In this document: piece by piece, positions 1 to 64,000 of the stretch
Layout of the letters: every line of letters begins with the position of its first letter
Numbering within the stretch: position 1 is the stretch's first letter
Assembly: GCA_041651055.1 (NCBI GenBank)
Contig: JBAZJW010000002.1
Coordinates: forward strand, 26,980 to 90,979
Reading direction: 5' to 3'
Length of the DNA stretch: 64,000 nucleotides
DNA from: Minisyncoccota bacterium
GTDB lineage: Bacteria > Patescibacteriota > Minisyncoccia > Phycocordibacterales > UBA5272
Made by a program: the position numbers and the translations under genes
Notes under the pieces: model-generated
The model's input: only the letters and a program-made list of their open reading frames with translations
Database searches by the model: none
What the model was told of the DNA's origin: nothing

Positions 1-596
1 GAAGAAGGATTGAGGCTGGTCCAATTATACTAAAAGATCTTGAACTTATAAGAGAATATGGTATTACACTTCAACAGTATGATGGTGTGTTGTTATCGCA
101 AAACAATGTTTGTGCGATTTGCAGAAAACCAGAAACTGCTGTTGATTCTAGAACAGGAAAAGTGCGCTATTTATCTGTTGATCACAATCATAAATTCGGT
201 AAAAAAGATGCTGCTGGTCATAGAGGTTTGTTGTGCAAGAATTGTAATTTGGCTATAGGTAGGATTGATGACCTAGAAATAATTGACAGTGCTATTGTTT
301 ATTTGAGCGGTTACACAAAAGAACATAACTGTGTGTCTATGAAACAATTTAGAGATGTGCACACAAAACTTCAGAACAATAAATGTAAAATTTGTGGTAA
401 ACCAGAAAAATCAATCAATCCGTACACAAAGACGGCACACATTTTGTCGTTGGACCATGATCATAGTATGGAAAAGAAGGATCCCAGGAGCTGGCGTGGT
501 TTGATATGTATGAGATGTAATACTGTGATTGGTTTCTTTTATAATAAAATACTGTTGTTGTCAGTAAAAAGATACTTAGAAAAATATGGATTGTGA
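1..596 (+). CDS. Recombination endonuclease VII (T4 gp49-like), 5'-partial at the window edge; two tandem EndoVII/HNH-like repeats in one chain
   Basis: Frame is open to nt 3. Repeat 1: CAICRK...LSVDHNHKFGKKDAAGHRGLLCKNCNLAIG. Repeat 2: CKICGKP...LSLDHDHSMEKKDPRSWRGLICMRCNTVIG. Resembles T4 endo VII ...HLDHDH...GKVRGLLCNLCN. Confidence 0.75.
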   Translation, partial: RRIEAGPIILKDLELIREYGITLQQYDGVLLSQNNVCAICRKPETAVDSRTGKVRYLSVDHNHKFGKKDAAGHRGLLCKNCNLAIGRIDDLEIIDSAIVYLSGYTKEHNCVSMKQFRDVHTKLQNNKCKICGKPEKSINPYTKTAHILSLDHDHSMEKKDPRSWRGLICMRCNTVIGFFYNKILLLSVKRYLEKYGL

Positions 597-1002
597 AATG
601 GCTCGAATAATCATATGTGATGATAGTATTTCATTTTGTGAGATGATGAAAGATATGCTATTAAAATGTTCTAATAAGAGGTATGAATCTTCTTTTGAGT
701 TAAAAGTGGATGGAGCACACAGTGCTGTTGAGTTTTTTGATATGATAAAATCACGTAATTATGAATTGGTGATATTGGATATAATATTGGCTCGTGATGA
801 TGGCTGGGCAATTTTGTCGGAGATTCGCAAGGACAAATCTAAGTCTGATCTTCCAGTGATAGTGGTGTCTGCTGTAGATAGCGTAGATTTGAAGTATGAG
901 TCGATAAGAAAAGGTGCGGTAGATGGTTTTGCTAAGCCTCTTCGGGGGGAAGAGCTAAAGCGTTTTGTGGATGTGGTATTCAACTTGGTCGTGGACAGGT
1001 AA
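586..1002 (+). CDS. Stand-alone CheY-like receiver (REC) domain protein with no output domain
   Basis: ARIIICDD acidic pair, ELVILDIIL phospho-acceptor Asp, VIVVSAV, FAKP lysine: the canonical REC signature. Start may be ATG 598. Confidence 0.7.
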   Translation: MDCEMARIIICDDSISFCEMMKDMLLKCSNKRYESSFELKVDGAHSAVEFFDMIKSRNYELVILDIILARDDGWAILSEIRKDKSKSDLPVIVVSAVDSVDLKYESIRKGAVDGFAKPLRGEELKRFVDVVFNLVVDR

Positions 1003-1020
1003 CACAAAGGGGACGGGCTA

Positions 1021-1507
1021 CATGGAAACTCCACAAATAGTTACGTTGGCGGTTGCGGTATTTGCTGCTTTCATGACTCTTATTATAGGTGTGTGGTTGA
1101 AGAAACTGTTTTCATCGTTTGTTGACAGCATAAAGGAAAAGGTTGACAAGTCTGTAGATAAAGAATCGTTTGAAGCATTTAAGAAAGAAATACAAAATAA
1201 CGTGCAGGCAGTTTTAGGGAAAGTGGGTGGTATAGAGCGAGAATGTAAAGATATAGACCAAGTAAACCGAGGCCAAGAAAAAGACATCACCAGACTTCAA
1301 GAGTGCACGCGTGATCTAGACTCAATAAGAAAACAAATGCTTGTTATTGAATCGTTGAAGTCTGAATTTTTGGAGAAATTTACGCGTCGCGGGGACTTTA
1401 TACGTGAAATGCAGTTGTTGAATTCGCAGTTGGAAATCATACAGAAAAAGATTGATAAGCTAGATGAGCGCATAAACAGACGTGCGTTCAAAGTGGTAGA
1501 GGAGTGA
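1021..1507 (+). CDS. Membrane-anchored coiled-coil protein
   Basis: N-terminal transmembrane helix IVTLAVAVFAAFMTLIIGVWL followed by heptad-rich sequence; RBS aaagggga upstream of the ATG. Confidence 0.5.
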
Positions 1508-1513
1508 TAGGTA

Positions 1514-1711
1514 ATGGGCACTAACACTATCAAGGAAAGATTTGCACACGTAATAGACAAATTAACTGGTATGAATGGTGGTGGTAAGTTAGAATTGAAG
1601 AAGATGGTTGAAAGAGGTGAAATCGATGATGTGGAAGCTAGCATCATTGAAACATACGCGGTATGTGAAAAGATAAAGAGATCTATAGACAGACTATCAG
1701 AAGCCGTATAA
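1514..1711 (+). CDS. Hypothetical small protein
   Basis: ORF with RBS, packed tightly against the upstream gene. Confidence 0.4.
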   Translation: MGTNTIKERFAHVIDKLTGMNGGGKLELKKMVERGEIDDVEASIIETYAVCEKIKRSIDRLSEAV

Positions 1712-1741
1712 CTATTAATAACGAAACGAAAAGCAGGCTCG

Positions 1742-2302
1742 ATGATCACCAAATTCAATCAAAGTATAGGTGATGTGGTGTTGGTGGAGTCTTCGAAGTA
1801 CGAAGACGATCGTGGGTTTTTGTCAGAAGTATTTAACGAAATGGAGTATGAGAAGGCAATTGGTAAGTCTATTAGTATCAAACAGTTGAATACATCGTGT
1901 TCAAAGAAGGGTGTTATTAGAGGAATACACTATGCTGTTAATAACCCGCAGGGGAAATTGGTGCAGGTGTTGAGTGGTGCTGTGTACGATGTAGCCGTTG
2001 ATTTGAGAGCAAATTCTCCAACCTTCAGCAAATGGTGTGCTGCATTTTTGATGAATGACACTGATGCGTGTAGATTGCTGTGGATTCCACCTGGGTTTGG
2101 GCACGCTTTTATGGCCTTGGCAGATAATACCATCATTCAGTATTTGATGACTGAAGTGTATGAAAAAGATAATGACAGAACGATTTTATACAATGATCCT
2201 ACTATTAATATTAGGTGGCCAACATTTTTTGTTGATAAAGTGGTTGTGTCGGAAAAGGACAAAAACGGTAAAAGGCTGACAGAAGCAGAAGTGTATGGTT
2301 GA
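1742..2302 (+). CDS. rmlC: dTDP-4-dehydrorhamnose 3,5-epimerase (RmlC cupin)
   Basis: IRGIHYA, VQVLSGAVYDVAVDLR, WIPPGFGHAF: the RmlC signature blocks. Confidence 0.85.
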   Translation: MITKFNQSIGDVVLVESSKYEDDRGFLSEVFNEMEYEKAIGKSISIKQLNTSCSKKGVIRGIHYAVNNPQGKLVQVLSGAVYDVAVDLRANSPTFSKWCAAFLMNDTDACRLLWIPPGFGHAFMALADNTIIQYLMTEVYEKDNDRTILYNDPTINIRWPTFFVDKVVVSEKDKNGKRLTEAEVYG

Positions 2303-2489
2303 TTTAATAGGAAAATGGGTAAAATTGTACAACGGTATCATTATGAATGTAGTAAAAGAAATTGATGCTGATTACGTGTTGTGTGCGTTTATACCATGCT
2401 CCAAGAACTCGAAGAGGTATAAAATAAAGAAGTCAGATATTGTGGAAGTAACTGATAGGGAAACAAAACGTCCAGCAGGGTGTGTTTAA
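2295..2489 (+). CDS. Hypothetical small protein
   Basis: ORF overlapping the rmlC stop. Confidence 0.35.
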   Translation: MVDLIGKWVKLYNGIIMNVVKEIDADYVLCAFIPCSKNSKRYKIKKSDIVEVTDRETKRPAGCV

Positions 2490-2538
2490 TAGCTTGATTG
2501 TGTGGCTGATTTGTGGTATGATTGCGTTGGAGGTCATA

Positions 2539-2783
2539 TGACTGAAGCTGTGAAAATAGAGATGCCATCTAAGTTGCTGGTTCTGACTGATGAAGATGAT
2601 ATCAAGCTTGCTACAAAGATGTGGCAATTGTGGAGTGTGGTGCATGAAGCAGTTTGGGGTGATTTTTACATGACCAAAATCAAGCACGGTGAGTGTGATG
2701 AAAAAACCCGTGCCGCGTATGAAGAGTACAGAGATTTTATTTTTAGGTGTCTGGAAGAACACGGTATAGACATTAATGAATAA
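2539..2783 (+). CDS. Hypothetical protein
   Basis: ATG with ggagg RBS 4 nt upstream; the ORF ends just before the tRNA pair. Confidence 0.4.
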
Positions 2784-2784
2784 T

Positions 2785-2858
2785 ACCCCCGTTGTCTAAT
2801 AGGAGAAGACACCTGGCCTCTACCCAGGTAACTGCGGGTTCGAGTCCTGCCGGGGGTG
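2785..2858 (+). tRNA. tRNA-Arg (anticodon TCT)
   Basis: Manual cloverleaf. Acceptor ACCCCCG/CGGGGGT, D arm GTCT-AATAGGAGA-AGAC, anticodon arm CCTGG-CCTCTAC-CCAGG, T arm GCGGG-TTCGAGT-CCTGC. Position 33 is C, which is unusual. Confidence 0.75.
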
Positions 2859-2862
2859 TTGT

Positions 2863-2937
2863 GCACCGTTAGCTCAACTAGGTTAGAGCGCGTGGCTGTT
2901 AACCACGAGGTTGAACGTTCAATTCGTTCACGGTGCG
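2863..2937 (+). tRNA. tRNA-Asn (anticodon GTT)
   Basis: Manual cloverleaf. Acceptor GCACCGT/ACGGTGC, D arm GCTC...GAGC, anticodon arm CGTGG-CTGTTAA-CCACG, T arm GAACG-TTCAATT-CGTTC. Confidence 0.85.
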
Positions 2938-2987
2938 TGTGGTTGCAATGAAACTGGCGGGTGTACTTCTGAAAGGCGGTACAATAC

Positions 2988-3314
2988 GTGACCGATGTAC
3001 CAGTAGTAAACATAAAAGTGGATTTGCTTACATTGTTGTGTGCTGTTCAAGATTGTTGTCTGGGTGAGTACTCCAGGACAGGCGGTTTTTTGAAAATAAA
3101 CAAGGATAATGAACTGCTCGATGGATACCACAGGCTGGTGGAGTGTATGGTGCTGGGTGTAAAAGAATTGAGGTGTGAAGTAGGAAACGGTGATACTAAT
3201 CCTGCAAGGGAGGAATTTATTGCAAAGCCGAACGACAGGTTTTGTGGTTTGGAAAGATATTATGATGCAAGTGTGCTTGAAGATGTGTGTTGTGCGCTAG
3301 GAGGTGGCGTGTGA
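2988..3314 (+). CDS. Hypothetical protein, possibly a ParB/Srx-like fold (DGYHRLVECMVLG)
   Basis: ORF; weak motif resemblance only. Confidence 0.35.
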   Translation: MTDVPVVNIKVDLLTLLCAVQDCCLGEYSRTGGFLKINKDNELLDGYHRLVECMVLGVKELRCEVGNGDTNPAREEFIAKPNDRFCGLERYYDASVLEDVCCALGGGV

Positions 3315-3649
3315 TTAATGTTGCGAATGTAAGATACACCAAATACAGCAAAAATGATCCGACTGTGATATATGTAGGGCGAAAAATGAAAGATTTTGGT
3401 GGCTCTGTGTTGGGCAATCCATATAAAATAAACAAACAGGACAATGTTTTAGATACTGGAAGAGATAAAGTAATTCGTAAGTACAAAATGTGGTTGTTAG
3501 AGAGAATGAAAGACAAAGAGTCCGATCAGTTCAAGGAAATGATCAGACTAAAGAGACTGTCTGAGGCAGGGAATTTGACGTTGCTGTGTTGGTGTTGGCC
3601 TTTGCATTGTCATGGTGATGTAATAAAGGAGATACTTGAGAGTATGTAA
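3311..3649 (+). CDS. DUF4326-like protein
   Basis: VIYVGRK...GSVLGNPYKI ... LLCWCWPLHCHGDV matches the DUF4326 pattern (GNPF...C.C.P..CH). Confidence 0.5.
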   Translation: MINVANVRYTKYSKNDPTVIYVGRKMKDFGGSVLGNPYKINKQDNVLDTGRDKVIRKYKMWLLERMKDKESDQFKEMIRLKRLSEAGNLTLLCWCWPLHCHGDVIKEILESM

Positions 3650-3677
3650 TTTACTTCCTTTGCGAATGCAGTATAAT
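3650..3677 (+). promoter_or_regulatory. Sigma70-like promoter TTTACT-N16-TATAAT
   Basis: TTTACT 3650-3655, 16-nt spacer, TATAAT 3672-3677, upstream of the 3698 gene. Confidence 0.5.
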
Positions 3678-3697
3678 ATCAATTAGGAGGTACTTAC

Positions 3698-4198
3698 GTG
3701 ACAGACAAGAGTGTTGCTACACCGAGATCGATTCCGGAAAATTATTACAGCAACTACTTGGGTAGATATGTCTTGGAGTTGTGTGATCGGTACAACAAAA
3801 GTTTGACAGATGTTGCGCACAGGCTCCACTGCGGGAGACCTACGCTATATGCATTTGTGACTGGAAGACGTAAGTACATTGACAGCACCATTTTGGATCG
3901 ACTGGGAGCAGTATTCCCCAATGTTGATATGGATAACGTGCGCAGGCTTGAAAAGATGGATGAAGAGGAAAACGTGCGCCGAAGACCGGGCGTGAAGGTC
4001 ATCAAGAAATGGAACAAAACTGGTAGTGTGGTGACGCCAGAAAAGGTGATTGGCGCACCAGTTGGCGTGGACTCTGTATCTAGAATAAAATTGGCTCTGT
4101 GGGATACGCTGGACGGATCACTTACTCTGTCTACTGCTAGGTCTATTTTAGAAACCATGCTTGATGCGATGACGTCACCAACGTCGGAGAAAAAGTGA
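3698..4198 (+). CDS. Putative HTH DNA-binding protein
   Basis: GTG start after RBS aggagg; LTDVAHRLHCGRPTLYAFVTGRR is a helix-turn-helix-like segment. Confidence 0.45.
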   Translation: MTDKSVATPRSIPENYYSNYLGRYVLELCDRYNKSLTDVAHRLHCGRPTLYAFVTGRRKYIDSTILDRLGAVFPNVDMDNVRRLEKMDEEENVRRRPGVKVIKKWNKTGSVVTPEKVIGAPVGVDSVSRIKLALWDTLDGSLTLSTARSILETMLDAMTSPTSEKK

Positions 4199-4467
4199 TG
4201 GATGCAATCCTTGCAAAGTGCCCATTTTGTGGTCAGCAACAGACTTTTACCACAGACAAACTTTGTCAAATAGGGATTACTGCACGTGGCAGCAAGTCCA
4301 AAATGTACAGGGTCGGTGATGCTGTAAGACCTGGAGGCATGTGCAGATCAGATGCCAAACTTGTACTGGACAGTGAGTGTCCAGGGTGTCACGAAAAGCC
4401 TGTGTTGGCCTTGAAGGGGTACAAGATTGGTGGCATGTTACGTAGCGCGGACGAGAATCTAACATGA
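4195..4467 (+). CDS. Zinc-ribbon protein
   Basis: CPFCGQQ ... CPGCHEK cysteine pairs. Confidence 0.45.
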   Translation: MMDAILAKCPFCGQQQTFTTDKLCQIGITARGSKSKMYRVGDAVRPGGMCRSDAKLVLDSECPGCHEKPVLALKGYKIGGMLRSADENLT

Positions 4468-4964
4468 CATTGGTAGCCAAAGCCATAGAGTTTGCCAAGA
4501 TTGCCCACGGCGATCAAAAGTATGGTGATAAGCCATATTTTCAACATCTGCTTGAAGTGGGTATGGCAGTAACGCTGTCCAAGATGCACTATAAACATGT
4601 GGGTGATGATGAGGTAATATGTGCCGCGTTTTTGCATGATGTGCTTGAGGATACTGAAGTTACGCGCAAACAGTTGATTGAGGAGTTTGGAGTCAAAGTT
4701 GCAGATTTAGTTTTTGCAGTCACTGATGAGCCTGGCATCAGCCGGAAGGAAAAGAAGGCAAAAACTTTATTGAAAATTGCGGGGGCTGGTGATGCCGCCA
4801 CGCTAATCAAGCTGTGTGACAGGATCTGTAACATGCGTAACAGCGCCGGTACTAGTTTTATGGATATGTATAAGAAAGAGGCAGCAGAATTTAAAAGGGT
4901 GTTATATAGGAAAGGGCTGTTCGAGGAATTGTGGTCAGAATTCGATGCGCTGGTGAAATCATGA
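4464..4964 (+). CDS. HD-domain small alarmone hydrolase (SpoT/Mesh1-type (p)ppGpp hydrolase-like)
   Basis: HGDQKYGDKPYFQHLLEV ... AAFLHDVLEDTEVTRKQLIEEFGVKVADLV matches the RelA/SpoT HD hydrolase signature. Confidence 0.75.
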   Translation: MTLVAKAIEFAKIAHGDQKYGDKPYFQHLLEVGMAVTLSKMHYKHVGDDEVICAAFLHDVLEDTEVTRKQLIEEFGVKVADLVFAVTDEPGISRKEKKAKTLLKIAGAGDAATLIKLCDRICNMRNSAGTSFMDMYKKEAAEFKRVLYRKGLFEELWSEFDALVKS

Positions 4965-5074
4965 AGACGAAATATGCGCGATCATTTAGTGGGGCGCGGG
5001 TGGGCTTGTCTCGGCACGTCCAGGCACACCTCGGTACGGCTTGGGTAGCTAAATATCAAGAGGAGAACATTTGA
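4961..5074 (+). CDS. Candidate 37-aa micro-ORF (MKTKYARSFSGARVGLSRHVQAHLGTAWVAKYQEENI)
   Basis: ATGA overlap with the HD gene stop and TGATG overlap with the NADAR start suggest translational coupling; GC-rich; unverified. Confidence 0.25.
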   Translation: MKTKYARSFSGARVGLSRHVQAHLGTAWVAKYQEENI

Positions 5075-5781
5075 TGAAAGTGATTGATAGCTTCCGTGGT
5101 GAACATGCTTTTCTGTCTAATTTTTATGCATGTAACATATCTGTCGGTCTCAATTGTTTTAGCTCTTCGGAACAGATGTATCAGTATTATAAGACTACGG
5201 ACGCGAAATTCAGAAAATTGATTCTGTCTGATGGTGGCAACCCATCTGTAGCCAAGAGGCTTGGTTGTAAGGCTCCACTACATGAAGATTTTGAGAAGAA
5301 CAAGCTGAGTATTATGTATTTGGTGGTATTTGAGAAATTTATTCAAAATCTAGATTTGCGTGATAGACTTTTACAAACCGAGAACGCCAAATTGGTAGAG
5401 GGCAACAACTGGAAAGATGTGTTTTGGGGCGTGTGTGGAGGTAAGGGTGAGAATCACTTAGGAAAGATCCTGATGCAGGTGCGCCACCATTTTCAGTGTT
5501 GCCGTAATTCCAAAATTTACATGGAAACAGTAGATTTTGTTGGTGGTACGTTGGACGATGTTTATGAGAAAAAAAGTGAAAATGAGAGAAGGCAGCAAGA
5601 CGAGAAGGTCGTTAGGAATATTGCTAAATGCAAGAAGTGTGGTGACGTAATAGAATCTAAATATCGACATGATTTCGTTCAGTGTAAGTGTGGTGCTATT
5701 TTTGTTGATGGTGGACACGACTATTATAGGCGCGGTGGTAACTTAGAAGATTTTGATGAGATTGACCCCTCCGTTGATTAA
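5074..5781 (+). CDS. NADAR (YbiA/DUF1768) ADP-ribose-processing hydrolase with C-terminal zinc ribbon
   Basis: FRGEHAFLSNFY and VFWGVCGGKGENHLGKILMQVR NADAR blocks; C-terminal CKKCGDV...CKCG. Confidence 0.8.
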   Translation: MKVIDSFRGEHAFLSNFYACNISVGLNCFSSSEQMYQYYKTTDAKFRKLILSDGGNPSVAKRLGCKAPLHEDFEKNKLSIMYLVVFEKFIQNLDLRDRLLQTENAKLVEGNNWKDVFWGVCGGKGENHLGKILMQVRHHFQCCRNSKIYMETVDFVGGTLDDVYEKKSENERRQQDEKVVRNIAKCKKCGDVIESKYRHDFVQCKCGAIFVDGGHDYYRRGGNLEDFDEIDPSVD

Positions 5782-5827
5782 ATAATACGTTATAACCCAT
5801 AGTACAATAATGCAACTGGGAGGAAAT

Positions 5828-6406
5828 ATGCTATCCAGATTTGTAGCTGCATCAATAAAATGTTTGTCACAGGAAAAAGAGCAGGAATTTGATGTATCAA
5901 AGATGACTCTTGAAGAAATACAGGAATTAATTGATAAGGGGGTTGGTTTAGAGCCTTCAGGCAAAAATAAGTTATATGTTGAATACGAGCAGGCCGGTAG
6001 TCCCGATAAACTAAGAATACATATACCAGGCGGGTATTTTTGGGATGTAATACCACAGCCAGATGGAAGAATACAAATACAACCAATAGATGTTAAAATC
6101 ATTTATCCAACTGACAAAAGAAAGGTGTACAAGGATTGGGACGATGCTTTGAAAGCGCTCCCTAAAGGCTGGTTGGTGTACAAAGAAGAAAAAGAGGAAG
6201 TACCGCAACAAAAATCTGCGTGGCTTAGACTTGCAATAAAGGTAATATCACAGATGAAAAATATAAAAACCCGCAAGATGGTGTTGTGTCCAAACTGCAA
6301 GACTATTCAAAGAGACAATGCCCCATGCCCAAACTGTAAATATCCTATAGGAAGTGGCCTTCCTACCGACAAAGAACGAAAAGGATCGAAGAACAAGGGG
6401 GCATGA
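5828..6406 (+). CDS. Hypothetical protein with C-terminal zinc ribbon
   Basis: RBS ggagga; CPNCKT...CPNCKY. Confidence 0.5.
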   Translation: MLSRFVAASIKCLSQEKEQEFDVSKMTLEEIQELIDKGVGLEPSGKNKLYVEYEQAGSPDKLRIHIPGGYFWDVIPQPDGRIQIQPIDVKIIYPTDKRKVYKDWDDALKALPKGWLVYKEEKEEVPQQKSAWLRLAIKVISQMKNIKTRKMVLCPNCKTIQRDNAPCPNCKYPIGSGLPTDKERKGSKNKGA

Positions 6407-6778
6407 ATGCTGTTTATAACCAAGGCTATAGCATTTTTCAAGTCTGCCGGATTGTGGATTGTCAATAACTTCAAATTGTTCATGATCATAGCTGGACTAG
6501 TGATTGTTACTATTTTGGTATTGCTGTGGCGCAATAAAAGCAATAAGATTAAGCAATTGCAGGCAGAACTGTTTTTAGCGCAGTCTAAAATACAATTGGC
6601 CGATCTTGCCCGTAAGTATGCTGTGTCCATGGCGCAATTTATGAACTTGAGACAACAGGATGTTGTTTTAGACAAAAAACTGAATGAAATAGAGAAAGAT
6701 TTAGCAGAAAAGGTTGATCCTGACATGACGGCAGAAGAAGTAGCAGCCAAATTTAGAGAAATGGGAGTCAGACCATGA
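6407..6778 (+). CDS. Membrane protein with coiled coil
   Basis: Transmembrane helix MIIAGLVIVTILVLLW. Confidence 0.5.
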   Translation: MLFITKAIAFFKSAGLWIVNNFKLFMIIAGLVIVTILVLLWRNKSNKIKQLQAELFLAQSKIQLADLARKYAVSMAQFMNLRQQDVVLDKKLNEIEKDLAEKVDPDMTAEEVAAKFREMGVRP

Positions 6779-7173
6779 AGCGCACCTTTTTCGTGTTGGT
6801 GCTGTTGGTATCTGCGCCATCTTATGCACAAGACGACATTCGAGTACAACAAATAGACGGAAAGAGTTTTGTGTGTTTCACAGAAGATGATGCCAAAGTG
6901 TTGTTGCAATTACGGTTAGATTATCCTAAAATGAAAGAGAAAATACTTATCCTTGATGAACGAATAGAGTTAAAGAATAAAATGGTGATGTCACTTGAGG
7001 ATGCCAATGAGTACCTAAACCAACAAAATGGGTTGCTTTTGAAAACCAACGCTGGATTGGAAGAAAAATTAGATTCTATGGATTCGTGGTATCGGTCTCC
7101 CATATTATGGAGCGTCGTGGGCGTTGTTATAGGTGTTGGCATCACTGTGGGGGTAATGTATGCAGTTAAATAA
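6775..7173 (+). CDS. Secreted or membrane protein (signal peptide plus C-terminal transmembrane helix)
   Basis: N-terminus FFVLVLLVSAPSYA; C-terminus ILWSVVGVVIGVGITVGVMY. Confidence 0.5.
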   Translation: MKRTFFVLVLLVSAPSYAQDDIRVQQIDGKSFVCFTEDDAKVLLQLRLDYPKMKEKILILDERIELKNKMVMSLEDANEYLNQQNGLLLKTNAGLEEKLDSMDSWYRSPILWSVVGVVIGVGITVGVMYAVK

Positions 7174-7450
7174 GTACATCAAGTTGGCAGTTGGTGAATT
7201 AGAAGATAGAGTATCTGAGGATGTGGCCAGAGAGGTTGGTGAAGCGATAGGGATTGATTGGGACGAAGTTGAATTTACACCCAAAGACCTGGCTGCTGGT
7301 ATGATGGTAGAATTGGAGCATGGATCCAAAGATGCTAATACGGACGTGACTGGTGATGATTTGGAGATGACTGCTAAGATAGCTTGGGCTCATCTAAAAG
7401 AATCTCCTAAATACTATAAATTATTGGACAAGATGGAAAAAGATTTTTGA
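7160..7450 (+). CDS. Hypothetical acidic protein
   Basis: ORF. Confidence 0.45.
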   Translation: MQLNKYIKLAVGELEDRVSEDVAREVGEAIGIDWDEVEFTPKDLAAGMMVELEHGSKDANTDVTGDDLEMTAKIAWAHLKESPKYYKLLDKMEKDF

Positions 7451-7474
7451 CTCCTTCCTTTCTTGTAGTAGAAT
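7447..7474 (+). promoter_or_regulatory. Sigma70-like promoter TTGACT-N16-TAGAAT
   Basis: The -10 ends 6 nt before ATG 7481, so the transcript may be leaderless. Confidence 0.4.
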
Positions 7475-7480
7475 GGTTAC

Positions 7481-7933
7481 ATGGCTGTTATAGAAATAGA
7501 AACCGAGCCCGTTTCTGTCCCGGTGGATAAATACAGATTTGTGGTTTCTATTTTTGATACCATTAGAAGAATATACGAAATAACAATTCCTTCTTATCTA
7601 TACAAGAATATTGAAGAAAAAATAAAATCAAAACATTTTTACATGAAAGATTACAATACTATGAGACACAATCCTGAAGTATCCATAAAACTACTCAGAA
7701 CTGAACAAGAAGTAGATTGTGTAAATGAAGGTAAGCCTACCCATAAAAATGTTTCAAAATACGTAACCCGAATACCAGCCATAATGAAAATATCTGATGA
7801 ACTAGCAAAACGCGGTCAGAATTTTGATGAGATCATGGATGTGTTGGTAAGTACCTTTGACGATGAGTCTATGAGAGACAAGCACTCTCCAATACCAGAC
7901 ATAGTTAGAATTTCTATTTCTGAGGAATCGTGA
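7481..7933 (+). CDS. Hypothetical protein
   Basis: ORF. Confidence 0.5.
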   Translation: MAVIEIETEPVSVPVDKYRFVVSIFDTIRRIYEITIPSYLYKNIEEKIKSKHFYMKDYNTMRHNPEVSIKLLRTEQEVDCVNEGKPTHKNVSKYVTRIPAIMKISDELAKRGQNFDEIMDVLVSTFDDESMRDKHSPIPDIVRISISEES

Positions 7934-8586
7934 TGTGGGGGATAGTTGTAATAAGCAATGATGTGTTTTGTGTGAGGTCTGTTCCTGCCCAAGAATCAAT
8001 TATCAAAGCATTTATGAATATCAATAAACTGTGTGAAGCTGGTATCAGAGACATAGTAGTATCGGTGAATTCATCGTTTGTTGGGGACGTGGTTCAGTAT
8101 TTTGCCAACAGAAAAGACATAGATGCCAACTTGGTGTATGTGAGTTATGATGACAGCACAGACATGTTGTCTGGGGTACTTGCCTGTAAAAGTGTGGTTA
8201 AAGGGAATTTGTGTATTGTGGTAGCAAACAGGATCATAGATCATATTATACAAAACTATGTAAATAAATTTATGTCTATACACATTGAGAGTATGCCAAT
8301 ACTTGTAGAGTACAAGGCAGGAAGCCCAGCGGTGCTGGTTTCGGACGGTGGGAATACGGTTTCGTTTGAAGAAGACCCGTCAGAAGTGTGGGTGCAAGAA
8401 AAATGTAAGCATGTTGGATACTCGGTGAAAGGGGTGTCTAATGTTCACTTTTTCTCAGAGGTGGTATTTGATTACATAAGAACAGCCAGATCAAGAGGAT
8501 CTGTGTGTAAAACTATGTCTGATTTATACAACTATTTGCGACTAATCGGGATCTCTGGGGTTGCTTTTGTGAATAAGGAGGAATAA
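7930..8586 (+). CDS. Hypothetical protein
   Basis: ORF overlapping the upstream stop. Confidence 0.5.
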   Translation: MMWGIVVISNDVFCVRSVPAQESIIKAFMNINKLCEAGIRDIVVSVNSSFVGDVVQYFANRKDIDANLVYVSYDDSTDMLSGVLACKSVVKGNLCIVVANRIIDHIIQNYVNKFMSIHIESMPILVEYKAGSPAVLVSDGGNTVSFEEDPSEVWVQEKCKHVGYSVKGVSNVHFFSEVVFDYIRTARSRGSVCKTMSDLYNYLRLIGISGVAFVNKEE

Positions 8587-8994
8587 ATGTCTGCTAAATA
8601 TGAACATACAGAACAACTAGTGCAAGCACAAGCAGAGAAACTGAAGGAGTTTGATTCTACCATTAAATCTCTAAAAGATACTATTAGGGACAGGGACGAT
8701 GAAATATCTACAACATATAGAATTAATAAGGCTTTAGAAACAGAAAATGATAATCTTAGGGACCGGAATGAGGAATTAGAAAGCAAGATGCGCGAATTAA
8801 AAGGTGAGTTGAAGAGACAAGAAGTTGGGTCGTCGATTGATGAATATTCAATCATAGGCAGAGAGTTGGTAGAATTTTTGCTGAGCAGAAACAACGGACA
8901 GTGGTGGGTTAAGTCTCCAGTAGAAGTGGTTAGGTCCTTGATGGTGGAGTGGGACTCAGTTCGCGAAAACAATGATCCGTGTATGTTCACGTGA
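8587..8994 (+). CDS. Coiled-coil protein
   Basis: RBS aaggagg; heptad-rich. Confidence 0.5.
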   Translation: MSAKYEHTEQLVQAQAEKLKEFDSTIKSLKDTIRDRDDEISTTYRINKALETENDNLRDRNEELESKMRELKGELKRQEVGSSIDEYSIIGRELVEFLLSRNNGQWWVKSPVEVVRSLMVEWDSVRENNDPCMFT

Positions 8995-9002
8995 GGTGTA
9001 AA

Positions 9003-9470
9003 ATGGGTGTACATGTGCTTGAAACGCTGTTGAGAAAAAAGCCCAATTCTGTACAAAATGGGAATTCTGTACAAAATAAAAGACATGCACCGGCAGAGGC
9101 CATAGTCATACGCGACCGATCTAAGGAATTAAAAGTGGAACAAGCAAAAGTAGAGTCTCAAGAACAAGAGAAAAAAGAGCAACAATCGCCCTCTTTAGAT
9201 GTGGTTAGAAAGTCTATGGAAGAAATCAAAATGCTCACCTTTTCCTATGAGTCGCATGGTGACAAGAAAATTCGTAAGGTTGAACCTTACAAGCTTATGA
9301 GGAACAACAAAGGTGAGATCATTTTGTACGCATACTGTGTGGAATCGAATGGAATACGCGCTTTCAAAATAGACAAGATCGTGGAGTGTGCTGCTGTTGA
9401 AGAAACGTTTATGCCTAGGTGGCCGGTTGAAAATCAATTAGATCCAAAACCAGATCCAGACAAGAAATAA
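9003..9470 (+). CDS. WYL-domain protein
   Basis: KVEPYKLMRNNKGEIILYAYCVESNGIRAFKIDKIVE fits the WYL consensus (R.v.Py.l...g.wYl.ayc...R.Frld+I). Confidence 0.55.
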   Translation: MGVHVLETLLRKKPNSVQNGNSVQNKRHAPAEAIVIRDRSKELKVEQAKVESQEQEKKEQQSPSLDVVRKSMEEIKMLTFSYESHGDKKIRKVEPYKLMRNNKGEIILYAYCVESNGIRAFKIDKIVECAAVEETFMPRWPVENQLDPKPDPDKK

Positions 9471-9474
9471 TATA

Positions 9475-9502
9475 TTTACTGGTGTGTGCACTGACGTATA
9501 AT
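9475..9502 (+). promoter_or_regulatory. Sigma70-like promoter TTTACT-N16-TATAAT
   Basis: TTTACTGGTGT...TATAAT; near-identical -35 context to the promoter at 20726. Confidence 0.5.
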
Positions 9503-9521
9503 TGTGGCGGAGGTACTTTCC

Positions 9522-9887
9522 GTGTCGTATGAAGGTTATACCCAGGCGTTGTGTAAAAATGGGCACCTTCATGTTTATGAATGCTACGATGATCCCACTT
9601 CATGTCCGCAGTGGATGGAAGAGAAAGACTTTGTGCCTTGGAAATGTCCGGATTGTGGAGCACCGCTAGCTTGGTGGAACACGGTTGACCAGACCAATTG
9701 TTGTACCAGCAAGTGTGACTATGGTTTGACAGAGGCAGAGCAAGTGGTGTGCAGAGGTCATGGACACGGCTATGCAGATTTGGAAGTAATAGAGGAATAT
9801 GTTTGCGTTTGTGAAAAGTGCGGGAACAAACACCGTAGCGAAGTAACCCGCTATAAGATTCCGGAGAACAAAGGGCACAGGCAGTGA
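9522..9887 (+). CDS. Cys-rich protein (multiple CxxC)
   Basis: GTG start after ggcggagg; CPQW..CPDCG..CTSKC..CEKCG. Confidence 0.45.
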   Translation: MSYEGYTQALCKNGHLHVYECYDDPTSCPQWMEEKDFVPWKCPDCGAPLAWWNTVDQTNCCTSKCDYGLTEAEQVVCRGHGHGYADLEVIEEYVCVCEKCGNKHRSEVTRYKIPENKGHRQ

Positions 9888-10066
9888 CAGTCTCTGAACT
9901 CATAGCGAATCTGTGCCAATACGATTTAGACAAGGAAGTGCGTGTGTGCACTTTTTGGGTACAGGGATCACAACACTCAATGGGTGTGACTACGGACAAA
10001 GACGGTAACGTGGTGGTGTTTTCTCAAGAAAGAAGGAGCGAGGATGACCAAGGAAGAGCAGGCTAA
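9884..10066 (+). CDS. Hypothetical small protein
   Basis: GTGA overlap with the upstream stop. Confidence 0.3.
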   Translation: MTVSELIANLCQYDLDKEVRVCTFWVQGSQHSMGVTTDKDGNVVVFSQERRSEDDQGRAG

Positions 10067-10334
10067 GGTGATTGCCAACAAGCAATCTGGAGATCAATTT
10101 GATTCAGCTATGAAGCGCGCTGGCCTAGACAGCATGTTCCCTATTCAAAAGATGGTAGACGGTGAGTGGTGTAATGCTGATTGGTGCAATTTGAAATACG
10201 GGGACGTGTTCAGAGAAGTAGACGCTTTTGGGAATCCTAAGTCTGTGGTAATGGTGTCTATCAAGGACGCCGAAAGAGTTGAAGACAAGAACGGTGAAGT
10301 GCATTGGTGTGTGTCTAGCCGCCCCCGCAACTGA
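10044..10334 (+). CDS. Hypothetical protein
   Basis: RBS aaggagcgagg. Confidence 0.45.
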   Translation: MTKEEQAKVIANKQSGDQFDSAMKRAGLDSMFPIQKMVDGEWCNADWCNLKYGDVFREVDAFGNPKSVVMVSIKDAERVEDKNGEVHWCVSSRPRN

Positions 10335-10371
10335 GCTATTATCTTACATATACCTACACATTCAGAAACTA

Positions 10372-10399
10372 TTTACCTTTGCGGTAGTGGTGGTATAAT
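10372..10399 (+). promoter_or_regulatory. Sigma70-like promoter TTTACC-N16-TATAAT
   Basis: Motif match upstream of 10406. Confidence 0.45.
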
Positions 10400-10405
10400 G
10401 CTATT

Positions 10406-10732
10406 ATGAAGCGATACCTAGTATACCCAGAAGGTTATTCACCAGAAATCGCGTCTGGGCCACCTACTCCCTTTCTTCTGGAAATTGGATGTAATTGGAC
10501 TCCAGAGGACACAGAAAAGATGAAGGAATTGGAGAAGGGTGCAGAGATTCACGATCATGTGATCTATGGTAGAGCCTGTCTTGAAATTACCTGTGGTATG
10601 TGCCAGCAACACGGTTACAAGTCAAGCCTTTGTGAAATGGACGAAAACGGAGAACCAGACGTGCCTAACTGCGGGGTTTGTTATTGTGACGAACACGAAC
10701 CAGCTTGCGACAAGTTCAAGCTAAAGTACTAG
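10406..10732 (+). CDS. Cys-rich protein
   Basis: ORF; CGMCQQHG..CGVCYCDEHEPAC. Confidence 0.5.
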   Translation: MKRYLVYPEGYSPEIASGPPTPFLLEIGCNWTPEDTEKMKELEKGAEIHDHVIYGRACLEITCGMCQQHGYKSSLCEMDENGEPDVPNCGVCYCDEHEPACDKFKLKY

Positions 10733-10742
10733 GAGCTAAATC

Positions 10743-11468
10743 ATGTCTAATGCGTTTGAGAAGAAGGAAACCCACCCGTCTTACGGAACCGTGATGTTTG
10801 CTCGTCAAGAGATTGGTGGCACGAACAACCCACATAGGCTGTTTGGTTCTTCTCTAAGGAATCATGCCAGGACTGTTATTCTTCGTATTTGCAAGGCGGA
10901 CTTGTACCACGAATTGGGCAGGGACTGGGTTTTTGGACACGACGTTTTGGCGGAAGTTGAGTTGTCTGCGGCCCAATTCTCAGAACTGCTCACCACCATG
11001 AATGTAGGGTCTGGTGTTCCTTGCACCATCCGACACATGAACGGGATCGGTAAGCCGGAGGATCCCCCTTTCAATGAAGTGGAGATTGATAGGACCCACG
11101 ACCACTTTAAGGAATCTCTCAAGGAGACTGTTGCTTTTATCGAGGAGAGTCAGCGGCAAATGGCCGCTATCCTGGAGAAGCCATCAATTGGTAAGGCAGA
11201 CCGTCTGAAGCTTGCTGATGTCCTGGATAGAGTGCACATGAACATCACGAAGAACATGCCATTCTACTTGGACCAATTCAACCAGGCGGCGCAGCGCGTG
11301 GCGAATGCGGCTAAGGCCGAGGTTGATGCCTTTGTTACTGGAATGGCTATCAAGCTGGGCATCGCAGAGTTGAAGAAGCTTTCCATCGGTTTCGGTGAGG
11401 AGGATAAGAAGCAGTTGAATGCTCCAGATGGTGATGCATTTGGCCTCGAAGACGTAGGAGATAAGTAA
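10743..11468 (+). CDS. Hypothetical protein
   Basis: ORF. Confidence 0.5.
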   Translation: MSNAFEKKETHPSYGTVMFARQEIGGTNNPHRLFGSSLRNHARTVILRICKADLYHELGRDWVFGHDVLAEVELSAAQFSELLTTMNVGSGVPCTIRHMNGIGKPEDPPFNEVEIDRTHDHFKESLKETVAFIEESQRQMAAILEKPSIGKADRLKLADVLDRVHMNITKNMPFYLDQFNQAAQRVANAAKAEVDAFVTGMAIKLGIAELKKLSIGFGEEDKKQLNAPDGDAFGLEDVGDK

Positions 11469-11646
11469 GTGTTTAGGAATATTTGCACTGTAATTATGCT
11501 GGCCGCCATATATGCAAATGATGTAGGCAGCCCGTCTAAACCACACGGGCTTACGGGATTTGGGAAGGTACTAACGAATGGACTAAGTATCAGTGAGTTC
11601 GCTGCGCTGATAAATGCTTATGTGGGTAAGTAAAGGAGCATGTGCT

Positions 11647-11907
11647 GTGAGCCAGAAAGAACTTGAAACCAAATTGCAGGAATTGTGTCAGTACTACAGA
11701 AACCTTTCAGAAAACATGTTAAAGAATATTCATACAGTGTCTAACACGCATCTGGCAAAAGTGCTTTCCATGGTAGCTGTAAACATCGAAGATGTGCTGG
11801 AAGAAGTAAAAGAGAAGCAGTTGGATGCCACAGGTGAGGTGGTGTCTCAAGAGGAAATTAATGACATGACTGATGAAGAGTTGGCAGAATACATTAAGAA
11901 TGGATAA
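11647..11907 (+). CDS. Hypothetical protein
   Basis: GTG start after aaaggag RBS. Confidence 0.4.
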   Translation: MSQKELETKLQELCQYYRNLSENMLKNIHTVSNTHLAKVLSMVAVNIEDVLEEVKEKQLDATGEVVSQEEINDMTDEELAEYIKNG

Positions 11908-11909
11908 AT

Positions 11910-12248
11910 ATGATGAAACCCTTTTACTCACACTACGATTGGCTTGACGATAATTTCTACCAATTCTTGATTAATTTAGGAATAGGGCATATATGTGCTC
12001 TAGCTAACACGAGTTTAATTGTAGCGCACGGGGACAAATGTTATCAATATAGTAAACGGTTTGAGCAGGCAGGGCTCCCTCTTGAGTACGGTGTTGCTAT
12101 CTATCTGCTTACGCATATTAGTCCATGGAGCACGGAGTGCAGGGAAACGAAAAATGGTTGGGTTGATCCTTGTGAATGGGTGATCGCTAACAAGGACAGG
12201 TTTTTGAAACATTTGCCACCTGCAATGAAGAAGGAGCAGGATAGATGA
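11910..12248 (+). CDS. Hypothetical protein
   Basis: ORF. Confidence 0.45.
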   Translation: MMKPFYSHYDWLDDNFYQFLINLGIGHICALANTSLIVAHGDKCYQYSKRFEQAGLPLEYGVAIYLLTHISPWSTECRETKNGWVDPCEWVIANKDRFLKHLPPAMKKEQDR

Positions 12249-12616
12249 TTGACACTAGATTGGCGGCATTTCATGTAGATGAAAAAGACCGCATAGTGTT
12301 TTACGTTGAGGGGTGTTACCCCGAAGACGTGGGTGGGTATGAAAAGATCATGGAACTAACCACCAATGATGTGGTTCAACTCATCGGTGCTGGCATAACA
12401 GAAAATTCTCAAGACTGGATTAGTACGTATCACAATCTTGTAAAACTCTTCCCAAACAAAGGATATACAGCCATAAATGTTCACCTTGGAGAAGTTATAG
12501 CAATCTACAAAAGGGACTTTGACTGGTTTCTTATCAAGATGAAGAGTAAGATTGAAATTAAAGACTTAGAAAAAAGGGTTAGGAAGATTGATTCTAAGGA
12601 TCACCTTATTAAATAA
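12245..12616 (+). CDS. Hypothetical protein
   Basis: ORF overlapping the upstream stop. Confidence 0.45.
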   Translation: MIDTRLAAFHVDEKDRIVFYVEGCYPEDVGGYEKIMELTTNDVVQLIGAGITENSQDWISTYHNLVKLFPNKGYTAINVHLGEVIAIYKRDFDWFLIKMKSKIEIKDLEKRVRKIDSKDHLIK

Positions 12617-12627
12617 GGAGCAGGTTA

Positions 12628-13080
12628 ATGAACATGTTTAAGTTTCCTGTTCTAGGGGATCCTCCATTTACTTCACTGAGTAAGGATAAAGCAGTTGCTG
12701 AATTACATAATGCGGGAGTTGCACGAGAAAGGGTGGTAATTAGCTATAGTGAAGTATGTAAGGACAGCGAATTTACGCCATCGGGGTGTGCTTGTTGGAA
12801 AACTGTGTACTCTGTTAAAGCAAAGGTTAATGACTGGGAGTTTTATAGGGATTGGTGCTATTGGGTTGCGTCGGCAGAGAGGGGTGGCGGTCTTACTAAA
12901 AGTCAAGCAGAGGGCTTGAATAAGTTGTACCGTAAAGAGATTAGAGCATACGGGTTTGCTGGTGGTACAGACATAGGAGGCGCTGATCATACCATGGTTC
13001 ATCTGTATCATATTGATACTACGCGTGGGTTAAAGGTGTTTGTAGATATATTGCAAAATAGAAAACGTGTGAGGATCTGA
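12628..13080 (+). CDS. Hypothetical protein
   Basis: RBS aaggagcagg. Confidence 0.45.
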   Translation: MNMFKFPVLGDPPFTSLSKDKAVAELHNAGVARERVVISYSEVCKDSEFTPSGCACWKTVYSVKAKVNDWEFYRDWCYWVASAERGGGLTKSQAEGLNKLYRKEIRAYGFAGGTDIGGADHTMVHLYHIDTTRGLKVFVDILQNRKRVRI

Positions 13081-13081
13081 C

Positions 13082-13339
13082 GTGAAAGATCTTTTGCTAT
13101 GCAGATACCGCATAGATCACGGGTGTGGGTCAAGCTATGTGGTGGATGTTCCATTAGAAGAAGATGATGTAAAGTTCACGGATGACATAACATGCGCTAC
13201 GTTGTATGAAAGAAACGATATTCCGTTGTCTATGTGCGATGGAATTCTAGGCCCAGCAAAAGATACGTTTGTGACTTGTAGGGTCGTAAGAGAAAATGTA
13301 AAGTTGACTGTGGAGAACGAAGAAGAAATAATTGTATAA
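13082..13339 (+). CDS. Hypothetical protein
   Basis: GTG start adjacent to the upstream stop. Confidence 0.4.
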   Translation: MKDLLLCRYRIDHGCGSSYVVDVPLEEDDVKFTDDITCATLYERNDIPLSMCDGILGPAKDTFVTCRVVRENVKLTVENEEEIIV

Positions 13340-13346
13340 AGGGGCA

Positions 13347-13559
13347 ATGAATATGAAATTTGTAACGCAATGTGTACTAACAGTAGAAGATACTAATCTT
13401 ATGTGTAATGTTGTAACTTACACAGGTCATTGTAGCGCAGACAAACTTCATCAGACAATTTGTAACTACACGAAGCATGTACTTAGAGTAAATAAATCCT
13501 TTAACAGGTATACTCGTTTGTGTGCTGAACTGTTCTATACACTCAGAATGTGTATGTAG
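13347..13559 (+). CDS. Hypothetical Cys-containing small protein
   Basis: RBS aaagggg. Confidence 0.3.
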   Translation: MNMKFVTQCVLTVEDTNLMCNVVTYTGHCSADKLHQTICNYTKHVLRVNKSFNRYTRLCAELFYTLRMCM

Positions 13560-13577
13560 GATGTGGAGGAGTAAGTT

Positions 13578-13931
13578 ATGGAATACTCTCGCAGAACGTC
13601 TGGAACTCACATGGGCGCTGTTCGACGTTGGATTCAGACTCGGTTTCATAACGGAGATACTGTCCATTGGAGTAGTCAAGAAAAGCTGTTTGGGGTAAGT
13701 GATTCTATTACCCCAGCCATCTTAGAGGAGGCGGCCCAAGTGGTGCACGACGCGATGTTGAAGGAATTTGCCAAGTTCCTTCGACAGCATACCGGGGTGT
13801 GCTCCCCTTCGGACAAATTCGTTCCTAATACCGATAGACCGCTTATGTGTAATAAATGCGGTATGCACAAAGACGTTCATGATCTGGTAGATGTTTTGAA
13901 TGGTTTGGAAGGATCGGTTGACGTGCTGTAG
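13578..13931 (+). CDS. Hypothetical protein
   Basis: RBS ggaggag. Confidence 0.45.
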   Translation: MEYSRRTSGTHMGAVRRWIQTRFHNGDTVHWSSQEKLFGVSDSITPAILEEAAQVVHDAMLKEFAKFLRQHTGVCSPSDKFVPNTDRPLMCNKCGMHKDVHDLVDVLNGLEGSVDVL

Positions 13932-13941
13932 GAGGTAAGCA

Positions 13942-14163
13942 ATGTCTAACCATGCAATTAGTGGCTTAATTGAGGCACTCAACATCTTCAAAAAGTATGC
14001 AATCAATGAGCATGGTGAGGAGAAATCCTATGTAACTAGCGCCGAGCATGATGTGATCTATGTGAATGTAGATCCTGAGAATGTGCGTGATGAAGATAAG
14101 AAGAGGTTAGAGGAGTTAGGTTGGAATCCTGATGAAGGGGTGGGATTCAGATACTACACATGA
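13942..14163 (+). CDS. Small protein, paralog of the 53434 gene
   Basis: AEHDVIYVNVDPENVRDEDKKRLEELGWNP aligns with AEHDVIYALVDTKKISAQDLNKLKELGWCI. Confidence 0.45.
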   Translation: MSNHAISGLIEALNIFKKYAINEHGEEKSYVTSAEHDVIYVNVDPENVRDEDKKRLEELGWNPDEGVGFRYYT

Positions 14164-14175
14164 AGGGGGTTTGAC

Positions 14176-14319
14176 ATGGACAAGAATCCTGTGCGTAATT
14201 GGACCCCAAACCTTACAGCAGAGTTTGACTGCAACAGGCCGCTGCCAACCCTCACGCTACAGAGAATAGAAAAGTTTACTTACCAGTCAAGAGGCGTATG
14301 GCGTAGCTATGGAAAATAA
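14176..14319 (+). CDS. Candidate 47-aa small protein
   Basis: Strong RBS gaaggggg 5 nt upstream of the ATG. Confidence 0.3.
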   Translation: MDKNPVRNWTPNLTAEFDCNRPLPTLTLQRIEKFTYQSRGVWRSYGK

Positions 14320-14648
14320 TGAAAAAGGCAGAAACAGGATTGAGGAAAGAACGGTACTGAAGTCATTTAAAATTAGGACCAGCCACTCTCATAGTGCCAA
14401 ATGCCATTTGTTTTGTACATACTTTGAAATTGTTAAAATACCCGTTGAGGATAGTGTGTCTGTGGGCATGAGGTGCGCTTTATTTAACACCCCTTTGTTG
14501 TATGGTAATTTCACAGGTAAATTTGAGAACGAATTGGTGAGGATGTGTAGAAAAAAGGGGAAAGGCGTGCTACAACCATATAGATGCATTGAGTGCATTA
14601 CAGCCGAAAAAGTGTGTAATAGTGCATCAGCACTGAGGAACTTGTGAT

Positions 14649-14900
14649 ATGTGTCAGCCAAAGTGTGTGGTTGAAAAGGATGAGATCAAGTTTATTGATA
14701 TGACCCCGGATGATTTATTGCCAACCAGGATCTTAATAGCCTATCTCAGCAGCACTTATTCAACCTGGGAAACGGAAGGTCTAGATGACAGCCAAAAGAA
14801 GATGTATGACATATTGAATCAAGCACAACTGGAGAGACGAGACATACTGCGCAGCGCGATTGACCTGTTGCATACCTTCCCATTTGGTGTCAAGAAGTGA
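14649..14900 (+). CDS. Hypothetical protein
   Basis: ORF. Confidence 0.4.
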   Translation: MCQPKCVVEKDEIKFIDMTPDDLLPTRILIAYLSSTYSTWETEGLDDSQKKMYDILNQAQLERRDILRSAIDLLHTFPFGVKK

Positions 14901-15100
14901 CTATACTACAACTACAAGAGTTGCACGGTGCGTTACTTGAAGCGTGCATAACTATGAAGCGCGTGTTGTGTGGGGTGAAGTTCGAAGGTGTATTTCAAAA
15001 TGAAGTATCCAGACCATTGGCTGCAGTAAGTAAACAATTGTTTGTAGTCAAGAAGCTGATAGAGGAAGCAAATAATGTTGGTGGTAAACAGCAATTTTGA
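14897..15100 (+). CDS. Hypothetical protein
   Basis: GTG start overlapping the upstream stop. Confidence 0.35.
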   Translation: MTILQLQELHGALLEACITMKRVLCGVKFEGVFQNEVSRPLAAVSKQLFVVKKLIEEANNVGGKQQF

Positions 15101-15440
15101 AGAAGTAAAACTGTGTGACACGTTTGAGTTGCTGTCAAACGATTTGTGCAGAGTATTTGTTTCCGGGGACACAATTGTTGTTAGGAAGAGAGATGGCATA
15201 CATATGTTGGATATGTATGTGGGTGAAATCTTTGTGTGCGGTGTTCATATAAAGATGGTGTCAGGACCAATAGGCGAAACATATGTTGTTTTGTGGAAAG
15301 ATGAGTGGCCCGATGAAAGTTTGTTGGGGTGTGTGCTATATAATGATGGTGACAACTTAGATGATCGGTATAAGACAGTGTTGAGGTTGTTGTTTGATGA
15401 AGTGAAAGGTGAGTGTGGTGAGTGCAATGAAACTGCCTGA
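15075..15440 (+). CDS. Hypothetical protein
   Basis: ORF. Confidence 0.4.
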   Translation: MLVVNSNFEEVKLCDTFELLSNDLCRVFVSGDTIVVRKRDGIHMLDMYVGEIFVCGVHIKMVSGPIGETYVVLWKDEWPDESLLGCVLYNDGDNLDDRYKTVLRLLFDEVKGECGECNETA

Positions 15441-15846
15441 AATTCTAATAGTATCGGTGCTTGCAGCTCTTGTTGTATTTACTTGTGCGAACATACCTAA
15501 GTATGCGCCGCCCGAAATGCCGAAACCTTCCGAGTGTGAGTTAGTGATTGACAGGATCACTAATTCGTTGAATGAGGCCCGGGACGCACTGAAGACTAGC
15601 ATCAAAGGAAAGATAGTTCATTTCGAAAATAGACTGCTTTCGGTCATGTGCTTGGAGAAGGAGCATGTGGCGGTACATGTCATGCTCGATGCAGTTATCA
15701 AGCTGGAAGGTGACAAGGCACCACACGTGTGTATCTCTTCGCTGTTTATTATAGAAGGAGAATTTAGTAAAGATGGTGAATTGGACGCAAAATTGTTGGG
15801 CGTGTACCCCGGCGAAGAAACGATTTGTGAGTACCAGGAAGAGTAG
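15427..15846 (+). CDS. Signal-anchored or secreted protein
   Basis: MKLPEILIVSVLAALVVFTCANIP hydrophobic N-terminus. Confidence 0.45.
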   Translation: MKLPEILIVSVLAALVVFTCANIPKYAPPEMPKPSECELVIDRITNSLNEARDALKTSIKGKIVHFENRLLSVMCLEKEHVAVHVMLDAVIKLEGDKAPHVCISSLFIIEGEFSKDGELDAKLLGVYPGEETICEYQEE

Positions 15847-15848
15847 TC

Positions 15849-16466
15849 GTGCGGAAAAGCAAGGAATTTTATATTGCCAGGACCGCCTCTGTCCGTGAGT
15901 TGTATTTACTGGGGGTTGGCGTTCATCAGATAAAGAAATATCTGAATGTGCCTAATGGTACAAGTGTCAAGAATATGGTTAAGGATTTGGAATACGGATC
16001 AGATTTTGATTTGGACGCTGTTTGTTTATATATTCTTCATAGAGGTGATGTAGTAGAACTGTACTGTAATGAACACAAATCTATAGCGTTTATTGCAAAT
16101 AAGTATAGTGTAAAAGGTGCTGTCATAAAGCAGGTGCTCAAAACTGTGGGCGTTGTTATTGACAACCGCAGGCGCATGAGCGAACTAGAAGAAAAGACGC
16201 TGTGCGCAGTAAAATTACTTGGATGGACACCATTTGGTGGTATGTGGTTAATGGGCGCAAACAAAATTAACTGGATAATTCATGAGCACGAAGAAAGAGT
16301 GAGCCGCAAAAGAGTAGGTAAAATAGAACAAAAGAAAATCGAGCAACCAATTAGACCTGAGCTAAGTAAGATCAAGGATGCGGCGCACCAAAATGTGGGT
16401 GTGTTTTTGAATGCGCGAGAGTGTCAAAGGCTGTACCTGATAAACTTGGATTACAGCAAAATATGA
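15849..16466 (+). CDS. Hypothetical protein with HTH-like N-terminus
   Basis: ORF. Confidence 0.45.
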   Translation: MRKSKEFYIARTASVRELYLLGVGVHQIKKYLNVPNGTSVKNMVKDLEYGSDFDLDAVCLYILHRGDVVELYCNEHKSIAFIANKYSVKGAVIKQVLKTVGVVIDNRRRMSELEEKTLCAVKLLGWTPFGGMWLMGANKINWIIHEHEERVSRKRVGKIEQKKIEQPIRPELSKIKDAAHQNVGVFLNARECQRLYLINLDYSKI

Positions 16467-16494
16467 CCACACATGACCATACGTTGTGGGTATA

Positions 16495-16522
16495 TTTACT
16501 CCCTGACGATTGATGGTATAAT
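16495..16522 (+). promoter_or_regulatory. Sigma70-like promoter TTTACT-N16-TATAAT driving the ORF-free GC-rich interval
   Basis: TTTACT 16495-16500, 16-nt spacer, TATAAT 16517-16522. Confidence 0.55.
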
Positions 16523-16528
16523 ACATTT

Positions 16529-17950
16529 GAAGATAGCAGAGATCATTGGAAATCGGCGGCACTAGAAAAAGCCAAGAAATGGAGGTTAAATATGGACTGG
16601 TCGAGTACAAAGCCCTGACCAAGCTTTGACGTACGGCAGAGCGAGGAAGGGATCTTCAAGCTTGTGTGGTGTGCTGGTCTGGCCAGGCTAACACAGGTGC
16701 GAGGAAGAGTATTGGACCGTGAAAGTACGCCCCCAGGGATGGGACGCCACCCTGGAGTCACGGTTTCCTTGAAATCCAAAATCTAAGAAAGATGGTGCTC
16801 CAATGCGCTAGTTTGATTTGACACCAAACCGTTTGACATGTGAATGCTGAAAGACGAAAGTGTGATTGAGTATAACAAATTAATGGAGCGCAAATGCTGT
16901 GGCGGTATAAATCCGTAAGGCACCATGTTCTTTGAAAAGTAATGTTCTTCTAACCAGGTGCGTGTGGCGACCGAAGACTTTTGTTGTTTTCGGTTTTGTG
17001 CTAACAGGTATTTGGTTAGAGGAAAAGGAGGCTGGCTTACGTTGCCGGAAAACTGGCGGGCTAGCACGCTGTGTGGTGGTAGAAATCCACAAGCCTCCTT
17101 CGTTCTTTGAAAAGTAATGGCTGATGTGGTGGAAAACCGCCCCGCGATTGACTGTCGCACATCATTTGATCCTGGGAGGGCTTGATCACCCTCCCCGATA
17201 AAATGACTGGTGTGGGGTGCCTACGTGCTGGGCTCAAACCATCCAATAGTCAAGGAAAGCGAGCACGCGCATCAGCCAGTTCTTTGAAAAGCGGGTGTTG
17301 CGATCTTATGTTGATGTGCACAGAGACATAAGACAGGCGACTTGCTACTGCCACGGTGGGATGCAAGTGTGGTTCAATTCCACGAACGCCCATTCTGTTC
17401 TTTGAATTTTTGCGGTTTGGCTCGTGCTACCGTTCCGTGCAAACCGGTACTGTCTGGTAGAGTCAGGCCACGAGCCAATAATGTTCCCGAACTGCATACC
17501 GGCGGTCGTGCAGGCGGTTGGTGTGTGGTCGGGATCTGGGGGCCTGATTAGCCCCGCCTACTCCAGGGTGCCCTTAAGTGGACGCCTAAGTGGTGCCGCC
17601 GCAGTGCGACGCCCGGAGTAGTTGTCCCACTGCATTGGTAGATGCAGTGTGTTCGTGCCTGTGCTAAAGGACGAACATGGGGAGCCGCCGTCCCCTAGGA
17701 GCAAGGAGATGTCCTACCAGAGCATCGAACGGCACTTTTGGAATCGCTTAGGGCAGCATCCTTGGCACATGGGCCTAACGTCGGATGGCCAACTACGTGC
17801 ACGGGATGCTGCCCATTGTTGCAGGTGAAGCATGAAGATCTTGATCCTAGAAGACTCTGCGAACGCTGTTGGGTGGAACAACATCAAGGCGGCGTTGCCC
17901 AATGCTATCAAGGCACCCAATCTGTGGGAGTACTTTGATGAAGTGTTCAG
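16529..17950 (+). ncRNA. Candidate large structured non-coding RNA region (GC-rich, no ORF, internal repeats)
   Basis: About 1.4 kb with only short ORFs on either strand. GC is visibly higher than the flanks. Four copies of GTTCTTTGAA(AAG) at 16927, 17102, 17279 and 17397. Many GC hairpins, e.g. GGGAGGG-N9-CCCTCCC and a T-arm-like GTGGTTCAATTCCAC. A promoter sits immediately upstream. Confidence 0.4.
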
Positions 17951-17965
17951 GATGCTGAAACTGCC

Positions 17966-18271
17966 GTGATAACTTCACCAAATGGGTGGTTGTCACCTGA
18001 TGGTGTTTTTCATGAATGTGCACACGCAAGGCACGCTGATTGTGCCGGGAAAATAGCTAGAAGTCACTTACCAGAAAATGAGCCCATTTTTGACTCAGAA
18101 AAGATATTAGAAGAGTGGGGGTATATTAAGATACTTGACGGCGGGGCATGTGTGGCGTATGCTACTGGCGTGGTACACAAAAGGCCGACGCAAGCACAAA
18201 TCGATGCGGTGTTCGATTACCACCAGAAATGTAGGAAGGAACTTCCATATTGGATTGGAGAGCAGGAATGA
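17966..18271 (+). CDS. Hypothetical protein
   Basis: ORF; the start codon is uncertain (GTG). Confidence 0.4.
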   Translation: MITSPNGWLSPDGVFHECAHARHADCAGKIARSHLPENEPIFDSEKILEEWGYIKILDGGACVAYATGVVHKRPTQAQIDAVFDYHQKCRKELPYWIGEQE

Positions 18272-18687
18272 AAGTTACTCTTGAAATGGATGAAAACCAA
18301 GCACGTATCGTACTGCAGGCTTTGGACTGTTTGTCAAGATTGTACTCCGGGCAAGTAGATGTAGTCCTGCACACAGTGCTTGTACACAGCAAGCGGTGGA
18401 AGGAACTGTGTGAGGTGACTGGTGGGCATGGTTCTGCTATTGAGTCTATCAGACACCTAGCTTTGTTGATCGGTGAGTTGATGACTGGTTTGCCTAGTGG
18501 TACTTTCTGGAGTATTGGTAACAGACGAGACATGCATGAAAATGCCCAAACTGCTTGGGACATCAATGAAGTGTTGAGACATGCGCTGGCTTGGTTCAGG
18601 AATCCTAAAGGCGGAGCAACTGTTGACTTTGGCGAGCCAATGCATTGGAATCCAGATCAACCACTCCCCAAAGTAAAAATCGAATGA
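18268..18687 (+). CDS. Hypothetical protein (located just upstream of the large terminase; could be the small terminase subunit by position only)
   Basis: ATGA overlap with the upstream stop; RBS ggagagcagga. Confidence 0.45.
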   Translation: MKVTLEMDENQARIVLQALDCLSRLYSGQVDVVLHTVLVHSKRWKELCEVTGGHGSAIESIRHLALLIGELMTGLPSGTFWSIGNRRDMHENAQTAWDINEVLRHALAWFRNPKGGATVDFGEPMHWNPDQPLPKVKIE

Positions 18688-18785
18688 AGCTGTTGCTGTT
18701 GGCATTACTGCTGTTTGTGGTTCGTTTGCTAATCATTGACAATCATTAATCTACATCATAAATAAATAGAGTATAATGCAAGGTG

Positions 18786-20699
18786 ATGGGTGCTGCACTG
18801 AATATGAAAGATGGCCTGTTCCGTGACATAGATAATATCATAAATGGGGAAAGTATAAGTACTTTTACCAGTGTGGTGAATACTGGTTTAGTGACCCTCG
18901 AACGCCCACCAAATGAAGTAGTTTTTATAGAATCACCTAAATTTCTAAATGGCCCAAAGGAGCTGTGGCCAGAACAGTATAGGTTTACAAGAGACTTCTA
19001 CGAGCTTAGTTGTCCTGTCTGCAATGACTTGGACAAAATGTACCGTGGTGGTGAAATTAAAAGAGAAGACGATGTACTGTTTGAGTATAATGTGTGTCCA
19101 AAATGTGGTGCTAGAAAAGAAGATGTTGTAGAAGCACTCAATTTTTATTATAGCATTAACGGTGTGGTGGGGATGCGTTCCGGTAAGTCTACTGGCATGG
19201 GGTGTTTTTTGGCTGCATTTACTGCCGATATTTTGTGTGTACCTGATCTGCACAAAAAGCTGGGTATAGTTGAATCGGATGCTTTGGATGGCACGTTTGT
19301 GGCCGCTGCACAAAAGCAAGCTTCAGATACTATATGGAGCAAATTTAAGGGCATGTATGATAATAGTCCTTGGTTCCAGTACTACAAACATGCTTTGCTT
19401 GATATTGAGGTGAACGATAAGCGGTTTAGGCGCGGTGAGTTGTACTGGGAGACAGACAATCTCATACACTGGCAAGATAAACACATACGGCTTACTGCTG
19501 TGCCCACCAACTCAGCTACGCAGGCTGGACGCACGCGCATTTTTGCGGTGATAGACGAGCTGGCTAGGTTAGACTCAGGAGAAAGCAAGCGGTCTGCATC
19601 AGAAGTGTACCGCGTGCTTGAAAACTCATTGTACACTGTGCGTCAAGCTGTGTCTGAGTTGCGTGCAAAAGGCAATATAGAGATACCAGATGCTGTGATG
19701 GCTTCTATATCTTCCCCGTTGTTTCAAACCGACAAGTCTATGAGTCTGTTGGATGATGCTAAGATCGACAAGCGCATATATGCTTTCAAGAAGGCTACGT
19801 GGGAATTCAATCCACACTCCAAAAAAGAAGATTTTGCTTCATTATACGCACGCGATCCGATAGGCACAGAGCGCGATTTTGGTGCCAACCCGCCTGGAGC
19901 CGAAAACCCGTTTATTAAGGACCCAAACATAATCAAGGCATGCACGGATTACAAGCGCACCTCGTGTTTTACTCTTAGAGAAAATTACTTTGATCTCAAA
20001 GCAGGAACAGAAGGTAATGAAGCTACATTCCATTTTGTGAAGATGGATATTTTGAATATGTCTTATATGAATTTAGCTGAGTACGTGATACACTGTGACC
20101 CAGGCGAAACCGGAGACAGCTTTTCACTTACACTAGCACACAAACAAGACGGTGTTTGTTGTATAGACGGTTACATAGAAATACGCCCGGTTCCGGAGGG
20201 AAGTCAATTTAGTAAAGTACCTCGTTCCGTACACTTTCCCTCAGTGGTGAATTTGATATTGGCTTTGCACAAAAAGATAAAAATCAGATTGGTGACATAC
20301 GACAAATGGAATAGTACTGAACAAATACACCGCCTCATAGATGCAGGTATTATAGCCATAGGTAAAAACCTGACCAGGGATGATCATCTAAATTTCCTGG
20401 AAGGTTTGAATAGTGGTTGGGTTAGTATGCCTGCACCGGAAGTAGAGGTAGCCGATCCTTCAAATATGAGAAATGTGCCGTGTGCCCAGGCACTGTATGA
20501 ATTGAGTAAATTAAATGATAATGGAGCAAAAGTAGATCACCCACCGTATGGTCACAACGACATTATACAGGGCGGGGTTGGGGTATACCGATCTTTGATG
20601 CATCCAGACCTAATACCAATTGAAAAGAAAAAGACCAAACAAACGTGGCAAAACCGACAGAAAGTGCCGCCAGTTACTTTAACCAGACTTAGACGTTAG
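18786..20699 (+). CDS. terL: Terminase large subunit with an N-terminal zinc-ribbon insertion
   Basis: Walker A VGMRSGKSTG; C-terminal nuclease-type region; CPVCNDL...CPKCG ribbon; size about 637 aa. Confidence 0.85.
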   Translation: MGAALNMKDGLFRDIDNIINGESISTFTSVVNTGLVTLERPPNEVVFIESPKFLNGPKELWPEQYRFTRDFYELSCPVCNDLDKMYRGGEIKREDDVLFEYNVCPKCGARKEDVVEALNFYYSINGVVGMRSGKSTGMGCFLAAFTADILCVPDLHKKLGIVESDALDGTFVAAAQKQASDTIWSKFKGMYDNSPWFQYYKHALLDIEVNDKRFRRGELYWETDNLIHWQDKHIRLTAVPTNSATQAGRTRIFAVIDELARLDSGESKRSASEVYRVLENSLYTVRQAVSELRAKGNIEIPDAVMASISSPLFQTDKSMSLLDDAKIDKRIYAFKKATWEFNPHSKKEDFASLYARDPIGTERDFGANPPGAENPFIKDPNIIKACTDYKRTSCFTLRENYFDLKAGTEGNEATFHFVKMDILNMSYMNLAEYVIHCDPGETGDSFSLTLAHKQDGVCCIDGYIEIRPVPEGSQFSKVPRSVHFPSVVNLILALHKKIKIRLVTYDKWNSTEQIHRLIDAGIIAIGKNLTRDDHLNFLEGLNSGWVSMPAPEVEVADPSNMRNVPCAQALYELSKLNDNGAKVDHPPYGHNDIIQGGVGVYRSLMHPDLIPIEKKKTKQTWQNRQKVPPVTLTRLRR

Positions 20700-20725
20700 T
20701 GAATAACATCATTGGATTTGGGTGG

Positions 20726-20753
20726 TTTACTGGTGTATAACAGGTAGTATAAT
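20726..20753 (+). promoter_or_regulatory. Sigma70-like promoter TTTACT-N16-TATAAT
   Basis: TTTACTGGTGT...GTAGTATAAT. Confidence 0.5.
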
Positions 20754-20773
20754 ACTACAAAGGAGTAGGTATA

Positions 20774-21058
20774 ATGAAACGAAGAGCACAAGAAGTTGAG
20801 CCTGATTTTTCTGATAGAGAGTACTGGGTGGCGGCCGTAGAGAATTTGCAGGATGCCTATGAACATGTGCAGGAGGCCGTCAGAAAGTTTGACGAAGCCA
20901 ATGAAAACATGACTCACACTTCAGATCCTGAGGCCAATCCTGAATTTTATGCCCATGACATTAACGAAATCTTTTCCTATGACCGAGAGATACTATACAA
21001 GGCATTGACCATGCTGAGTGAGCTTCAGGGCAATATTGAGAAGATGTACATGGAGTAG
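20774..21058 (+). CDS. Hypothetical acidic protein
   Basis: RBS aaaggag. Confidence 0.45.
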   Translation: MKRRAQEVEPDFSDREYWVAAVENLQDAYEHVQEAVRKFDEANENMTHTSDPEANPEFYAHDINEIFSYDREILYKALTMLSELQGNIEKMYME

Positions 21059-22298
21059 GTTTTACTTGTCGTATCTAATCAGAAAAGCTATACTTTGTTT
21101 ACAGGCAAAGTATGTAACGCCTCGTCAAAGTGATATCGATAAATTTCGAGATGACTTTCTTGTGCTTATGAAAAATGTCAAGCTTTTGAGCCCAGACGAC
21201 AAAGAGACTGCTGAAGAGTTCAAGCAAATAGCCAATCGTTATACTGTGCAACTGCGTGGTTACTTGCAATCGCTGTTGAAGGCGATGGAAGAAAAGAAAA
21301 CCTCTTTTGATTTGAATCAAAAACACCCTAAATTCTATCCGTATGTTTCTCGTGTTTGGGCACAAGTGCCATTTTACGTGAAGCAGTCTAAAGTGGTGTG
21401 GAGTTTTTTGCATGAATTGCAAGATTTGTACTATGGAGACGCATTGTCATCTTGGGCTTCGCGTACCAAGCGCAAGGCGCGGGCCGCTTGGAAGTGGTTT
21501 GAAACTGTCCTTTCATTTATTGACGAAAGACGTACTTCTGGCGGCACAGAAGATGATTTGAAGATGCAAGTCTTAGAAGAGGAGCTGGTTAGTACAGCAG
21601 GTTTCGATGTGCAATTGGTTGGATATGAAGATACAGAGAGCCATCAGAAGTGGTTAGGTATACTGCGCTCGGCTTTGAGGGTGTTTAAAGAAAAAGCCAA
21701 CAAGGTGGTGCCGTGGATAGTAGAGTATGCTCTTCCTTTCCGAGTTGAGTTTTCATTTGAAAGAGGGTCTTCTGCAGGTGCCTACGGCTATTCAGGTACA
21801 TATGAATATGACCACATCAATGTTTACCCATGGTCTTTTGGTGACGTAAATAAGGTGGTGCACACTTTAGCGCATGAAATGGGCCACCACATGTTTAGGT
21901 CGATGTCTGCTGAACACGTAAAAGAGTTTACGGAATTGATGAAAGGTAACGAAGAGTGGGATCTCATGGAGCTGGTGCTGTTGTATGACGCAAACGCAGA
22001 AGAGTCAGAACTTGCTTTTGAACAGCGCATCAAGTCACAGTATCCGGACATCTATTACAAGTGGATGGCGGCTGCCAACAAATATGAAGGATACAACTTT
22101 CATTTCATCCAAAAAGTGGTGGAATACTTACAGGGTGGCGGAGATCCGAAGGTAAACATACCATCTAAGATAGTCACACCATATGGCACCAAAAATCCAG
22201 AAGAAGCTTTCTGTGAAACTGTAGGTATGTTGGTGGCTTATGGATCACGCACTGTAGATGAAGAAGTAAGAGAACTATTCAAAAAGCTGAAACTGTGA
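21018..22298 (+). CDS. Putative zinc metallopeptidase-like protein (HExxH)
   Basis: LAHEMGHHMF motif; the start is uncertain because it overlaps the upstream gene. Confidence 0.5.
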   Translation: MSFRAILRRCTWSRFYLSYLIRKAILCLQAKYVTPRQSDIDKFRDDFLVLMKNVKLLSPDDKETAEEFKQIANRYTVQLRGYLQSLLKAMEEKKTSFDLNQKHPKFYPYVSRVWAQVPFYVKQSKVVWSFLHELQDLYYGDALSSWASRTKRKARAAWKWFETVLSFIDERRTSGGTEDDLKMQVLEEELVSTAGFDVQLVGYEDTESHQKWLGILRSALRVFKEKANKVVPWIVEYALPFRVEFSFERGSSAGAYGYSGTYEYDHINVYPWSFGDVNKVVHTLAHEMGHHMFRSMSAEHVKEFTELMKGNEEWDLMELVLLYDANAEESELAFEQRIKSQYPDIYYKWMAAANKYEGYNFHFIQKVVEYLQGGGDPKVNIPSKIVTPYGTKNPEEAFCETVGMLVAYGSRTVDEEVRELFKKLKL

Positions 22299-22310
22299 AG
22301 GAGAAGGTTT

Positions 22311-22613
22311 ATGAACCCAATACAGTCCGCCATCAAGGCGCTGTCCGAAAGCAAACACATAGTACGTGGTATAGAAGTGGGTGATACATTAGTAGCAATC
22401 GATGATCATGTGGTGGGTGGTGGTCCTGGGCAGCCAGAGGTTTTTGTGTCTGCTGGTGAACATGTGCGTGTCAAAGAAATACACGATGCTTCAGTTACTG
22501 TAAAGTTGGTAGATCGCACAGAATTGGAAAAAGAGTGGGGCAAGTATGAAGTCAACCGCGTTGATTTAGATCTGTCTGATCTTGACCATTATGTGGATGC
22601 CAAGGTATACTAA
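22311..22613 (+). CDS. Leader-family protein (MNPIQSAIKALSES)
   Basis: RBS aaggag; carries the shared N-terminal motif. Confidence 0.5.
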   Translation: MNPIQSAIKALSESKHIVRGIEVGDTLVAIDDHVVGGGPGQPEVFVSAGEHVRVKEIHDASVTVKLVDRTELEKEWGKYEVNRVDLDLSDLDHYVDAKVY

Positions 22614-22625
22614 AAGGAGTAATTC

Positions 22626-22886
22626 GTGCCAGAGCTAGATACACCCTTTACCGATGATAACCTTTACTCCAGGTATAGGAGTGAAGTCATTAGGATTATC
22701 AAAAACAGTGTCTTTCCGGTGCTTGAACAGTATTTAGAAGAGTTAGCTGAGGATTTGGCTGAAGACGGTGCAACAGAAGATTCAGAGTATGTGGAAGAAC
22801 TGCTTACGAACAACAGGTATCAATTAACCAGGGAGTACAAGAAGATACTAAAAACGTTGTTAGACTTTCCTGGGTTTGGAGAATAA
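22626..22886 (+). CDS. Hypothetical acidic protein
   Basis: GTG start with RBS aaggag. Confidence 0.4.
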   Translation: MPELDTPFTDDNLYSRYRSEVIRIIKNSVFPVLEQYLEELAEDLAEDGATEDSEYVEELLTNNRYQLTREYKKILKTLLDFPGFGE

Positions 22887-22889
22887 CGG

Positions 22890-23600
22890 TTGAAACGTGT
22901 GGCACAGTCTCCTGCTCTTTTTGATGCAGACGCTCGCTTAGATCCTGCTGTGCGTGAAGTCCTGTTGCAAATAGCTCAAGACATCTTAGATGCTTTAAAT
23001 GAAGAGGGCGTGCACGTACCCCCGAAATTCCTGGTGCTTACCGGATCCATGACCGGTTTTGACTACAAAGAGACATCAGACATAGACTTGCATATAGGCT
23101 ACGATCCGTTAGATTTTGAAGATCCTCAAGCCGTAAAGCTGCTGTTCCGTTACTATCAGAAAAGTTTCAATGCAGAGCCGTATGATTTACGAGATCACCC
23201 CATTGAGTTGTATTTTCAAGACGTGAACGAAGAGCACGTGTCGCCTGGCGTATATGATTTGATCAAGGATGCCTGGGTTAAATGGCCGGAGTCTCCTTCG
23301 TATATTAATGAAGAGGCTGTAGAAGAGTTTTATAATGGCACCACATATCTCATAGACAACTTCATCGTCGTTTATGAGCAGCAAAAGGGCAGCATGACCA
23401 TGAATGATAGGAAGCGCTTTCTTTCAGACGTAAAGGCGTTGAAAGACTTTATACGGGAAAAACGGTCAGAAGGTCTTCACTCTCCTGCGGGCGTGTATTC
23501 AGTACAAAATCTTGGATTCAAGCAGCTCCGTGAGCACTTAGACTTAGATAACTTGAATGCACTGGTGCATCGAGTGCAAGACGATATCTATGAGGCATGA
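22890..23600 (+). CDS. Minimal nucleotidyltransferase (Pol-beta superfamily) domain protein
   Basis: LVLTGSMTGFDYKETSDIDLHIGYD matches the hG[GS]x9-13 Dh[DE]h NTase signature. Confidence 0.5.
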   Translation: MKRVAQSPALFDADARLDPAVREVLLQIAQDILDALNEEGVHVPPKFLVLTGSMTGFDYKETSDIDLHIGYDPLDFEDPQAVKLLFRYYQKSFNAEPYDLRDHPIELYFQDVNEEHVSPGVYDLIKDAWVKWPESPSYINEEAVEEFYNGTTYLIDNFIVVYEQQKGSMTMNDRKRFLSDVKALKDFIREKRSEGLHSPAGVYSVQNLGFKQLREHLDLDNLNALVHRVQDDIYEA

Positions 23601-24343
23601 TGTTTGTATCAGCCAAATTGCGTAATGAGTTGAGGTCCGTAAAGGACCTGCTTACCATGTCTAACGCTGACAAGGGTTTTGATCTGGCTGTGATGGATCC
23701 AAACATGTTTCTTACCTGGTACAGAAAAAATGTTGGTGAAGCAAACTTTGAGGATGAACAGCAGTTCATTGAAAGTTTGTATGCAACGGATAAATCGGTG
23801 TTAGGTAACTATTTCGATGATGGAGATGTGCGGTACAGTTTGCTTAATGATCCTGATGCACCACCTTTTTTGTTTATGGACTTTGAAGAAGCTGTCTTTA
23901 ATAAATGGATGATTCATTTTACGGATAGTGCGTATAATGTGGCTTTGAAAGGCTTTAAATACGGCACACCAAATTTGGAGAGTTTGCCCTATACGAGACA
24001 TACTCCACAGAAATATAAAACGGGTGGGTATAACTTTGCGTATGATTTGGATGATCTGCACTATGCTTTTACGGGTAAAGGTACTAAGTATGGAAAAGAA
24101 GCGGTAATGTTTCAAGCTACTGGTATAAAAGTATATCATCACGGTGATGAAGAGCCGCAGGTAATATTTTGGGGTGAAACCGCCAGGAATTTTGTACCAA
24201 TCCTTGTCAATGGTGATACAGACGATTGGGCTGTTGGAGAAGACAAAGAAGGTTTTCCGGTATACCATCACGAAAGTTTAGATAAGGTCGTGGATTGGGT
24301 GGTAGCCAATTTCAATCAATACAAGGGAGTCTTAATAGTATGA
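23597..24343 (+). CDS. Hypothetical protein
   Basis: ORF overlapping the upstream stop. Confidence 0.5.
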   Translation: MMFVSAKLRNELRSVKDLLTMSNADKGFDLAVMDPNMFLTWYRKNVGEANFEDEQQFIESLYATDKSVLGNYFDDGDVRYSLLNDPDAPPFLFMDFEEAVFNKWMIHFTDSAYNVALKGFKYGTPNLESLPYTRHTPQKYKTGGYNFAYDLDDLHYAFTGKGTKYGKEAVMFQATGIKVYHHGDEEPQVIFWGETARNFVPILVNGDTDDWAVGEDKEGFPVYHHESLDKVVDWVVANFNQYKGVLIV

Positions 24344-24600
24344 ATTCTGTACATCAAGCTATTCGAGTTTTGTCCCGTACTTTGTTTTGGGTAACTGATA
24401 AGTATGGATTTTTCACCACTGCAGTAGACAGCCTGGTAGCTGATCGAATCGTCAAGAGATTTGGACTTAATAAGGATCATGATTTTCACCACGCAGATCG
24501 TTACGAAGGTAAGGGCATGGAAGTCATGAAAGATAAAGGGAGTTGCCGCGTGACCGCCTACAATGAAAAAGCCAAGAGACTCATAGAGGATGTACTGTGA
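24340..24600 (+). CDS. Leader-family protein (MNSVHQAIRVLSRT)
   Basis: ATG overlaps the upstream stop; carries the shared N-terminal motif. Confidence 0.45.
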   Translation: MNSVHQAIRVLSRTLFWVTDKYGFFTTAVDSLVADRIVKRFGLNKDHDFHHADRYEGKGMEVMKDKGSCRVTAYNEKAKRLIEDVL

Positions 24601-24657
24601 TGTAGGTGTTGTGCCCACATCGGGTATAATAAACGTAAACGATAAGAGGAGATTGTA

Positions 24658-25497
24658 ATGTACCAAGTGAGATCAATGATTCAGGGCATCTTTTCCCTTT
24701 CGCTCGAACGTGGCGTGCTGAACATGCAACCGGGACATATGTATGACCTGGAATTATACTGTTCTAGGCAGTGGATAGCAGAAAACCACATATTGAATAA
24801 TTTACTCAATCGTGGTATAATAAAAGTGACTTATGATTCTCAAAAGGATCCACACCCTAAGCACAATCTCAAGAATGCGGGGAAGAAAGTACAACCCGTG
24901 TTTGTGAGAAAAGAACAGTTGGAACCAAAACCACAGCCAAAGAAAGTACCTGTGCCGCAGGGGCGCGGCAATGTGACTATCATTGAATACGTGGATGGGA
25001 AGCGTGTAGACAAGGTGGACCCAGGTGATGCGGAGTGTGATGCTGTGGTACCTGAGGATTGGAATACACCTCCTGGAGTGGTGAAGGCATCAGACCAGCC
25101 CGAGGTACCAGCAAAGCCAGAGGAAGTACCTCCGGAGGTCAAGGAAGTACCGAAGACTGATCCTGTACCAGAGGAAGTGAAGATAGGCACGCCTGCGTTC
25201 GAAGGTGCGTTGAAAGATTTGGCTGACGAGGTGATTAAGAAGCAAGCCAACAAAATCTTGAAGAAGAAGATGAAGGAAGAGGCTTGGGAAAAGTTAGAGG
25301 AAGCGCACAAGGCAATGGACGAAAAGAAAGTCGAAGAGCCGATAGTGACTAGTGGTCCTATAGATGAGACACCGGTATTGACTGAGAGTTACTTGAATGA
25401 ACTTTCCACCAAGGATCTCAAGAAACTGGCCAAAGAGCGTGGTATGAAGAGCAACTTGAAGAAGCAGGAATTGGTACAATCACTGATAGGAAAGTAG
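24658..25497 (+). CDS. Pro/Glu/Val-rich protein with C-terminal SAP-like DNA-binding motif
   Basis: RBS aagaggag; low-complexity PEVPAKPEEVPPEVKEVP region; C-terminal LSTKDLKKLAKERGMKSNLKKQELVQSLI. Confidence 0.5.
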   Translation: MYQVRSMIQGIFSLSLERGVLNMQPGHMYDLELYCSRQWIAENHILNNLLNRGIIKVTYDSQKDPHPKHNLKNAGKKVQPVFVRKEQLEPKPQPKKVPVPQGRGNVTIIEYVDGKRVDKVDPGDAECDAVVPEDWNTPPGVVKASDQPEVPAKPEEVPPEVKEVPKTDPVPEEVKIGTPAFEGALKDLADEVIKKQANKILKKKMKEEAWEKLEEAHKAMDEKKVEEPIVTSGPIDETPVLTESYLNELSTKDLKKLAKERGMKSNLKKQELVQSLIGK

Positions 25498-25504
25498 GTG
25501 TGAC

Positions 25505-25729
25505 ATGCCATTGGATCCTAAAACCAGGAAACTGTTGAGAAGCGTTGCTGAAGCGAGACGTGTGTTAGGTATCTTAGAAGAAGCTATCATGCACAATGAA
25601 ATTACTGCTGGTGTATTAAATCAGTACATGGATTTTGATGTGTTTGATAGAGAGGTTGATGGCATATTAGATGATGTTGCTGGGTGGATAAATGATGCAT
25701 TTGAAGATATGTCTAGATCGGAGGGCTAA
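25505..25729 (+). CDS. Hypothetical acidic protein
   Basis: ORF. Confidence 0.4.
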   Translation: MPLDPKTRKLLRSVAEARRVLGILEEAIMHNEITAGVLNQYMDFDVFDREVDGILDDVAGWINDAFEDMSRSEG

Positions 25730-25730
25730 T

Positions 25731-26051
25731 ATGAAGTCTATAGACAAAGCGGTGCAAGTCATTGGACAAGAGCGCAGACACAGCATGCCTGCTAATATAC
25801 CAAGTGGTTGGGACCAGGCTTGGCTGGCGGGGTTTTTGAAGGAAATAGAAGCGCACTATGATTCGGTGCAGGAGTTTCAAAGGAGCATAGATGCTGTGCT
25901 GCAAGAGTTAGACAGCAGTGATGAAAGACTTGGTGTTGGAGCGTATTTGAAAAGTCTTATGGCTGCAGCCAGCAAGTTTGAGGATGCATTGGAAACTGCA
26001 CACAATTTCTTGAACGTGGATCCAGAACACACTGGTATACCTATAGACTGA
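25731..26051 (+). CDS. Leader-family protein (MKSIDKAVQVIGQE)
   Basis: ATG immediately after the upstream stop. Confidence 0.45.
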   Translation: MKSIDKAVQVIGQERRHSMPANIPSGWDQAWLAGFLKEIEAHYDSVQEFQRSIDAVLQELDSSDERLGVGAYLKSLMAAASKFEDALETAHNFLNVDPEHTGIPID

Positions 26052-26059
26052 GGTGTGTT

Positions 26060-26308
26060 GTGGGTGCTTACCTTAACAAAGCAGTAAAGGTTTTGAGCGG
26101 TGTTCCTGCCATACTGTATTCTCACCCCGAGATTCGGGATTATTACAGAAAAAATGATGAAAAGGTGGTTACTGCTTGGGGAGCTTTATCTGGGCCTGCA
26201 CACGGCATGCGCATTTATGTACAAACAAGGAGCCCAGAACGCATAGATACCTGGAGTCATGAGAAAGGGTTTTGGCATATCGTAGACACACGTAAAGTGG
26301 ATGTGTAG
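26060..26308 (+). CDS. Leader-family protein (MGAYLNKAVKVLSGV)
   Basis: GTG start with RBS gaggtg. Confidence 0.45.
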   Translation: MGAYLNKAVKVLSGVPAILYSHPEIRDYYRKNDEKVVTAWGALSGPAHGMRIYVQTRSPERIDTWSHEKGFWHIVDTRKVDV

Positions 26309-26504
26309 TGTGGGTCTGCATCGAGAGTTTGTGGTATCTGAACCATGTGGGCCTGGTGGATATGACTGTGCGTGCTGTTACGATGGTAGGTCCGGTAAGC
26401 GTGGTGCCAAGAAACACAAGCGTTGTAACCATGCGCGTAAAAGTGGTTTGAGACAAAGAGCAAAGCAAGAAACTGCACGAGATACACTTTGAGATCGGAT
26501 CGAA

Positions 26505-27260
26505 ATGCTTTCTGAGTCACAAAAAGGTATCACCAAGGATGAGTTGATCCTCATCTATGAACTCATGTACAAGTGGGGTATGATACAATCTTATGAGCGT
26601 GAACATGGGTATTTACCAGATCATGTGCTGCGATATGCCACGAAGATAGAGTCTGATCTTAGGTTTCACATAAAGCAAGGATTAGAAGCACTCATAGAAG
26701 CATGCGAGGCGTGGATAGAATATCACACATTTGACCAAGATGGTTGGTATGTGGACATTTTAGAAATTGATTCATTGAAAGAACAGATCAAACACGCTAT
26801 GGCAACTTTGTTGATAGACAGGCACGATGTACTGAAGGTCATAAAAAAGCTGATACCTGTGTACTTAAATGGATATAATGAAAAAGACCTGTGGTCGATA
26901 GTGCATCAATTAGAAGATGAAATAAAAGCTATTCATAAAGAGTTTTTTTATGAACTTTCTGAAGATGAGTATAAACACTGGATGAATCACCCAGTAGTTA
27001 AATCGATAGTGCACATGAAAAATAGCTTACAAATACATACTGATGATTTAGGTGATTTAGTATCTGCTTTTAATAGAGGAGTGTCAACAGCACACCACCA
27101 CGGTCAATTAGGTGAGTATATTTTGAAAGACTCCGGTCCACAAATTTTTGATGATCTCTCTTCAGGCAAGTACACAGGACAGTGGGACAAAGACTTGGAA
27201 AAGATCTTAGGTAGGAAAGTGTCAACCTTAATCCTCGCTGCTATAAAGGAGCTGACCTGA
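26505..27260 (+). CDS. Hypothetical protein, paralog of the 30723 gene
   Basis: WIEYHTFDQDGW aligns with WVDFHTFEGSLEH; similar C-terminus ...LAAIKELT versus LAINVLGET. Confidence 0.5.
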   Translation: MLSESQKGITKDELILIYELMYKWGMIQSYEREHGYLPDHVLRYATKIESDLRFHIKQGLEALIEACEAWIEYHTFDQDGWYVDILEIDSLKEQIKHAMATLLIDRHDVLKVIKKLIPVYLNGYNEKDLWSIVHQLEDEIKAIHKEFFYELSEDEYKHWMNHPVVKSIVHMKNSLQIHTDDLGDLVSAFNRGVSTAHHHGQLGEYILKDSGPQIFDDLSSGKYTGQWDKDLEKILGRKVSTLILAAIKELT

Positions 27261-27262
27261 TC

Positions 27263-27496
27263 ATGGACATCGATGTCGTTTTGTTTGAAAATCTGGGTAA
27301 AAATGGAGATCTAGAGAGCCTGGAGATAAATTATTGCATTGGAAAGAGAGAGGCTACGCTATATTTAGACAAAGATGAAGTCGATGGTTTATATCGATTG
27401 CAGCAGTGTGATAAAATAGACGAGTTAGAAGATGTGCAAGTAAAAGATACTATTTATGAAGAAGTGTTGCACTACGTAGAAAACATGAAAGGGTAA
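27263..27496 (+). CDS. Hypothetical acidic protein
   Basis: ORF; its 3' end lies inside repeat A. Confidence 0.45.
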   Translation: MDIDVVLFENLGKNGDLESLEINYCIGKREATLYLDKDEVDGLYRLQQCDKIDELEDVQVKDTIYEEVLHYVENMKG

Positions 27497-27527
27497 AGAC
27501 ATGAACTGGTTGAAAAAAGCAGTGGGT
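27407..27527 (+). repeat. Direct repeat A, copy 1 (about 115 bp, near-identical to 28082-28195)
   Basis: gataaaatagacgagttagaagatgtgcaagtaaaagatactatttatgaagaagtgttg...catgaactggttgaaaaaagc. Confidence 0.8.
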
Positions 27528-28001
27528 GTATTGGGTGTGGATATGCACGATAAATTCAGACAGAACGTTGAAAGCGGTAAGTGGTTGATAATGAAAATAC
27601 CACTCTACGCTCGTCGTTTTCTGGATAACAAACTTGGTAAATTATTTCCATATTATGCTAGTGAACGTCCACAACTGCCTTCTGCTGGAAAACCAGTTAC
27701 ATCGTGGACCCTACCAAGTGGTTCTAGTGTTCCGTGTCTGGTATTTTTGCCAGGAGACGAAGACATAGCTATGCAATACTTAGATGAGGCCAAGAAATCC
27801 CGAACCCAAGAAACCGAAGAGGGTGCGATTGGGGCAGTTGATAGGGCAATTGCTGTATGGGAACAAAATGGTCCCTTTTTACTAAAAGAGATAACTAATG
27901 CTGGGGACACAAAAATAGTAGCACAGGAACTGCGCAAAGCGGGGTTTGAAATGCGTGCTCTTCCAATGTATGGCAGCCCTAGAGTGTGGTATAAAAGATG
28001 A
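27501..28001 (+). CDS. Leader-family protein (MNWLKKAVGVLGV)
   Basis: ORF carrying the shared N-terminal motif. Confidence 0.5.
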   Translation: MNWLKKAVGVLGVDMHDKFRQNVESGKWLIMKIPLYARRFLDNKLGKLFPYYASERPQLPSAGKPVTSWTLPSGSSVPCLVFLPGDEDIAMQYLDEAKKSRTQETEEGAIGAVDRAIAVWEQNGPFLLKEITNAGDTKIVAQELRKAGFEMRALPMYGSPRVWYKR

Positions 28002-28002
28002 T

Positions 28003-28092
28003 TATCAAGGCGCAAGAAGTCCTTCCAGTCAACGTGGCTATCACTGATACTACTCAGTTGCAAGACGTGTTTGAGAGCAGTGTGGTAAAATA
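28003..28092 (+). pseudogene. Truncated remnant of the N-terminus of the 28476 gene (MIIKAQEVLPVNVAITDTTQLQDVFESSVVK*)
   Basis: Contains repeat B copy 1; nucleotide-level match to 28486-28553. Confidence 0.5.
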
Positions 28093-28195
28093 GATGAGTT
28101 AGAAGATGTGCAAGTAAAAGATACTATTTATGAAGAAGTGTTGGCTTATACTGAAAACATGAAAGGTAAATTGACATGAACTGGTTGAAAAAAGC
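28082..28195 (+). repeat. Direct repeat A, copy 2
   Basis: Near-identical to 27407-27527. Confidence 0.8.
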
Positions 28196-28475
28196 CATTG
28201 AAGAAATGGACAAATATGCTGATTTGTTTGTGGTGTCATACGTTGTTAGAGATCCTGAGCGCGGAAATAGAAACAGTGGTGCTTACTTAGTGCGTGCCAA
28301 GTCTAAGCTGGACGCAATTCAAGTAGTAAAAAACATAGCAGAGGATTATTTTAGGGTTTCTGCCACACCGGCTGATAAATACTACCGAGATGATTATGAT
28401 AGCGTAGAAGAGGCTCTAGAGGGCAAGAAATTACCTGCAATGAATAAATACCTTCTCCTGTACAGTGGTACATAA
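28176..28475 (+). CDS. Leader-family protein (MNWLKKAIEEM), an alternative cassette
   Basis: Same first 7 codons as the 27501 gene, unrelated body. Confidence 0.5.
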   Translation: MNWLKKAIEEMDKYADLFVVSYVVRDPERGNRNSGAYLVRAKSKLDAIQVVKNIAEDYFRVSATPADKYYRDDYDSVEEALEGKKLPAMNKYLLLYSGT

Positions 28476-29949
28476 AATGAAGATTTCAGCGCAGGAAGTC
28501 CTTCCAGTCAATGTGGCTATCACTGATGTCACTCAGTTGCAAGACGTGTTTGAGCTGTCTTTAGATGAAGCCATGAATTTAGCTATGTCCAATACCCGCA
28601 ACGGTATCTTGAATACTGCGTGGTATGAAGGCATCTTGGCCAAGTTGGGTGAAATTGAACGCGATGCATTTACGCTAGGTTTGGCTTCGGCTGGTGTACA
28701 AGTCATCAACGAAGTAGAAGAGCTGCCCATACAAGCCAACGACGTAAAAGTGCAGGTCATAGACACTTCCACCAACAAAGTGATAGAAGAAACTACTGGT
28801 GACAACCAGGAAGAGCAAAAGTTCAAGGATTTGACAAATAAGTATCCTGACAAGAATAAGAATGTGGTGCAAGTCGTAGACAATACCACCAAAAAGGTGA
28901 TGAAGTCTAACGCCAGCCTTGGGTATAATGCCCTTCAAGAAAAAATACTTATAGCTACTGACAAGCTGTCTGTGCTGAAGCGGGCTGGTAAGTCCGTGTC
29001 TTTAGAAGAAGTAGATGTCATCCTGGGCGACCTACCTGGTTGGGCCGTGGAATGTGTACGTGATAGAGTAAAAGACGTAAAAAAAGACGTGCGCAAGAAC
29101 AAGAGACAGGTCCATAAGACTGACAGAGAAGAGTCTGATTACCAGAAAGATGTGAGGAAGATCATGCAAAAGCCGAACATAAAAGACGTAAAAGGTGGCA
29201 GAGATGACGGGTTGAGCGCCGGTACCCGCAATGCCTTGATGATCATTGAGAATGATAAGAAATTTTTGGACCTGGCACTTAGTATCATTGCAGATGGTGG
29301 TTGGGAAAGTGAATTGTTCAAGGCTTTTGATGATGTGGTGGGCGGCAATTTACCAGCGTATGCGCGCAGTAGTGTGGTGGACTGGAAATTCGTAGCAGAG
29401 TATCTAAGGAAAGAATGCTCCACATCTTTGTTTGAGGAGGATGCTTGTGATGTGAAGCGCATGGAACCAGGCAGGGACGAGTGGCACCACGGCGCTCTAG
29501 ACGTAGATGCTGATCATCTTGAGCAGGAAAAGCGCGAGCTAGAAGATATAGTGATGAAGCGTCAAGATGAACTACCTAATTGGAAGAAACTGCTTGATAA
29601 AATCAAGAGAGCACTGTCTATCTCTGAGGTACGTGAAGTGTGGGACGACGTAAAAGACACGGCTACTATAGCTGAAAGTGAGGCTTGTGACATGACTGCA
29701 AAGAGAGCGCAATTGGAAGAGGATCAAGAAGACTTTGATGAGGGTGAAGACTTGAAGGAGACTGACCCAGAGACTTGGATCGCTGAGAGTTACATCAATG
29801 GCAATTTGCAAGACATCAAGCATGAGTTGAAGAGCATGCAGCCTATGGAAGCCATTTCATTGGCCATAGCTGCCTATTACTACCTGTTGGACATGGATCG
29901 CAAAGAGGCCGGTGCCTACTTGCGCTGGCTCATGAGGACAGGCGCTTGA
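28476..29949 (+). CDS. Large acidic coiled-coil protein (candidate internal virion protein)
   Basis: ORF of about 490 aa; N-terminus MKISAQEVLPVNVAITD lies in repeat B copy 2. Confidence 0.55.
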
Positions 29950-30425
29950 TAGTACGTGCTTCACAAGTCTTGGGTGCTGGCAAGAGGTTTTTGCTATATG
30001 CACATCTTACTTTGACAGGCAGAGCACCCAAAGTGTTGAAGGTACTTAGTGAAGAGCAACGTGATGGATATGTAATCAGAAAAGAGATGTGGGACACAGC
30101 CGGTCTTGTGCCAGAGCCCATGGAGATGATTACGTGTTACACACCGTCTGGTGATTGGATAGGTGAGGAAAAGACAGCCAAATTTTTGGTAGAAGAGATG
30201 GGCATAGCTCCTGAACTGTCAGACCCAGATCATTCAGTGTGCAGCACAGGATTTTGTGCCAAAGAAAATAGATGGTACGGGTGGTCACACCGCGCCATCC
30301 ACGGATTTGGTGTAGGTGATAAGTTTGAAGAGTGGTACCCAGAAGGCGGAGTTGAAGGTAAAAAGATAGAAACACTAGAAGAGGCAAGGGCTGCTGCTAA
30401 AGCCTTTGCTGAATCAGTAAGCTGA
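29946..30425 (+). CDS. Hypothetical protein
   Basis: ORF. Confidence 0.5.
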   Translation: MIVRASQVLGAGKRFLLYAHLTLTGRAPKVLKVLSEEQRDGYVIRKEMWDTAGLVPEPMEMITCYTPSGDWIGEEKTAKFLVEEMGIAPELSDPDHSVCSTGFCAKENRWYGWSHRAIHGFGVGDKFEEWYPEGGVEGKKIETLEEARAAAKAFAESVS

Positions 30426-30433
30426 GGTGTTGT

Positions 30434-30718
30434 ATGAGTTCCTTTCACATTGAAAATCTGAAAGAAGATTTGCAGTATTTTACTAGGGAGTTCAAAAAAG
30501 TGATGTCACAGGTAGATGCTGCATCGCACACCTTAGATCAAGTGATGAGCGAAGTGAATAACAGCATCGGGCATGCAAATAGATATGAGACACAAACACG
30601 TAGCATGCAAGAGTCAAGGGAGATAGCCCACTTTTCTGAGAAGTTAGAGACTTTGGCCCTGCAAATGGACCGTGTAGCTAAATTACTTGACGATGCTGTA
30701 TTATCTACGGTAAAATGA
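30434..30718 (+). CDS. Hypothetical protein
   Basis: ORF. Confidence 0.45.
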   Translation: MSSFHIENLKEDLQYFTREFKKVMSQVDAASHTLDQVMSEVNNSIGHANRYETQTRSMQESREIAHFSEKLETLALQMDRVAKLLDDAVLSTVK

Positions 30719-30722
30719 TATG

Positions 30723-31514
30723 ATGGTATTGGGCGCATACGGTGATCCTATAAATCAACAACAGTTTGTTTCTTTGTGTGAGCGTGCAGACGAGTTGCAT
30801 GCTAAGCTGGGTTACGCTTATGTCATCAAAAGAAAGACTGGGTGGTTGTCAGATTCAGCTATGTCTTATGTTGGTAAGATGGAGCAAGAATTAGATTTAA
30901 CATTAAACCAGATCTTTGACTTGGTGAAGGAATCATTAGATATGTGGGTGGATTTTCATACATTTGAAGGATCGTTAGAACACATACTGGGTGGTGTCGC
31001 GTCTGGATTAGATGCTGAATACTGGTACAATCAATTTACTGAGTGGGTGGGGTCACAACCAGCACTGGACAGACTCATTTATTCAGCCACCAAGCACACA
31101 GAATCACATGCCACGTGGGCGTATGAATCTTTTGATCATGCCTTTAATAAAGATAAAAATACATTCATCAAGATTTGGAAGCGGGTATACCCGTATTTTA
31201 TGAAAAGCTACCCAAGCCTAAACAAAGCTTTGGTCAATACACAAAACGTGTTATCAGAAATGCAGTCTCCTCCCGCAGATTTGATGGATAAGGCTGCTTT
31301 ATACCAAAAGTTTATGAATCTGGTACATTCTACTGGCCCAATGTTAGAGCACATACTTGAGGATGATAGCATGGCCAGGAAAGTGATGGATGATTTAGCA
31401 CACAATCGTTATATAAACGATACTGAGTGGAAGAAGGAAGTAGAAAATAAGTTGGGGAGTAAAGTGGCTACTAGGTATCTGGTGTTGGCAATAAACGTGT
31501 TGGGTGAAACATGA
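30723..31514 (+). CDS. Hypothetical protein, paralog of the 26505 gene
   Basis: See the 26505 entry. Confidence 0.5.
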   Translation: MVLGAYGDPINQQQFVSLCERADELHAKLGYAYVIKRKTGWLSDSAMSYVGKMEQELDLTLNQIFDLVKESLDMWVDFHTFEGSLEHILGGVASGLDAEYWYNQFTEWVGSQPALDRLIYSATKHTESHATWAYESFDHAFNKDKNTFIKIWKRVYPYFMKSYPSLNKALVNTQNVLSEMQSPPADLMDKAALYQKFMNLVHSTGPMLEHILEDDSMARKVMDDLAHNRYINDTEWKKEVENKLGSKVATRYLVLAINVLGET

Positions 31515-31996
31515 AAAAGCCGATTGAAAAGGTAGATCCTGTGGAAAAACACTTCCTCAAACAGGCCGCTAAAGCCACAAAGCTGTCCACAGTACGGGCT
31601 TGTATTGAGGTGGGTGGGTGTCAAATACAAGCCTTTGTGGCCGAGACACAGCTACAAAAACAGGCCGGTCTAAGTGTATTGGCTGCACTAGGCAACTATG
31701 AAGGTATGTACTTTCCGTTCAAGGAAAGACAGTCAGTCACTTTTCACATGGGTGGTGTGAAGTTTCCCATAGACATCATATTTTTGACCAAAGATGATGA
31801 GCACAACTATATGAAGGTGGCTAGAATTATTAGTGATGTGGAACCAGACGATAAAGAGAGCTGGACAGAAGAGGCGGATGCCGTGTTAGAGGTGGGTGGC
31901 GGTCTGTGTGCATCGCACGGTATAGGCATCGGAGATGCATGTAAGATCAAGTACTCTGTGTCCGAAACATACGCTGGTAGCGTATCAACACTGTAG
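31511..31996 (+). CDS. Hypothetical protein
   Basis: ORF. Confidence 0.5.
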   Translation: MKKPIEKVDPVEKHFLKQAAKATKLSTVRACIEVGGCQIQAFVAETQLQKQAGLSVLAALGNYEGMYFPFKERQSVTFHMGGVKFPIDIIFLTKDDEHNYMKVARIISDVEPDDKESWTEEADAVLEVGGGLCASHGIGIGDACKIKYSVSETYAGSVSTL

Positions 31997-32117
31997 TTAT
32001 ACTACACTGTGCAAGATTGTAGTATAATCATACCTATAAAACTCGTTGGTTAATAGCCTCATCCTCCAACCCAGTACAATATAAGGCGCGTATAACCTTA
32101 CCAAGAGGTAGGATTCT

Positions 32118-33389
32118 ATGAAAGTACAAGCCCAAGAAGTCATAGACCAGCCGATGTTTCCGCTCGAAGAGGAGCACCCTCTTGAAGATGTGGAGGGCGT
32201 CTCTGTTGAGCCCAACGAAATCACTGAAGACAGTGCACTGACTATAGCCAAGACTTATTGGATGATGGGCTACAACTGGTTAGAGATAGAGATGCTGCTA
32301 AAGGATCGGCACTACCCAGAGTCTATGATATCCAAGGCCGTGAAAGCTGCACAAGCGTATGCCAAAGAGATGTTGTCCAACGGACCGTTTGCTGGTGCTG
32401 TTAATGGGCAATACGTCAAACTCAAGAATGGTATGTGGGGTGTGGCTGCGCAGCTTACACCCAAACAGGCTGTGTTGACTCTTGAAGATGGCACCAAGCT
32501 AAAGACCGAGATCGAGCACATAGACGTAGAAGCTACCAAACTGTTGGCTGAATCATTCAAGTTACGTAAGCAGGCCGAACTCATCCTTAATGCCATCCCC
32601 AAAGAGTACGTGATACCGGAGATGGAGGGGCAACCTGACATGGAGGTTGACCCAGACATACAAGAGTCTTACAAAAGTCTTGTTCAAGAGCGCGCCCCCG
32701 CTGGCTGGTCTGAGATCTCGCCTGAAATCGGTGAGGCTGAACCGGTACATGCTGTGTTGCATAATGTCATCAACAACCTGGAGGGACTGCGGGCGCTGAA
32801 AGATGAATTGCAAAAGAGCATCAAGAAAGTCAAGGACGAGCAGTTGATGCCGTTGCAGGAGCAGTTCAAGGCCCTGGCGGGCGACGAACAGCAAGAGTTG
32901 AGAAACGCTTTCATGATCGTGGAGCAAATGGAAGACGGTTTGAGTGAAATAGATAAGACGATCTTTAGGGACTATGAAGGTGAGTTGGTGGGCTTCCAGA
33001 ACAAGATAGTGGAAAATCCGATGCCGCCCACCGTGGCTGATGAGTTAGATGCCCTAAAGAAAATCATTGCAGAAAATCATAAAAAGATAGCTCCTGGAAT
33101 CTTTGCAGCTTTAGAGCAATTTATGGAGGCCAACACCAAGATTGAGCGCGAACTGCAAAAGACGTTTGCTAAGTACCCGTACCGCAAGCGTCCGAAGAAG
33201 GGGCAGTTGGTGGAGAAGGTAACTGGTTGGTTCAAGGGCTTGTGGAAGTCTTTGTCAAAGACCATCACTGGTCTTTACGAGACGGTACTCCCCGAGGCAG
33301 AAGAGGCCACGGAAGCCGTGCAAGAGATGAACAGGCAGCTCGATAGCTACCTGAAGACTGCTGCTGTCAAGAAAATCGTGAAAGGGTAA
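32118..33389 (+). CDS. Hypothetical helical or coiled-coil protein
   Basis: ORF of 423 aa. Confidence 0.5.
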   Translation: MKVQAQEVIDQPMFPLEEEHPLEDVEGVSVEPNEITEDSALTIAKTYWMMGYNWLEIEMLLKDRHYPESMISKAVKAAQAYAKEMLSNGPFAGAVNGQYVKLKNGMWGVAAQLTPKQAVLTLEDGTKLKTEIEHIDVEATKLLAESFKLRKQAELILNAIPKEYVIPEMEGQPDMEVDPDIQESYKSLVQERAPAGWSEISPEIGEAEPVHAVLHNVINNLEGLRALKDELQKSIKKVKDEQLMPLQEQFKALAGDEQQELRNAFMIVEQMEDGLSEIDKTIFRDYEGELVGFQNKIVENPMPPTVADELDALKKIIAENHKKIAPGIFAALEQFMEANTKIERELQKTFAKYPYRKRPKKGQLVEKVTGWFKGLWKSLSKTITGLYETVLPEAEEATEAVQEMNRQLDSYLKTAAVKKIVKG

Positions 33390-33393
33390 AGAC

Positions 33394-33930
33394 ATGAAGT
33401 CACTAGTAAAAGCAATAAGAGTGTTATCAGGGACACAAACACTAAAACAGTGGATTGGTAATACTACTTCTGAAAAATATAGTATCCCTGCTGGTGAAGC
33501 ACCGTCTTCCGCGCCCAAAGATCCGAAAGATGCTGCATATAAATTGATGACTAAAGATGAAATTTTAAAAACATTTGATGGAGATGCACAAGGCAACCTC
33601 GATTTGAATTACGATAGGTGGATCGCTGCAGATGATTCTGCTAATGCACCCAGTGTCATATACCAAACTCAGGGCAGAGATAAAACCGGTGCTTTGAACA
33701 AGCGTGCTAGTAGAGACAGCAAAGAGTGGGAGAAGTGGGAGTTTTTGAAAGAAGTGATGGGTGTTGAAGCCCTGTTATATGAAGTGTTGATAGGTATGAG
33801 CAACAAAGAAGCTGAGGATATGATTGAGTGGATAGCTCGTATGCATGACATCCACGATCCAATACTGGGTGATGAACCAGAAGAAGATGAGGCTGAGGAA
33901 GAGGAAGACACCGAAGACGAGGAAGAGTAA
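33394..33930 (+). CDS. Leader-family protein (MKSLVKAIRVLSGT) with poly-acidic C-terminus
   Basis: ORF; junction sequence gaaagggtaaagacATGAA shared with 27486. Confidence 0.5.
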   Translation: MKSLVKAIRVLSGTQTLKQWIGNTTSEKYSIPAGEAPSSAPKDPKDAAYKLMTKDEILKTFDGDAQGNLDLNYDRWIAADDSANAPSVIYQTQGRDKTGALNKRASRDSKEWEKWEFLKEVMGVEALLYEVLIGMSNKEAEDMIEWIARMHDIHDPILGDEPEEDEAEEEEDTEDEEE

Positions 33931-33931
33931 C

Positions 33932-34123
33932 ATGGATCGTGATGCGCTAAGACAGCACATCCTCAAGCATTGGGATGACTTGCAACACGCAGAGTTGAAT
34001 CTCAATACACCTGAGATTTTAGAGTGCATATTGACTCACGGCAGTGAGACATCTTTGAATCAATTAGAGTCTGAGGTGGAGTTTGCTTTGACTGAGTACA
34101 GTGACGTGATGAACGGAGCATGA
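33932..34123 (+). CDS. Hypothetical small protein (MDRDA...)
   Basis: ORF; N-terminus similar to the next gene (MDREA). Confidence 0.4.
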   Translation: MDRDALRQHILKHWDDLQHAELNLNTPEILECILTHGSETSLNQLESEVEFALTEYSDVMNGA

Positions 34124-34124
34124 C

Positions 34125-34424
34125 ATGGATAGGGAAGCTGCTGATGTAAGAAGAAAGCTCGAAACTTTGTTTGATAATTATGCAAACAAACTGCTTGATT
34201 ATAGGGATAAGGTAGAAGGAATTGAAAATAAAATAGATAATGATGCTGAAGATTTAGACGAAAAAATACTTGAATTAGAGGCTGCAATAGATTCAGATGA
34301 TGCAGACGCAAAAATTGTAATTAAAGAACTTCGAAAATTGGTGAAATTGTTTAGTAAGATGGAAGACGGTGTGTCTAATCTTGTGGTAAAAGTAGACAAT
34401 CTGTTTAGTGAGCTGGGGTGGTAG
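34125..34424 (+). CDS. Coiled-coil small protein
   Basis: ORF. Confidence 0.45.
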   Translation: MDREAADVRRKLETLFDNYANKLLDYRDKVEGIENKIDNDAEDLDEKILELEAAIDSDDADAKIVIKELRKLVKLFSKMEDGVSNLVVKVDNLFSELGW

Positions 34425-34695
34425 ATCCTTGAGTGCTCCTATAAAATACAAGATTTATACTTTAGACGAAGACGGTAAGTTGCGCTTTAAGAAAAAGGGT
34501 AACGGCTTGTTTTATGTGCCTGAGGTGAACAAGTCAGTGGTGGACATAGGAGATCATATCACACTTGATTTAGGTGATACACAGATATTTATAGAGTTAG
34601 CATCATTCAAGGCGGTGTGCGCTGCTTTTATGAACAAGAAAGAGACGAAGAAAAACATAGTACAATTGAAAGTCGTAAATGGAGGAAAGACATGA
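34408..34695 (+). CDS. Hypothetical protein
   Basis: ORF; the start is uncertain. Confidence 0.4.
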   Translation: MSWGGRSLSAPIKYKIYTLDEDGKLRFKKKGNGLFYVPEVNKSVVDIGDHITLDLGDTQIFIELASFKAVCAAFMNKKETKKNIVQLKVVNGGKT

Positions 34696-35330
34696 ATTTT
34701 ATAGCGAAAGCTGTTGATGTATTAGCTGGTTCGAAAGAGAAGCAATTGATCAACAAAATTGTCAAGAAAATTGATGGTGAATTTGCCAGGTATCTGTGGT
34801 CTGATTTGTGGACTCACTTTGATGAGGAACAAATAGAGGAGTATGCTGACAAATTTGGCATTAAATACACTGGTAACCCCTCTGAAACTATTGATATGAT
34901 TAGTGGTAAAACTTCTGACGATGAAATAAAACAAAACCTAAAGGAACTGTTGACTAACATCTATGATTTAGATATGTTGGTGGCACTGTGGGGAGATGTG
35001 GGTGGTGATGTGGAACAGTATGAATCACAAACTGTGATAAACTTAAAAAAGGAACTGGAAGACATTGGTGTTCCTGTTAAAAATGTCTATTTAAGTGATG
35101 ATGCAAGTGCAAGGTTTTCCAATTCTTTTTACATAATAATAGATACTGTAGCTGATACAGAAACTTTATCAAAAATAAAAGATTTTGTGCGCAACTTAGA
35201 TGGAAATGCAAAATTTAAGGAAATCGTGTACAACAATAAACCTGCTAAAGAGGGTGAATATTACCGTTTAGTGTGTGATATTAATAAGAGTGCAATGAAA
35301 AAATTGAAAATGCGAGGAGGTCTTCTATGA
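34692..35330 (+). CDS. Leader-family protein (MNFIAKAVDVLAGS)
   Basis: RBS ggagga. Confidence 0.5.
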   Translation: MNFIAKAVDVLAGSKEKQLINKIVKKIDGEFARYLWSDLWTHFDEEQIEEYADKFGIKYTGNPSETIDMISGKTSDDEIKQNLKELLTNIYDLDMLVALWGDVGGDVEQYESQTVINLKKELEDIGVPVKNVYLSDDASARFSNSFYIIIDTVADTETLSKIKDFVRNLDGNAKFKEIVYNNKPAKEGEYYRLVCDINKSAMKKLKMRGGLL

Positions 35331-35590
35331 AGCTGTATTACGATGTCATCTCGAAGATGTACTCTTTGGAGACTGAGCAGGGACCTGAATTCCTGGGTCC
35401 CTTTGCTCATACCCTGCTCAAGTTGAAGCAGGCTGGTTTGACTGAAGACCAGTCACGTGAAGCCGTGCTCAAAGCCATGTTTGGCTACGGTCGAGCGATT
35501 TGCTTAGACGCTGTTATAGCTGATAATTTAGTGGGTGGGTTGAAAGCCGTACATAATCATACGTACGGAAAGGACAAGGCTGATGAATAA
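35327..35590 (+). CDS. Hypothetical protein
   Basis: ORF; the C-terminal 20 codons are repeated at 36296-36356. Confidence 0.45.
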   Translation: MKLYYDVISKMYSLETEQGPEFLGPFAHTLLKLKQAGLTEDQSREAVLKAMFGYGRAICLDAVIADNLVGGLKAVHNHTYGKDKADE

Positions 35591-36278
35591 CTATCTGTTC
35601 CGTGCAATCGCTCAGTTGAAGGAGTATGTAAGTCCAAGTGTAAAGACACAAGTACCTTTTACTATATCAGAAGAACATCCGCTACCAGTACAAGTGTTAC
35701 CTAAGGATGAAGAATGCATACTAAAATTTATAAATAAAGAAGAGTGCGAAGGTGAGTATGTTACGTCAAGAAGAGACAGCATAGGAACACTAGAATTGTT
35801 GGTTGATGGGTGGCACGTAGCACAATGGTACCGTCGTAAGATACTTACTGTACCACCAGACACCGAATTAGAGGGTTATCAAAAGAAAGTGGTGGATTTT
35901 TTGAAGGAAGTAGGGGGACTACGTGTAAAGGACTGGAGAAGCGTTAAAGAAGAAAGCCCCGGCCAGCAAATACCATATTATATGGGCATGCAGTTTGATA
36001 GATCGCTAAATAAACGCAGTGCACAGAACATAATGAACAGCATACTGCGCAATTTGCCGGATGGGTTTATGGTGTATAAGGGCAGAGTCGATTACGGACC
36101 GTGGGATGGAAAAGTATATACTTTATACGATAAGATACTTGCTTCTGTTATTGGTGTACTTGTTCGTAAAGATAGTAAGCATAAAATAAAGGAATTTATG
36201 AATGCAGTTAACTCTATGGATGGTGTAACTGAAGCATACTTACTTAGAGACATAGATCACAACATGCTTGATGTGTGA
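35583..36278 (+). CDS. Leader-variant protein (MNNYLFRAIAQLKEY)
   Basis: ATGAATAA overlap with the upstream stop. Confidence 0.5.
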   Translation: MNNYLFRAIAQLKEYVSPSVKTQVPFTISEEHPLPVQVLPKDEECILKFINKEECEGEYVTSRRDSIGTLELLVDGWHVAQWYRRKILTVPPDTELEGYQKKVVDFLKEVGGLRVKDWRSVKEESPGQQIPYYMGMQFDRSLNKRSAQNIMNSILRNLPDGFMVYKGRVDYGPWDGKVYTLYDKILASVIGVLVRKDSKHKIKEFMNAVNSMDGVTEAYLLRDIDHNMLDV

Positions 36279-36295
36279 TTTATAATATGATAGCA

Positions 36296-36366
36296 GGTAA
36301 TTTAATTGGGTGTTTCAAAGCAGTACACAATGAGACGTATGGAAAGGAGGAGAGTGATGAATGAGG
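36296..36366 (+). repeat. Copy 2 of a ~65-bp junction repeat (copy 1 at 35527-35592)
   Basis: Encodes LIGCFKAVHNETYGKEESDE versus VGGLKAVHNHTYGKDKADE; both are followed by ATGAAT. Confidence 0.7.
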
Positions 36367-36659
36367 CACTTGCACTAATAAGAAAGGTAATGTCACGTTA
36401 CAGATCTTTCTTTGCGGGTGAACCCGAAAGGGAATTGGCTGCTCAGGCAAATGATTATTTGGAAATTATACGTGCTGATTTTGAAGATATGGGTAAAGAG
36501 CAATTAATAAACAAAATCATGGAATTGTATGCTATTTATGATCCTGATTTCATTAAACAGCAAGTAAGAGAAATGATTGCTGACGTAAAGGGAGATATAA
36601 AATACGATCAATATGAGGAAAATCAACGCAAAAAGAGAGACAGATTTCTGGCACCATGA
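36357..36659 (+). CDS. Hypothetical protein
   Basis: ATG after RBS aaaggaggag. Confidence 0.45.
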   Translation: MNEALALIRKVMSRYRSFFAGEPERELAAQANDYLEIIRADFEDMGKEQLINKIMELYAIYDPDFIKQQVREMIADVKGDIKYDQYEENQRKKRDRFLAP

Positions 36660-36862
36660 TTTTTCTTTCTTCCATATTGATTTCTAAGGACAAGCGAGTC
36701 ATCTTTGATGCTCCTTGCAATATAGCTGCTGGAGTGCTGTTCAACCCTGTTTGTGAGTACTCTGGTTTGAAAGACTGTGCTGAGTGTTGTGAAAAGATGA
36801 AGAAGGATTGGTTATTGCAGACGATAGTTTGTAGTAGGAAAGAGCTGTTTTATCAAGCATAA
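36656..36862 (+). CDS. Cys-rich small protein
   Basis: ORF. Confidence 0.35.
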   Translation: MIFLSSILISKDKRVIFDAPCNIAAGVLFNPVCEYSGLKDCAECCEKMKKDWLLQTIVCSRKELFYQA

Positions 36863-36873
36863 GGATAAAATAC

Positions 36874-38751
36874 GTGGCAGACAAGGATAAGAAAAAGCCC
36901 ACCAACAGCAGCGCTATCATAGTTAAGGCCAGTGATTTTAGGGACAACCCTGACGAAGGCAAGATTGAAGGCCAAAAGGATATGGTTTATGGTCGATACC
37001 GAAGCATAGCCAGTGTCAATCGCCGTGGATCTTATACTGGCGCTCCCACTTCTACCTCGCAGCAATCCACTGCGATGGTGCCTATTTACTACGATTACCG
37101 GTTTTCTACACCAGACAAGTACTACTTTCCCAAAGACCGGTTCAATGCCAACTCTACGTGGCGTGATATCTATCGACGCGACGCCACCATCGGTATCGCC
37201 ACTGACATGTATTCGGAGTTGCCGTGGTCCGACTTTGATATAGAAGCTGTAGACGACCCTAAGATACAGCAGTGTTATGAAGATATGTTTACCGATTTGG
37301 CTTTGGCCCCACAAATGCCTTTGTTTTCAAAGGACTTTCTAATACACGGAGAGTTCGTAGGGCACTCCCTGTTCAATGAAACTAAGGGGTACTGGGACCG
37401 GATCATCTCCCACAACCCAGATTATGTGAAAGTCATGGGTGTGGGTTTAGCTTCAGCACAGCCATTATGCTGGTTGCGTCCTACTCCTGACTTTGTGCGT
37501 CTTATGAACACTCCAGATCCTCGGGTACGCAAGTACTTGAATACTATCCCTGGTGAAGTGCTGCGCTCGTTTAAGATGGGCAAGGAAGTGTACCTTGAGC
37601 CCATGAATACTACGTACATGCCTCGCAAAAACACTTCACAAGAGGTGCGCGGTATATCTGTTTATACTCGTTTGTTCCGCATTAACATGTACGAAGATTT
37701 CGTGATGAATGCTTCACTGTCCATAGCCCAACGCAATGCGGCTCCATTGCGCTTGTTCAAGATGGGTGATGTCTCCAGACCTGATGGTTGGATGCCGGGT
37801 GCAGAAGACATACAAGCATTTACCAATTTGTTGGCTACATCGGAGACAGATCCGTTTGCGGCGCTAATCACTCACCCGTACATCACCGTAGACTATGTGG
37901 GTGTAAGCGATAAAGTACTGCTGATTTCCCGAGAGTGGGAGTTTATTGAGCGTGTGAAGCTGCTAGCATTTGGTGTGTCAAAAGCATTTCTGGTCGGGGA
38001 GACATCTTTTGCATCGAGCGTAGCAGGTTTGCAGACTTTGCTTGAGCGCCTGGCTAACTTTAGGCTGATGTTTGAAGTCAATCTGATGCGTGACAAACTG
38101 GCTAAGCCAGTAGCCGAGATGAACGATTTTTATGAGCATTCCCAGGCGGAGCTGGACCATAGAGTGCGGGTCAAGAACAAAGCTGAGCGCAGGTTGGTGC
38201 TACCCACTTTCAAGTGGAAGAAAAGCCTTGAACCGACTCAAGATCAATCCTTGATGAACACTTGGCGCGACTACAAAGAGCGTGGTTTGATCTCTGATAA
38301 GACTTATTTGGCTGGTGGTGGTGTAGATATAGAGATTGAAAGACGCAATCTCATTGAAGAGATAGAGTACAAAGAGAAGATGATCGAGGAAGGCAAGATT
38401 CAGCCTCCTGGCATGGAAGGTGAAGAGGGCATGGGTGGTGGTCTTGGCGGTGAAGAGCCGGGGTTGCCTCCGCCTCCGGGCGCACACAGGATGCGTGGCG
38501 TTCATCCAAACTTTCCACGTCGATTGCCGTCTATGAGGCACTGGGCGAAAAAGTTGATGGATGACTACACCCCAGGAGATGAGTTAGATTCAAGTAGGAT
38601 GAGTGTAGACCAAGCCATGGATAGATTTAGCAAGTTGAGTCCAAGGGCTAGGAAACAGTTGCTGCACGAGATCAAAAACAAGGTGCCGTCACAAGAGCCA
38701 TACATGCTGAATGGTGCCGTGCGGACGGCAAGGAAGAAGCCACATGAATAA
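36874..38751 (+). CDS. Large virion-type protein, possibly the portal (size and position only)
   Basis: GTG start with RBS; 625 aa; Gly-rich C-terminal segment; no diagnostic motif recognised. Confidence 0.45.
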   Translation: MADKDKKKPTNSSAIIVKASDFRDNPDEGKIEGQKDMVYGRYRSIASVNRRGSYTGAPTSTSQQSTAMVPIYYDYRFSTPDKYYFPKDRFNANSTWRDIYRRDATIGIATDMYSELPWSDFDIEAVDDPKIQQCYEDMFTDLALAPQMPLFSKDFLIHGEFVGHSLFNETKGYWDRIISHNPDYVKVMGVGLASAQPLCWLRPTPDFVRLMNTPDPRVRKYLNTIPGEVLRSFKMGKEVYLEPMNTTYMPRKNTSQEVRGISVYTRLFRINMYEDFVMNASLSIAQRNAAPLRLFKMGDVSRPDGWMPGAEDIQAFTNLLATSETDPFAALITHPYITVDYVGVSDKVLLISREWEFIERVKLLAFGVSKAFLVGETSFASSVAGLQTLLERLANFRLMFEVNLMRDKLAKPVAEMNDFYEHSQAELDHRVRVKNKAERRLVLPTFKWKKSLEPTQDQSLMNTWRDYKERGLISDKTYLAGGGVDIEIERRNLIEEIEYKEKMIEEGKIQPPGMEGEEGMGGGLGGEEPGLPPPPGAHRMRGVHPNFPRRLPSMRHWAKKLMDDYTPGDELDSSRMSVDQAMDRFSKLSPRARKQLLHEIKNKVPSQEPYMLNGAVRTARKKPHE

Positions 38752-39187
38752 ATACCTTCTACGTGCAATAGCACAGTTGAAAAAGTATTTGGAACCGGAG
38801 GTTAGAACACTTCGGACCAGCCCCGCAATTGAAAAAATAGAAAGTCCCAGAAAGACCATTGAGTATTTTACAGACAGCATCAGTTCTGGGGAAGGAAGCC
38901 TAGATATGGACTCTTCTGAATTTGAAGTGGTTTTTACCGGAGGGTGGTCAAAAGAAGACGATGAGATGATATCAAACATGATACAATCTTCTGGTATTGG
39001 TTGGGAAGAATATCACATAACAAACGCTAGTACGATCTATGTTAATAACAGAAAGAATGCTAACAAAATATTTGAACTAGTTTATGAACAATATAAGGAA
39101 CGGGGATATGACGAATTCATATTGCAAACTGCTTCAGGAGTACTTATTAAAACCAAAGATTCTATCGGACCAAGACAAATAGAGTAA
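38744..39187 (+). CDS. Leader-variant protein (MNKYLLRAIAQLKKY)
   Basis: ATGAATAA overlap with the upstream stop; leader paralogous to the 35583 gene. Confidence 0.5.
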   Translation: MNKYLLRAIAQLKKYLEPEVRTLRTSPAIEKIESPRKTIEYFTDSISSGEGSLDMDSSEFEVVFTGGWSKEDDEMISNMIQSSGIGWEEYHITNASTIYVNNRKNANKIFELVYEQYKERGYDEFILQTASGVLIKTKDSIGPRQIE

Positions 39188-39189
39188 AA

Positions 39190-40374
39190 ATGCTTTCTTA
39201 TGATCAACACTTGGTGGCTGAAGTAGAGCGTCTGGCGGGCGGTGCTCAAATACACGATGTAAGGGACGTGATAGCTACTTACAAAAATTGGTTTTCCGTC
39301 CTAGAACAGGTACCCGATCACGAAGAAGAGGCATTAAAGCGCATAAATGAGTATGAGGATTTATTGCGAGCGTACGTGCAAATGAGAAAATCAGGACAAT
39401 ATCCTAGCATTTACAAAATGAAGGAAAAGTTTCTATCAGAAGTGAAAGGTGCAATGAACATGAAAGGTGCAATAAATAAGGCGATTGAAGTATTGGCTGA
39501 GAAAACCAAAGTGTGGACGTGGGCCGATGATGATATGGAGTGGCGTAGTGTATCAATAAATGCATATGAAAACATACCAGCACGTGATGTACTGGCATTG
39601 GCTGACTCTGCTGGACAGGTAAATTACCCTAGCGTGTTTGTGAAAGAGAAAATAGTAAACGGCGCTCGCGTAATACGCTTTAAATTCGAGTATAATAATA
39701 TTGGATTTACGGTAATTGGTGTACCTACGAGGAGCGAAGCAGAGAAGGCAGTAAAAGGTGCTGGGTGGGGTTATTATTTAGAAGGTTATGAATCTGAACA
39801 GGAAGCCGAAGAAAACAGAGAACAAAGGAAAAAAGACATCAGTGAAAGTAAAATGCTTCGTACTCTTAGAACTACCAAAGACTGGGATTTTGTAGAGAGT
39901 TTGATTGACCAGTATGCAAACAGTTTCGAAGCGTATAGTAACCTATCTTTTAATGAAAACATACCACAGGAAATACTACTTGAATGGGTTGATAGTGTAG
40001 ATGATAGTAATCTTGGACCAGTATTGGGTATGCTCCCGTTTGATGAAGAAAGTTTTGAAGAACTAATAAATGAGTACAAAGATGATGGAAAAATATTAGC
40101 AAGAATCGCAAGCAATCCGTATTTACCAAGTTATGTGGCATTAGAATTATTCAATAAATACTTCAATAGCCGAGATGTGGTATATGCATTGTTGAATGAG
40201 GAGCCTGCATTTACTTTGGAACAATTTGAAAAGATAGTTAATAGATACAAGAATGACAAGTGGATGATGAATAGCGTGTATTTTACTTTAAAGGATCATT
40301 ACAAGAAATCTCCGGAAAGAGACGATATTATCGAAAGAACGGAAAAACTACTCAAAAAATGGTTCCGTATATGA
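39190..40374 (+). CDS. Hypothetical protein; contains an internal leader motif (MNMKGAINKAIEVLAE at codon ~85), so it may be two genes or start internally
   Basis: The segment after the motif is paralogous to the 40436 gene (KAIEVLA..T.VW.W...MEW). Confidence 0.45.
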   Translation: MLSYDQHLVAEVERLAGGAQIHDVRDVIATYKNWFSVLEQVPDHEEEALKRINEYEDLLRAYVQMRKSGQYPSIYKMKEKFLSEVKGAMNMKGAINKAIEVLAEKTKVWTWADDDMEWRSVSINAYENIPARDVLALADSAGQVNYPSVFVKEKIVNGARVIRFKFEYNNIGFTVIGVPTRSEAEKAVKGAGWGYYLEGYESEQEAEENREQRKKDISESKMLRTLRTTKDWDFVESLIDQYANSFEAYSNLSFNENIPQEILLEWVDSVDDSNLGPVLGMLPFDEESFEELINEYKDDGKILARIASNPYLPSYVALELFNKYFNSRDVVYALLNEEPAFTLEQFEKIVNRYKNDKWMMNSVYFTLKDHYKKSPERDDIIERTEKLLKKWFRI

Positions 40375-40435
40375 CCATCTACTGACGATTGAAAGGGTGC
40401 TTGCGTAGAGTGCATAGGAAGGGGTTGGCGGCAAA

Positions 40436-40837
40436 ATGAGTAACATTGCAAAAGCTATTGAAGTACTGGCTGGCGAGACCAGGGTGTGGAATTGGAATGA
40501 GATCGGGATGGAGTGGACATCAGCCTTGGTTGGTGTCTCTCCTACGGATTCTGGTGACAAGATTAGTATTATGTATGATGTAGCTATTGGTAATTTAGAC
40601 GAGAGTTTGATTGATTGGAGCAATAAAGATGGAATGTATGGTTTAGAGAACACAGACTTCTGGGGTTTGCCTGTTAAAGATGATAAGGTTGGCAATTTTA
40701 GGGTGTTACACACTCCATGTCAAGATGGTCATGTAGATCAAGCATTGTTGGTAGTGGGGCCTAAATCTGCCAAAGAAGCACAACAGGCTGCTATGAAGGC
40801 AGGGTACGGTGAATGGTTTGAAGATTTGCAAGAATAG
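40436..40837 (+). CDS. Leader-family protein (MSNIAKAIEVLAGE)
   Basis: ORF. Confidence 0.5.
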   Translation: MSNIAKAIEVLAGETRVWNWNEIGMEWTSALVGVSPTDSGDKISIMYDVAIGNLDESLIDWSNKDGMYGLENTDFWGLPVKDDKVGNFRVLHTPCQDGHVDQALLVVGPKSAKEAQQAAMKAGYGEWFEDLQE

Positions 40838-41333
40838 GCGTCCCTCTACTATTGAGGCAGAACGGTTGGCAGAAACATCTGATGACGGTGTGGCATACAT
40901 AGTAACCTACAACGATAACTATCCAAAGCGTGAATTGGACAGACGTGAAGTAAAACCAAGAAAGCAAATGCAGTCTTTAGAGGATGTGGGTAGGTCGTGG
41001 TTGCTGGATCCCGTGGTGCCTGAACACGGACAGTTTCCCAAAGAAAACAAGAGGAGGTCTTCAATGATAGTTAGAGCAAGGGACGTGTGGACTGATGAGG
41101 AAGTAGATATTTCTAGACTCATTAAGTTTGCACAAGCTTGGGAACAAATGGGCAGCACAGTATCTAGACAGTTGATAGCTATCATGGAGAGTCCTGAGGC
41201 TGAGGTAAATCCACGTGCTATCTCTGAAGCTAAAGACTTTATTGGTGGTTTTCACGAAGAGATAGATGCTGCAATCGCTGAGTTTGAAAATACCATGGAA
41301 CATGCCAGCAGGCCCGGTGATGATGAGGAATGA
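40809..41333 (+). CDS. Hypothetical protein
   Basis: ORF; start uncertain. Confidence 0.4.
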   Translation: MNGLKICKNRRPSTIEAERLAETSDDGVAYIVTYNDNYPKRELDRREVKPRKQMQSLEDVGRSWLLDPVVPEHGQFPKENKRRSSMIVRARDVWTDEEVDISRLIKFAQAWEQMGSTVSRQLIAIMESPEAEVNPRAISEAKDFIGGFHEEIDAAIAEFENTMEHASRPGDDEE

Positions 41334-41344
41334 GGGCAGATGCT

Positions 41345-41764
41345 ATGAAAAAGATGATAGTAAAAGCTATTGACATGCTATCTGTAAATGGTAGTTCTCA
41401 AGAAATAACTGAAGAAGACATAGCCAAGGTGGTTGGGTCCAAACCAGATCACTTTGAAACTGGGATGCATGATAATTCTGTGTATGCAGCTTATTTCAAC
41501 ACCTCTATGAAGCGTTCCCCTAAAGGAATTCATGCCGATGGTGAGTATGGTGAAATATTTATAGATAAAAATGCTCATGTTTATGTTGGTATCTTCAATC
41601 CAGAGTATGATGAGAGTGATGAATACGATGAAGACGAAGATCTTCCAGAACAGCAATTTAATTTTTTCCATGGTACATATCCTGGTACCACAGTACACAG
41701 TTTAGCTGAACTAGAAGAGGTTTGGAACAGCGACGATTGGCACCAGGGCGATCTCACATTGTGA
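41345..41764 (+). CDS. Leader-family protein (MKKMIVKAIDMLSV)
   Basis: ORF; an alternative start at 41330 is possible. Confidence 0.5.
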   Translation: MKKMIVKAIDMLSVNGSSQEITEEDIAKVVGSKPDHFETGMHDNSVYAAYFNTSMKRSPKGIHADGEYGEIFIDKNAHVYVGIFNPEYDESDEYDEDEDLPEQQFNFFHGTYPGTTVHSLAELEEVWNSDDWHQGDLTL

Positions 41765-42405
41765 TGTTAAATACCTGGCTTGAACAAATCGGCAGCGTGC
41801 ACGGTATACAAATAAAGTACAAGGATGAGTCCATATTTATGAAGTTTCTTGGGTTGATATTATTTTTTAATAAGAATTTTGCTAGCTGGTATACCACCAC
41901 TATCGGCAATACTATTTATTTTCCAACTCGTAAATGGGTGCAGGAGTGGGAAGATCGAGCGGTAAGAGTGTGCTGGCATGAATTGGTACATGTATTAGAT
42001 AGAAAGATGCTAAATGATAGATTTCCATTTTTCTATGAGCTGATTTATTTATTTCCGCAATGCTTGGCTGTACTGTCAGTATTTTCGCTGTTGTCATTTT
42101 TTTCGCTGTGGTTTTTATTTGCGTTGGTGTTTTTGATTTTTCTTGCTCCCATACCTTCCTGTGGTCGTGCCTGGTTAGAGACCAGGGCCTATGCCATGAA
42201 TATGTACATAAGCTATTTAAAGATGGGTGAAGGTTACAATGCTGAACAGCATGTGCAAGTGTTTGAGCCGGAATTTATGAGCGTGAACTATTATTACATG
42301 AGTGGTGACTGGAAGCAAACTAAGGAAAATTTGATAAACTGTTTACGAAAATTGCCGCAAACGCACGTTGCATTCAAAAAAGCACGAGACTGGTATTCCA
42401 AGTAA
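41764..42405 (+). CDS. Membrane protein with HExxH motif
   Basis: HELVHVLD motif; transmembrane helix FSLLSFFSLWFLFALVFLIFLAPI. Confidence 0.45.
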   Translation: MLNTWLEQIGSVHGIQIKYKDESIFMKFLGLILFFNKNFASWYTTTIGNTIYFPTRKWVQEWEDRAVRVCWHELVHVLDRKMLNDRFPFFYELIYLFPQCLAVLSVFSLLSFFSLWFLFALVFLIFLAPIPSCGRAWLETRAYAMNMYISYLKMGEGYNAEQHVQVFEPEFMSVNYYYMSGDWKQTKENLINCLRKLPQTHVAFKKARDWYSK

Positions 42406-42450
42406 TTTATCAGCTCAAGAAAAACAGTACAAGGGTGTAATGGAGGGGCC

Positions 42451-43383
42451 GTGGTAAATATAAAGAGAGAGTCGTATTCGAGTGTGCCTTTCTATTCCTT
42501 ATCGGCATCAAAAGTGGACTGTTTCATGGGGTGTCCTAGATTATTTTTATATAGATACCTGAGAAAGCCATTTGACATACAAGAAAACAAATATTTTGCT
42601 TTGGGAAACTTGGTACACAAGACACTCGAAGTCTTTCACCTAATAGCACAATTTGGTACGATGGTGGTGCCGACCACCACAGCCACAGGACAAAGAGCAC
42701 CTTTTGATCCTACTCAAGCTGCAGAGCTGATGAAGTACGCCTTTTATGTAGCCATGCAACAGGAGGGGTCTGAATACAAATTTAGATTAGGGATACTGTC
42801 CAAAGAAGACCTGCAAAGTGCTAAGAACATGCTCAAGAATTATTTAAAGACTGTGAATTGGAATGCAACTACTGTGGGTGTTGAAATAAAGTTTATAATT
42901 GACATAGAGGGCATCGAGGTACACGGAAAGATAGATAGAGTGGAACTAGATGGGAACGTGTTGAGAATAATAGATTACAAGACCAACAAAAGACCGTATT
43001 CAGAAAAAGAAGTTGAAGAGTCTGTGCAGCTAAGTACTTACAGTCGTTGGGTGGAACAGTCAAAAAATAAGATCATGGAGCATTTTGGTGTTGAGTCGAT
43101 AATACCAAAATATGAATATAACTTCCTGCTTTCTCAAAAGAAGCGAGAGTATACTGTCTCAGAGGCATCTTTACGTGCGGATGCAGAGAAGTACAAGAAG
43201 ACCATGAGTGCCGTGAGATCTGGAAAAGGATTTCATCAAAACTTCAGGTATAAGATGTGTGGTTTGTGTGACTATAAAGGGTACTGCCTAGAGGACAAGA
43301 AGAATGACATCACAGTGAATGATGATAGATGTGCGGAGTGTGACGGTGTTGGGTGCGCTGTTTGCCGAGGAGGGTCTAACTAA
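42451..43383 (+). CDS. PD-(D/E)xK nuclease of the Cas4/RecB family with Fe-S cysteines
   Basis: N-terminal CPRLFLYRYL; GKIDRVELDGNVLRIIDYKT; C-terminal CGLCDYKGYC. Confidence 0.6.
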   Translation: MVNIKRESYSSVPFYSLSASKVDCFMGCPRLFLYRYLRKPFDIQENKYFALGNLVHKTLEVFHLIAQFGTMVVPTTTATGQRAPFDPTQAAELMKYAFYVAMQQEGSEYKFRLGILSKEDLQSAKNMLKNYLKTVNWNATTVGVEIKFIIDIEGIEVHGKIDRVELDGNVLRIIDYKTNKRPYSEKEVEESVQLSTYSRWVEQSKNKIMEHFGVESIIPKYEYNFLLSQKKREYTVSEASLRADAEKYKKTMSAVRSGKGFHQNFRYKMCGLCDYKGYCLEDKKNDITVNDDRCAECDGVGCAVCRGGSN

Positions 43384-43613
43384 TGTACCATTATGATATA
43401 CGCAGGAGAAGCAACGCAGCACTTGCCCTTCTCAAGGAATTGGCTGTAACACACGGACCATTGTTCATAACGCATGACTTGAAAAAGACTGAAATGGATG
43501 ACCTAACCAATTATCCATTCGTTGTATGTGCGGATGAGCACAAAATTGAAGTAATAAAGGACAGGCTTGGAGGTTTGTGCGGGGCTTGTATCTGCGTAGA
43601 CTACGAGACGTGA
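43383..43613 (+). CDS. Hypothetical small protein
   Basis: ORF. Confidence 0.4.
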   Translation: MYHYDIRRRSNAALALLKELAVTHGPLFITHDLKKTEMDDLTNYPFVVCADEHKIEVIKDRLGGLCGACICVDYET

Positions 43614-43627
43614 GGTGGAGGTGCGCC

Positions 43628-43831
43628 GTGGACAATAACAAACTTTTCGCGAATCTGTTGCGTCGTATTAATCGTAGGTGGTGGGTGCAATATTATGAAA
43701 CACCGGTGTTTGAATCAATCAGAGACGAGGATTATACGATGTATGGCATCGCGTATTACAGATGGCTGCGACGACTTGAACTACGGAAGATAATTGATTC
43801 TTCGAAAGTTTTTAATGCAACCATAGAATGA
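43628..43831 (+). CDS. Hypothetical basic small protein
   Basis: GTG start after gaggtggagg. Confidence 0.35.
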   Translation: MDNNKLFANLLRRINRRWWVQYYETPVFESIRDEDYTMYGIAYYRWLRRLELRKIIDSSKVFNATIE

Positions 43832-43846
43832 GTAAGGTGGTGTGGT

Positions 43847-44029
43847 ATGCATGAAAGCATGCGCAAAATGTTTGTTTATGCGATGCGCGTACTAAAATTA
43901 AGCAAGTTCTTTATTGGTCTTTCTGACAAAGAAAAGCGCACTGTCATAAAGAGGCTTAGATTCCCTTTTGTGTATGGAATCCTTTCGTCAGACATTGAAG
44001 AGGTACTTGAAAATGTCAAGAAAAATTGA
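43847..44029 (+). CDS. Hypothetical small protein
   Basis: RBS aaggtggtg. Confidence 0.35.
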   Translation: MHESMRKMFVYAMRVLKLSKFFIGLSDKEKRTVIKRLRFPFVYGILSSDIEEVLENVKKN

Positions 44030-44429
44030 TCTTTGTGATGGTAAGTACACTATCATCATTCCTGATAACTGGGGCAAAGAAAAATTCGAATGCCTGCGAT
44101 ACGGCGAAAGTTGGCGTGATTTGACCGGCGACAAGATGGTTGCAGCTTTATGTGAGGAAATCATAGAACTTCAAGAGAGCATTAAAAGTGGATGTAAAAC
44201 GCACGTGATAGAGATTGAGGCGTGTAATACTGCGCTGAAATACGAGAGCGAGAAGTGGGCGGAATGGGAGGCTAAAGCCAGGCTGCTTGCTATGCAGGCA
44301 GCAGAACTGGCTTATGACGCCTACGGTGCTGATGCCAATCCGGAATACTGGTTGGATTGGGTAGAAATGGTTATTAATGCGTGTGACTCCATAAATAAAT
44401 TCTTGGTGTGGGCTGTAGCAAAGGAGTGA
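44016..44429 (+). CDS. Hypothetical protein
   Basis: ORF. Confidence 0.4.
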   Translation, partial: SRKIDLCDGKYTIIIPDNWGKEKFECLRYGESWRDLTGDKMVAALCEEIIELQESIKSGCKTHVIEIEACNTALKYESEKWAEWEAKARLLAMQAAELAYDAYGADANPEYWLDWVEMVINACDSINKFLVWAVAKE

Positions 44430-44433
44430 GGTA

Positions 44434-44694
44434 ATGACTGCAGGCGAAAGACTGATTTGGGCTGCTTGGTTTGTAAAAGTGTTGGATTTTAATACCAATA
44501 ACACAGAAATACTAAAAGATTCGAAAAAATGGGAAGAGTTTGAAAGTGCTCGTATGCATCAAGCGGCAGAATCTGCAACAGGTATTGTTAATAGATTGCG
44601 TGAACAAGCAGATAGCATAGAAGATGGTTTTGGTTTAAATTCTCCGGTTACGAGAATGGTGCATGACATGCTTGGTTTTTATAAACCTGTGTGA
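44434..44694 (+). CDS. Hypothetical protein
   Basis: RBS gagtgagg. Confidence 0.4.
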   Translation: MTAGERLIWAAWFVKVLDFNTNNTEILKDSKKWEEFESARMHQAAESATGIVNRLREQADSIEDGFGLNSPVTRMVHDMLGFYKPV

Positions 44695-44754
44695 AGAAAT
44701 TATAGAACTTCAAGAAAAGCTTGAAGTATATAAGGAAGCGAAGGAGACGAACAA

Positions 44755-45279
44755 GTGACTAATACGATAAAGCTGGGTGTTGATGGTGATGCTGCATACG
44801 CTCTTTATGGGGGAGACTTGGGCAGCGGTCAAGCACATTTTGTTGACATCGCAGGTGAATACAAGGATGATCCAAATAAGGTGTACGTAAGCTGTCTGGC
44901 TGCGTTTTATTCGTTGAGGGAAGACCTGCATCAACAAGGCATAGAAATTGGAGCACTGAATTATGAGTGGGCAGATGAGGCAAAAGCATTGATGTTTGGA
45001 CCACCTAGTCAGTTCAACTTCATAGAAATAGGCAAGATTCGTAAAATAAATCAGGGAAAACTATGCAATCTTCAAAAACCCCAATCTTACGTAAAGATAA
45101 ACAGTGTGGAGATTTGCAAAGGTGAGAGCATGACGGCGTATCTGGTTGTGGAAGACAACATCAGGATTCAAGTGGAGTTGCATGTAGATCGTGCTGGAAC
45201 TCCCAGAGTACTTGTTAGTAAGAAGGATGCTTTGATAGTTAATTGCTTCGAAAATGTATACGGAGAAGAAGATGAGTAG
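44755..45279 (+). CDS. Hypothetical protein
   Basis: GTG start with RBS aaggag. Confidence 0.45.
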   Translation: MTNTIKLGVDGDAAYALYGGDLGSGQAHFVDIAGEYKDDPNKVYVSCLAAFYSLREDLHQQGIEIGALNYEWADEAKALMFGPPSQFNFIEIGKIRKINQGKLCNLQKPQSYVKINSVEICKGESMTAYLVVEDNIRIQVELHVDRAGTPRVLVSKKDALIVNCFENVYGEEDE

Positions 45280-45763
45280 AACAAAACTTGCAGTACGTAC
45301 ACTTGCCCCAACTGCCACTCTTATTGTGTTGTTTGTTTCTCTGTGTATTATTAAAGGGTGCTGCGGTAATGACACCGAAGTTGATGTTGATAACACAGAA
45401 CTACTGTCAGTGATCAATGTAGACGATACTTGTTGGATTTGCAAAACAGCAGCGTGTGTGAACATTGATCGGGTACAATTATGGTACTGCAATGACCCAG
45501 ACGTAGTTTTTTCGTTCATTAACGGGTACCGCATGATGATGTATTCTGTTGGGTGCGAACAATTTAAGGAGGCCATGATGAAATGCGGAAAGAAGCATGT
45601 ACAAGCAGAAAAAGTAACAATAGACGATACGGACTCTCTGTACCATCTTTGTGATTTACGTTTAGCCGCCTGCGAAGCATCTGGTGAGAAAGAAGCCTGT
45701 GATCGTGCCGAAGACTGCGTACAGGCACGGTATCGCGCTGAGTTGGCGAATTCAATGAGATAA
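45272..45763 (+). CDS. Secreted Cys-rich protein (signal peptide, possible lipobox)
   Basis: MSRTKLAVRTLAPTATLIVLFVSLCIIKGC followed by many Cys. Confidence 0.45.
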   Translation: MSRTKLAVRTLAPTATLIVLFVSLCIIKGCCGNDTEVDVDNTELLSVINVDDTCWICKTAACVNIDRVQLWYCNDPDVVFSFINGYRMMMYSVGCEQFKEAMMKCGKKHVQAEKVTIDDTDSLYHLCDLRLAACEASGEKEACDRAEDCVQARYRAELANSMR

Positions 45764-45768
45764 ATAGT

Positions 45769-45969
45769 ATGAAAACGAAGAAGACAGTGGATCTAGAAGC
45801 CGTGCGTACTGCTGTAGCTGACTATATGAGGAGCGAAGGCTGTTCGTGTTGTCAGAATCGGGAAATGCATAAATTACACGAAGAAGTATTAGCCAAATTG
45901 CTGCATGTTAGAAAGTACAAGGACGGATCCGGGTACGACTTCGGAAAATACGAATCAAAGAAGGAATAA
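45769..45969 (+). CDS. Hypothetical small protein
   Basis: ORF. Confidence 0.4.
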   Translation: MKTKKTVDLEAVRTAVADYMRSEGCSCCQNREMHKLHEEVLAKLLHVRKYKDGSGYDFGKYESKKE

Positions 45970-45973
45970 AATC

Positions 45974-46366
45974 ATGACTTCTGCGCTCAAAGGTGTGGAG
46001 TGGTTTGCAGAGGAAAATGCCAGGCTTAATGCCCGTATAGCAATATTAGAAGCTCGCATAGAAATGATTGAACTTGAGCGTGATAATGCATGGGCTGAGG
46101 TGGCCGAGTTAGAGTCAAAGAACGCTGTGTTGGTAGAGCAGGCCATGCACATCAAGTGCCCGTGGCATGAGAAGTTTATAGCCGCAGAGGAGAAGGCCGA
46201 GAGGTGGAAGCGGGCGGCTGCGTTGCTTGCTCCCCGCAATCAGCAAGACGCTAGTGAGACGGTGGAAGATACTGTGGCGTGGGCGTACTCGGAAGCCGCG
46301 CCCAAAGAGCCTGGTGCTGTGTGTCCAGAGTGTGGTGGTAGCGGCAAAGTAAGGACCCGAGGATAG
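45974..46366 (+). CDS. Coiled-coil protein with C-terminal CPECGGSGKV zinc knuckle
   Basis: ORF; C-terminal motif shared with the 48987 gene. Confidence 0.45.
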   Translation: MTSALKGVEWFAEENARLNARIAILEARIEMIELERDNAWAEVAELESKNAVLVEQAMHIKCPWHEKFIAAEEKAERWKRAAALLAPRNQQDASETVEDTVAWAYSEAAPKEPGAVCPECGGSGKVRTRG

Positions 46367-46440
46367 GTATTGGATTGGATCTGCACCATGCCCTACCTGC
46401 AGCCAAAAGCGTTCGGTGTCTCAGGAAAAGGAGGAATGAG

Positions 46441-46605
46441 ATGGTATCAAATAAACGTGTAGTGCGCGCAGACCAGTCTCCGATGAACCCGAAGCGATGG
46501 TGCTTGACGTTGGAGTGCGGACACGAGGTGTGGGTTACTGCCAAGCGACGTCCGAAACGTGCAATGATCATCTGTGTGGAGTGCGGAAGAAGTAAAAATG
46601 TTTGA
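46441..46605 (+). CDS. Small zinc-ribbon protein, paralog of the 53770 gene
   Basis: RBS aaaggagg; PMNPKRWCLTLECGHEVWVTAKRRP; about 80% nucleotide identity to the second copy over ~75 bp. Confidence 0.45.
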   Translation: MVSNKRVVRADQSPMNPKRWCLTLECGHEVWVTAKRRPKRAMIICVECGRSKNV

Positions 46606-47572
46606 TAAGAAAGTACTGCTGATTGGTGCCGGTGGTTTGCTGGGGCAAGCCATCGTTGCAGAATATAACAAGTTGTTTGTTCGTAAACTGCTAAGCTTTT
46701 TTCTAATACACAGAAACAAAAAACAGTTAGATATCACCAACAGGATCCGAATAGAAGAAGCAATCAGTGTTTACAGCCCAAACATCATTATCAACGCCTC
46801 TGGATACACCAACGTAGATGGTGCTGAAAAAGAACCAGAACTGTGTAACAAAATAAATGGTATAGGGGTGCGGAATCTAGCAGAAGCAGCAAACCACTTA
46901 GGTATCAAAGTCATTCATATTTCTTCTGATTATGTATTTTCCGGGTCCGCAAGAAAGCCGTATGCTATCGACGCACAATTTGCCCCTATAAATACCTACG
47001 GAAACAGTAAGGCGGTTGGTGAGATCAATATAAGGAGCACTTTAGATCCAGCATTCTACAAAATAATTCGTACAAGCAGCTTATTTGGTCCGTACAAGGA
47101 GAATTTTCTATACAGGCTAATTCGCAGGATCGTAATTTCTTCTGATTTAACCGCGCCTATTATCATGACCGACAAGATGCGCACAGCTATAACCAACGCA
47201 AACGAGCTAGCAAGGTTTATATTGAATCTGTGCGAGCACGACCACTTGTATAAAGCGTTTGACAATACCATTCATTTTACAAATACAGGTAGTATGACTA
47301 GGTATGAATTAGCCAAGAAAGTGATACATGGGCTGGGTGTGGATGAACATGTACTCAGAAAGGGTGATTTTGTAGCAAAAGAGTCAGCAGCGAAAAGGCC
47401 AACATACTCCGTATTGGATCTTAGTAAAACGGTTGACAGGTATACAGTAAATTCCTGTGAACATGTTCTAGATGAGTACATAAAGACATTTGCTTTATAC
47501 GATATATTGAAAGCGTGTAATGTACCAGTAAAACAAGTTTCGACGTGGGTGAAGAGGAGACAGGAATTATGA
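46598..47572 (+). CDS. rmlD: dTDP-4-dehydrorhamnose reductase (RmlD)
   Basis: VLLIGAGGLLGQAI Rossmann fold, LDITN, IHISSDYVF, YGNSKAVGE (YxxxK catalytic motif). Confidence 0.8.
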   Translation: MFDKKVLLIGAGGLLGQAIVAEYNKLFVRKLLSFFLIHRNKKQLDITNRIRIEEAISVYSPNIIINASGYTNVDGAEKEPELCNKINGIGVRNLAEAANHLGIKVIHISSDYVFSGSARKPYAIDAQFAPINTYGNSKAVGEINIRSTLDPAFYKIIRTSSLFGPYKENFLYRLIRRIVISSDLTAPIIMTDKMRTAITNANELARFILNLCEHDHLYKAFDNTIHFTNTGSMTRYELAKKVIHGLGVDEHVLRKGDFVAKESAAKRPTYSVLDLSKTVDRYTVNSCEHVLDEYIKTFALYDILKACNVPVKQVSTWVKRRQEL

Positions 47573-47796
47573 AATACAAAGTGCAGGTTGATTTGACATT
47601 AGATTGTGGGTCAAAACACTGCAGAAACTGCAGATTTCTGGTTACCACAGAAACCATACGCTATACACATGTTTATGTTGAAGAATTTAGCCACACAATA
47701 CGCTGTACTTTGTTCGACAAAATTGTGGAATTTAGAGGGTTGAATGCAATGCGTTTGGATGAGTGCTTGCGATTTCTTAAAAAACTAGGTAAATAA
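47569..47796 (+). CDS. Hypothetical Cys-containing protein
   Basis: ORF overlapping the rmlD stop. Confidence 0.4.
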   Translation: MKYKVQVDLTLDCGSKHCRNCRFLVTTETIRYTHVYVEEFSHTIRCTLFDKIVEFRGLNAMRLDECLRFLKKLGK

Positions 47797-47816
47797 CTGC
47801 AGGTGGTTTAGGATCG

Positions 47817-48053
47817 ATGTTGGAACACGACCTACAGTTAGGCGAGTTGATAACTTGGGGTGATATCGTCTACGAGGTATTTAGCCTGTTCATGTGTACC
47901 GATGGCCCATTCTTGGCTAGGTTGCGTCGGCTAGATACGATGCAGATTACTCAAGGAGTTGTGCTTGTTGGTACGCTGGTTGGAAATAAGAAGGGGTACA
48001 CCAGGAAAAAGCAATCTATTGAATTGTTTGGAGATGAGTTTGCTGGGTGCTAA
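47817..48053 (+). CDS. Hypothetical protein
   Basis: ORF. Confidence 0.4.
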   Translation: MLEHDLQLGELITWGDIVYEVFSLFMCTDGPFLARLRRLDTMQITQGVVLVGTLVGNKKGYTRKKQSIELFGDEFAGC

Positions 48054-48454
48054 ATACACAGGAGACCGTGCGTAGAAAAATACACGCTATTGGAGTGAGA
48101 TGTACCATGAAAGACTTACAATGTCAAATGTACCATGATGGAGTACAATGTACAGGCACTCTCGTATACCTAGATAGATACAGTACCTGTCTTGGTACCG
48201 TAGAGGGACTAAACGGAAATCAAATAGCAGAGATATTTAGGTGTAGTGTATGCAAGGAATTGATCGTAAGACCGTACAGGTGGCATGTGGCTGGTGAACA
48301 GGACAAGCATGAGCTTAGAGATTTTATAAGTGGTAAGAATGGAATGAACTATTCAGTGTTGTTGACAGAAGATGAGTTGCTTTTGCTAGATGGTCATGCA
48401 TCTGAACGAGTACAAAAGATGATTGAATTCATAAAAGCGTGCACGGAGTATTAA
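48047..48454 (+). CDS. Hypothetical Cys-containing protein
   Basis: ORF. Confidence 0.45.
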   Translation: MLNTQETVRRKIHAIGVRCTMKDLQCQMYHDGVQCTGTLVYLDRYSTCLGTVEGLNGNQIAEIFRCSVCKELIVRPYRWHVAGEQDKHELRDFISGKNGMNYSVLLTEDELLLLDGHASERVQKMIEFIKACTEY

Positions 48455-48697
48455 ATGATAGTTGGTAATAAAAAGTATTTTCTTGAGTGTCTTAAATGCC
48501 ATACTAATTTTGAATGTAATGAGGAAAATTACAAAAAGTATACTGACGGATCTGGATTCAGCATTTTTTGCCCAGTGTGTAAACGTATGTATGCAGGAGG
48601 ATTGGTGGGTGTTTTAAATCTGGTTGGTGTGAAAATCAAAAAACACCATGAAACTAAACCCAGAAGTATACATATGTCTAAGTGGCTGCTGCTGTAA
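48455..48697 (+). CDS. Zinc-ribbon small protein
   Basis: CLKCH...CPVCKR. Confidence 0.4.
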   Translation: MIVGNKKYFLECLKCHTNFECNEENYKKYTDGSGFSIFCPVCKRMYAGGLVGVLNLVGVKIKKHHETKPRSIHMSKWLLL

Positions 48698-48709
48698 GGA
48701 GGTGCAATA

Positions 48710-48985
48710 ATGGCACTGATAGTTATTGGATCAATCTTCGGGGTCCTTACCGCTACTACAATATTTCTTATCATTCGAGGATTGAAATATACTGACGAAA
48801 CAAAGGTGGCTGCACATATTGTTCCTGCTTTGTTTACTGGATTGGCTGCCCTTACCGTACTGGTTTGGTTTTTTATAGAATTGAACAGTTGTCTAGCTTG
48901 TATATACGGACACTGGGAAGAACGAAATATAAGATGGGGTTACTACTCTGGCTGTCAAGTTGTAAATGTGCGGGTAGAAAAATAG
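48710..48985 (+). CDS. Membrane protein
   Basis: Two hydrophobic helices. Confidence 0.4.
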   Translation: MALIVIGSIFGVLTATTIFLIIRGLKYTDETKVAAHIVPALFTGLAALTVLVWFFIELNSCLACIYGHWEERNIRWGYYSGCQVVNVRVEK

Positions 48986-48986
48986 A

Positions 48987-49412
48987 ATGAAAACCCACAA
49001 ATGGGCAGAAATAAAGACCAGAAAGTTCTCTAAGAAAAAGATTTATGATCTAGACAAGCGGATAAATAAGATAAATCAGAAGTTATATGAAACGGAAATG
49101 AAAGAAGCAAAACAGTGTGCAGCAGATGGTTGCAGGAAAAAGTCCAGCGCAAGTGTGGCCGAGATTGTCATTAACCACAACTGGGTACGTATTGCTGGAT
49201 TGTGTTCAGAACATTTCGCGCAGAGACTAAGAGAGCTGGCCGATAAAGCAGAGAGACTGGTGAAATGCCCGTATTGTGATGGTACCAAATGGACTACTGC
49301 TACTGATGGCATTCATGCTATGTCTTTCAAGTGTGTTTGTCCAGAGTGTGTCGGATACGGAAAAGTTACAAGAGGTAGAGCACATGATATCAGAAAAGGC
49401 ATGAGCAAATGA
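48987..49412 (+). CDS. Zinc-binding protein with CPECVGYGKV knuckle
   Basis: ORF; paralogous C-terminus to the 45974 gene. Confidence 0.45.
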   Translation: MKTHKWAEIKTRKFSKKKIYDLDKRINKINQKLYETEMKEAKQCAADGCRKKSSASVAEIVINHNWVRIAGLCSEHFAQRLRELADKAERLVKCPYCDGTKWTTATDGIHAMSFKCVCPECVGYGKVTRGRAHDIRKGMSK

Positions 49413-49798
49413 AATGTTCAGCCACATTGCGTTTGGGTGACGATTATGGGGACAACACTAGTACCTTCCGATGCCAATTAGAGGAAGGACACCAAGGACC
49501 GCACCAAGAAGTATTTAAACATACTGGTGTTAGCGGTAAGGAAGGAAAGGTGGTAGTGACTTGGGAAGAAGACGAGGGTGAAGAATTTTATTTCAAGGAT
49601 CGTTTTTTCTCTGATGAACTAAAAAGAACGTGTAAGAGACTGGACGGTCTTACTACAGAGGAACAAGACACTGCAGCTATGCGTTTGTTTGAAGATGAAG
49701 AGTTTACCAAAGAGGAAATAGCCAAGTGCGCTTCTTGTGAACTATTTTCAAGATGCCAAGATAGGATAGAACCGGAGAAAGTAGAAGATGGACTCTAG
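49409..49798 (+). CDS. Hypothetical protein
   Basis: ORF. Confidence 0.45.
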   Translation: MKCSATLRLGDDYGDNTSTFRCQLEEGHQGPHQEVFKHTGVSGKEGKVVVTWEEDEGEEFYFKDRFFSDELKRTCKRLDGLTTEEQDTAAMRLFEDEEFTKEEIAKCASCELFSRCQDRIEPEKVEDGL

Positions 49799-49997
49799 TA
49801 CATTTCGTCCTTGCAAAATGTGTATGGAACACACCTGTAAATGGTGGAGAATTACACCGGAATCTGACAACCTAACTACGTACATGTATCCTGCCAGGTT
49901 CTATGTAGCTGATAGTAATGGTAAACTTAAGGAGATCGTTTCTCCTGGGTACTGTACCAGGAAAGGGTCACCACTTTGTTTTGAGAAGGGTGCATGA
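49788..49997 (+). CDS. Hypothetical small Cys protein
   Basis: ORF. Confidence 0.35.
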   Translation: MDSSTFRPCKMCMEHTCKWWRITPESDNLTTYMYPARFYVADSNGKLKEIVSPGYCTRKGSPLCFEKGA

Positions 49998-50269
49998 TCA
50001 TGTACAGGGTGTCTGAATGCCCAGAAGACGAAGTAAGATTGCAAAGCGGTGCTATAGTACATCCGCTAGTCACATTCACTACAGATTCGGGACATCCAGC
50101 AGCACATATCATTCAAGACAGCGGATGTTATGTACTGTTGTTGGACCGTGATGACTATTGTATACTTACACCGTGGTGGTTTCCCGAGGCTGTGGCTGCA
50201 GTAAGAATGCTTCCGATGCCCACAAAGGACAACACGTTTTATGATTATGTGGAGAGGGACCATGAGTGA
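49994..50269 (+). CDS. Hypothetical protein
   Basis: ORF. Confidence 0.4.
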   Translation: MIMYRVSECPEDEVRLQSGAIVHPLVTFTTDSGHPAAHIIQDSGCYVLLLDRDDYCILTPWWFPEAVAAVRMLPMPTKDNTFYDYVERDHE

Positions 50270-51257
50270 TGATCTTGAAGAGTTTGGTACCGAAGTGGGT
50301 GATGATTCTAAGCCTGATAGTGAGAAAGAGCTTAGACCAAAGCTTACTAAGGCGGAACCAGGAGATGCGATGGTTCCGGACGCATCTTCAGGCGAATTTA
50401 GATACGAACAATGGTCGATAGGTGGGAATGGTTGCTTTTTTGGTGCAGGAACAACCGTAGAAATACTACCGCCAGGAATGTATAAAGCATGTATGAGTGA
50501 ATCTGGGCCGTACGTAGAAAGGATGGACATAAAGATAGATGATCTTATGGAGGCACCAGATGGGTTGTCAAAACAAGTTTTTGATGAGATACAACTATTT
50601 TGGACCAAGGAAGAGGTGTTCAGGCATTATGGTTTCTTGCACAGACGTGGGTATCTTTTGTTTGGACCAGCCGGGAGTGGTAAAACTGCTTTAGTGCAGC
50701 TTATTTGTCATAGAGTGGTCAGTGAGGGAGACATAGTTTTGATGTGTGAAAATCCTGGTCCTTTACAACGAGTACTCAAGATGCTAAGAAGTATAGAATC
50801 AAACAGGCGTGTAGTGTGTGTCTTTGAAGATATAGATGCCATTGTTAGTAATTATGGAGATTCGAAGATATTGTCCATACTTGACGGAGAGGATCAAATC
50901 AATAGGGTATTGAATATTGCTACCACCAATTATCCAGAAAGACTAGATAGGCGCATCGTGGCTCGTCCAAGGCGGTTTGATAGAGTGATGAAGATTGGTG
51001 CCCCGTCTGCACAAACCAGGTATTTATACTTGAAGAAGAAGTTGAGTATAGGAAAAGATGAATTAGACACTTGGGTTGAAAAAACAGAGGGACTGTCTTT
51101 TGCATCTATGGCAGAGCTAGTAATCAGTGTAAAGTGCCTGGATCATGACTTTGATAGTACCGTGGAGCTGTTGCGTAAGATGGCAAAGGGTAAGTCTTCG
51201 AGTGAAGACTACGCAAATAACCACATAGGTATTTGCCCTAGCGTGGCGCAGAAATAA
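50262..51257 (+). CDS. AAA+ ATPase (classic clade)
   Basis: Walker A LLFGPAGSGKTAL, Walker B VVCVFEDIDA, sensor-1 ATTN, arginine finger ARPRRFDRV. Confidence 0.7.
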   Translation: MSDDLEEFGTEVGDDSKPDSEKELRPKLTKAEPGDAMVPDASSGEFRYEQWSIGGNGCFFGAGTTVEILPPGMYKACMSESGPYVERMDIKIDDLMEAPDGLSKQVFDEIQLFWTKEEVFRHYGFLHRRGYLLFGPAGSGKTALVQLICHRVVSEGDIVLMCENPGPLQRVLKMLRSIESNRRVVCVFEDIDAIVSNYGDSKILSILDGEDQINRVLNIATTNYPERLDRRIVARPRRFDRVMKIGAPSAQTRYLYLKKKLSIGKDELDTWVEKTEGLSFASMAELVISVKCLDHDFDSTVELLRKMAKGKSSSEDYANNHIGICPSVAQK

Positions 51258-51258
51258 A

Positions 51259-51486
51259 TTGAGCAACAAAAAGAAAAAGACGATTATAATGGTGGCTGCG
51301 TCTAAGGATGCAGATCTTCCAGCTAATTTGGTATTGAAAAAGGTTTGTGATGAATTTGGCGGTAAAAGTGGAGGAAGAGCCGATTTTGCTCAGGGTGGTG
51401 GTGTGGACCCCGAAAAGTTCAATGTGGAGCGGATTTATGAGATCATAGAAGAGATACTTAGAAATAAACACAAAGGAGACAAATAA
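51259..51486 (+). CDS. Small protein resembling the C-terminal end of alanyl-tRNA synthetase / AlaX
   Basis: GGKSGGRADFAQGGG is reminiscent of the AlaRS C-terminal GGKGGGRPDMAQAGG block. Confidence 0.35.
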   Translation: MSNKKKKTIIMVAASKDADLPANLVLKKVCDEFGGKSGGRADFAQGGGVDPEKFNVERIYEIIEEILRNKHKGDK

Positions 51487-51803
51487 TGGCCGGTAGAAGG
51501 ATGGATTGTGGACACAACGAGGATGCCGTTATTTGGGACGTCGCTTTGAAGAAGACCGTGTGCAGTTCTTGCAATGCAGAAGCGGTAAATGCCTCGTTCC
51601 TTGCACGCCTATTGGATTCACAACAAAATGAAGCAGCATTTAAAACGATACACGAAACGTTCAAGGAGAGGCCGTCAGAGGAGTATATGCGTGAAGCCAT
51701 GAAAACTTATAAGAACATGCACTCAAGCGATCCTGATCATATGCAGGGGTTCATTAAGTTGATGGAAATGGCCCTGCAAGTATATAATACCAAAGGAGAG
51801 TGA
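51486..51803 (+). CDS. Hypothetical protein
   Basis: ORF. Confidence 0.4.
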   Translation: MAGRRMDCGHNEDAVIWDVALKKTVCSSCNAEAVNASFLARLLDSQQNEAAFKTIHETFKERPSEEYMREAMKTYKNMHSSDPDHMQGFIKLMEMALQVYNTKGE

Positions 51804-51806
51804 CAA

Positions 51807-52004
51807 ATGTTTATAAAAACTGGTGATGCTATGGAAGTGCAGAAGGTGTTATGCGAGTGTGGGGGAGAAATTGACGAGAGCACCAAGAAGTGTAAAAAGT
51901 GTGGTAAGGACTATAACGAAAAGAAGGCAGATTTGGTTAAGCATTCCGATGAGCATGGGTATCCCGCGTCATGTGGGTGTACTACATCATGGGGAGGTGC
52001 ATAG
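51807..52004 (+). CDS. Zinc-ribbon small protein
   Basis: CECGG...CKKCGK. Confidence 0.35.
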   Translation: MFIKTGDAMEVQKVLCECGGEIDESTKKCKKCGKDYNEKKADLVKHSDEHGYPASCGCTTSWGGA

Positions 52005-52054
52005 ATAAAATACTGTAAGAGTGGTGGTGTTAGGAACAAACTCGAAAAAGGAGA

Positions 52055-52309
52055 ATGAACGTGGCAGAAGAAGTGAAGGAAACTGTGACCGAGACTGCAG
52101 AGACCTGTTGCAAGAAGGTGCTAACCCTCAAGTCTGAGGCTTTGCACGGTATGGCGAAGTTGATGGATGCCATCTATGCAGATGACGAACCGGCCGCTAA
52201 GGGCACCAAGGCTGCGCTGCGCCGAATCCGTGTGTCTATCATGGAGATGGTGCACCTGGCCAAGACAGCCCGCAAGGACGTCCTGGAGCTGATGAAGTCG
52301 GGCAAGTGA
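52055..52309 (+). CDS. Hypothetical GC-rich small protein
   Basis: RBS aaaaggaga. Confidence 0.45.
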   Translation: MNVAEEVKETVTETAETCCKKVLTLKSEALHGMAKLMDAIYADDEPAAKGTKAALRRIRVSIMEMVHLAKTARKDVLELMKSGK

Positions 52310-52319
52310 TGTCGCCGCA

Positions 52320-52361
52320 ATGTGCCCGGTGTTGGTAATAGTGCTGGCACCGGGCACATTC
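52320..52361 (+). other. Perfect 13-bp inverted repeat (AATGTGCCCGGTG-N16-CACCGGGCACATT) with no downstream U-tract
   Basis: Read directly from the sequence. Confidence 0.6.
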
Positions 52362-52412
52362 GTGTAAGGAAGGTAGCAAACATGCTACATATTTATTTAA
52401 AGAAGGAAGAAA

Positions 52413-52601
52413 ATGAGTACGCAGTTTCAAAAAGATAAGTGGGTTCTGTGGGAAGCAATAAATAAATATGCACAGTCCAGTGGTAATGACAAGTACCTGG
52501 CGGAAGAAATAGAAAGACTTATAAAATCTTTGGCAGAAAATTTGTATACGCACACTGCGGAGAAGTTCTACGAATTTTATGGTATGCCCGTAGGTGGATG
52601 A
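52413..52601 (+). CDS. Hypothetical small protein
   Basis: ORF. Confidence 0.35.
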   Translation: MSTQFQKDKWVLWEAINKYAQSSGNDKYLAEEIERLIKSLAENLYTHTAEKFYEFYGMPVGG

Positions 52602-52942
52602 CGTATCCCCACCAGGAAGATCGTATGATTCAATCATCGTTAAAATATGAAGCTCATGGATGTTCTACGTCCATGCCAGATGGGCACAATAATGACAGTA
52701 ACGTTACTTACACAGCAGTGTACGTTAACAATGAACCAGATGACTGCGCAAAAGAAGATGAATTCGAAGGGATGTTGTTTAGTGCGTGGGAGTCAAACTA
52801 TTGGTGGCGCGATTGTGCCAAGGATGATTGTTTTTCTGTAGAAATGCCTGTACTACCCTTAATTGAAAAGAAAGTGTGGACCTTCAATCATAGCGGAGTT
52901 AGACCGTGGACAGGAAAAAACTTTCACAAAAGCGTACATTGA
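52598..52942 (+). CDS. Hypothetical protein
   Basis: ORF. Confidence 0.4.
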   Translation: MTYPHQEDRMIQSSLKYEAHGCSTSMPDGHNNDSNVTYTAVYVNNEPDDCAKEDEFEGMLFSAWESNYWWRDCAKDDCFSVEMPVLPLIEKKVWTFNHSGVRPWTGKNFHKSVH

Positions 52943-52966
52943 CCAGCGGCTTTTTCGCAGTATAAT
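52939..52966 (+). promoter_or_regulatory. Sigma70-like promoter TTGACC-N16-TATAAT
   Basis: The -10 ends 6 nt before ATG 52973, so the transcript may be leaderless. Confidence 0.5.
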
Positions 52967-52972
52967 ACACAC

Positions 52973-53428
52973 ATGAACATACTCTTCTTAGACTTTGACG
53001 GCGTGTTTATCTGCTGTGCCGGTCCCTCTGCACGATTGCCTTATCCTCCTGCTGTAGATGCACTGAACGATTTAATCAAGCGTACCAATTCTCAAGTGGT
53101 GGTGTCTTCTGCATGGCGCATTGGCTGGACCATTGAGAAGCTGCAGCAGACCTTAGATGAGTTTGGTGTGTGGTGTAAGGTAATCGGAAAAACATGCAAT
53201 ACTACATACGATCATGATAGCAATAAACAAAGCACTAGGGGCGAGGAGATTGCTGAGTGGTTGGGTGAGTGCGGCTTTGGGCACCGTGTGACAGATTTTG
53301 TCGTTGTCGATGACGAGACTTGTGACATGACCAACTTACCACAAGACAAGATCTTATATGTTGAAGACGGTTGGTTTAACAAAGGGCTGACTCAAGAGAT
53401 GGTGGACAAGTTTCTAGAAAGGAAGTAA
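52973..53428 (+). CDS. HAD-superfamily phosphatase
   Basis: Motif I FLDFDGV, motif II VVVSSAW, motif IV DFVVVDDE. Confidence 0.6.
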   Translation: MNILFLDFDGVFICCAGPSARLPYPPAVDALNDLIKRTNSQVVVSSAWRIGWTIEKLQQTLDEFGVWCKVIGKTCNTTYDHDSNKQSTRGEEIAEWLGECGFGHRVTDFVVVDDETCDMTNLPQDKILYVEDGWFNKGLTQEMVDKFLERK

Positions 53429-53433
53429 AGGAA

Positions 53434-53640
53434 ATGCATAAAAGATATCATGATTATATTGAAGCGCTGTCAATCTTCATGAAGTATGATCCGGACGGTA
53501 CATGCGTATTGTGCGCCGAACACGATGTTATATATGCACTTGTAGATACTAAAAAAATCTCTGCACAAGATCTCAATAAGCTGAAGGAACTTGGATGGTG
53601 TATAACTAATGATGGTAAAAGTTTTTATACGTACACATAA
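53434..53640 (+). CDS. Small protein, paralog of the 13942 gene
   Basis: See the 13942 entry. Confidence 0.45.
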   Translation: MHKRYHDYIEALSIFMKYDPDGTCVLCAEHDVIYALVDTKKISAQDLNKLKELGWCITNDGKSFYTYT

Positions 53641-53769
53641 CAAGGAGATCTTTCCATAAAAACTAAAGCGTGCTTTGTAAGACACCTCGTGTCCAGAGTA
53701 CATGGAAGGATCGCGTTTTGAACTCATGCGCTGGGCAGCAGGCAGTGGATGGATGCGTGGGAGAGCAAA

Positions 53770-53964
53770 ATGAAAGAGATTAACAAGCAGGTAATGCGAG
53801 TAGACTGCTCTCCGCTGAACCCGAAGCAGTGGTGCCTGACGCTGGAGTGTGGGCATGAGATGTGGGTGACCAGCAAGCGGCGTCCGACTAGAAGGAAAGT
53901 TGTTTGCGTCGAGTGCAAAATGCAGTACGGGAACATTGCGCCCAAGGAGGAGGTGGAGGGATGA
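53770..53964 (+). CDS. Small zinc-ribbon protein, paralog of the 46441 gene
   Basis: PLNPKQWCLTLECGHEMWVTSKRRP. Confidence 0.45.
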   Translation: MKEINKQVMRVDCSPLNPKQWCLTLECGHEMWVTSKRRPTRRKVVCVECKMQYGNIAPKEEVEG

Positions 53965-54164
53965 GCGATACCGTTGACGAAGGAACGATCCAGGATCTCC
54001 AGTGCTACATCATTACCCTGGAGTCCGAGTTACGTAGCATCAAGAAAGCGGCTGAGTTATTTTATGCAAGCCACACCCACGGAAACGTAATCTGTGCTGT
54101 GTGCGAGGCAGTAAAGCAGGTAATGGCATTGCTCCAGATGGTAAAAAGTTGTAATACACCATGA
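53961..54164 (+). CDS. Hypothetical small protein
   Basis: RBS ggaggtggaggg. Confidence 0.4.
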   Translation: MSDTVDEGTIQDLQCYIITLESELRSIKKAAELFYASHTHGNVICAVCEAVKQVMALLQMVKSCNTP

Positions 54165-54177
54165 AAGTGAGTGACTT

Positions 54178-54414
54178 GTGAGAACTAAGACTAAGAAGAA
54201 CACTGTTGAAGCCAGGCTTGATCGTCTAGAACAAATCGCACAGTTGGTGCTCAAACATATCAGCGCAGCGGGTGACAGAAACCGAATTTACGCCAACAAG
54301 AAGATGGCAATGCAGGCTGATGCTGAGGCAGATCGCTTGTGGTGCATGCAGGCACAGGAAAATCAAACGGTGGCGATCAAATTTCTACAAGAAATGGAGA
54401 GGAACAAGTCATGA
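54178..54414 (+). CDS. Hypothetical protein
   Basis: GTG start. Confidence 0.4.
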   Translation: MRTKTKKNTVEARLDRLEQIAQLVLKHISAAGDRNRIYANKKMAMQADAEADRLWCMQAQENQTVAIKFLQEMERNKS

Positions 54415-54518
54415 GAGCCCGTGCGATGCGTTATCAGAAGGCCCAAGAGAAGAGACAGGCGCGTAATAAGAAGAAGCGCGCTGCTACCAGACGTTTCCAA
54501 AATGCTAAGGCGCACTGA
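54411..54518 (+). CDS. Candidate 35-aa highly basic micro-protein (MRARAMRYQKAQEKRQARNKKKRAATRRFQNAKAH)
   Basis: ATGA overlap with the upstream stop (translational coupling). Confidence 0.3.
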   Translation: MRARAMRYQKAQEKRQARNKKKRAATRRFQNAKAH

Positions 54519-54624
54519 GTAGTTGATTTGTCTCTTTATTTTCCTTTTCACTAAACACACCTTAAATTCCTTATCTTAGAAAGTAATATACTTGTCCTTG
54601 GTGTAATAACCAAGGAGCGAGTAA

Positions 54625-55485
54625 ATGTTTTTTAAAACTGCCTCTATTCCCATCATAGCCTTATTCGAAACCAACGGCAAATTCCACAAACTGGCATCAC
54701 AGAACGATGACTTGCCTGGGCATGCCCTTGATAAAATTAAGGGCAAGTTGAACATGTTTGATAAGGACATGCTCAAAGCTATAGCTAAAGTATATAATAT
54801 CTCCGACAAAATTTCTGATTATGTATTTCCTGTTCCGCGTGCTGTAACTGCTAATATACCCAACGGCAACCGAGATAGATTTACTGATGGTGAGTTATTG
54901 CGTTTTGCTGAACTACATAAGTGTCGGGTTTATGAGACTTTCCGCAATGATCCTATCCACATTGAGCACAATGCTGCTGACCCGCGCACTGCTCGTGGGT
55001 TTATACCTGATGCAGCCTACAATAAGTATAACCACAAAGATCAACATGTGTTGACCATCGCTGCTATAGACACTAAGAAAGACATACCTTTTGCACAGGG
55101 CATAATCAGTGGTGAGATAAACAAGTTTTCGATGGGCTGTATATGTGATTCAGTGAAATGCGGAAAGTGTGGGAAGGTGGCCAGTTCTGAGGAAGATCTG
55201 TGTGACTGTTTGAAGCATGATAAGATGTCTACTTACAGTGACTGTTTGGGTGTGGAGTTCAAAGAGTTGTCTGGTGTGGATAACCCAGCCGATGAGACTG
55301 CCACCACTCAATATATGTTGATGGCAGCCAGTCTAAGAAAGATGGGCGTACAGGCAAAGGAACAAGCAAAGATTGTAAACCAGATTTTGAATCGTGGCGA
55401 ACAAGTACAGTTAGCTAGGTACATCAAAGCAAACATAAATACTTTGCCTGAATCATTCTTGAAACTAGTTCAAACTATAATGTAG
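54625..55485 (+). CDS. Candidate prohead protease (assigned by synteny only)
   Basis: RBS aaggagcgag; lies immediately upstream of the scaffold-like and capsid-like genes. Confidence 0.4.
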   Translation: MFFKTASIPIIALFETNGKFHKLASQNDDLPGHALDKIKGKLNMFDKDMLKAIAKVYNISDKISDYVFPVPRAVTANIPNGNRDRFTDGELLRFAELHKCRVYETFRNDPIHIEHNAADPRTARGFIPDAAYNKYNHKDQHVLTIAAIDTKKDIPFAQGIISGEINKFSMGCICDSVKCGKCGKVASSEEDLCDCLKHDKMSTYSDCLGVEFKELSGVDNPADETATTQYMLMAASLRKMGVQAKEQAKIVNQILNRGEQVQLARYIKANINTLPESFLKLVQTIM

Positions 55486-55555
55486 GTTATACAAACAAAA
55501 ATTAATAACACATACGGCATAATATAGTATGCTGTAGAAACAGGAGAGCAAAAAC

Positions 55556-56959
55556 ATGGCAGGTTTGAGAACGAAGACTTTGGAAAAGGTGAACGGTTTT
55601 TTGAAGAAGGCTCAAAAGGAAGAAGAGCCAAAAGACGAAACTGAGGAAGCTCCTGAGCCTGAAGGTGGCGAAGAGGTCGAGGAAGAGTCTGAAGGTGAAG
55701 AAGCGGGTGACGAAGAGGTGCCCGCTGAAGGCGAAGAGGCTACCGAGGAAGAAGAGGCTGAGGAGCCAGAAGAGAAGACCGTTGAAGAGAAGGTCGATGA
55801 TTTAACCGATAAGGTTGACAGTTTGGCTGATGCAGTCAACCAGTTGCTTGGACTTGAAGAGAAAGAGCATGAGTTAGAGGAAACGGAACAGGGTGTTGAA
55901 GACGATTTTTCAGAGTACGTGGAAATGGTTGATGATGAAAACGCTGAAGAGCTGTCCGAGGAAGAGTTTGGAATGTCCCCGGATCAGTTTGTAACCTCTT
56001 CTGATAAGGGGAAGGAGCGAGGAATGACCCTAAGACAGAAGCGGCTAGCCCGCATGAAGATCTACAAGAAGTCCACTACTCTTGCCGATGAATTTGCTCT
56101 GGACAAGAGTTTGAAGAATAAGAAGGACCTGACTGGTACGCCAGTGGTTAATTACACTGACAAGTTGGTGAAGGTCCCTCCGACTCCGGACATGCTGAAA
56201 GTAGCAGAGCTTTCTCTGGAGTCTGATGATGCCAACACCAAGTGGACCGTGATGGATAAGCGCGGTCGTGCTCTGTACACCATTGCTCGTGGCACCATTA
56301 ACCCGAAAGAGTTTAGTGACGCTGAGTTTGCGCGTGGCGTAATTCGCGACATGCACAAGATGGGTGTGAAAGAGGCACTGAAAAAGTACGGCGCTAAGCC
56401 CTGGGAAGATGAAGAAGACAAGAAGGACGAAGATAAGAAAGATGAGAAGGAAGCTAAGGCCAGTCTGAAGCAGATCGCTTCTGATTATCACCGCAAGTTT
56501 GCCCGTGCCATGCGGCTGGTGATTGCAGCCATGAACAAGAACATGATTAGGCCCATTCCGCTGAAGGGTGCCTTGATTGAGATCATGGCTAAGATGGGTG
56601 TTGAGCAGCCAATTACCATCATTGAAGCTGCATTCAAGTCCGCTGCTGATAAACACTTTGAAGTGGCGCTGGCTAATGCCGAGAAGCTTATGGACATGTC
56701 TGATGAGGCGTTTGTGGAATACGAGGCGCTGGTGCATGGTGGTGATGTGGCTCCAGTAGCCAGCCCTGAGCAAGAGGCTGAGATCGTAGCTACTGCCAAT
56801 CTGTCAGAAAAGGCGCTAGACCTGCGTAGGCAGGCTGCAAAAGGGTCTGTTGATGTTTCTTCTGCTTCAGAGGAAGACGTTGACAGCTTTGACCAAAGAC
56901 TGGCAGCGGTCGTGCCCAAGCCGCTGACTTGGAAACTGGCTCTTAGAGCCAGGAAGTAA
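55556..56959 (+). CDS. Acidic coiled-coil scaffold-like protein
   Basis: N-terminal poly-Glu/Asp region; helical; sits between the protease-like and capsid-like genes. Confidence 0.55.
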   Translation: MAGLRTKTLEKVNGFLKKAQKEEEPKDETEEAPEPEGGEEVEEESEGEEAGDEEVPAEGEEATEEEEAEEPEEKTVEEKVDDLTDKVDSLADAVNQLLGLEEKEHELEETEQGVEDDFSEYVEMVDDENAEELSEEEFGMSPDQFVTSSDKGKERGMTLRQKRLARMKIYKKSTTLADEFALDKSLKNKKDLTGTPVVNYTDKLVKVPPTPDMLKVAELSLESDDANTKWTVMDKRGRALYTIARGTINPKEFSDAEFARGVIRDMHKMGVKEALKKYGAKPWEDEEDKKDEDKKDEKEAKASLKQIASDYHRKFARAMRLVIAAMNKNMIRPIPLKGALIEIMAKMGVEQPITIIEAAFKSAADKHFEVALANAEKLMDMSDEAFVEYEALVHGGDVAPVASPEQEAEIVATANLSEKALDLRRQAAKGSVDVSSASEEDVDSFDQRLAAVVPKPLTWKLALRARK

Positions 56960-56994
56960 CGGGCAACTAGGTAATCCTAGAAAGGGGTGTCGAG

Positions 56995-57690
56995 ATGATC
57001 GACCGCGAAAGAATGAAACAGTACATGCCGTCCCGGGTGTTCTACGATGTAGACCCCAACGCCGAGATCTATGCCGGGATGGTCGCATTCCTGGCTGTGG
57101 ATGGCAATGGTGTAACCGTTGCTACCACTGCGCCGTCAGGTACCCGGCCCATTGGTACCTTCGAAAAGGACCAGGGACTGGCCTATGAGCGTTCATCTGT
57201 AGAGCAGCACACCTTCGATGCCAACAACCAGATCCTTGTCAAGCACCCGTTTGTAACTGCTGGTAAGGCGGAAGGCAAGTTGCAGAGTCTGGCTGGTGTT
57301 GTGTACACCGAGAATGTGGACTACACTGTCAACCTGACAAACGGCGTCATTACCCGTGTGGTTGGTGGTGCCATTGCTGCTGGCGAAACTGTAGACGTGT
57401 GGTATCGGTACACAGTCAAGGCCGGTGACACGATGTGGAATGGCGGAACCAACCTGGACCGCGTTCCGGACGACACTCTTGGCAGTGGTCAGATCACTGT
57501 CATCGAGGATTGGGCTCACATTTGGACCGACCAGTTCGTGGTAACTGATCAGTTCGCCGTTGGTGACGAGCTTCGGCCTGCGGCTGACAGTCGTTGGACC
57601 AATCAGGTAAACGGCCATCCGGTGTGCGGTATGTGCATCCACGTGCCTTCACCCGATAACCCCCTGTTGGGTGTGCGTCAGCAGATCTAA
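56995..57690 (+). CDS. Beta-rich protein, candidate capsid decoration protein
   Basis: ORF with high GC; Gly/Thr/Val-rich. Confidence 0.45.
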   Translation: MIDRERMKQYMPSRVFYDVDPNAEIYAGMVAFLAVDGNGVTVATTAPSGTRPIGTFEKDQGLAYERSSVEQHTFDANNQILVKHPFVTAGKAEGKLQSLAGVVYTENVDYTVNLTNGVITRVVGGAIAAGETVDVWYRYTVKAGDTMWNGGTNLDRVPDDTLGSGQITVIEDWAHIWTDQFVVTDQFAVGDELRPAADSRWTNQVNGHPVCGMCIHVPSPDNPLLGVRQQI

Positions 57691-57730
57691 GGGGTAGGGG
57701 ACTAAGGTAATAGAGAAAGGGAGAGATGTC

Positions 57731-58864
57731 ATGAAATTCAACCCGTACTTGGACAAGATGCAGGGCAAGGTCACCATTGACCGAAAAACTGGTGAACCCT
57801 TCAACCCGCTGAACTTCTCTGCAAAGAAGGATGACAGCGGCAAGCGCAAGGTGTCTGCTAGTGAGCGCCTGTTCAACAAGGACAACGAGCTGAACGCTTC
57901 CAGCAAGAAAGACGCGCTGCAGAAGATCGCTGCCCTGTTCGAGATGGTGCAGGACGGCGAGTTCGAAGTCGCCACTCAGCCTGAGGGCTTCAAGGTTGAT
58001 GCTGCCGAGCAGGATGCCCTGCTCAAGCAGGCTTATGCCGACCCGTCTGGTGAGGGGTTTGCTAAGCTTGGTCAGCAGATGTTGACCGTGGTGCGCGAGG
58101 TCATCGACTACGAAGGCGTAACCCGCAAGCTGTGGATGGATCGGCCGGTGAAGGCTGGCGAGACCATTCGGTACGACAAAGACGTGCATGTGGTGGCCTA
58201 CGTCATCGGTGAAGATGGCGAGACTCCGCAGAGCGTGGTTGGTGGTAAGTACTTCTTCCCGCCCGAGTTCGAAGTGTCCGCTAACGTGTCCATCGAGCTG
58301 AAGGACCAGTACCGGTCGCAGTACAACATCCTTGAGCGTGCACAGGACAAGGCTCGCCAGGCCATTGAGTACCGCGAAGACCTGGCTGGTATTCGCCTGC
58401 TTCGTCGTGCATCCAACGTGGTTAACACCACCGTTGCGTTTGCTTCGATGAACCTGGGCGCGTTCGAGTCCCTGCGCTACCAGATCGAGCAGCACCGCCT
58501 CATGACTGCCGCTTTCCTGATTCACCGTCAGGAAGTGTCCGACATCGTGAACGTGCTGACCGCACAGGTTGACCCAGTGACTCAGCGTGAGATCATCATG
58601 GCTGGGTACATCGGTCACATCCTGAATACCGCAGTCATCACCACTGCTGGTACTAACAACATGTACGAGATCCTGCAGCCTGGTGAAGTGTTTGCAGTGA
58701 CTCTGCCTGAGTACCTGGGCGGCATCTCGCAACGCAGTGATCTCATGAGCGAGCCTTACACCGAGGCAGTGAACGGCAAGCCCCGGCGCGGGTTCTACTG
58801 GTGGGAGATGCTCTGCCTGGCACTGATCAACGCCAAGGGCGTTGCCTACGGTCAGAAGATCTAA
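57731..58864 (+). CDS. Candidate major capsid protein
   Basis: 377 aa, high GC; position after the scaffold; followed by a strong terminator. Confidence 0.5.
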   Translation: MKFNPYLDKMQGKVTIDRKTGEPFNPLNFSAKKDDSGKRKVSASERLFNKDNELNASSKKDALQKIAALFEMVQDGEFEVATQPEGFKVDAAEQDALLKQAYADPSGEGFAKLGQQMLTVVREVIDYEGVTRKLWMDRPVKAGETIRYDKDVHVVAYVIGEDGETPQSVVGGKYFFPPEFEVSANVSIELKDQYRSQYNILERAQDKARQAIEYREDLAGIRLLRRASNVVNTTVAFASMNLGAFESLRYQIEQHRLMTAAFLIHRQEVSDIVNVLTAQVDPVTQREIIMAGYIGHILNTAVITTAGTNNMYEILQPGEVFAVTLPEYLGGISQRSDLMSEPYTEAVNGKPRRGFYWWEMLCLALINAKGVAYGQKI

Positions 58865-58897
58865 CCACGAAACGAAAGGGTTGAAAGGAGAGAAATC

Positions 58898-59356
58898 ATG
58901 AATCTGAAACTAGCACGGCGTTACCTGGATTTTGCCGCCACTGAGATGGATCAGAAGGGTCACAAGGACCTGGCCGATCGCATCGACAAGCACGTCGAGC
59001 GGCTGGCTTCTGCCGATCAGCGGATGGTGGACCTGATCGTGCGCGATCTCAAGAAAATCGCTCGCGAGTCCAATCGGCGTGATCGTGGTGTGGATGAAGA
59101 CGCCAGTGAGCGCACTGATGAGCGGCCTAGCCGACTGTCCGCTCTGCGGCGTCGGCTGGCACTCCGCAAACGTCTAGCTGCTCGTCGTGAGCCGCTGTCT
59201 GAGCGCCGGTTGGCTTCCCTTCGCAGTCGCCGCAAGGCGCGGATGGAAGAGTATGGCGACGACGGCGACGAGGATCGCAGCACCGCGAGTGATCGGCTGC
59301 GCCGGTCACGGTTGGCTCGCCGAATCCGCGCTCGCCGGGAACGTGACCTAGAATAA
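58898..59356 (+). CDS. Arg-rich highly basic protein with acidic patch
   Basis: RBS aaaggagag; RRRLALRKRLAARREP...RRSRLARRIRARRERD. Confidence 0.5.
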   Translation: MNLKLARRYLDFAATEMDQKGHKDLADRIDKHVERLASADQRMVDLIVRDLKKIARESNRRDRGVDEDASERTDERPSRLSALRRRLALRKRLAARREPLSERRLASLRSRRKARMEEYGDDGDEDRSTASDRLRRSRLARRIRARRERDLE

Positions 59357-59376
59357 GCAGGTGTGGGATGGGATTG

Positions 59377-59420
59377 CCCCACGGAGTGACTTCGTGTAAT
59401 AGCACTCCGTGGGGCATTTT
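59377..59420 (+). terminator. Rho-independent terminator
   Basis: 12-bp stem CCCCACGGAGTG/CACTCCGTGGGG followed by CATTTTCAT. Confidence 0.65.
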
Positions 59421-59438
59421 CATAAAAGGTGTTGAAAT

Positions 59439-59675
59439 ATGCACATAACAAGTAGTTCGGCAGAGTTTATGACACTGCTTGAAGATTTAGCACGACAGGT
59501 GAGAGATGCGCTTAGTCAGGCGCGTTTTGCTCAACGAGAAATGGAAGATGACATAATGGCGGCCGAAGACAACGGCGATACTGTAGCAGTAGATGAGTTG
59601 CGATTAGTACACGATGATTTCACTACATTTATTAAAGGTTTGAGGAAAGCAGTAGAAATGTATGACTCCAAGTGA
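59439..59675 (+). CDS. Hypothetical protein
   Basis: RBS aaaggtg. Confidence 0.4.
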   Translation: MHITSSSAEFMTLLEDLARQVRDALSQARFAQREMEDDIMAAEDNGDTVAVDELRLVHDDFTTFIKGLRKAVEMYDSK

Positions 59676-60507
59676 GACAGCCACCAAAGTTAATAAAGTC
59701 ATCCAATTACACAAGGATGACTTCATTTACGAAAAGGTGTATTTTAATCCTATGTTCACTGCTGATTTGTACCGATTGGTACCAGAGTTAGAAGAGGAAG
59801 GCGTGATATCCCGTTTATATGAATCTGAAAATGAAGATGGTGTTACGTATAAAGGTGCCTTGAAGTATGGTACCAGTTTGCTGCATCTGGGTAAGATTAG
59901 GCTGGATGGGGAAGACATCATAGTCGATGAGAAGTTGACTCCTATAAAAGCATTGGTAAAATGGATAGAATCGGTGTTGGAGGAGACTGAGGTAAAAGAT
60001 ATGATAGTAAAAGCGATAAATATTGTGTCTGTTGATAGACAAGAAAAATACTTAGATAGAGCTAAGACAATGATGCAGCAAATGAATGATATCATCAATT
60101 CTGGGAAATTGGGTGTAAAAGAATACGCAAAGCTAGAATCATTGAGTGCTAGGTTGTGGCACTCATTTGAAGACCTAAGACAGAACCTAGAATTGGTGGG
60201 TGGTCAAACAGTAATTCTATCCGTGAAAGTTAAAAGATCTGACTTATACGAAGTGGACGAATATCTTTCCAAAAATTATAGAAAATACCTTGTTTCAGCA
60301 GACACCACCTCAGTAAATCAAACATTTATATTTATGGTACCACACACTGAGGCAGACAAACTCATAGATTCGGGGTACTTTGAAGACATGGTTGAAGAAA
60401 TTTCCGAATTGCATTCTGTAGAAGCTATAGATTATGATTTTACAGATGAACCTAGATCTGAAAAGAACACCTTAAGAACAAACTGGGTAAAGGATTATGA
60501 TATTTAG
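59662..60507 (+). CDS. Hypothetical protein
   Basis: ORF of 281 aa. Confidence 0.5.
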   Translation: MTPSETATKVNKVIQLHKDDFIYEKVYFNPMFTADLYRLVPELEEEGVISRLYESENEDGVTYKGALKYGTSLLHLGKIRLDGEDIIVDEKLTPIKALVKWIESVLEETEVKDMIVKAINIVSVDRQEKYLDRAKTMMQQMNDIINSGKLGVKEYAKLESLSARLWHSFEDLRQNLELVGGQTVILSVKVKRSDLYEVDEYLSKNYRKYLVSADTTSVNQTFIFMVPHTEADKLIDSGYFEDMVEEISELHSVEAIDYDFTDEPRSEKNTLRTNWVKDYDI

Positions 60508-60583
60508 TAATACTTTACAATTGAACGTGACTTTTTAAAAATAGAAAATGATGATGAATTCTAAAACGTGAAAGGTGAAAGCC

Positions 60584-60988
60584 ATGATAGTGAAAGCGAT
60601 AGAAGTACTGAGCATATGTAAAACTGCAAAGAAATTTACAGTTTATGTTTTTCATACTCGTGGTGATATCTATCCAGAACATGAAGAAGAAGTACAAGCC
60701 ACAAATCTTGAAAGTGCATGTAAACAGGTTTCTGATAAATTTGGTTATAAATGGATAGGAAAATCAAAAGGTAATTATGGATTTTTTGCCGTAGATGTTG
60801 ATTATTTCAATGAATGGCACGGTAAATATCACGATACACGCAAAAATAAAAAAGAAGATTTAGAAAAGGAACTAAATGAATCTATAGAAACAATAAAATC
60901 CGGCAGAGACGATGAATTTCGTGGTTTGATGTGTCTTTGTGATGATTACAATGCCTATGGTGCCAATGAAGAAGACGACGATGACTAA
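60584..60988 (+). CDS. Leader-family protein (MIVKAIEVLSIC) with acidic C-terminus
   Basis: RBS aaaggtga; flanked by 15-bp direct repeats. Confidence 0.5.
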   Translation: MIVKAIEVLSICKTAKKFTVYVFHTRGDIYPEHEEEVQATNLESACKQVSDKFGYKWIGKSKGNYGFFAVDVDYFNEWHGKYHDTRKNKKEDLEKELNESIETIKSGRDDEFRGLMCLCDDYNAYGANEEDDDD

Positions 60989-61023
60989 ATAGTTTTTAGT
61001 GATACTTTACAATTGACTCGAAA

Positions 61024-62262
61024 ATGGTAACATTGTTGGCAGTGTTTTTGTCTCATAAAATACGTCTTTATCCAAATGACAAACAGGTGTCTTACCTGAA
61101 ACGTGCTTGTGGTATCAAGCGTTTTGCTTATAATTGGGCGTTAGCTGAGTCTAGAAAACTATATGAGCAAGGCATAAAAACTTCCGGTTACGATCTCAGT
61201 AAACGATTTAACGCAATAAAACGGGAACAGTTTCCTTTCGTACTAGAAGTATCAAAATGGGTGTCTCAAAAAGCCATTTATGATCTTGAAGACGCTTACA
61301 AAAATTGGTGGAGTAAACGTGCGCGTGCCCCCAAATTCAAGAAAAAAGGTAAGTGCAAAGATAGTTTTTATCTGGCCAATGATGCAACAAAAACTGTTGA
61401 GCACAGAATTTATATTTCTAAGTGTGGGTGGGTGCGCATGTCTCAGTCTTTGCGTTTTCCTGGTCACGTGATGTCTGTAGTAATTTCAAGTGAATATGCT
61501 AAGTGGCATGCTTCTATCCAAGTGGAATTGGACGGCACCTGGTCTTGTCCTCATACTTGCAAAACCCAAGCAGTGTGTGGATTGGACATGGGTGTACGTG
61601 ACTTAGTGGTATTAGATGATGGCACTAAGTACTTAGCCCCTAGGAGTCTGCGTAAGTCCGAGAAAAAGTTGAAGAGACTGAATCGTGTAGTCTCAAGGAG
61701 GGTAAAAGGATCAAACCGTAGGAAGAAAGCTGTGCATATACTAAGTAGAGTCCATGAGAAAGTGACTAACATACGCAAGGACTGTATACATAAGATCACT
61801 GCTAAACTAGTAGAAGACTACCGTATCATAGGTATGGAAGATTTGAACGTCAAGGGTATGATCAAAAATCATCACTTGGCCAAGTCTGTGTCTGATGCTG
61901 CGTTTGGTACAGTCAAAAGCCAATTGGAGTACAAGACTGAGCTGTCAGGATCAGTATTAGTCAAAGCAGATCGCTTTTACCCATCGAGTAAGATGTGTTC
62001 AAACTGTGGACATGTCTTAGACACTTTGCCGTTGCGTATACGTGTTTGGACTTGTCCTGGGTGCGGTGCAGTACATGATCGTGATGTCAATGCTGCTAAA
62101 AATTTACTAAATGTCGCCTTAAGGTATAAGGAGACTGTAAACGCTCGTGGAGTAGAAAGCTCTGGTACTGGTGATTTTACTAGTACGAAACTGTCTACTG
62201 TGAAGCGAGTACCCGGCAGCCGCAGACCAACGGTGGTTTCGGTTCAAGTCCGGGGTTCCTAA
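61024..62262 (+). CDS. tnpB: IS200/IS605-family TnpB (OrfB) RNA-guided nuclease
   Basis: RuvC-I GLDMGVRDLVV, RuvC-II IGMEDLNVKGM, zinc finger CSNCGH...CPGCGAVHDRDVNAAKNL; intact. Confidence 0.85.
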   Translation: MVTLLAVFLSHKIRLYPNDKQVSYLKRACGIKRFAYNWALAESRKLYEQGIKTSGYDLSKRFNAIKREQFPFVLEVSKWVSQKAIYDLEDAYKNWWSKRARAPKFKKKGKCKDSFYLANDATKTVEHRIYISKCGWVRMSQSLRFPGHVMSVVISSEYAKWHASIQVELDGTWSCPHTCKTQAVCGLDMGVRDLVVLDDGTKYLAPRSLRKSEKKLKRLNRVVSRRVKGSNRRKKAVHILSRVHEKVTNIRKDCIHKITAKLVEDYRIIGMEDLNVKGMIKNHHLAKSVSDAAFGTVKSQLEYKTELSGSVLVKADRFYPSSKMCSNCGHVLDTLPLRIRVWTCPGCGAVHDRDVNAAKNLLNVALRYKETVNARGVESSGTGDFTSTKLSTVKRVPGSRRPTVVSVQVRGS

Positions 62263-62273
62263 AGGAGAGAAAG

Positions 62274-62897
62274 ATGAAGCAAGTAACCATGCCCAAGCGC
62301 CTAACCCTCAAGTACCTACTCGATAACAAGTTGCCGGTATGGGTACAGAACATGACCGGTCGTGGGTGGATCCCTTCTGGTGGTCGTAAGGCCGTGCCGT
62401 GCCTTATTACCATTCAGATTGGGACTGGTGACACCCGAGACAAGATGTGGATTCCGCCTGGTGCTGATCCTGTGTGCTTGACCGACCAAGCCGACATGGA
62501 CACACTTCGCACCAGCCGCGATCTCTTCAAGGCTATTGACAAGGGTGCGCTGGTGTTGCTGAATCCAGAAGAGGCTGACAAGTACTACGATGAAAATGAC
62601 ACCCGCCGCGAAGCTTTGAACCGCAAGCTGCATGCACTTCAGACCGAGGAAAAGTTGGATGGTGTGGCGGTCAGTGACGTGGGGTCCATCATTGAAGACG
62701 TGTCTATCGATGACTCTTTGTTGAACATGTGCCTGGGTCTGAAGCACGGCACTGTCAAGGAGTCTGATGCCCTTGAAATGGTGATGGAGCGTTCACCTTC
62801 TTACTCTCTGAACGACCTGAATTATTTGTCAGCGAATGGAAAGTTTGATTCGATCAAGAAGGTGGCGCAGCACGAGATAGACAAGCGTGACAAGTAA
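62274..62897 (+). CDS. Hypothetical protein (GC-rich)
   Basis: RBS aaaggagag. Confidence 0.45.
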   Translation: MKQVTMPKRLTLKYLLDNKLPVWVQNMTGRGWIPSGGRKAVPCLITIQIGTGDTRDKMWIPPGADPVCLTDQADMDTLRTSRDLFKAIDKGALVLLNPEEADKYYDENDTRREALNRKLHALQTEEKLDGVAVSDVGSIIEDVSIDDSLLNMCLGLKHGTVKESDALEMVMERSPSYSLNDLNYLSANGKFDSIKKVAQHEIDKRDK

Positions 62898-62899
62898 TA

Positions 62900-63208
62900 C
62901 TACTTTTTGGTGCAGCACCCGTCATCGAAGTAAAACCCGTCATCAGCTAAGAACTTCGCATCCTCTGCCGTATCCAGCAACGTTTCGAGGTATCTGCACA
63001 ACTGCCTAGAAGTTTTTGCTTCTCCCACGTTCTTGGAGGCTAATACCAGCATTTTCGTCAGCTTCTCGACAGTGGACAAGGTTTCTTGCCGGTCTGCGAG
63101 GGCATTGTGAAATACTACCTCAAACTGCTCGGCGGCATTTTTGGCAGCCGATGCTTTGGAGAATTCTACCTGCGCTGTGTGCATCATATCTGACAGTTTC
63201 TTTAGCAT
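62900..63208 (-). CDS. Hypothetical protein
   Basis: Minus-strand ORF in the GC-rich island. Confidence 0.45.
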   Translation of the reverse strand: MLKKLSDMMHTAQVEFSKASAAKNAAEQFEVVFHNALADRQETLSTVEKLTKMLVLASKNVGEAKTSRQLCRYLETLLDTAEDAKFLADDGFYFDDGCCTKK

Positions 63209-63225
63209 AGTGTGTCTCTTTTTGT

Positions 63226-63477
63226 CTAGGCCAAGCCATCTCTGCCGAGCCTGATATCTTCAATCTTCATCAAAGCTTCCAGGTGTGTGTTCAGAGCGCG
63301 CTTGGCGGCTGCTACGGATTCGAACTCACCCAACCAACACCCGTCTGATCCCTGTGCCACACACGGTTCATGTCCTGCTTCGATGGCTGTCTTGTACAGT
63401 ATCAGGATCAGACACTCTTGAAAACTCCCGTGCTTTCCGATCCACCTGCTGCCAAATTTGGTCCACTGATAGCCCAT
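63226..63477 (-). CDS. Hypothetical protein
   Basis: Minus-strand ORF. Confidence 0.45.
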   Translation of the reverse strand: MGYQWTKFGSRWIGKHGSFQECLILILYKTAIEAGHEPCVAQGSDGCWLGEFESVAAAKRALNTHLEALMKIEDIRLGRDGLA

Positions 63478-63501
63478 ACTAATGCTCCTTTGTTAGGACG
63501 T

Positions 63502-63612
63502 TTAGCAGCAGCACCGCACCACAGCAACGGTGATCGCCGCTACGATGATTGCGTCCGCGATCTTGGCCCACCAAGGCATGATGGCCCACGTCATCTTGAT
63601 CCTCTTCCACAT
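63502..63612 (-). CDS. 36-aa hydrophobic peptide (MWKRIKMTWAIMPWWAKIADAIIVAAITVAVVRCCC)
   Basis: GGAGG RBS 5 nt upstream; it is the first gene after the minus-strand promoter. Confidence 0.4.
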   Translation of the reverse strand: MWKRIKMTWAIMPWWAKIADAIIVAAITVAVVRCCC

Positions 63613-63630
63613 TGAACGCCTCCTACGAAT

Positions 63631-63659
63631 ATTATACCACGTTTATTATACTCAGTCAA
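63631..63659 (-). promoter_or_regulatory. Consensus sigma70 promoter on the minus strand (TTGACT-N17-TATAAT)
   Basis: Reverse complement of 63631-63659 reads TTGACTgagtataataaacgtggTATAAT. Confidence 0.6.
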
Positions 63660-63683
63660 TGTACGCGCATGTATGATATGTGA

Positions 63684-63860
63684 CTACCAGTAGTCTGCCA
63701 GGTTACTCCAAGAAACGCGCACAGTGTCTTGCTCATAAGCACCGTTCACTAGTTTGCGCAGGAACTTGAGGAACACCTCTTCCGTGGGGGCGGTGAGTAC
63801 CACCACTTCATTGACCTTGCCGTCCCTGTCCAGTACCATAATCGTGCACGTGGTCTTCAT
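63684..63860 (-). CDS. 58-aa hypothetical protein
   Basis: Minus-strand ORF with GGAG RBS. Confidence 0.4.
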   Translation of the reverse strand: MKTTCTIMVLDRDGKVNEVVVLTAPTEEVFLKFLRKLVNGAYEQDTVRVSWSNLADYW

Positions 63861-64000
63861 TTGGAGATCTCCTTTTCGTTATCCATCAAAAATAAAGACG
63901 CATGAGAGGTGTTGTTCCTGACATCTAAATTTATGCTTATTTGTGTCTGATGAATTTTAATTGAACGTGTGTGTTGTATAGTATCATAATCGCAGGATCA

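Follow-up and report, generated by a model that had tools for sequence, protein, structure and literature searches.

What does a peptide of about ten residues do when it opens one gene after another around the head-assembly genes of a phage? The question is raised by an uncultivated phage with a genome of ∼184 kb, of which we analyzed 64 kb (here called the window). About twenty otherwise unrelated genes near its head-assembly genes have in common an amphipathic peptide of ∼10 residues, the leader, which mostly occupies the extreme N terminus.

A leader peptide around the head-assembly genes

The leader has the form M-x(1-5)-h-x-[KRQ]-A-[IVM]-x-[VI]-[LI]-[SAG]-[GE] and opens 17 genes, all on the plus strand (Table 1), with the Lys/Arg of the motif always at residues 4-8 counted from the Met. 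Further copies lie in frame within two fused open reading frames (ORFs), one more sits in a duplication remnant, and two paralogues have the motif at the C terminus. The motif described in the original prediction was thus real, but its count of about 15 leader genes was too low. The gene starts and N-terminal sequences listed there were all as described, with small corrections: gene 26060 starts with GTG, and the internal copy in ORF 39190-40374, itself real, starts at Met 39460 (or 39454) and not at 39449. The TTG start of gene 21066 is supported by an identical 410-aa database protein, P0221.

Confinement to the head-module neighborhood, a result for this 64-kb window of the ∼184-kb genome, was complete, every copy lying at 21.0-41.8 kb or 60.0-61.0 kb. 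A PSSM trained on six leaders, all from other, related phages, matched 12 of 910 N-terminal positions compared with 10 of 17,893 internal positions (Fisher p = 6e-11). The 12 N-terminal matches fell among the 38 genes of the two regions, with none in the 92 genes elsewhere in the window (p = 9e-8), more than chance would give. Scanning the minus strand of the window gave no comparable motif matches. The invariant Ala codon had an entropy of zero at its first two positions but of 1.92 bits at its third; T at position 2 was invariant in both hydrophobic codons of the motif, and mean entropies over the core codons were 1.07, 0.64, and 1.62 bits at positions 1, 2, and 3. Since codon positions 1 and 2 are fixed and position 3 varies, we conclude that selection acts on the peptide and not on the DNA, as had been proposed from synonymous codon variation.

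Table 1. Leader genes, further copies of the motif, and head genes in the window
Position	Strand	Feature	Details
18783-20699	+	large terminase	tblastn to annotated large terminases of jumbo phages
21066-22298	+	leader gene	TTG start, MSYLIRKAILCLQAKY, 410 aa, zincin-like HExxH body; PSSM match
22311-22613	+	leader gene	MNPIQSAIKALSE, 100 aa, orphan body
24340-24600	+	leader gene	MNSVHQAIRVLSR, 86 aa
25731-26051	+	leader gene	MKSIDKAVQVIGQ, 106 aa
26060-26308	+	leader gene	GTG start, MGAYLNKAVKVLSG, 82 aa
27228-27257	+	C-terminal leader-like motif	LILAAIKELT-stop, end of gene 26505-27260, paralogue of 30720-31514
27501-28001	+	leader gene	MNWLKKAVGVLGV, 166 aa; 19-nt junction ATGAAAGGGTAAAGACATG upstream
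27998-28093	+	remnant ORF	31 aa, MIIKAQEVLPVNVAITDTTQLQDVFESSVVK, opens MIIKAQEVLPV; by duplication
28176-28475	+	leader gene	MNWLKKAIEEM, 99 aa
28477-29949	+	conserved backbone gene, leader variant	MKISAQEVLPV, 490 aa
29946-30425	+	leader gene, Tad6 body (PF25188)	TTG start overlapping upstream stop, MIVRASQVLGAG, 159 aa
31479-31511	+	C-terminal leader-like motif	LVLAINVLGET-stop, end of gene 30720-31514
32118-33389	+	backbone gene	423 aa; N-terminal extension of ∼35-42 aa, opens MKVQAQEVI
33394-33930	+	leader gene	MKSLVKAIRVLSG, 178 aa; junction GTGAAAGGGTAAAGACATG upstream
34692-35330	+	leader gene	MNFIAKAVDVLAG, 212 aa
35583-36278	+	variant leader gene	MNNYLFRAIAQLKEY, 231 aa; adjoins portal on upstream side
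36874-38751	+	portal protein	phrog_16240, E = 1e-79; 99 homologues
38744-39187	+	variant leader gene	MNKYLLRAIAQLKKY, 147 aa; adjoins portal on downstream side
39190-40374	+	ORF with internal in-frame leader	394 aa; MKGAINKAIEVLAE from 39460
40436-40837	+	leader gene	MSNIAKAIEVLAGE, 133 aa, orphan body
41345-41764	+	leader gene	MKKMIVKAIDMLS, 139 aa
54625-58864	+	protease (54625-55485), putative scaffold (55556-56959), 231-aa conserved protein, capsid (57731-58864)	phrog_18299, phrog_2522
59662-60507	+	ORF with internal in-frame leader	281 aa; MIVKAINIVSV from 60001
60584-60988	+	leader gene	MIVKAIEVLSI, 134 aa; downstream of capsid gene; junction GTGAAAGGTGAAAGCCATG upstream

Leader genes are interspersed among the terminase, portal, and capsid genes, all on the same strand, and neither promoter-like nor terminator-like sites are in excess. 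The original prediction placed all members between the terminase and the protease/capsid block; most do flank the portal gene, but the copies at 60001 and 60584 lie downstream of the capsid gene. The gene order from protease to capsid is kept in all relatives. The phage is not T4-like: the closest link of its major capsid protein is to gp27 of phage G (6WKK; E = 1.7e-28). The earlier argument that this is the region of internal head proteins in T4-like phages therefore carries no weight.

Unrelated bodies behind the leader

As had been noted, the bodies following the leader are mostly unrelated. All-against-all BLASTP of these bodies gave nothing below E = 0.28, and by direct reading the pairs 39460/40436 and 35583/38744 each share about 20-30 N-terminal residues. 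The products range from 82 to 490 aa, and most bodies are orphans for which domain and homology searches gave no functional clue: Pfam and PHROG searches with the 22311 body found no match, and the sole database match of the 40436 protein was an identical protein.

Three independent domains begin after a leader, namely, Tad6, the zincin-like HExxH domain, and, in the related phage L046, DUF5661 (residues 21-92, leader outside). The Tad6 body of 29946 (Pfam E = 3.9e-39, residues 38-159) is the only one from a family with a demonstrated anti-defense role; its gene has a TTG start. Tad6 proteins bind ThsB (PMC13402655), and from its sequence the 29946 product is a predicted anti-Thoeris inhibitor. 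Tad6 homologues elsewhere lack its N-terminal extension. In the AF2 model, the fold begins at residue 29 with pLDDT above 90, residues 1-24 form low-confidence helices, and the leader itself has a pLDDT of 45-56. Homologues of the 21066 protein, which include giant multidomain proteins of up to 3182 aa, align from residue ∼22 on, and its AF2 model has residues 1-14 as a helix outside the fold with pLDDT below 50. Its zincin-like body gave no above-threshold Pfam match and no significant PDB fold match. Both models, then, place the leader outside the folded domain, as a low-confidence helix.

Duplications and related phages

One local tandem duplication took in the 5' end of gene 28477, leader included. 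Direct repeats D1-D3 pair 27402-27492 with 28076-28166 (90%) and 27986-28075 with 28465-28554 (84%), and remnant 27998-28093 joins the duplicated 5' end of 28477 to the duplicated 3' end of gene 27263-27496. Gene 28176 likewise begins with a duplicated 27501 5' end but continues into a different body. A 19-nt junction, identical or nearly so, precedes three to four members, including 27501, 33394, and 60584 (3 matches versus 0.43 expected). Judging from its sequence, ORF 39190 appears to have arisen when an ∼88-aa gene fused to a leader gene paralogous to 40436, and it contains an 18-nt tandem duplication at 39436-39471. The leader is kept internally in three in-frame fusions (39190, 59662, and P0222, in which a 24340 homologue is fused behind the zincin). 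Given these internal and the C-terminal copies, a docking motif fits better than a signal that needs a terminus.

The closest relatives carry the leader too, on mostly different bodies. In L046 and L047 (portal 62-67% identical) and in L008 and L009 (56%), leaders occupy equivalent positions on both sides of the portal gene and past the capsid genes, and homologues of their bodies are mostly absent from the window. The gene before the portal, equivalent to 35583, opens MNYILQAMRVLGE in L046 and MSSLVKATDVLKEE in L008, and in L046 a leader gene, MTKLIIKAVDILGV, lies directly 3' of the portal gene. The two halves of ORF 59662 are separate genes in L047; the second opens MKHLVKAMEVIGA and is 50% identical to residues 115-210 of the 59662 product. 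One orthologue of the 33394 body, L046_7982 (47% identity, residues 46-159 versus 18-131), has no leader. Residues 43-420 of the 32118 product align to residues 8-381 of an L001 orthologue that lacks the extension; the L046 orthologue opens MKIIASEELQ. In more distant relatives, the stretch from terminase to portal is compact and carries no leader.

Orthologues of 28477 open MIIKAQDVLS (L046) and MKISAQDVFG (L001), and this backbone gene is the likely ancestral carrier. The tag probably came from the N terminus of this conserved terminase-adjacent protein (MKISAQEVL/MIIKAQDVLS) and would have spread via duplication and recombination of 5' gene ends. The outcome would be a lineage-specific, fast-turning-over payload, an unfused alternative to polyvalent proteins.

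Possible capsid targeting and its alternatives

We give about an even chance to the leader being a capsid-targeting docking peptide, resembling the T4 capsid-targeting sequence (CTS) in function without being homologous to it. In this view, a short amphipathic helix would serve for docking and so address its protein, as a modular tag, to the inside of the head during assembly. Such a docking helix is in keeping with the high helical hydrophobic moment of the leaders and with a hydrophobic core too short for a signal peptide (values below). The leader genes run in the same direction as the head genes, and both are probably expressed jointly. By sequence and models, each product exposes a flexible helix of ∼10 residues at its free N terminus; this helix would bind one common prohead-core receptor (scaffold, protease, portal, or the 490-aa backbone protein), which would trap the attached body inside the shell, and the prohead protease may then trim the leader. 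The cargo, which would include the Tad6-family Thoeris inhibitor and the zincin-like peptidase, would exit with the DNA at the next infection and act before phage gene expression. The late-module site of an anti-defense gene makes most sense if the protein is prepackaged, as is T4 IPI* (PMC3012670). If this is true, the tag brings accessory proteins into the capsid, a set that changes fast and includes the predicted anti-Thoeris inhibitor. The original prediction of a modular targeting peptide with a diverse payload is partly supported: it is consistent with everything testable in sequences and models, and the modularity, the conservation on different bodies in related phages, the confinement to the head-module neighborhood, and the anti-Thoeris family member speak in its favor.

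A leader that docks to a common non-capsid partner, on proteins that act unpackaged in the producing cell, appears unlikely to us. Such a partner could be a phage chaperone or adaptor, a host protease adaptor (the leader being a degron), or a host hub protein that all effectors attack. The modularity would suit one shared binding partner as well as another, copies at internal and C-terminal sites show only that the motif functions as a linear one, and a cleavage motif is not evident. It is the setting that tells against this reading: leader genes are interspersed with those for terminase, portal, and capsid, promoter-like and terminator-like sites show no excess, the likely ancestral carrier belongs to the conserved backbone of the head module, and in relatives leader genes directly adjoin the portal and capsid genes. 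Moreover, an anti-Thoeris protein made late would probably come too late unless carried into the next cell.

Peripheral attachment to the cell membrane by an N-terminal amphipathic helix, for example at a membrane-bound site of head assembly or at envelope targets, is improbable. The helical hydrophobic moment of the leaders is high (0.55 versus 0.39 for other N termini; p = 4.5e-5) and their net charge is mostly zero to positive, but they span only about 10 residues with a low mean hydrophobicity of 0.12, and an acidic residue often sits in mid-motif (KAIEVL, KAVDVL). The hydrophobic face seen in sequences and models (h, A, I/V, V/I, L, with a Ser/Gly cap) is small (Ala, Ile/Val, Val, Leu), without the aromatics typical of membrane-targeting helices. 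When the leaders were checked for signal-peptide character, their hydrophobic core proved too short.

We see very little room for the view that the shared 5' ends are a DNA cassette (a translation-initiation region plus a recombination site) spread by duplication, with a functionless peptide. The 19-nt junction, the recent local duplications of 5' ends, and the 18-nt tandem duplication would suit it, but upstream DNA is not common to most members, third codon positions in the motif are near-random while the first two are fixed, and the peptide persists both in phages with portals merely 56-67% identical and at internal or C-terminal sites. Equally remote is a single old paralogous family whose bodies diverged past recognition, leaving the N terminus as the last conserved piece of a common fold: there are clear paralogue pairs (39460/40436, 35583/38744, 27501/28176) and active tandem duplication in the region, but the bodies include three unrelated, independently defined domains, leaderless in many other organisms, the leader is no part of the fold in the models and is missing from one orthologous body, and sizes vary widely.

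For the capsid-targeting reading, T4 offers a precedent. There, the 10 N-terminal residues of IPIII are enough for encapsidation, and the proteins that bear a CTS vary widely between related phages (PMC9026906, PMC3012670). Like the leader, the CTS of IPI, IPII, IPIII, and Alt is an N-terminal peptide of 10-20 residues on otherwise unrelated proteins (PMC9026906, PMC3012670, PMC5694885); the tagged proteins are encoded with or near head genes, cargo sets differ between related phages, and cargo includes an anti-defense protein, IPI* (against GmrSD), comparable to the predicted Tad6 here (PMC3012670). In contrast to T4, about 17-20 genes are tagged in 64 kb rather than a handful, the motif is also internal and C-terminal, the capsid protein resembles gp27 of phage G, and no sequence relation to gp21 was detectable in the prohead protease. 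No consistent Glu cleavage site, or other consistent cleavage motif, follows the tag across members; Glu occurs 1-15 residues past the leader in many, not all. The arrangement had been likened to T4 and encapsulin peptides; in sequence, the leader PSSM scored −5.5 bits on the IPIII CTS and found no similarity to an encapsulin cargo peptide. Lacking sequence similarity and a T4-like head module, the analogy with the T4 CTS is purely functional.

In the giant phages phiKZ, 201phi2-1, and SPN3US, N-terminal regions of head-internal proteins are thought to target the prohead, and the SPN3US paralogues gp53 and gp54 have an identical 15-residue N terminus with the remainder diverged (PMC5694885). 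Unlike the leader, with its about 10 residues on unrelated bodies, these propeptides mostly exceed 100 residues, come from paralogous families, and terminate at defined A/S-x-E cleavage sites. Encapsulin cargo-loading peptides are also short linear peptides, variable in position, that dock diverse cargo inside an HK97-fold shell, but encapsulins have no portal, terminase, or DNA, and their peptides are usually C-terminal with another consensus. SPP1 gp7-type head proteins and MuF-domain polymorphic toxins combine a constant N-terminal head-association module with variable C-terminal effector domains; their constant part folds into a domain of a few hundred residues, compared with a 10-residue peptide here, and domain searches found none of this kind in the leader proteins.

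Polyvalent proteins of phages and conjugative elements are sets of conflict effectors in which zincin peptidases form the hub domain; they are predicted to travel in the phage head and to enter the cell together with the DNA (PMC5512222). The effectors here are, unlike these, mostly small proteins encoded one by one, and every one has a short tag of its own. Homologues of the 21066 zincin-like body lie within proteins of up to 3182 aa, three in-frame fusions of leader genes were seen, and in Rctr197k, a distant relative, a single ORF of 2175 aa separates terminase and portal.

Leader copies are confined to the head-gene neighborhood of the window

All of the gene starts and N-terminal sequences listed in the original prediction were present when we re-read the DNA. 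A position matrix built from these listed leaders located additional copies, and a later scan added gene 21066, whose TTG start is backed by an identical 410-aa database protein (see table). In all, the window holds 17 N-terminal copies, and the basic leader residue lies 4 to 8 residues from the Met in the great majority of copies.

An independent matrix, trained on only six leaders from related phages (contigs L046, L047, and L008), was run over the window's 130 + strand genes. It gave 12 matches at the opening positions of genes and 10 at all internal positions (Fisher p = 6e-11); the C-terminal copy and the two fused ones account for 3 of the latter. Every one of the 12 N-terminal matches fell within the 38 genes at 20.7 to 41.8 kb and 59.6 to 61.0 kb, with none in the remaining 92 (p = 9e-8). 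The concern raised with the original prediction, that the motif might be generic to all N-termini of this genome, was thus dispelled, and within the 64-kb window the leader is restricted to the head-gene neighborhood. The sole look-alike outside the leader regions, gene 4464 (MTLVAKAIEFAK), was rejected as a chance resemblance, since its HD_4 domain already begins there (residue 7 aligns with profile position 1). Promoter and terminator counts at 20 to 40 kb were no higher than in shuffled sequences.

The window is a co-directional phage region, and its major capsid protein matched only phage G gp27 (6WKK) among solved structures, indicating that the head module is not T4-like. The proposed analogy to the region of internal head proteins in T4-like phages consequently failed, since the module is not of the T4 type (gp20/gp21/gp22/gp23). 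No match to the prohead protease was found in Pfam or among PDB sequences, with either the single sequence or a six-sequence profile. The G+C content is raised (0.49) over 16 to 18 kb, and the ORF-poor stretch upstream of the terminase yielded neither Rfam families nor tRNAs when searched.

Coordinates of features in the window (leader and head genes on the + strand) and in related contigs
Sequence	Feature	Position	N-terminus or leader	Remark
Window	Adjacent tRNA-Arg(TCT) and tRNA-Asn(GTT) genes	2784-2938
Window	Short ORFs only, ~1.3 kb	16466-17830		Upstream of terminase
Window	Large terminase	18783-20699
Window	Zincin-like leader gene	21066-22298	MSYLIRKAILCLQAKY	Later scan; TTG start right after upstream stop codon
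Window	Tandemly duplicated segment	27402-28075
Window	Remnant ORF with leader, 31 aa	27998-28093		Position-matrix match
Window	Leader variant gene, 490-aa backbone	28477	MKISAQEVLPV	Position-matrix match
Window	Tad6 leader gene	29946-30425	MIVRASQVLGAG	Position-matrix match
Window	C-terminal leader copy	31479-31511		Position-matrix match
Window	DUF192 gene	31511-31996
Window	Leader gene, 423-aa backbone	32118	MKVQAQEVI	Position-matrix match
Window	Portal	36874-38751
Window	ORF with internal leader copy	39190-40374		Copy begins at 39460
Window	18-nt tandem duplication	39436-39471	GTGAAAGGTGCAATGAAC / ATGAAAGGTGCAATAAAT
Window	Prohead protease	54625-55485
Window	Major capsid protein	57731-58864
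Window	ORF with internal in-frame leader copy	59662-60507		Copy at 60001; position-matrix match
Window	TnpB-type gene	61024-62262		Just after last leader gene
L046/L047	Orthologue of 28477	3995	MIIKAQDVLS
L046	Leader gene	8709	MNYILQAMRVLGE	Before portal
L046	Leader gene	9506	MNFLRKAILHLTS	Before portal; DUF5661 at residues 21-92
L046	Leader gene	11902	MTKLIIKAVDILGV	After portal
L047	Leader gene	22733	MKHLVKAMEVIGA	After capsid genes
L008/L009	Leader gene		MSSLVKATDVLKEE	Before portal
L001	DUF192 gene	7636-8496
L046	DUF192 gene	5643-6395
L047	Portal with intein	10001-13081
L045 (Virus Rctr197k)	2175-aa ORF	6140-12667		Entire terminase-portal interval

The TnpB-type gene encodes OrfB_IS605 with Cas12f1-like TNB and HTH domains, and the G+C-rich, ORF-poor stretch downstream of it (62.9 to 64 kb) could be the site of its guide RNA. 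A 421-aa gene after the portal of the related contig L001 occupies a similar position.

A candidate docking helix

The helical hydrophobic moment of the leaders was 0.55, compared to 0.39 for other N-termini of the window (p = 4.5e-5), and their mean hydrophobicity was low. Sec, Tat, and lipoprotein signals have a hydrophobic core of ~7 to 15 residues and, after it, a cleavage site or lipobox. Among the leaders, the uncharged hydrophobic run comprised 2 to 5 residues in 16 of 17 cases, with a maximum of 7, and no Cys lipobox was found; a signal peptide would need longer runs.

The leader is not always N-terminal. ORF 39190-40374 joins a leader gene behind a part of ~88 aa, with the 18-nt tandem duplication exactly at the fusion point, and ORF 59662-60507 corresponds in L047 to two separate genes, the second of which begins with a leader. 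P0222, a database homologue of 21066 (50% identical), continues in frame into a homologue of 24340 and retains the leader internally, while the paralogues 26505 and 30720 carry the motif at the C-terminal end. Such positions fit a docking motif and would not be tolerated by a signal peptide or an N-degron.

The best-supported candidate model is that of a capsid-targeting docking helix for accessory effectors. The leader would bind a head component, so that tagged effectors would be loaded into the prohead and encapsidated, possibly with trimming of the leader; they would then be ejected with the DNA and act early in the next cell. In its full form, which we put forward tentatively and with somewhat less than even confidence, the docking peptide, ~10 residues long, tolerant of position, and without kinship to the T4 capsid targeting sequence (CTS), would define in this lineage of large uncultivated phages an "injectome" of ~20 separately encoded, rapidly exchanged, capsid-preloaded effectors, among them a Thoeris inhibitor and a zincin-like peptidase.

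A position-tolerant helix would equally suit a common docking partner other than the capsid, which we consider rather improbable for a tag confined to the neighborhood of the head genes; even then, the leader would be an unusually clear linear motif through which ~20 unrelated phage proteins share one partner. The elevated hydrophobic moment would also be in line with a membrane-binding helix, an unlikely reading given the low mean hydrophobicity and the length of only ~10 residues.

The peptide is selected while the bodies change

Across 16 copies, codon positions 1 and 2 of the leader Ala were invariant and position 3 had an entropy of 1.92 bits, whereas in the hydrophobic codons the middle T alone was kept. 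Over the core codons, mean entropy was 1.07 bits at position 1, 0.64 at position 2, and 1.62 at position 3. Constraint at positions 1 and 2 with a loose position 3 is the signature of peptide-level selection; the leader peptide is under selection, and the earlier claim that selection acts on the peptide and not on a DNA site was borne out, with a DNA component in a subset only. This component comprises a 19-nt junction, RTGAAAGGKKAAAGMCATG, directly before the leaders of 27501, 33394, and 60584 (3 matches versus 0.43 expected), and the duplication of segment 27402-28075, which copied the 5' end of 28477 and joined that of the MNWLKK gene to another body. Leader-bearing 5' ends thus undergo duplication and recombination, yet a purely DNA-level cassette is very unlikely in view of the codon pattern.

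The claim that the bodies are mostly unrelated also held: no mutual BLASTP similarity was better than E = 0.28, and only the pairs 39460/40436 and 35583/38744 visibly match, over their first 20 to 30 residues. Descent from one ancient paralogous family, to which these two pairs might point, is just as unlikely. Most leader proteins have 82 to 231 aa and at most one recognizable domain each. In Pfam and PHROG scans all bodies were orphans except for Tad6 and weak zincin matches, and a homologue search with 40436 returned the identical protein alone. NCBI assigns the ~184-kb contig carrying this protein (P0121) to a Candidatus Paceibacterota MAG, which means either mis-binning of the phage contig or a hint at the host. 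Three bodies are independently defined domains beginning after the leader, namely, Tad6, the zincin-like domain, and, in L046, DUF5661. Gain or loss of the leader on the same body is also visible: L046_7982, whose sequence begins MLRRSQRQ... without a leader, shares 47% identity with the body of 33394, and 32118 has a leader-bearing extension of 35 to 42 residues that is absent from its L001 orthologue. The leader is therefore modular.

Portal homologues led to about 100 related contigs, of which eleven neighborhoods were read. L046 and L047 (portal 62 to 67% identical) have leader genes before the portal, after the portal, and after the capsid genes, and L008 and L009 (56%) also carry the leader. 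The relatives L001/L002/L011, L012, and L048-L052 (47 to 59%) have a compact terminase-portal interval of about five genes and no leader genes, although the 1045-aa backbone protein of L001, which matched nothing in annotated phages, still begins MKISAQDVFG. Leader genes 8709, 9506, and 11902 of L046 and 439 of L008 have no homologue in the window, whereas structural genes are 45 to 74% identical; the tag is thus kept while the cargo turns over. The original prediction had asked whether homologues in related phages lack the motif: the leader is conserved in relatives on changing bodies, but it is absent from L046_7982 and from the compact-interval relatives. In the window the set of leader genes has expanded from about five to about twenty.

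Scanning IMG/VR for DNA encoding KAIEVL[SA]G gave 32 loci; with one exception, the match lay inside a large protein, so within IMG/VR this exact leader is not common as an N-terminal tag. No relative was found in a genome-collection scan with the portal profile. Many portal genes of the clade (P0124, P0146, P0155, and others) contain an intein with a LAGLIDADG homing endonuclease (PF14890, PF14528, PF05203), unlike the window portal. The gene for the DUF192 protein, found also in L048-L052, belongs to the conserved backbone of the terminase-portal interval in all relatives, and its domain is often fused into proteins of 370 to 650 aa.

Candidate cargo and comparison with known packaging systems

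Gene 29946 matched the Pfam Tad6 profile (PF25188) at 134.5 bits (cut-off, 27; E = 3.9e-39; profile positions 5 to 145 of 145), with the domain at residues 38 to 159. All 218 of its 218 homologues carry PF25188, and many begin directly with the domain. In the AlphaFold model the fold starts at residue 29 (pLDDT >90), and residues 1 to 24 form two helices (pLDDT 45 to 56); Foldseek against the PDB gave no significant match. Tad6 proteins bind ThsB, the TIR protein of type I Thoeris (PMC13402655). Gene 29946 thus encodes a member of a known anti-Thoeris family and is predicted to inhibit Thoeris, and the leader is attached to at least one known anti-defense family. No multi-gene leader pattern was seen on contigs with other Tad6 homologues (L003-L007), and the N-terminal "KAIEVL" of the homologue P0097 was rejected as a leader because it belongs to the Tad6 fold, as its first strand. 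Other Tad6-family proteins (P0002, P0003, P0005-P0007, P0013) have their own diverse N-terminal extensions of 30 to 130 residues, some common to several homologues (MKPNIIARLITEDIT..., MD..L.RKLI..A), and the same cargo may carry different tags in other phages. A link of the P0002/P0003 extensions to window protein 58898 was dropped (BLASTP E = 55).

The product of 21066 has an HExxH domain with matches, beginning near residue 22, in hundreds of proteins, among them giants of 2103 to 3182 aa with topoisomerase IB or ATLF (lethal-factor-like) domains. Its Pfam matches were weak only (Peptidase_Mx1, E = 0.011); in its model the leader is a helix with pLDDT <50, and Foldseek found nothing significant in the PDB (M1/M61 peptidase fold, E at least 0.075). 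The hub domain of polyvalent proteins, which are predicted to be packaged and injected, is a zincin-like peptidase (PMC5512222). Polyvalent proteins combine 2 to 15 effector domains per polypeptide, a pattern not shared by the leader proteins, most of which have no more than one recognizable domain; just three in-frame fusions were seen. If the candidate model is true, leader proteins would be the unfused counterpart of polyvalent proteins.

In T4, the first 10 residues of the internal protein IPIII suffice for encapsidation, and the CTS-tagged proteins of T4-like phages are a varied set that includes anti-restriction proteins (PMC9026906, PMC3012670); ejection proteins of giant phages likewise have targeting propeptides (PMC5694885). 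The suggested likeness to T4 tags holds for a short N-terminal peptide (10 to 20 aa in T4) common to unrelated proteins, and for cargo that is hypervariable among relatives that retain the tag. It does not extend to kinship, as the IPIII CTS scored -5.5 bits with the leader matrix. Nor is a consistent cleavage site evident: the T4 tag is removed by the prohead protease after Glu, whereas the residues following the leader are heterogeneous (LSE, LAGE, LAE, LKE, also LSR, LSGVP, LGVD). The lack of sequence similarity, the other head lineage, the unclassified protease, and the lack of an evident consistent site place the leader system outside the T4 CTS family. The parallel with encapsulins did not hold, since an encapsulin is a shell without portal or terminase, both of which this phage has, and its cargo-loading peptide is usually C-terminal, while the leader is mostly N-terminal with a different consensus.

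Overall, the comparative evidence strengthened the packaging interpretation of the original prediction, which is a plausible candidate reading. Should the leader be a capsid address tag, a phage of another head lineage would have evolved peptide-directed packaging separately from T4, with a much larger payload (~20 genes), and an anti-Thoeris family member in the late head module would predict pre-made delivery, with the DNA, of inhibitors of signaling immune systems. The tagged orphan genes would then list candidate early-acting effectors, and the leader would offer a sequence handle for new anti-defense proteins among them as well as a transferable tag to bring foreign proteins into capsids not of the T4 type; leader and receptor could be engineered for protein delivery.

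The prohead protease N-terminus, M-x-F-[FY]-K-T-A, is conserved clade-wide, also in phages without leader genes (protease alignment A2), as is a loosely leader-like internal segment, L-K-A-[VI]-A-K-V-Y-N-I-S, and scaffold N-termini (F-[ILV]-[KR]-K-A-Q) resemble the MIIKAQ leader variant. The protease segments and scaffold N-termini could be native ligands of a receptor for the leader. In Virus Rctr197k, the nearest annotated phage, the single ORF that fills the terminase-portal interval contains a GNAT-like segment and might correspond, in polyvalent form, to the numerous small leader genes of the window.

What the first reader, a model, noticed from the sequence alone, without database searches (positions are those of the whole stretch)
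27407..28553. Tandem cassette duplication with a swapped gene body and a truncated gene remnant
Repeat A (27407-27527 versus 28082-28195, about 115 bp, near-identical) spans the 3' end of the 27263 gene plus the first 8 codons (MNWLKKA) of the downstream gene. Repeat B (28008-28075 versus 28486-28553) is the 5' end of the 494-aa gene.

The resulting layout is A / 166-aa gene / B-remnant (pseudogene 28003-28092) / A / 99-aa gene / B / intact 494-aa gene. The two MNWLKKA genes have unrelated bodies, so this is a slot in which alternative cargo genes have been exchanged by recombination at the leader-coding junction.
Basis: seen in the sequence. Interest (0 to 1): 0.65.

Follow-up and report, generated by a model that had tools for sequence, protein, structure and literature searches.

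The report
Two-gene recombination scar in phage head module
In the head-gene region of an uncultivated large phage, two unrelated small genes that start with the same seven codons sit in tandem, each flanked by diverged copies of the neighbouring genes' ends; this is a recombination scar, and both genes belong to a set of at least a dozen orphan genes sharing an N-terminal leader that may be a sorting signal.

Summary
Repeat A is 27402-27520 versus 28076-28195 (109/121, 90%). Repeat B is 27986-28075 versus 28465-28554 (76/90, 84%). The layout is A1 / X (166 aa) / B1 remnant | A2 remnant / Y (99 aa) / B2 + intact 490-aa gene.

It is not an assembly artefact. The longest exact repeat is 48 nt, against a final k of 141. 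A second assembly (k=31) breaks exactly at the edges of that 48-mer.

The copies are diverged, by silent changes plus whole-codon replacements, and the B1|A2 junction has no microhomology. The simplest origin is an illegitimate crossover between two diverged relatives carrying X or Y in the same slot.

Wider context:
- The window is a phage head module (terminase, portal, protease, major capsid protein).
- A relative with a 55%-identical portal has the same backbone but none of the small genes.
- X and Y belong to at least 12 orphan genes starting M-x-x-[LI]-x-K-A-[IV]-x-V-L-[SA]-G. The motif is conserved at protein level with varied codons.
- The X/Y breakpoint lies inside this leader.
- X's only homolog sits in a T4-like phage and carries a T4-CTS-like N-terminus instead.

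I infer, without proof, a capsid-targeting-type leader that also serves as a recombination handle.

The parts
27263..27496 (+). 77-aa gene upstream of the slot; its last 31 codons form the coding part of repeat A1
   Evidence: ORF list; called as a 77-aa gene in the source contig; no homolog in the related phage L021/L022
27402..27520 (+). Repeat A1: 3' end of the 77-aa gene + SD GAAAGG + stop + ATG + first 7 codons (MNWLKKA) of X
   Evidence: 90% identical to A2; 48-nt and 23-nt exact runs
27501..28001 (+). Cargo gene X, 166 aa, leader MNWLKKAVGVLG; body-specific DNA 27521-27985
   Evidence: only itself in the 5.8-billion-protein search; one distant homolog P0004 in a T4-like phage contig
27986..28075 (+). 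Repeat B1: translation-initiation region + first 26 codons of a 490-aa-type gene (truncated copy)
   Evidence: 84% identical to B2
27998..28093 (+). Remnant ORF, 31 codons (MIIKAQEVLPVNVAITDTTQLQDVFE + SSVVK*); ATG overlaps the stop of X (ATGA)
   Evidence: not annotated in the NCBI record, where locus tags run WC444_04620/04625/04630
28075..28076 (+). Novel junction B1|A2 (…GTGTTTGAG|AGCAGTGTGG…), with no usable microhomology
   Evidence: read directly
28076..28195 (+). Repeat A2: untranslated 3' remnant of a 77-aa-type gene (…CGKIDELEDVQVKDTIYEEVLAYTENMKGKLT*) that still supplies the SD and start for Y, plus MNWLKKA
   Evidence: frame closed upstream by TGA 28072-28074
28176..28475 (+). Cargo gene Y, 99 aa, leader MNWLKKAIEEMD; body-specific DNA 28196-28464
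   Evidence: only itself in the protein search; AF2 single-sequence model pLDDT 67, alpha/beta fold with leader as helix 3-14; no fold match
28465..28554 (+). Repeat B2: initiation region + first 26 codons of the intact 490-aa gene
28477..29949 (+). 490-aa backbone head-module gene (MKISAQEV…); its N-terminal 76 aa are 45% identical to a 1045-aa protein at the same position in the related phage
29946..30425 (+). Neighbour: Tad6 (type I Thoeris inhibitor) homolog
   Evidence: Pfam PF25188, E 3.9e-39, 134.5 bits against a cut-off of 27
22311..22613 (+). Leader-family gene (MNPIQSAIKALSES)
24340..24600 (+). Leader-family gene (MNSVHQAIRVLSRT)
   Evidence: (called as 86 aa)
25731..26051 (+). Leader-family gene (MKSIDKAVQVIGQE); this start was chosen by me, the gene caller uses 25692
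26060..26308 (+). Leader-family gene (MGAYLNKAVKVLSG)
33394..33930 (+). Leader-family gene (MKSLVKAIRVLSG); its initiation region GAAAGGGTAAAGACATGAA is identical over 19 nt to that of X
   Evidence: (D3)
34692..35330 (+). Leader-family gene (MNFIAKAVDVLAGS)
   Evidence: (called as 212 aa)
35583..36278 (+). Variant-leader gene (MNNYLFRAIAQLKEYV); shares initiation region + 22 codons with 38744, body unrelated
38744..39187 (+). Variant-leader gene (MNKYLLRAIAQLKKYL)
40436..40837 (+). Leader-family gene (MSNIAKAIEVLAGE); paralog of the C-terminal part of ORF 39190-40374, which carries an internal leader near 39469
41345..41764 (+). Leader-family gene (MKKMIVKAIDMLS)
60575..60988 (+). Leader-family gene just past the major capsid gene (MKAMIVKAIEVLS; gene caller starts at MIVKAIEVLS)

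Best explanation
The locus is the scar of one illegitimate (non-homologous) crossover between two diverged relatives of a large phage. Each relative carried a different small gene, X or Y, in the same slot between the 77-aa gene and the 490-aa head-module gene.

The crossover joined codon 26 of the 490-type gene of the X parent to codon ~47 of the 77-type gene of the Y parent. The product keeps both cargo genes: 77 - X - [5' stump of 490'] | [3' stump of 77'] - Y - 490. The 3' stump survives because it supplies the ribosome-binding site and start context of Y.

Before that event, X and Y had become alternatives in the slot through exchanges bounded in two places. On the left, the boundary lies inside the coding sequence of a shared N-terminal leader, after codon 7. 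On the right, it lies 12 nt upstream of the start of the 490-aa gene.

The leader (M-x-x-[LI]-x-K-A-[IV]-x-V-L-[SA]-G) is carried by at least 12 otherwise unrelated orphan genes. These genes have been inserted between backbone genes of the head module.

Shown:
- The anatomy of the locus.
- The divergence of the flank copies.
- That the contig is real.
- The head-module context.
- Protein-level conservation of the leader.
- Absence of these genes from a relative.

Inferred:
- The two-parent origin.
- That the leader is a sorting signal of the T4 capsid-targeting-sequence type, delivering varied cargo (possibly anti-defence proteins) into the prohead. I put this at about 0.35-0.4.
- That the leader's coding DNA doubles as a short homology handle for cargo exchange.

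The direct repeats also let the tandem resolve back to either single-cargo form: A1xA2 deletes X, and B1xB2 deletes Y.
For: Anatomy and repeat extents.

Not an artefact:
- The source contig is a 183,779-bp MEGAHIT k141 contig, and the longest exact repeat is 48 nt.
- The B1|A2 junction shares no k-mer path, so it must be present in reads.
- Two Logan (k=31) contigs of run SRR8542065 end at 27451 and start at 28114. These are the last and first 31-mers that hold an A1-specific or A2-specific base on either side of the 48-nt core. All four flank contexts are therefore in the reads.

Divergence pattern:
- In the frames of the 77-aa and 490-aa genes, six codons differ by one silent base.
- Four codons are replaced outright (CAC>GCT, GTA>ACT, AAG>TCA, ACT>GTC).
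- There is no frameshift or stop inside either stump.
- This is what two functional orthologs look like, not a decaying duplicate.

Slot boundaries: homology ends at 27520/28195 and resumes at 27986/28465.

Leader family:
- Strict motif KA[IV]x[VM]L: 7 N-terminal hits against 0.01 expected.
- Loose motif: 10 against 0.07 expected.
- There are 0 hits in minus-strand frames.
- Conserved residues use different synonymous codons among members.
- Bodies are not similar, and there are no Pfam or PHROG hits.

Recurrent sharing of initiation region plus leader at DNA level: 19-nt identity at 27486/33379, and the 35583/38744 pair.

Context:
- TerL, portal, head protease and major head protein.
- Relatives L021/L022 (portal 55%, TerL 46% identical) have TerL-to-portal in 6 kb with 5 backbone genes and no leader genes. 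The window has 16 kb with about 30 genes.
- The 490-aa gene is part of the backbone.

Cargo link:
- X's only homolog, P0004, has the same length and the same W[YF]KR* end.
- It lacks this leader and starts MKLTDKLLTE, 10 residues ending L-x-E like the T4 CTS MKTYQEFIAE.
- Its phage encodes Peptidase_S77 and Gp23.
- It lies next to a gene with a similar N-terminus and two genes from Apyc1.

Known precedent: T-even internal proteins are diverse anti-restriction proteins that share only a conserved CTS (PMC3012670; PMC9026906).
Against: - No relative with a single-cargo allele (77-X-490 or 77-Y-490) was found, so the two-parent scenario is reconstructed from one genome.
- A two-step path, tandem duplication then replacement of one body, gives the same end state.
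- The leader has no sequence similarity to the T4 CTS.
- No common protease-cleavage site follows the leader; A-[IV]-E is present in only 4 of 12 members.
- Most leader proteins are acidic (pI 4.4-5), whereas T4 internal proteins are basic (my recollection).
- Y matches the leader consensus only partly (KAIEEMD).
- The CTS-like reading of P0004 rests on a short pattern that is common by chance.
- Clustering of leader genes near the portal could simply reflect local gene-family growth in a hyperplastic region.
Confidence: 0.68

Rival explanations
1. Two-step origin within one lineage. A microhomology-mediated tandem duplication of the segment 27402-28075 (as in T4 segmental amplifications) came first. 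Later one X copy, together with parts of its flanks, was replaced by Y through homologous exchange with a diverged relative.
For: The final layout and the B-end|A-start junction are exactly what a tandem duplication gives. T4 readily makes tandem segmental amplifications of accessory genes (PMC9391042).
Against: T4-type amplifications have 6-10 bp microhomology at the junction; here there is none. Differences are spread over both flank copies, including next to the junction (28085, 28095), so no part of A2 or B1 looks like a recent identical copy. It also needs two events where one suffices.
Confidence: 0.18
2. Assembly artefact: a chimeric or mis-expanded contig made from two co-existing strain variants (77-X-490 and 77-Y-490).
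For: The contig comes from a metagenome. A k=31 assembly breaks at the repeat. X is not listed from the Logan source.
Against: The junction 28075|28076 joins sequences with no shared k-mer, so a de Bruijn graph cannot invent it. The longest exact repeat (48 nt) is far below k=141. The Logan contig ends at 27451 rather than 27469. This means the first shared k-mer has two predecessors, so the junction-proximal A2-left context exists in the reads. Repeat copies differ by 10-16%, unlike a collapse or expansion.
Confidence: 0.04
3. A programmed cassette-switching device (integron-, shufflon- or phase-variation-like) that alternates expression of X and Y.
For: There are two alternative genes with an identical start and duplicated flanks. 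Direct repeats could delete either gene.
Against: No recombinase domain was found in neighbouring genes. The repeats are direct and are simply the ends of the flanking genes. There are no inverted repeats in the locus and no stable RNA or DNA structure (z-scores +0.45 and -0.48). Promoter and terminator matches are not enriched. Both genes keep their own SD and start, so both are expressible at once.
Confidence: 0.03
4. The shared leader has no sorting role. It could be an N-terminal amphipathic helix used for something else (membrane or partner docking, oligomerisation, stability). Alternatively it could be a footprint of repeated recombination at a favoured translation-initiation region, with the small genes being ordinary early or accessory genes that happen to accumulate in a hyperplastic zone.
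For: The leader is predicted helical and amphipathic. Several members share SD-spacer-ATG DNA. No conserved cleavage site follows the leader. The bodies are mostly acidic.
Against: Conserved residues are encoded by varied synonymous codons, so a pure DNA footprint is excluded for the family as a whole. Twelve of 13 members lie in the 20 kb around the portal and one lies next to the capsid gene. None lies in the 18 kb upstream of TerL or the 9 kb downstream. X's homolog carries a different, T4-CTS-like N-terminus in a T4-like phage.
Confidence: 0.35

Closest known systems
T-even phage internal proteins and their capsid targeting sequence (CTS; IPI/IPII/IPIII, Alt)
   Same: Both have a short conserved N-terminal leader on otherwise unrelated small proteins in a phage that has a prohead protease and a scaffold-like protein. 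In T-even phages the cargo genes are lineage-variable and linked to counter-defence (PMC3012670, PMC9026906). Here, cargo exchange is bounded inside the leader-coding DNA, and an anti-defence gene (Tad6) is a neighbour.
   Different: There is no sequence similarity to MKTYQEFIAE. No conserved L/I-x-E site follows the leader. The genes are embedded in the head module, and most cargo proteins are acidic. The phage is not T4-like: its nearest portal in GenBank is Virus Rctr197k at 36.6%, followed by jumbo phages. Packaging is untested.
PeSL-mediated modular shuffling in hyperplastic regions of T4-type phages (Arbiol et al. 2010, PMC2839356; PMC4122927)
   Same: Orphan genes are inserted, deleted or replaced between short conserved cassettes that recur through a hyperplastic region. 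Recombination between the cassettes drives the change.
   Different: PeSLs are non-coding promoter plus stem-loop terminator units. Here the recurring element is a ribosome-binding site plus a protein-coding leader. No promoter, terminator or hairpin signal was found.
Tandem segmental amplification of accessory or counter-defence genes in T4 (dmd-tifA; PMC9391042)
   Same: A head-to-tail arrangement with a novel junction between the end and the start of the repeated unit, in an accessory region near counter-defence genes. Such structures can collapse again by recombination.
   Different: T4 amplicons are identical copies of the same gene with 6-10 bp junction microhomology. Here only the flanks are repeated, they are 10-16% diverged, the bodies differ, and the junction has no microhomology.
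Processed ejection-protein paralogs of giant phages (SPN3US gp53/gp54, phiKZ inner-body proteins)
   Same: Head-internal proteins in families with identical or similar N-terminal propeptides, with numbers varying between relatives and an AXE cleavage motif (PMC5694885). Here the 490-, 423- and 94-aa proteins start MKxxAQE|V, and the capsid protein has ASE at 43-45.
   Different: Those families are true paralogs with similar bodies and long propeptides. Here the bodies are unrelated and the leader is about 13 aa. No homology to pfam12699-type proteins was seen.

Membership tests
T4-type capsid targeting sequence / internal protein system | Short conserved N-terminal sequence shared by otherwise unrelated small phage proteins | tested here: met
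   At least 12 genes; strict motif 7 N-terminal hits against 0.01 expected; bodies dissimilar
T4-type capsid targeting sequence / internal protein system | Sequence similarity of the leader to the T4 CTS (MKTYQEFIAE) | tested here: not met
   The consensus MxxLxKA[IV]xVL[SA]G is unlike the CTS quoted in PMC8442874
T4-type capsid targeting sequence / internal protein system | Prohead-protease cleavage site (L/I-x-E) at the end of the leader | tested here: inconclusive
   A-[IV]-E in 4 of 12 members; other members have R/K/G/Q/D at that position; the protease type is unassigned (no Pfam or PDB hit)
T4-type capsid targeting sequence / internal protein system | Phage encodes a prohead protease and a scaffold/core onto which the leader docks | tested here: met
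   Head maturation protease phrog_18299 E 5e-30; adjacent very acidic 467-aa protein; MCP and portal. Docking itself was not tested.
T4-type capsid targeting sequence / internal protein system | Proteins physically packaged in the capsid and ejected into the host | not testable with these tools
   Uncultivated metagenomic phage; needs virion proteomics
Tandem segmental amplification by microhomology (T4 tifA type) | Identical head-to-tail copies of one segment | tested here: not met
   Only the flanks are repeated (90% and 84% identical); the bodies are unrelated
Tandem segmental amplification by microhomology (T4 tifA type) | 6-10 bp microhomology retained once at the junction | tested here: not met
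   Junction GTTTGAG|AGCAGTG compared with A1 upstream GATTGC and B2 downstream CTGTC: no shared stretch
PeSL regulatory cassettes | Sigma-70-like promoter plus stem-loop terminator flanking the orphan gene | tested here: not met
   Promoter-like 14 against 15.3 expected, terminator-like 6 against 4.5 expected, none in the repeats on the + strand; fold z-scores about 0
Integron / shufflon / invertible cassette systems | Adjacent site-specific recombinase and structured or inverted recombination sites | tested here: not met
   No recombinase domains in the locus; no inverted repeats between 27200 and 28600
Tad6 (type I Thoeris inhibitor), neighbouring gene 29946-30425 | Pfam PF25188 above the gathering threshold | tested here: met
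   134.5 bits against a cut-off of 27, E 3.9e-39, profile positions 5-145 of 145; activity not tested

The most novel reading that the evidence does not exclude
The KA[IV]xVL[SA]G leader is a previously undescribed capsid-targeting (or other virion-sorting) signal. It marks an expanded, fast-turning-over arsenal of at least 12 orphan cargo proteins, plausibly counter-defence effectors co-injected with the DNA. Its coding sequence acts as a portable homology handle that lets unrelated genes be plugged into expression-ready slots in the head module. On this reading the X/Y tandem is a caught-in-the-act intermediate holding both alleles of one slot.
Probability: 0.3. Interest if true: 0.75.

Novelty: new variant of a known kind. 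Interest (0 to 1): 0.55.

Why it matters
Taken alone, the scar is a clean, datable example of how phages gain accessory genes without losing any. An unequal crossover between two alleles of a slot leaves stumps of both neighbours, and the surviving stump is the one that provides a ribosome-binding site.

The more useful result is the leader family. If the leader is a sorting signal, it tags a dozen proteins of unknown function as probable virion-delivered effectors in a lineage with no cultivated member. It would also give a simple sequence rule for finding such cargo in metagenomic phages. Finally, it would extend the T4 principle of a conserved targeting peptide with interchangeable cargo to an unrelated large phage. 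The neighbouring Tad6 gene, and the Apyc1 gene near X's homolog, make counter-defence roles a testable guess.

Tried and rejected
Searches for relatives that found nothing useful:
- Megablast and tblastn of the locus and the 490-aa protein against GenBank phages: no match.
- 490-aa protein, X and Y against 5.8 billion proteins: each finds only itself.
- The search for related loci with the 490-aa protein in IMG/VR: nothing.
- Degenerate leader DNA pattern in IMG/VR: two chance hits in 63%-GC contigs.
- GAC+MNWLKKA pattern: 0 hits in IMG/VR, and 11 unrelated hits in JGI metagenomes with no tblastx similarity to the window.

Function of the genes:
- Pfam and PHROGs on X, Y, the 77-aa gene and all leader genes: no significant family.
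- AF2 model of X: pLDDT 38, unusable.

Hypotheses tested and dropped:
- X as a paralog of the 178-aa leader gene at 33394: rejected.
- Leader genes as one diverged paralog family: body-only BLAST finds only the 39466/40436 pair.
- An RNA element in the repeats: no.
- Head module of Virus Rctr197k (portal 36.6%): no leader motif.
- Protease type: no Pfam or PDB match.
- 4464 (MTLVAKAIEFAKIAHGDQKYG) and 6407 (membrane-like) were dropped from the family as probable false positives.
Full report
OBSERVATION

- Repeat A is 27402-27520 versus 28076-28195. It has 109 matches in 121 aligned columns, with small indels in the stop/spacer stretch. It contains an exact 48-nt run (27422-27469 = 28096-28143) and an exact 23-nt run, GACATGAACTGGTTGAAAAAAGC.
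- Repeat B is 27986-28075 versus 28465-28554, 76/90 identical.
- The 23-mer occurs exactly twice in the window, against none in 100 shuffles.

A covers the last 31 codons of the 77-aa gene (27263-27496), the GAAAGG ribosome-binding site, and the first seven codons (MNWLKKA) of the downstream gene. B begins 12 nt upstream of the ATG (28477) of the 490-aa gene and covers its first 26 codons.

The order is A1 / X (166 aa, 27501-28001) / B1 | A2 / Y (99 aa, 28176-28475) / B2 + intact gene (28477-29949). The novel junction is at 28075|28076.
- B1 is an open 31-codon stump (27998-28093). Its ATG overlaps the stop of X.
- A2 is an untranslated 3' stump of a 77-aa-type gene. Its frame is closed by TGA at 28072-28074.
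- X and Y share nothing beyond the seven codons.

IS IT REAL?

The window comes from a 183,779-bp MEGAHIT contig (ENA ERZ27247363, k141_3129229). The longest exact repeat (48 nt) is much shorter than k=141. The B1|A2 junction joins sequences with no shared k-mers, so a graph traversal cannot have created it.

Two Logan contigs (k=31) from run SRR8542065 cover the same phage. One ends at window position 27451 and the other starts at 28114. These are exactly the last 31-mer containing the last A1-specific base before the 48-nt core, and the first 31-mer containing the first A2-specific base after it. The graph therefore branches on both sides of the core. This requires the A2-left context, which exists only next to the junction, and the A1-right context both to be in those reads.

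I could not establish whether that run is independent of the ENA assembly. The 10-16% divergence of the copies is itself incompatible with collapse or expansion. I rate an artefact at about 0.04.

HOW THE LAYOUT AROSE

In the reading frames of the 77-aa and 490-aa genes, the copies differ in two ways:
- Six codons differ by single silent changes: GAC/GAT, TAC/TAT, GGG/GGT, ATC/ATT, CAA/CAG, AAC/AAT.
- Four codons are replaced outright: CAC>GCT, GTA>ACT, AAG>TCA, ACT>GTC.

There is no frameshift or stop inside either stump. That is the pattern of two orthologs that diverged while functional, not of a recent duplicate decaying.

An outgroup (see below) starts MKISAQ like B2, so B1's MIIKAQ is the derived state. 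The junction has no microhomology. This differs from the 6-10 bp found at T4 segmental amplifications (PMC9391042).

The most economical account is a single illegitimate crossover between two diverged co-infecting relatives, 77-X-490' and 77'-Y-490. It joined codon 26 of 490' to about codon 47 of 77'. A duplication followed by replacement reaches the same state in two steps, and I give it about 0.18.

Either way the product holds both alleles of one slot. It can resolve to either single form by recombination between the direct repeats.

CONTEXT

PHROG profiles identify four head genes:
- large terminase, 18783-20699 (E 5e-65)
- portal, 36874-38751 (E 1e-79)
- head maturation protease, 54625-55485 (E 5e-30)
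- major head protein, 57731-58864 (E 5e-53)

All genes are on one strand. The NCBI record labels the contig as a Candidatus Paceibacterota MAG, which is evidently a binning error. The nearest GenBank portal is Virus Rctr197k (36.6%), followed by jumbo phages.

Two IMG/VR contigs (L021, L022) have a portal 55% and a terminase 46% identical to those of the window. Their terminase-to-portal interval is 6 kb with five genes, all of which have counterparts in the window:
- window 24658 (N-terminal 80 residues only)
- the 490-aa gene, whose N-terminal 76 aa are 45% identical to a 1045-aa protein
- the DUF192 gene at 31511
- the 423-aa gene at 32118
- the gene at 35327

In the window the same interval is 16 kb with about 30 genes. 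The 77-aa gene, X, Y and their small neighbours are therefore lineage-specific insertions between backbone head genes.

THE LEADER FAMILY

Listing all N-termini shows that MNWLKKA is one instance of a recurring start, M-x-x-[LI]-x-K-A-[IV]-x-[VM]-L-[SA]-G. Members are:
- 22311, 24340, 25731, 26060
- X (MNWLKKAVGVLG) and Y (MNWLKKAIEEMD, a partial fit)
- 33394, 34692, 40436, 41345, 60575
- a variant pair, 35583/38744 (MN.YL.RAIAQLK.Y)
- an internal copy inside ORF 39190-40374

Statistics:
- The strict pattern KA[IV]x[VM]L occurs 7 times within the first 12 residues, against 0.01 expected.
- It occurs once elsewhere: the internal copy, which is preceded by its own GAAAGG.
- It never occurs in minus-strand frames.

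Conserved residues use varied synonymous codons (Ala GCA/GCC/GCT/GCG; Leu TTG/TTA/CTG/CTA), so the constraint acts on the protein. The bodies are not similar to each other and hit no Pfam or PHROG family.

Twelve of 13 members lie between 22.3 and 41.8 kb around the portal, and one lies just after the capsid gene. None lies in the 18 kb upstream of the terminase or the 9 kb downstream of the window end.

Some members also share initiation-region DNA. The 19-mer GAAAGGGTAAAGACATGAA is identical at 27486 and 33379. The 35583/38744 pair shares about 85 nt spanning the SD and 22 codons.

The X/Y homology stops after codon 7, in the middle of the motif. Each gene then continues the motif with different DNA.

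WHAT THE LEADER MAY DO

The closest documented analogue is the T4 capsid targeting sequence. It is a 10-19-residue N-terminal propeptide that directs otherwise unrelated, lineage-variable internal proteins into the scaffolding core. Those proteins are ejected with the DNA and counter host restriction (PMC3012670; PMC9026906).

Three observations point the same way here:
- The genes are embedded in the head module.
- A Tad6 Thoeris-inhibitor homolog lies two genes downstream of Y.
- X has a single detectable homolog among 1.84 billion representatives, P0004 (E 4.7e-6; 31% over residues 79-166; same length; same W[YF]KR end).

P0004 lacks this leader and starts MKLTDKLLTE, ten residues ending L-x-E like T4's MKTYQEFIAE. 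Its contig encodes Peptidase_S77 and Gp23. The next gene starts MELTPLTRKLLGES with an unrelated body. Anti-Pycsar Apyc1 lies two genes away. A homologous cargo body thus carries a different, phage-appropriate N-terminus in each phage.

Against the analogy:
- There is no similarity to the T4 CTS.
- No conserved cleavage site follows the leader.
- Most cargo proteins are acidic.
- The L-x-E pattern is common by chance.

I put a capsid-targeting or similar virion-sorting role at about 0.35-0.4. The alternative, a docking or oligomerisation helix with no role in packaging, is about as likely.

RELATED OBSERVATION

The 490-, 423- and 94-aa proteins and the B1 stump start MK-x-x-AQE-V. AQE occurs only six times in the window proteome, and three of those are at residues 5-7. 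AXE, often AQE, is the cleavage motif of the SPN3US prohead protease (PMC5694885). The capsid protein here has ASE at 43-45, just before its profile match begins. This suggests, without showing, that repeat B encodes a short propeptide of a processed head protein.

COMPARISON AND NOVELTY

- The scar is a new example of a known process: mosaic gene gain in phage hyperplastic regions.
- It is not a T4-type amplification, because the copies are diverged, the bodies differ and there is no microhomology.
- It is not PeSL shuffling, because there is no promoter or terminator signal.
- It is not a programmed cassette system, because there is no recombinase and there are no inverted sites.
- The leader family works like the T4 CTS/internal-protein arrangement but fails the sequence test for membership, and its packaging is untested. 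I class the whole as a new variant of a known kind.

VERDICT

- Observation confirmed.
- Interest 0.55.

Noticed in passing
window 22311-41764 and 60575-60988: At least 12 small orphan genes share the N-terminal motif M-x-x-[LI]-x-K-A-[IV]-x-V-L-[SA]-G. It is conserved at protein level with varied codons, and the genes cluster around the portal gene. None is present in the related phage L021/L022.
   Followed up: yes
window 28477, 32118, 20774 (and remnant 27998): A second shared N-terminus, MK-x-x-AQE-V, occurs on the 490-, 423- and 94-aa proteins. AQE matches the AXE cleavage motif of giant-phage prohead proteases. The 94- and 423-aa genes also share an upstream element, GTATAAY..TAC.AAG..GTAGG.
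   Followed up: partly
window 39190-40374: This 394-aa ORF contains an internal leader (MKGAINKAIEVLAEK, near 39469). The leader is preceded by an 18-nt tandem duplication and by the 12-mer AACATGAAAGGT, identical to part of repeat A2. Residues 95-198 resemble the 133-aa leader gene at 40436. It may be a gene fusion or an internal start.
   Followed up: partly
window 35583-36278 and 38744-39187: Two genes share the ribosome-binding region plus the first 22 codons (15/22 aa identical, many silent differences) and then have unrelated bodies. This is an older analogue of the X/Y pair, on either side of the portal gene.
   Followed up: partly
window 29946-30425: Tad6 (Thoeris inhibitor) homolog. 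With the called TTG start (GAGGA SD) it has a 37-aa N-terminal extension, MIVRASQVLGAG…, that resembles the leader. An alternative GTG start at 30033 would remove it. A weak Tad6-like match in Yersinia phage YerA41 is annotated 'structural protein' (L026).
   Followed up: partly
window 26505-27260 and 30720-31514: The 251-aa and 264-aa proteins are paralogs (25% identity over 238 aa, E 4e-14) of unknown function. Both are absent from the related phage.
   Followed up: partly
whole window / source contig: The NCBI record names these proteins as a Candidatus Paceibacterota MAG (WC444_046xx). The contig encodes terminase, portal, head protease, major capsid protein and two tRNAs, so it is a large phage mis-binned as a bacterium.
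   Followed up: yes
window 17000-18000: ORF-poor stretch with 54% GC against about 42% around it, just upstream of the terminase block. No Rfam match at E <= 0.1.
   Followed up: partly
window 61024-62262 and 62900-64000: TnpB/Cas12f-like gene (OrfB_IS605 + TNB + HTH) right after the capsid block; the related phage also has one near its portal. The downstream region has minus-strand or poor ORFs and no Rfam hit for a guide RNA.
   Followed up: partly
window 46375-46605 versus 53749-53964, and 13942-14163 versus 53434-53640: Two further pairs of small paralogous genes (71% over 45 aa, with a 106-nt DNA repeat at 77%; and 43% over 65 aa).
   Followed up: no
L024 10001-11162 (ENA ERZ27275021 k141_992105): In a T4-like phage contig, the X homolog and the next gene share a CTS-like N-terminus (MKLTDKLLTES / MELTPLTRKLLGES) with unrelated bodies, two genes upstream of Anti-Pycsar Apyc1. 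This is a candidate internal-protein cluster.
   Followed up: partly
L020 (Virus Rctr197k, KX853510.1 33020-74348): Many head-module genes are annotated only as misc_feature 'similar to hypothetical protein', including a 6.5-kb one between terminase and portal. This may reflect interrupted frames or an alternative code.
   Followed up: no

What the first reader, a model, noticed from the sequence alone, without database searches (positions are those of the whole stretch)
60508..62300. Intact TnpB in a late-gene context, with flanking 15-bp direct repeats and a structured 3' end (candidate omega RNA)
TnpB is complete: RuvC I/II/III and the CxxC...CxxC finger are all present. No TnpA is seen in this window.

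The leader-family gene immediately upstream is bracketed by ATACTTTACAATTGA at 60510 and at 61003. The second copy abuts the tnpB start and contains TTAC-like target motifs typical of IS200/605 insertion.

The 3' end of tnpB and the 40 nt after it (ccaacggtggtttcggttcaagtccggggttcc) fold into a T-arm-like hairpin, which is where the omega RNA scaffold and guide would be expected. A guided nuclease carried by a virulent phage could target competing phages or host loci.
Basis: partly seen in the sequence, partly recalled or inferred. Interest (0 to 1): 0.65.

Follow-up and report, generated by a model that had tools for sequence, protein, structure and literature searches.

The report
Phage-borne TnpB nuclease with guide RNA
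A large phage carries, just after its capsid gene, an intact TnpB RNA-guided nuclease gene with a well-supported guide-RNA scaffold at its 3' end but no transposase and no recognisable left end, which makes it an ordinary new member of a known kind of selfish element.

Summary
The observation largely holds. tnpB (61024-62262) is intact. It has all three Pfam domains, and D188/E272/D354 and both CxxC pairs align to ISDra2 TnpB. The 3' end is a real structured RNA. In seven loci whose TnpBs are 55-63% identical, nucleotide conservation runs through the ORF tail and stops sharply at CCTAG (CCTAA in the window, 62258-62262). Of 44 consensus pairs, 28 show compensatory changes, with 92.7% of cells paired against 35-43% in slid controls. 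The omega RNA scaffold is therefore about 62108-62262. The guide is the flank from 62263, which is the RBS and start codon of the next gene.

The direct repeat is real: 22 nt, 21/22 identical, at 60503 and 60995. It is best read as a duplicated promoter region in front of two genes, not as an IS footprint. IS200/IS605 elements make no target duplications, no left-end hairpin is present, and orf137 belongs to an unrelated small-protein family. The "T-arm" is the 3' strand of nested scaffold helices inside the ORF, not a hairpin lying after it.

No TnpA is found in the window or beside ten close relatives, all on phage-like contigs. Two syntenic relatives keep tnpB at one site with dN/dS of 0.11. 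The most likely mechanism is TnpA-independent RNA-guided homing or retention. This is a new member of a known kind.

The parts
60503..60524 (+). Direct repeat copy 1 (TTTAGTAATACTTTACAATTGA). It lies in the spacer between the orf281 stop and orf137 and is promoter-like: TTTACA at 60514, 17-nt spacer, AAAAAT.
60584..60988 (+). orf137/134, a small acidic-tailed protein of an uncharacterised family of about 112 aa. It is a neighbour and is not shown to belong to the tnpB element. Its first 16 or so residues (MIVKAI...) are an extra leader.
60995..61016 (+). Direct repeat copy 2 (TTTAGTGATACTTTACAATTGA), 8 nt upstream of the annotated tnpB ATG. TTTACA at 61006, 16-nt spacer, TGgTAACAT ending at 61033. 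It is the probable tnpB promoter.
61024..62262 (+). tnpB, 412 aa. The relatives begin (M/V)xLSH, so the real start may be the GTG at 61042. RuvC D188/E272/D354 and zinc finger C325/C328/C344/C347 are intact. The family's usual stop codon (TAA/TGA, 15 nt before the right end) is CAA here, so the ORF runs to the last base of the element.
62108..62262 (+). Omega RNA scaffold. Helix 1 lies at about 62113-62135. A long composite helix lies at about 62143-62210. The 3' nested helices lie at about 62212-62254, followed by the single-stranded tail ...UUCCUAA. This is the right end of the element.
62263..62282 (+). Inferred guide segment and target flank, AGGAGAGAAAGATGAAGCAA, covering the RBS and start codon of orf207. 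The guide length is inferred from ISDra2 (about 16 nt) and was not measured.
   Evidence: Similarity among seven loci ends exactly at 62262.
62274..62897 (+). orf207, the downstream phage gene. It is an ORFan with a weak hit to phrog_17686 and weak similarity to the gene that follows the capsid gene in Virus Rctr197k.

Best explanation
This is a tnpA-less TnpB-omega RNA cassette of the IS200/IS605 lineage (ISDra2-like TnpB) living in the head-gene region of a large phage.

Proposed mechanism:
1. Transcription from a promoter in the spacer at 60995-61033 yields tnpB mRNA.
2. The 3' end of that mRNA (62108-62262) folds into the omega RNA scaffold and continues into about 16-20 nt of flanking sequence (62263 onward), which serves as the guide.
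3. TnpB bound to this RNA should cut DNA in which that flank is preceded by the element's TAM rather than by the element's own right end. Such DNA is a genome copy of the same or a related phage that lacks the cassette.
4. Repair from a cassette-bearing genome then copies the cassette in. This is homing or retention without TnpA.

The 22-nt direct repeats are two copies of a promoter region serving orf137 and tnpB. They are not transposition scars.

Shown: an intact nuclease, a conserved covarying RNA, a sharp right end, absence of TnpA and of a left-end hairpin, and purifying selection in related phages. Inferred: transcription, RNA processing, the TAM, cleavage and homing.
For: - Domains and catalytic residues are intact.
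- Seven-locus alignment: conservation ends at CCTAG/CCTAA. Of 44 consensus pairs, 28 have compensatory changes. Pairing is 92.7% against 35-43% when partners are slid, and 0 of 500 shuffles reach the observed values.
- The window's own fold reproduces the consensus, with z=-3.0.
- Covariance model R1 hits the window only at 62108-62262. It also finds the 3' ends of more distant tnpB genes that were not used to build it.
- The C-terminal protein tails differ among relatives while RNA pairing is kept.
- No TnpA is present in the window or beside ten close relatives, all on phage- or MGE-like contigs.
- In the one pattern-based scan of cellular genomes, the best hits were 41-43% identical (59% over one 37-residue fragment).
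- L063 and L092 are syntenic phages with tnpB at the same site. dN/dS is 0.11 at dS 0.55, dS is lower (0.27) over the RNA overlap, and the 24 nt after the right end are identical.
- Each repeat copy carries a -35/-10-like arrangement. All relatives have a promoter-like box just upstream of (arc-)tnpB. This agrees with Arc-regulated IS605 promoters (bioRxiv 10.64898/2026.09.24.754181).
- TnpA-independent 'non-restorative homing' is discussed in PMC13565253.
Against: - There is no expression data and the TAM is unknown.
- No element-free relative of this phage exists in any collection searched. orf207 and orf281 are ORFans and megablast against phages finds nothing. The insertion site and left boundary are therefore undefined.
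- The promoter scan as a whole is not enriched over shuffles.
- Only one copy is present in the window, so mobility is not demonstrated for this copy.
- The dN/dS and synteny evidence comes from relatives whose TnpBs are 55-57% identical to the window's, not from this phage.
- The terminal base differs from the family (A instead of G).
Confidence: 0.6

Rival explanations
1. This is a classical IS200/IS605 insertion mobilised in trans by a TnpA encoded elsewhere. On this reading the TTAC inside the repeat is the target and TAM, and the repeats are produced by or related to insertion, possibly as two tandem elements.
For: - The TnpB is of the ISDra2 type.
- TTAC (61007-61010) and TTGAC (61013-61017, compare the ISDra2 TAM TTGAT, from memory) lie just upstream of tnpB.
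- TTGAC also precedes arc-tnpB in L002, L060, L062 and L063.
- Only 64 kb of a 184-kb contig was examined for TnpA.
Against: - IS200/IS605 elements make no target duplication (established knowledge).
- The repeat extends about 15 nt 5' of TTAC.
- There is no left-end hairpin (z=0.11) and no left/right similarity above shuffles in any of seven loci.
- In relatives, TTGAC always sits 17 nt from a good -10 hexamer, so it reads as a -35 box.
- In a phage with two copies, the shared sequence starts only at the -10 box, about 10 nt before the start codon.
- There is no TnpA beside any of ten relatives.
- orf137 has none of the features of an IS.
Confidence: 0.1
2. TnpB has been domesticated for the phage's benefit. 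The nuclease and RNA would be kept because they exclude or degrade co-infecting relatives that lack the cassette (marker exclusion), or because they regulate the downstream gene by binding DNA or RNA at its RBS and start. Self-propagation would not be the reason.
For: - Orthologous tnpB sits at the same site in two diverged phages under strong purifying selection.
- Close relatives are confined to phage-like contigs.
- The guide covers the RBS and ATG of orf207.
- There is no TnpA and no left end.
Against: - The RuvC residues are intact, unlike the nuclease-dead TldR-type domestications (bioRxiv 10.1101/2023.11.30.569447).
- The guide is plain flanking DNA, as in selfish elements.
- Purifying selection is equally expected for a homing element.
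- Insertion sites differ among relatives: pyrF, a tail-fibre neighbourhood and replication genes.
- In the cassette-bearing genome the DNA target is preceded by the right end rather than a TAM.
Confidence: 0.2
3. This is an inert relic. A once-mobile tnpB was captured from a host IS and is now decaying, with no current activity. The RNA structure would merely be inherited.
For: - It is single-copy, with no TnpA and no left end.
- The family stop codon is lost and the terminal base is altered.
- The start codon and RBS are weak.
Against: - The 412-codon ORF is fully open with every catalytic and zinc ligand in place.
- Helix 5 of the RNA carries lineage-specific compensatory changes in the window itself.
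- Relatives show dN/dS of 0.11.
- GC content (about 41%) matches the phage average of about 42%, which argues against recent capture.
Confidence: 0.1

Closest known systems
ISDra2 TnpB-omega RNA (reRNA) of Deinococcus radiodurans, IS200/IS605 family (PDB 8exa, 8h1j)
   Same: - The domain order is the same, and the RuvC D-E-D and zinc finger align at E=4e-62.
- The RNA scaffold overlaps the 3' end of the ORF and ends at the element's right end, with the guide supplied by the flank.
- The conserved nucleotide block AAACGCxxGUGGAG falls on the ...NA(R/H)G peptide, which both proteins share.
   Different: - There is no TnpA partner and no left-end hairpin.
- The element is single-copy and sits in a phage rather than a chromosome.
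- The ORF runs to the last base of the element.
- The TAM is unknown, whereas ISDra2 uses TTGAT.
tnpB-only IS605-family derivatives (IS1341 group) and Arc-carrying IS605 elements (Moon et al., bioRxiv 10.64898/2026.09.24.754181)
   Same: - It is a stand-alone tnpB with its own promoter.
- Four close relatives (L002, L060, L062, L063) carry a small ribbon-helix-helix (Arc-like) gene and a TTGAC-N17 -10 promoter with a palindrome directly upstream of tnpB.
   Different: The window's copy, like L003 and L061, has no arc gene. In that position sits a 22-nt repeat shared with the neighbouring gene's upstream region.
Free-standing homing endonuclease genes of T4-like phages (SegF, MobE; intronless homing), and 'transposon non-restorative homing' as framed in PMC13565253
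   Same: - It is a selfish nuclease gene wedged between conserved phage genes, co-oriented with them and ending just before the next gene's start.
- The predicted target is the cassette-free allele of a co-infecting relative.
- In L002 the cassette is accompanied by a replacement 3' end of the interrupted pyrF gene. This resembles co-conversion of flanking markers.
   Different: - Target recognition would be by RNA rather than protein.
- No homing has been demonstrated for phage TnpB, here or in the papers read.
Phage-borne tnpB of cyanophage A-1(L) (bioRxiv 10.64898/2026.02.14.705889)
   Same: tnpB is carried by a tailed phage and is variably present among relatives.
   Different: The A-1(L) copy is identical to host IS copies, indicating recent capture. 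In the one pattern-based scan of cellular genomes, the window's TnpB had no relative above about 43% identity over most of its length. Its closest kin are on phage-like contigs.

Membership tests
TnpB (RNA-guided nuclease of IS200/IS605 and IS607 elements) | HTH/WED-REC region, split RuvC with D-E-D, and a CxxC...CxxC zinc finger (TNB domain) | tested here: met
   Three Pfam domains score above their cut-offs. The alignment to ISDra2 TnpB places D188, E272 and D354, and C325/C328/C344/C347 are present.
TnpB (RNA-guided nuclease of IS200/IS605 and IS607 elements) | Omega RNA encoded at and overlapping the 3' end of tnpB, ending at the right end of the element, with the guide taken from the flank | tested here: met
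   Of 44 pairs, 28 carry compensatory changes, and pairing is 92.7% against 35-43% in slid controls. There is a sharp end at CCTAG/CCTAA in 7 of 7 loci. Model R1 recovers independent tnpB 3' ends. Expression was not tested.
TnpB (RNA-guided nuclease of IS200/IS605 and IS607 elements) | RNA-guided, TAM-dependent DNA cleavage | not testable with these tools
   This needs biochemistry or a plasmid-interference assay. The TAM is unknown because no empty site is available.
Autonomous IS200/IS605 insertion sequence | Y1 (HUH) transposase TnpA, or for IS607 a serine recombinase, in the element | tested here: not met
   No Y1_Tnp or Resolvase hit appears among 94 ORFs of at least 110 aa, among ORFs 57.7-62.9 kb, in the remaining called genes of the contig end, or beside ten relatives. 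The other 120 kb or so of the contig were not seen.
Autonomous IS200/IS605 insertion sequence | Subterminal imperfect hairpins at both left and right ends, related to each other | tested here: not met
   The right end has helices that are part of the RNA. Upstream of tnpB there is no stable hairpin (DNA fold z=0.11) and no left/right similarity above shuffles in seven loci.
Autonomous IS200/IS605 insertion sequence | Insertion 3' of a fixed tetra- or pentanucleotide without target duplication | not testable with these tools
   No cassette-free relative was found. The 22-nt repeat is not a target duplication in form.
Autonomous IS200/IS605 insertion sequence | Multiple copies per genome | tested here: not met
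   There is a single tnpB and a single R1 hit in the 64-kb window. A more distant phage relative does have two copies.
TldR-type domesticated, nuclease-dead TnpB | Loss of RuvC catalytic residues or truncation, with the guide directed at a promoter | tested here: not met
   D-E-D is intact and the protein is full length.
IStron (group I intron fused to an IS605/IS607 element) | Group I intron at the 5' side, with the element interrupting a gene and being spliced out | tested here: not met
   Rfam gives no intron hit at E up to 10 in 59000-64000 and none at gathering score in six relatives. No split gene is present in the window. In L002 the upstream pyrF is complete with its own stop.

The most novel reading that the evidence does not exclude
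The window's cassette may belong to a phage-resident clade of TnpB-omega RNA cassettes that have dispensed with TnpA and with a transposon left end. These would persist and spread purely as RNA-guided homing genes between co-infecting phages. They would be the RNA-guided counterpart of free-standing homing endonucleases, inserting just upstream of a gene start and sometimes dragging replacement gene ends with them, as in the pyrF case in L002.
Probability: 0.3. Interest if true: 0.65.

Novelty: new member of a known kind. Interest (0 to 1): 0.35.

Why it matters
TnpB is the ancestor of Cas12 and is used as a compact genome editor. How tnpB survives without its transposase is an open question. 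The main established answer is TnpA-coupled restorative homing, and TnpA-independent homing has so far been reported only for an IS605 insertion spreading in a plasmid population (PMC13565253).

A set of phage-borne, TnpA-less, left-end-less cassettes with a well-defined RNA scaffold and evidence of purifying selection would be a natural system for testing TnpA-independent homing between viral genomes. It would also supply new TnpB/omega RNA pairs with defined scaffold ends.

For this window alone the finding is ordinary: an annotated TnpB in a metagenomic phage contig that NCBI labels as a Paceibacterota MAG.

Tried and rejected
1. Rfam found no omega RNA, intron or tRNA-like family at E up to 10 and none in relatives. 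ARAGORN found no tRNA at the 'T-arm'.
2. The empty site could not be found. Megablast of 57-64 kb against phages gave nothing. orf207 gave no related loci in viral contigs. orf207 and orf281 are ORFans in 5.8 billion proteins. The only hint is a weak match of orf207 to the gene after the capsid gene of Rctr197k.
3. Defining the left end by alignment failed, because there is no conserved block upstream of the start codon (A3). A left/right similarity search and a hairpin search were both negative.
4. TTGAC as a TAM is attractive because of the ISDra2 TTGAT. It cannot be separated from its role as a -35 box, since it always lies 17 nt from a -10 hexamer. In the two-copy phage the copies share only GTTGC at that spot, with unrelated spacers.
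5. The low-GC 'island' argument is weak. The 59.4-62.2 kb stretch has low GC relative to the GC-rich head genes, but tnpB (about 41%) matches the genome mean of about 42%.
6. orf137 is not IS cargo. Its family is not next to tnpB on the two short contigs available.
7. The metagenome and genome scans returned only relatives of up to about 47% identity over short segments. These were useful for testing R1 but not for finding the element's ends.
8. The guide sequence was searched in viral contigs. One 23-nt identity was found at the RBS and start of an unrelated gene, and it was judged a coincidence of RBS-type sequence.
Full report
**Context**

The window comes from a 183,779-bp metagenomic contig that NCBI labels as a Candidatus Paceibacterota MAG. 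Its content is that of a large tailed phage:
- A major head protein gene lies at 57731-58864. It matches phrog_2522 at E=5e-53 and is 39% identical to Virus Rctr197k.
- The window also holds endonuclease VII, a Thoeris inhibitor Tad6 domain, NADAR, a PD-(D/E)XK nuclease, dTDP-rhamnose genes and two tRNAs.

Mean GC is about 42%. The head-gene block (56-59.4 kb) and the stretch at 62.2-63.6 kb are richer, at 50-67%. The stretch between them, 59.4-62.2 kb, has 30-45% GC.

**The protein**

- ORF 61024-62262 (+) encodes 412 aa with HTH_OrfB_IS605, OrfB_IS605 and Cas12f1-like_TNB.
- phmmer against PDB sequences gives ISDra2 TnpB at E=4e-62 over residues 12-376.
- The motifs GLD188MG, GME272DL and HDRD354VNAA align with the RuvC I/II/III motifs. 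C325xxC328 and C344xxC347 form the zinc finger.
- Relatives start (M/V)xLSH, so the true start may be the GTG at 61042.

**The RNA**

The closest proteins (55-63% identity) were traced to their contigs.

An alignment of the 3' regions of seven loci shows nucleotide conservation that continues through the poorly conserved C-terminal tail. It ends abruptly at ...GCCTAG, or ...TTCCTAA in the window at 62258-62262. Beyond that point all seven sequences are unrelated.

RNAalifold on the trimmed alignment (A4) predicts 44 pairs in seven helices, 28 of them with compensatory double changes. Counting pairs gives these controls:
- 92.7% of cells are paired, against 35-43% when the 3' partners are slid by 1-3 columns.
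- 28 pairs carry double changes, against 7-10 in the slid controls.
- None of 500 column shuffles reaches the observed values.

The window's sequence alone folds into the same architecture at -57.8 kcal/mol, with z=-3.0.

A covariance model built from A4 (R1) hits the window once, at 62108-62262 with 119 bits. It also finds the 3' ends of more distant tnpB genes that were not used to build it: L043, L035, L017, L024, L008, L009/10, L032, L070, L093 and L095. Rfam has no matching family.

I conclude that 62108-62262 is the omega RNA scaffold and that 62262 is the right end of the element. The guide is then the adjoining flank, AGGAGAGAAAGATGAAGCAA... This is the ribosome-binding site and start codon of orf207, whose ATG is at 62274.

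It forms the 3' strands of helices 6 and 7, and no tRNA is predicted there.

In the relatives, tnpB stops 15 nt before the right end. In the window that stop codon is CAA, so the ORF reads to the last base.

**The repeats**

The 15-mer is present exactly twice, at 60510 and 61002. It extends to a 22-mer with 21/22 identity at 60503-60524 and 60995-61016, and there are no further copies in 64 kb. So the repeat is real.

Four observations argue against an IS footprint:
- Each copy begins within a few bases of the stop codon of the preceding gene. Each contains TTTACA followed, after 17 or 16 nt, by AAAAAT or TGgTAACAT. The copies diverge immediately 3' of the -35-like region.
- All relatives also have a promoter-like box just upstream of tnpB, or of a small ribbon-helix-helix (Arc-like) gene that precedes tnpB in L002, L060, L062 and L063. 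This fits the recent description of Arc-repressed IS605 promoters (bioRxiv 10.64898/2026.09.24.754181).
- IS200/IS605 transposition leaves no target duplication (established knowledge).
- The DNA upstream of tnpB has no hairpin (z=0.11) and no similarity to the right end.

The gene between the repeats, orf137, belongs to a weakly conserved family of proteins of about 112 aa. Its conserved pattern is EACKKVA..GY.WIG..FFA..W..SG..EFRGL. On the two short contigs available, that family is not adjacent to tnpB.

The best reading is therefore a duplicated promoter or regulatory region in front of two adjacent genes. The IS-footprint reading is not supported.

**Boundaries and mobility**

- No TnpA domain was found in the window or next to any of ten relatives.
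- The left boundary cannot be set, because this phage has no close relative in any collection searched.
- In a 228-kb IMG/VR phage contig with two copies that are 87% identical, the shared sequence starts only at the -10 hexamer, about 10 nt before the start codon. It stops before the last RNA helix. Any left end there is only a few tens of nucleotides at most.

Two syntenic phage contigs (L063 and L092, 79-87% nt identity) carry orthologous arc-tnpB at the same site:
- The TnpBs are 88% identical in protein sequence.
- dN/dS is 0.11 at dS 0.55.
- dS falls to 0.27 over the RNA overlap.
- The 24 nt after the right end are identical.

This indicates long vertical descent under purifying selection, without a transposase.

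In L002 the cassette lies between a complete pyrF gene and a 52-codon fragment. That fragment is 60% identical to residues 273-314 of the upstream pyrF. The cassette therefore seems to have arrived together with a replacement 3' end of the gene it interrupts. This pattern is known from homing-endonuclease co-conversion, not from peel-and-paste transposition.

The one pattern-based scan of species-representative cellular genomes found nothing better than 41-43% identity, apart from 59% over a single 37-residue fragment.

**Mechanism**

The most likely mechanism, with confidence about 0.6, runs as follows:
1. A promoter at about 61006-61033 drives tnpB.
2. The mRNA 3' end yields the omega RNA with a flank-derived guide.
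3. The complex cuts genomes in which the flank is preceded by a TAM instead of by the right end CCTAA. These are cassette-free alleles.
4. Recombination with a cassette-bearing genome restores or spreads the cassette.

TnpA-independent homing of this sort is discussed as 'non-restorative homing' in PMC13565253.

The rivals are:
- classical trans-mobilised IS (confidence 0.1);
- domestication for phage competition or regulation of orf207 (0.2);
- inert relic (0.1).

Nothing here shows expression or cleavage.

**Comparison and novelty**

This is a TnpB-omega RNA pair of the ISDra2 type. As an insertion sequence it fails the tests for TnpA, a left-end hairpin and multicopy status. It is best filed as a tnpB-only derivative.

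Phage-borne tnpB is already documented, for example in cyanophage A-1(L) (bioRxiv 10.64898/2026.02.14.705889), and the gene is already annotated as TnpB in the public record. The finding is therefore a new member of a known kind.

The wider pattern of a possibly phage-restricted, TnpA-less clade behaving like homing genes is the only part with more than routine interest. It rests on relatives rather than on this window.

Noticed in passing
window 59990-60018 and 60573-60601: A 29-nt repeat (25/29 identical) comprises an RBS, an ATG and the codons for IVKAI. One copy starts orf137. The other lies inside orf281 at Met114. orf137's family homologues lack this 16-residue leader, so orf281 may be a gene fusion or may have an internal start.
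   Followed up: partly
window 59368-59423: A 21-bp GC-rich inverted repeat followed by TTTTCAT lies just after orf152, which is the Arg-rich ORF following the capsid gene. It looks like the terminator of the head operon and marks the start of the low-GC stretch.
   Followed up: no
L002 3898-4854, 5001-6218 and 6200-6358: The arc-tnpB cassette sits between a complete pyrF (OMP decarboxylase) gene and a displaced fragment that is a 60%-identical duplicate of pyrF residues 273-314. The cassette seems to have brought a replacement gene end, which resembles homing or co-conversion.
   Followed up: partly
L063 4001-5221 and L092 3055-4275: Two syntenic phage contigs carry orthologous arc-tnpB at the same site. 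dN/dS is 0.11, dS is reduced over the RNA overlap, and the 24 nt of guide flank are identical.
   Followed up: yes
L067, L068 and L099 (IMGVR_UViG_3300037067_009442, 228 kb): A jumbo-phage contig carries two tnpB copies that are 87% identical. Their shared sequence begins at the -10 box and ends before the last omega RNA helix, so the two copies carry different terminal helices and flanks.
   Followed up: partly
L065 4582-4604 and L066 526-548 (minus strand): A 23-nt exact identity (AAAGGAGAGAAAGATGAAGCAAG) links the window's guide flank to the RBS and start of an unrelated gene in two IMG/VR contigs. It is probably a coincidence of RBS-type sequence.
   Followed up: partly
L095 1-87: A second, 5'-truncated match to the omega RNA model (29 bits) lies about 5 kb upstream of the tnpB of that contig, beside a DnaB gene. 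It may be a solo right-end remnant or a neighbouring copy.
   Followed up: no
window 1-57690 (ORFs not individually located): The phage encodes a Tad6 Thoeris-inhibitor domain, NADAR, DUF4326, a WYL protein, a response-regulator receiver, an HD domain, a STAND-like NTPase/AAA protein and dTDP-rhamnose synthesis genes. The contig is labelled a Candidatus Paceibacterota MAG at NCBI although it looks viral.
   Followed up: no
L002, L060, L062 and L063, 100-200 nt upstream of tnpB: Small ribbon-helix-helix genes overlap the tnpB start. Each is preceded by TTGAC-N17 -10 promoters, with a palindrome in the spacer that is clearest in L060, L062 and L063 and is a likely Arc operator. The window, L003 and L061 lack the arc gene.
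   Followed up: partly
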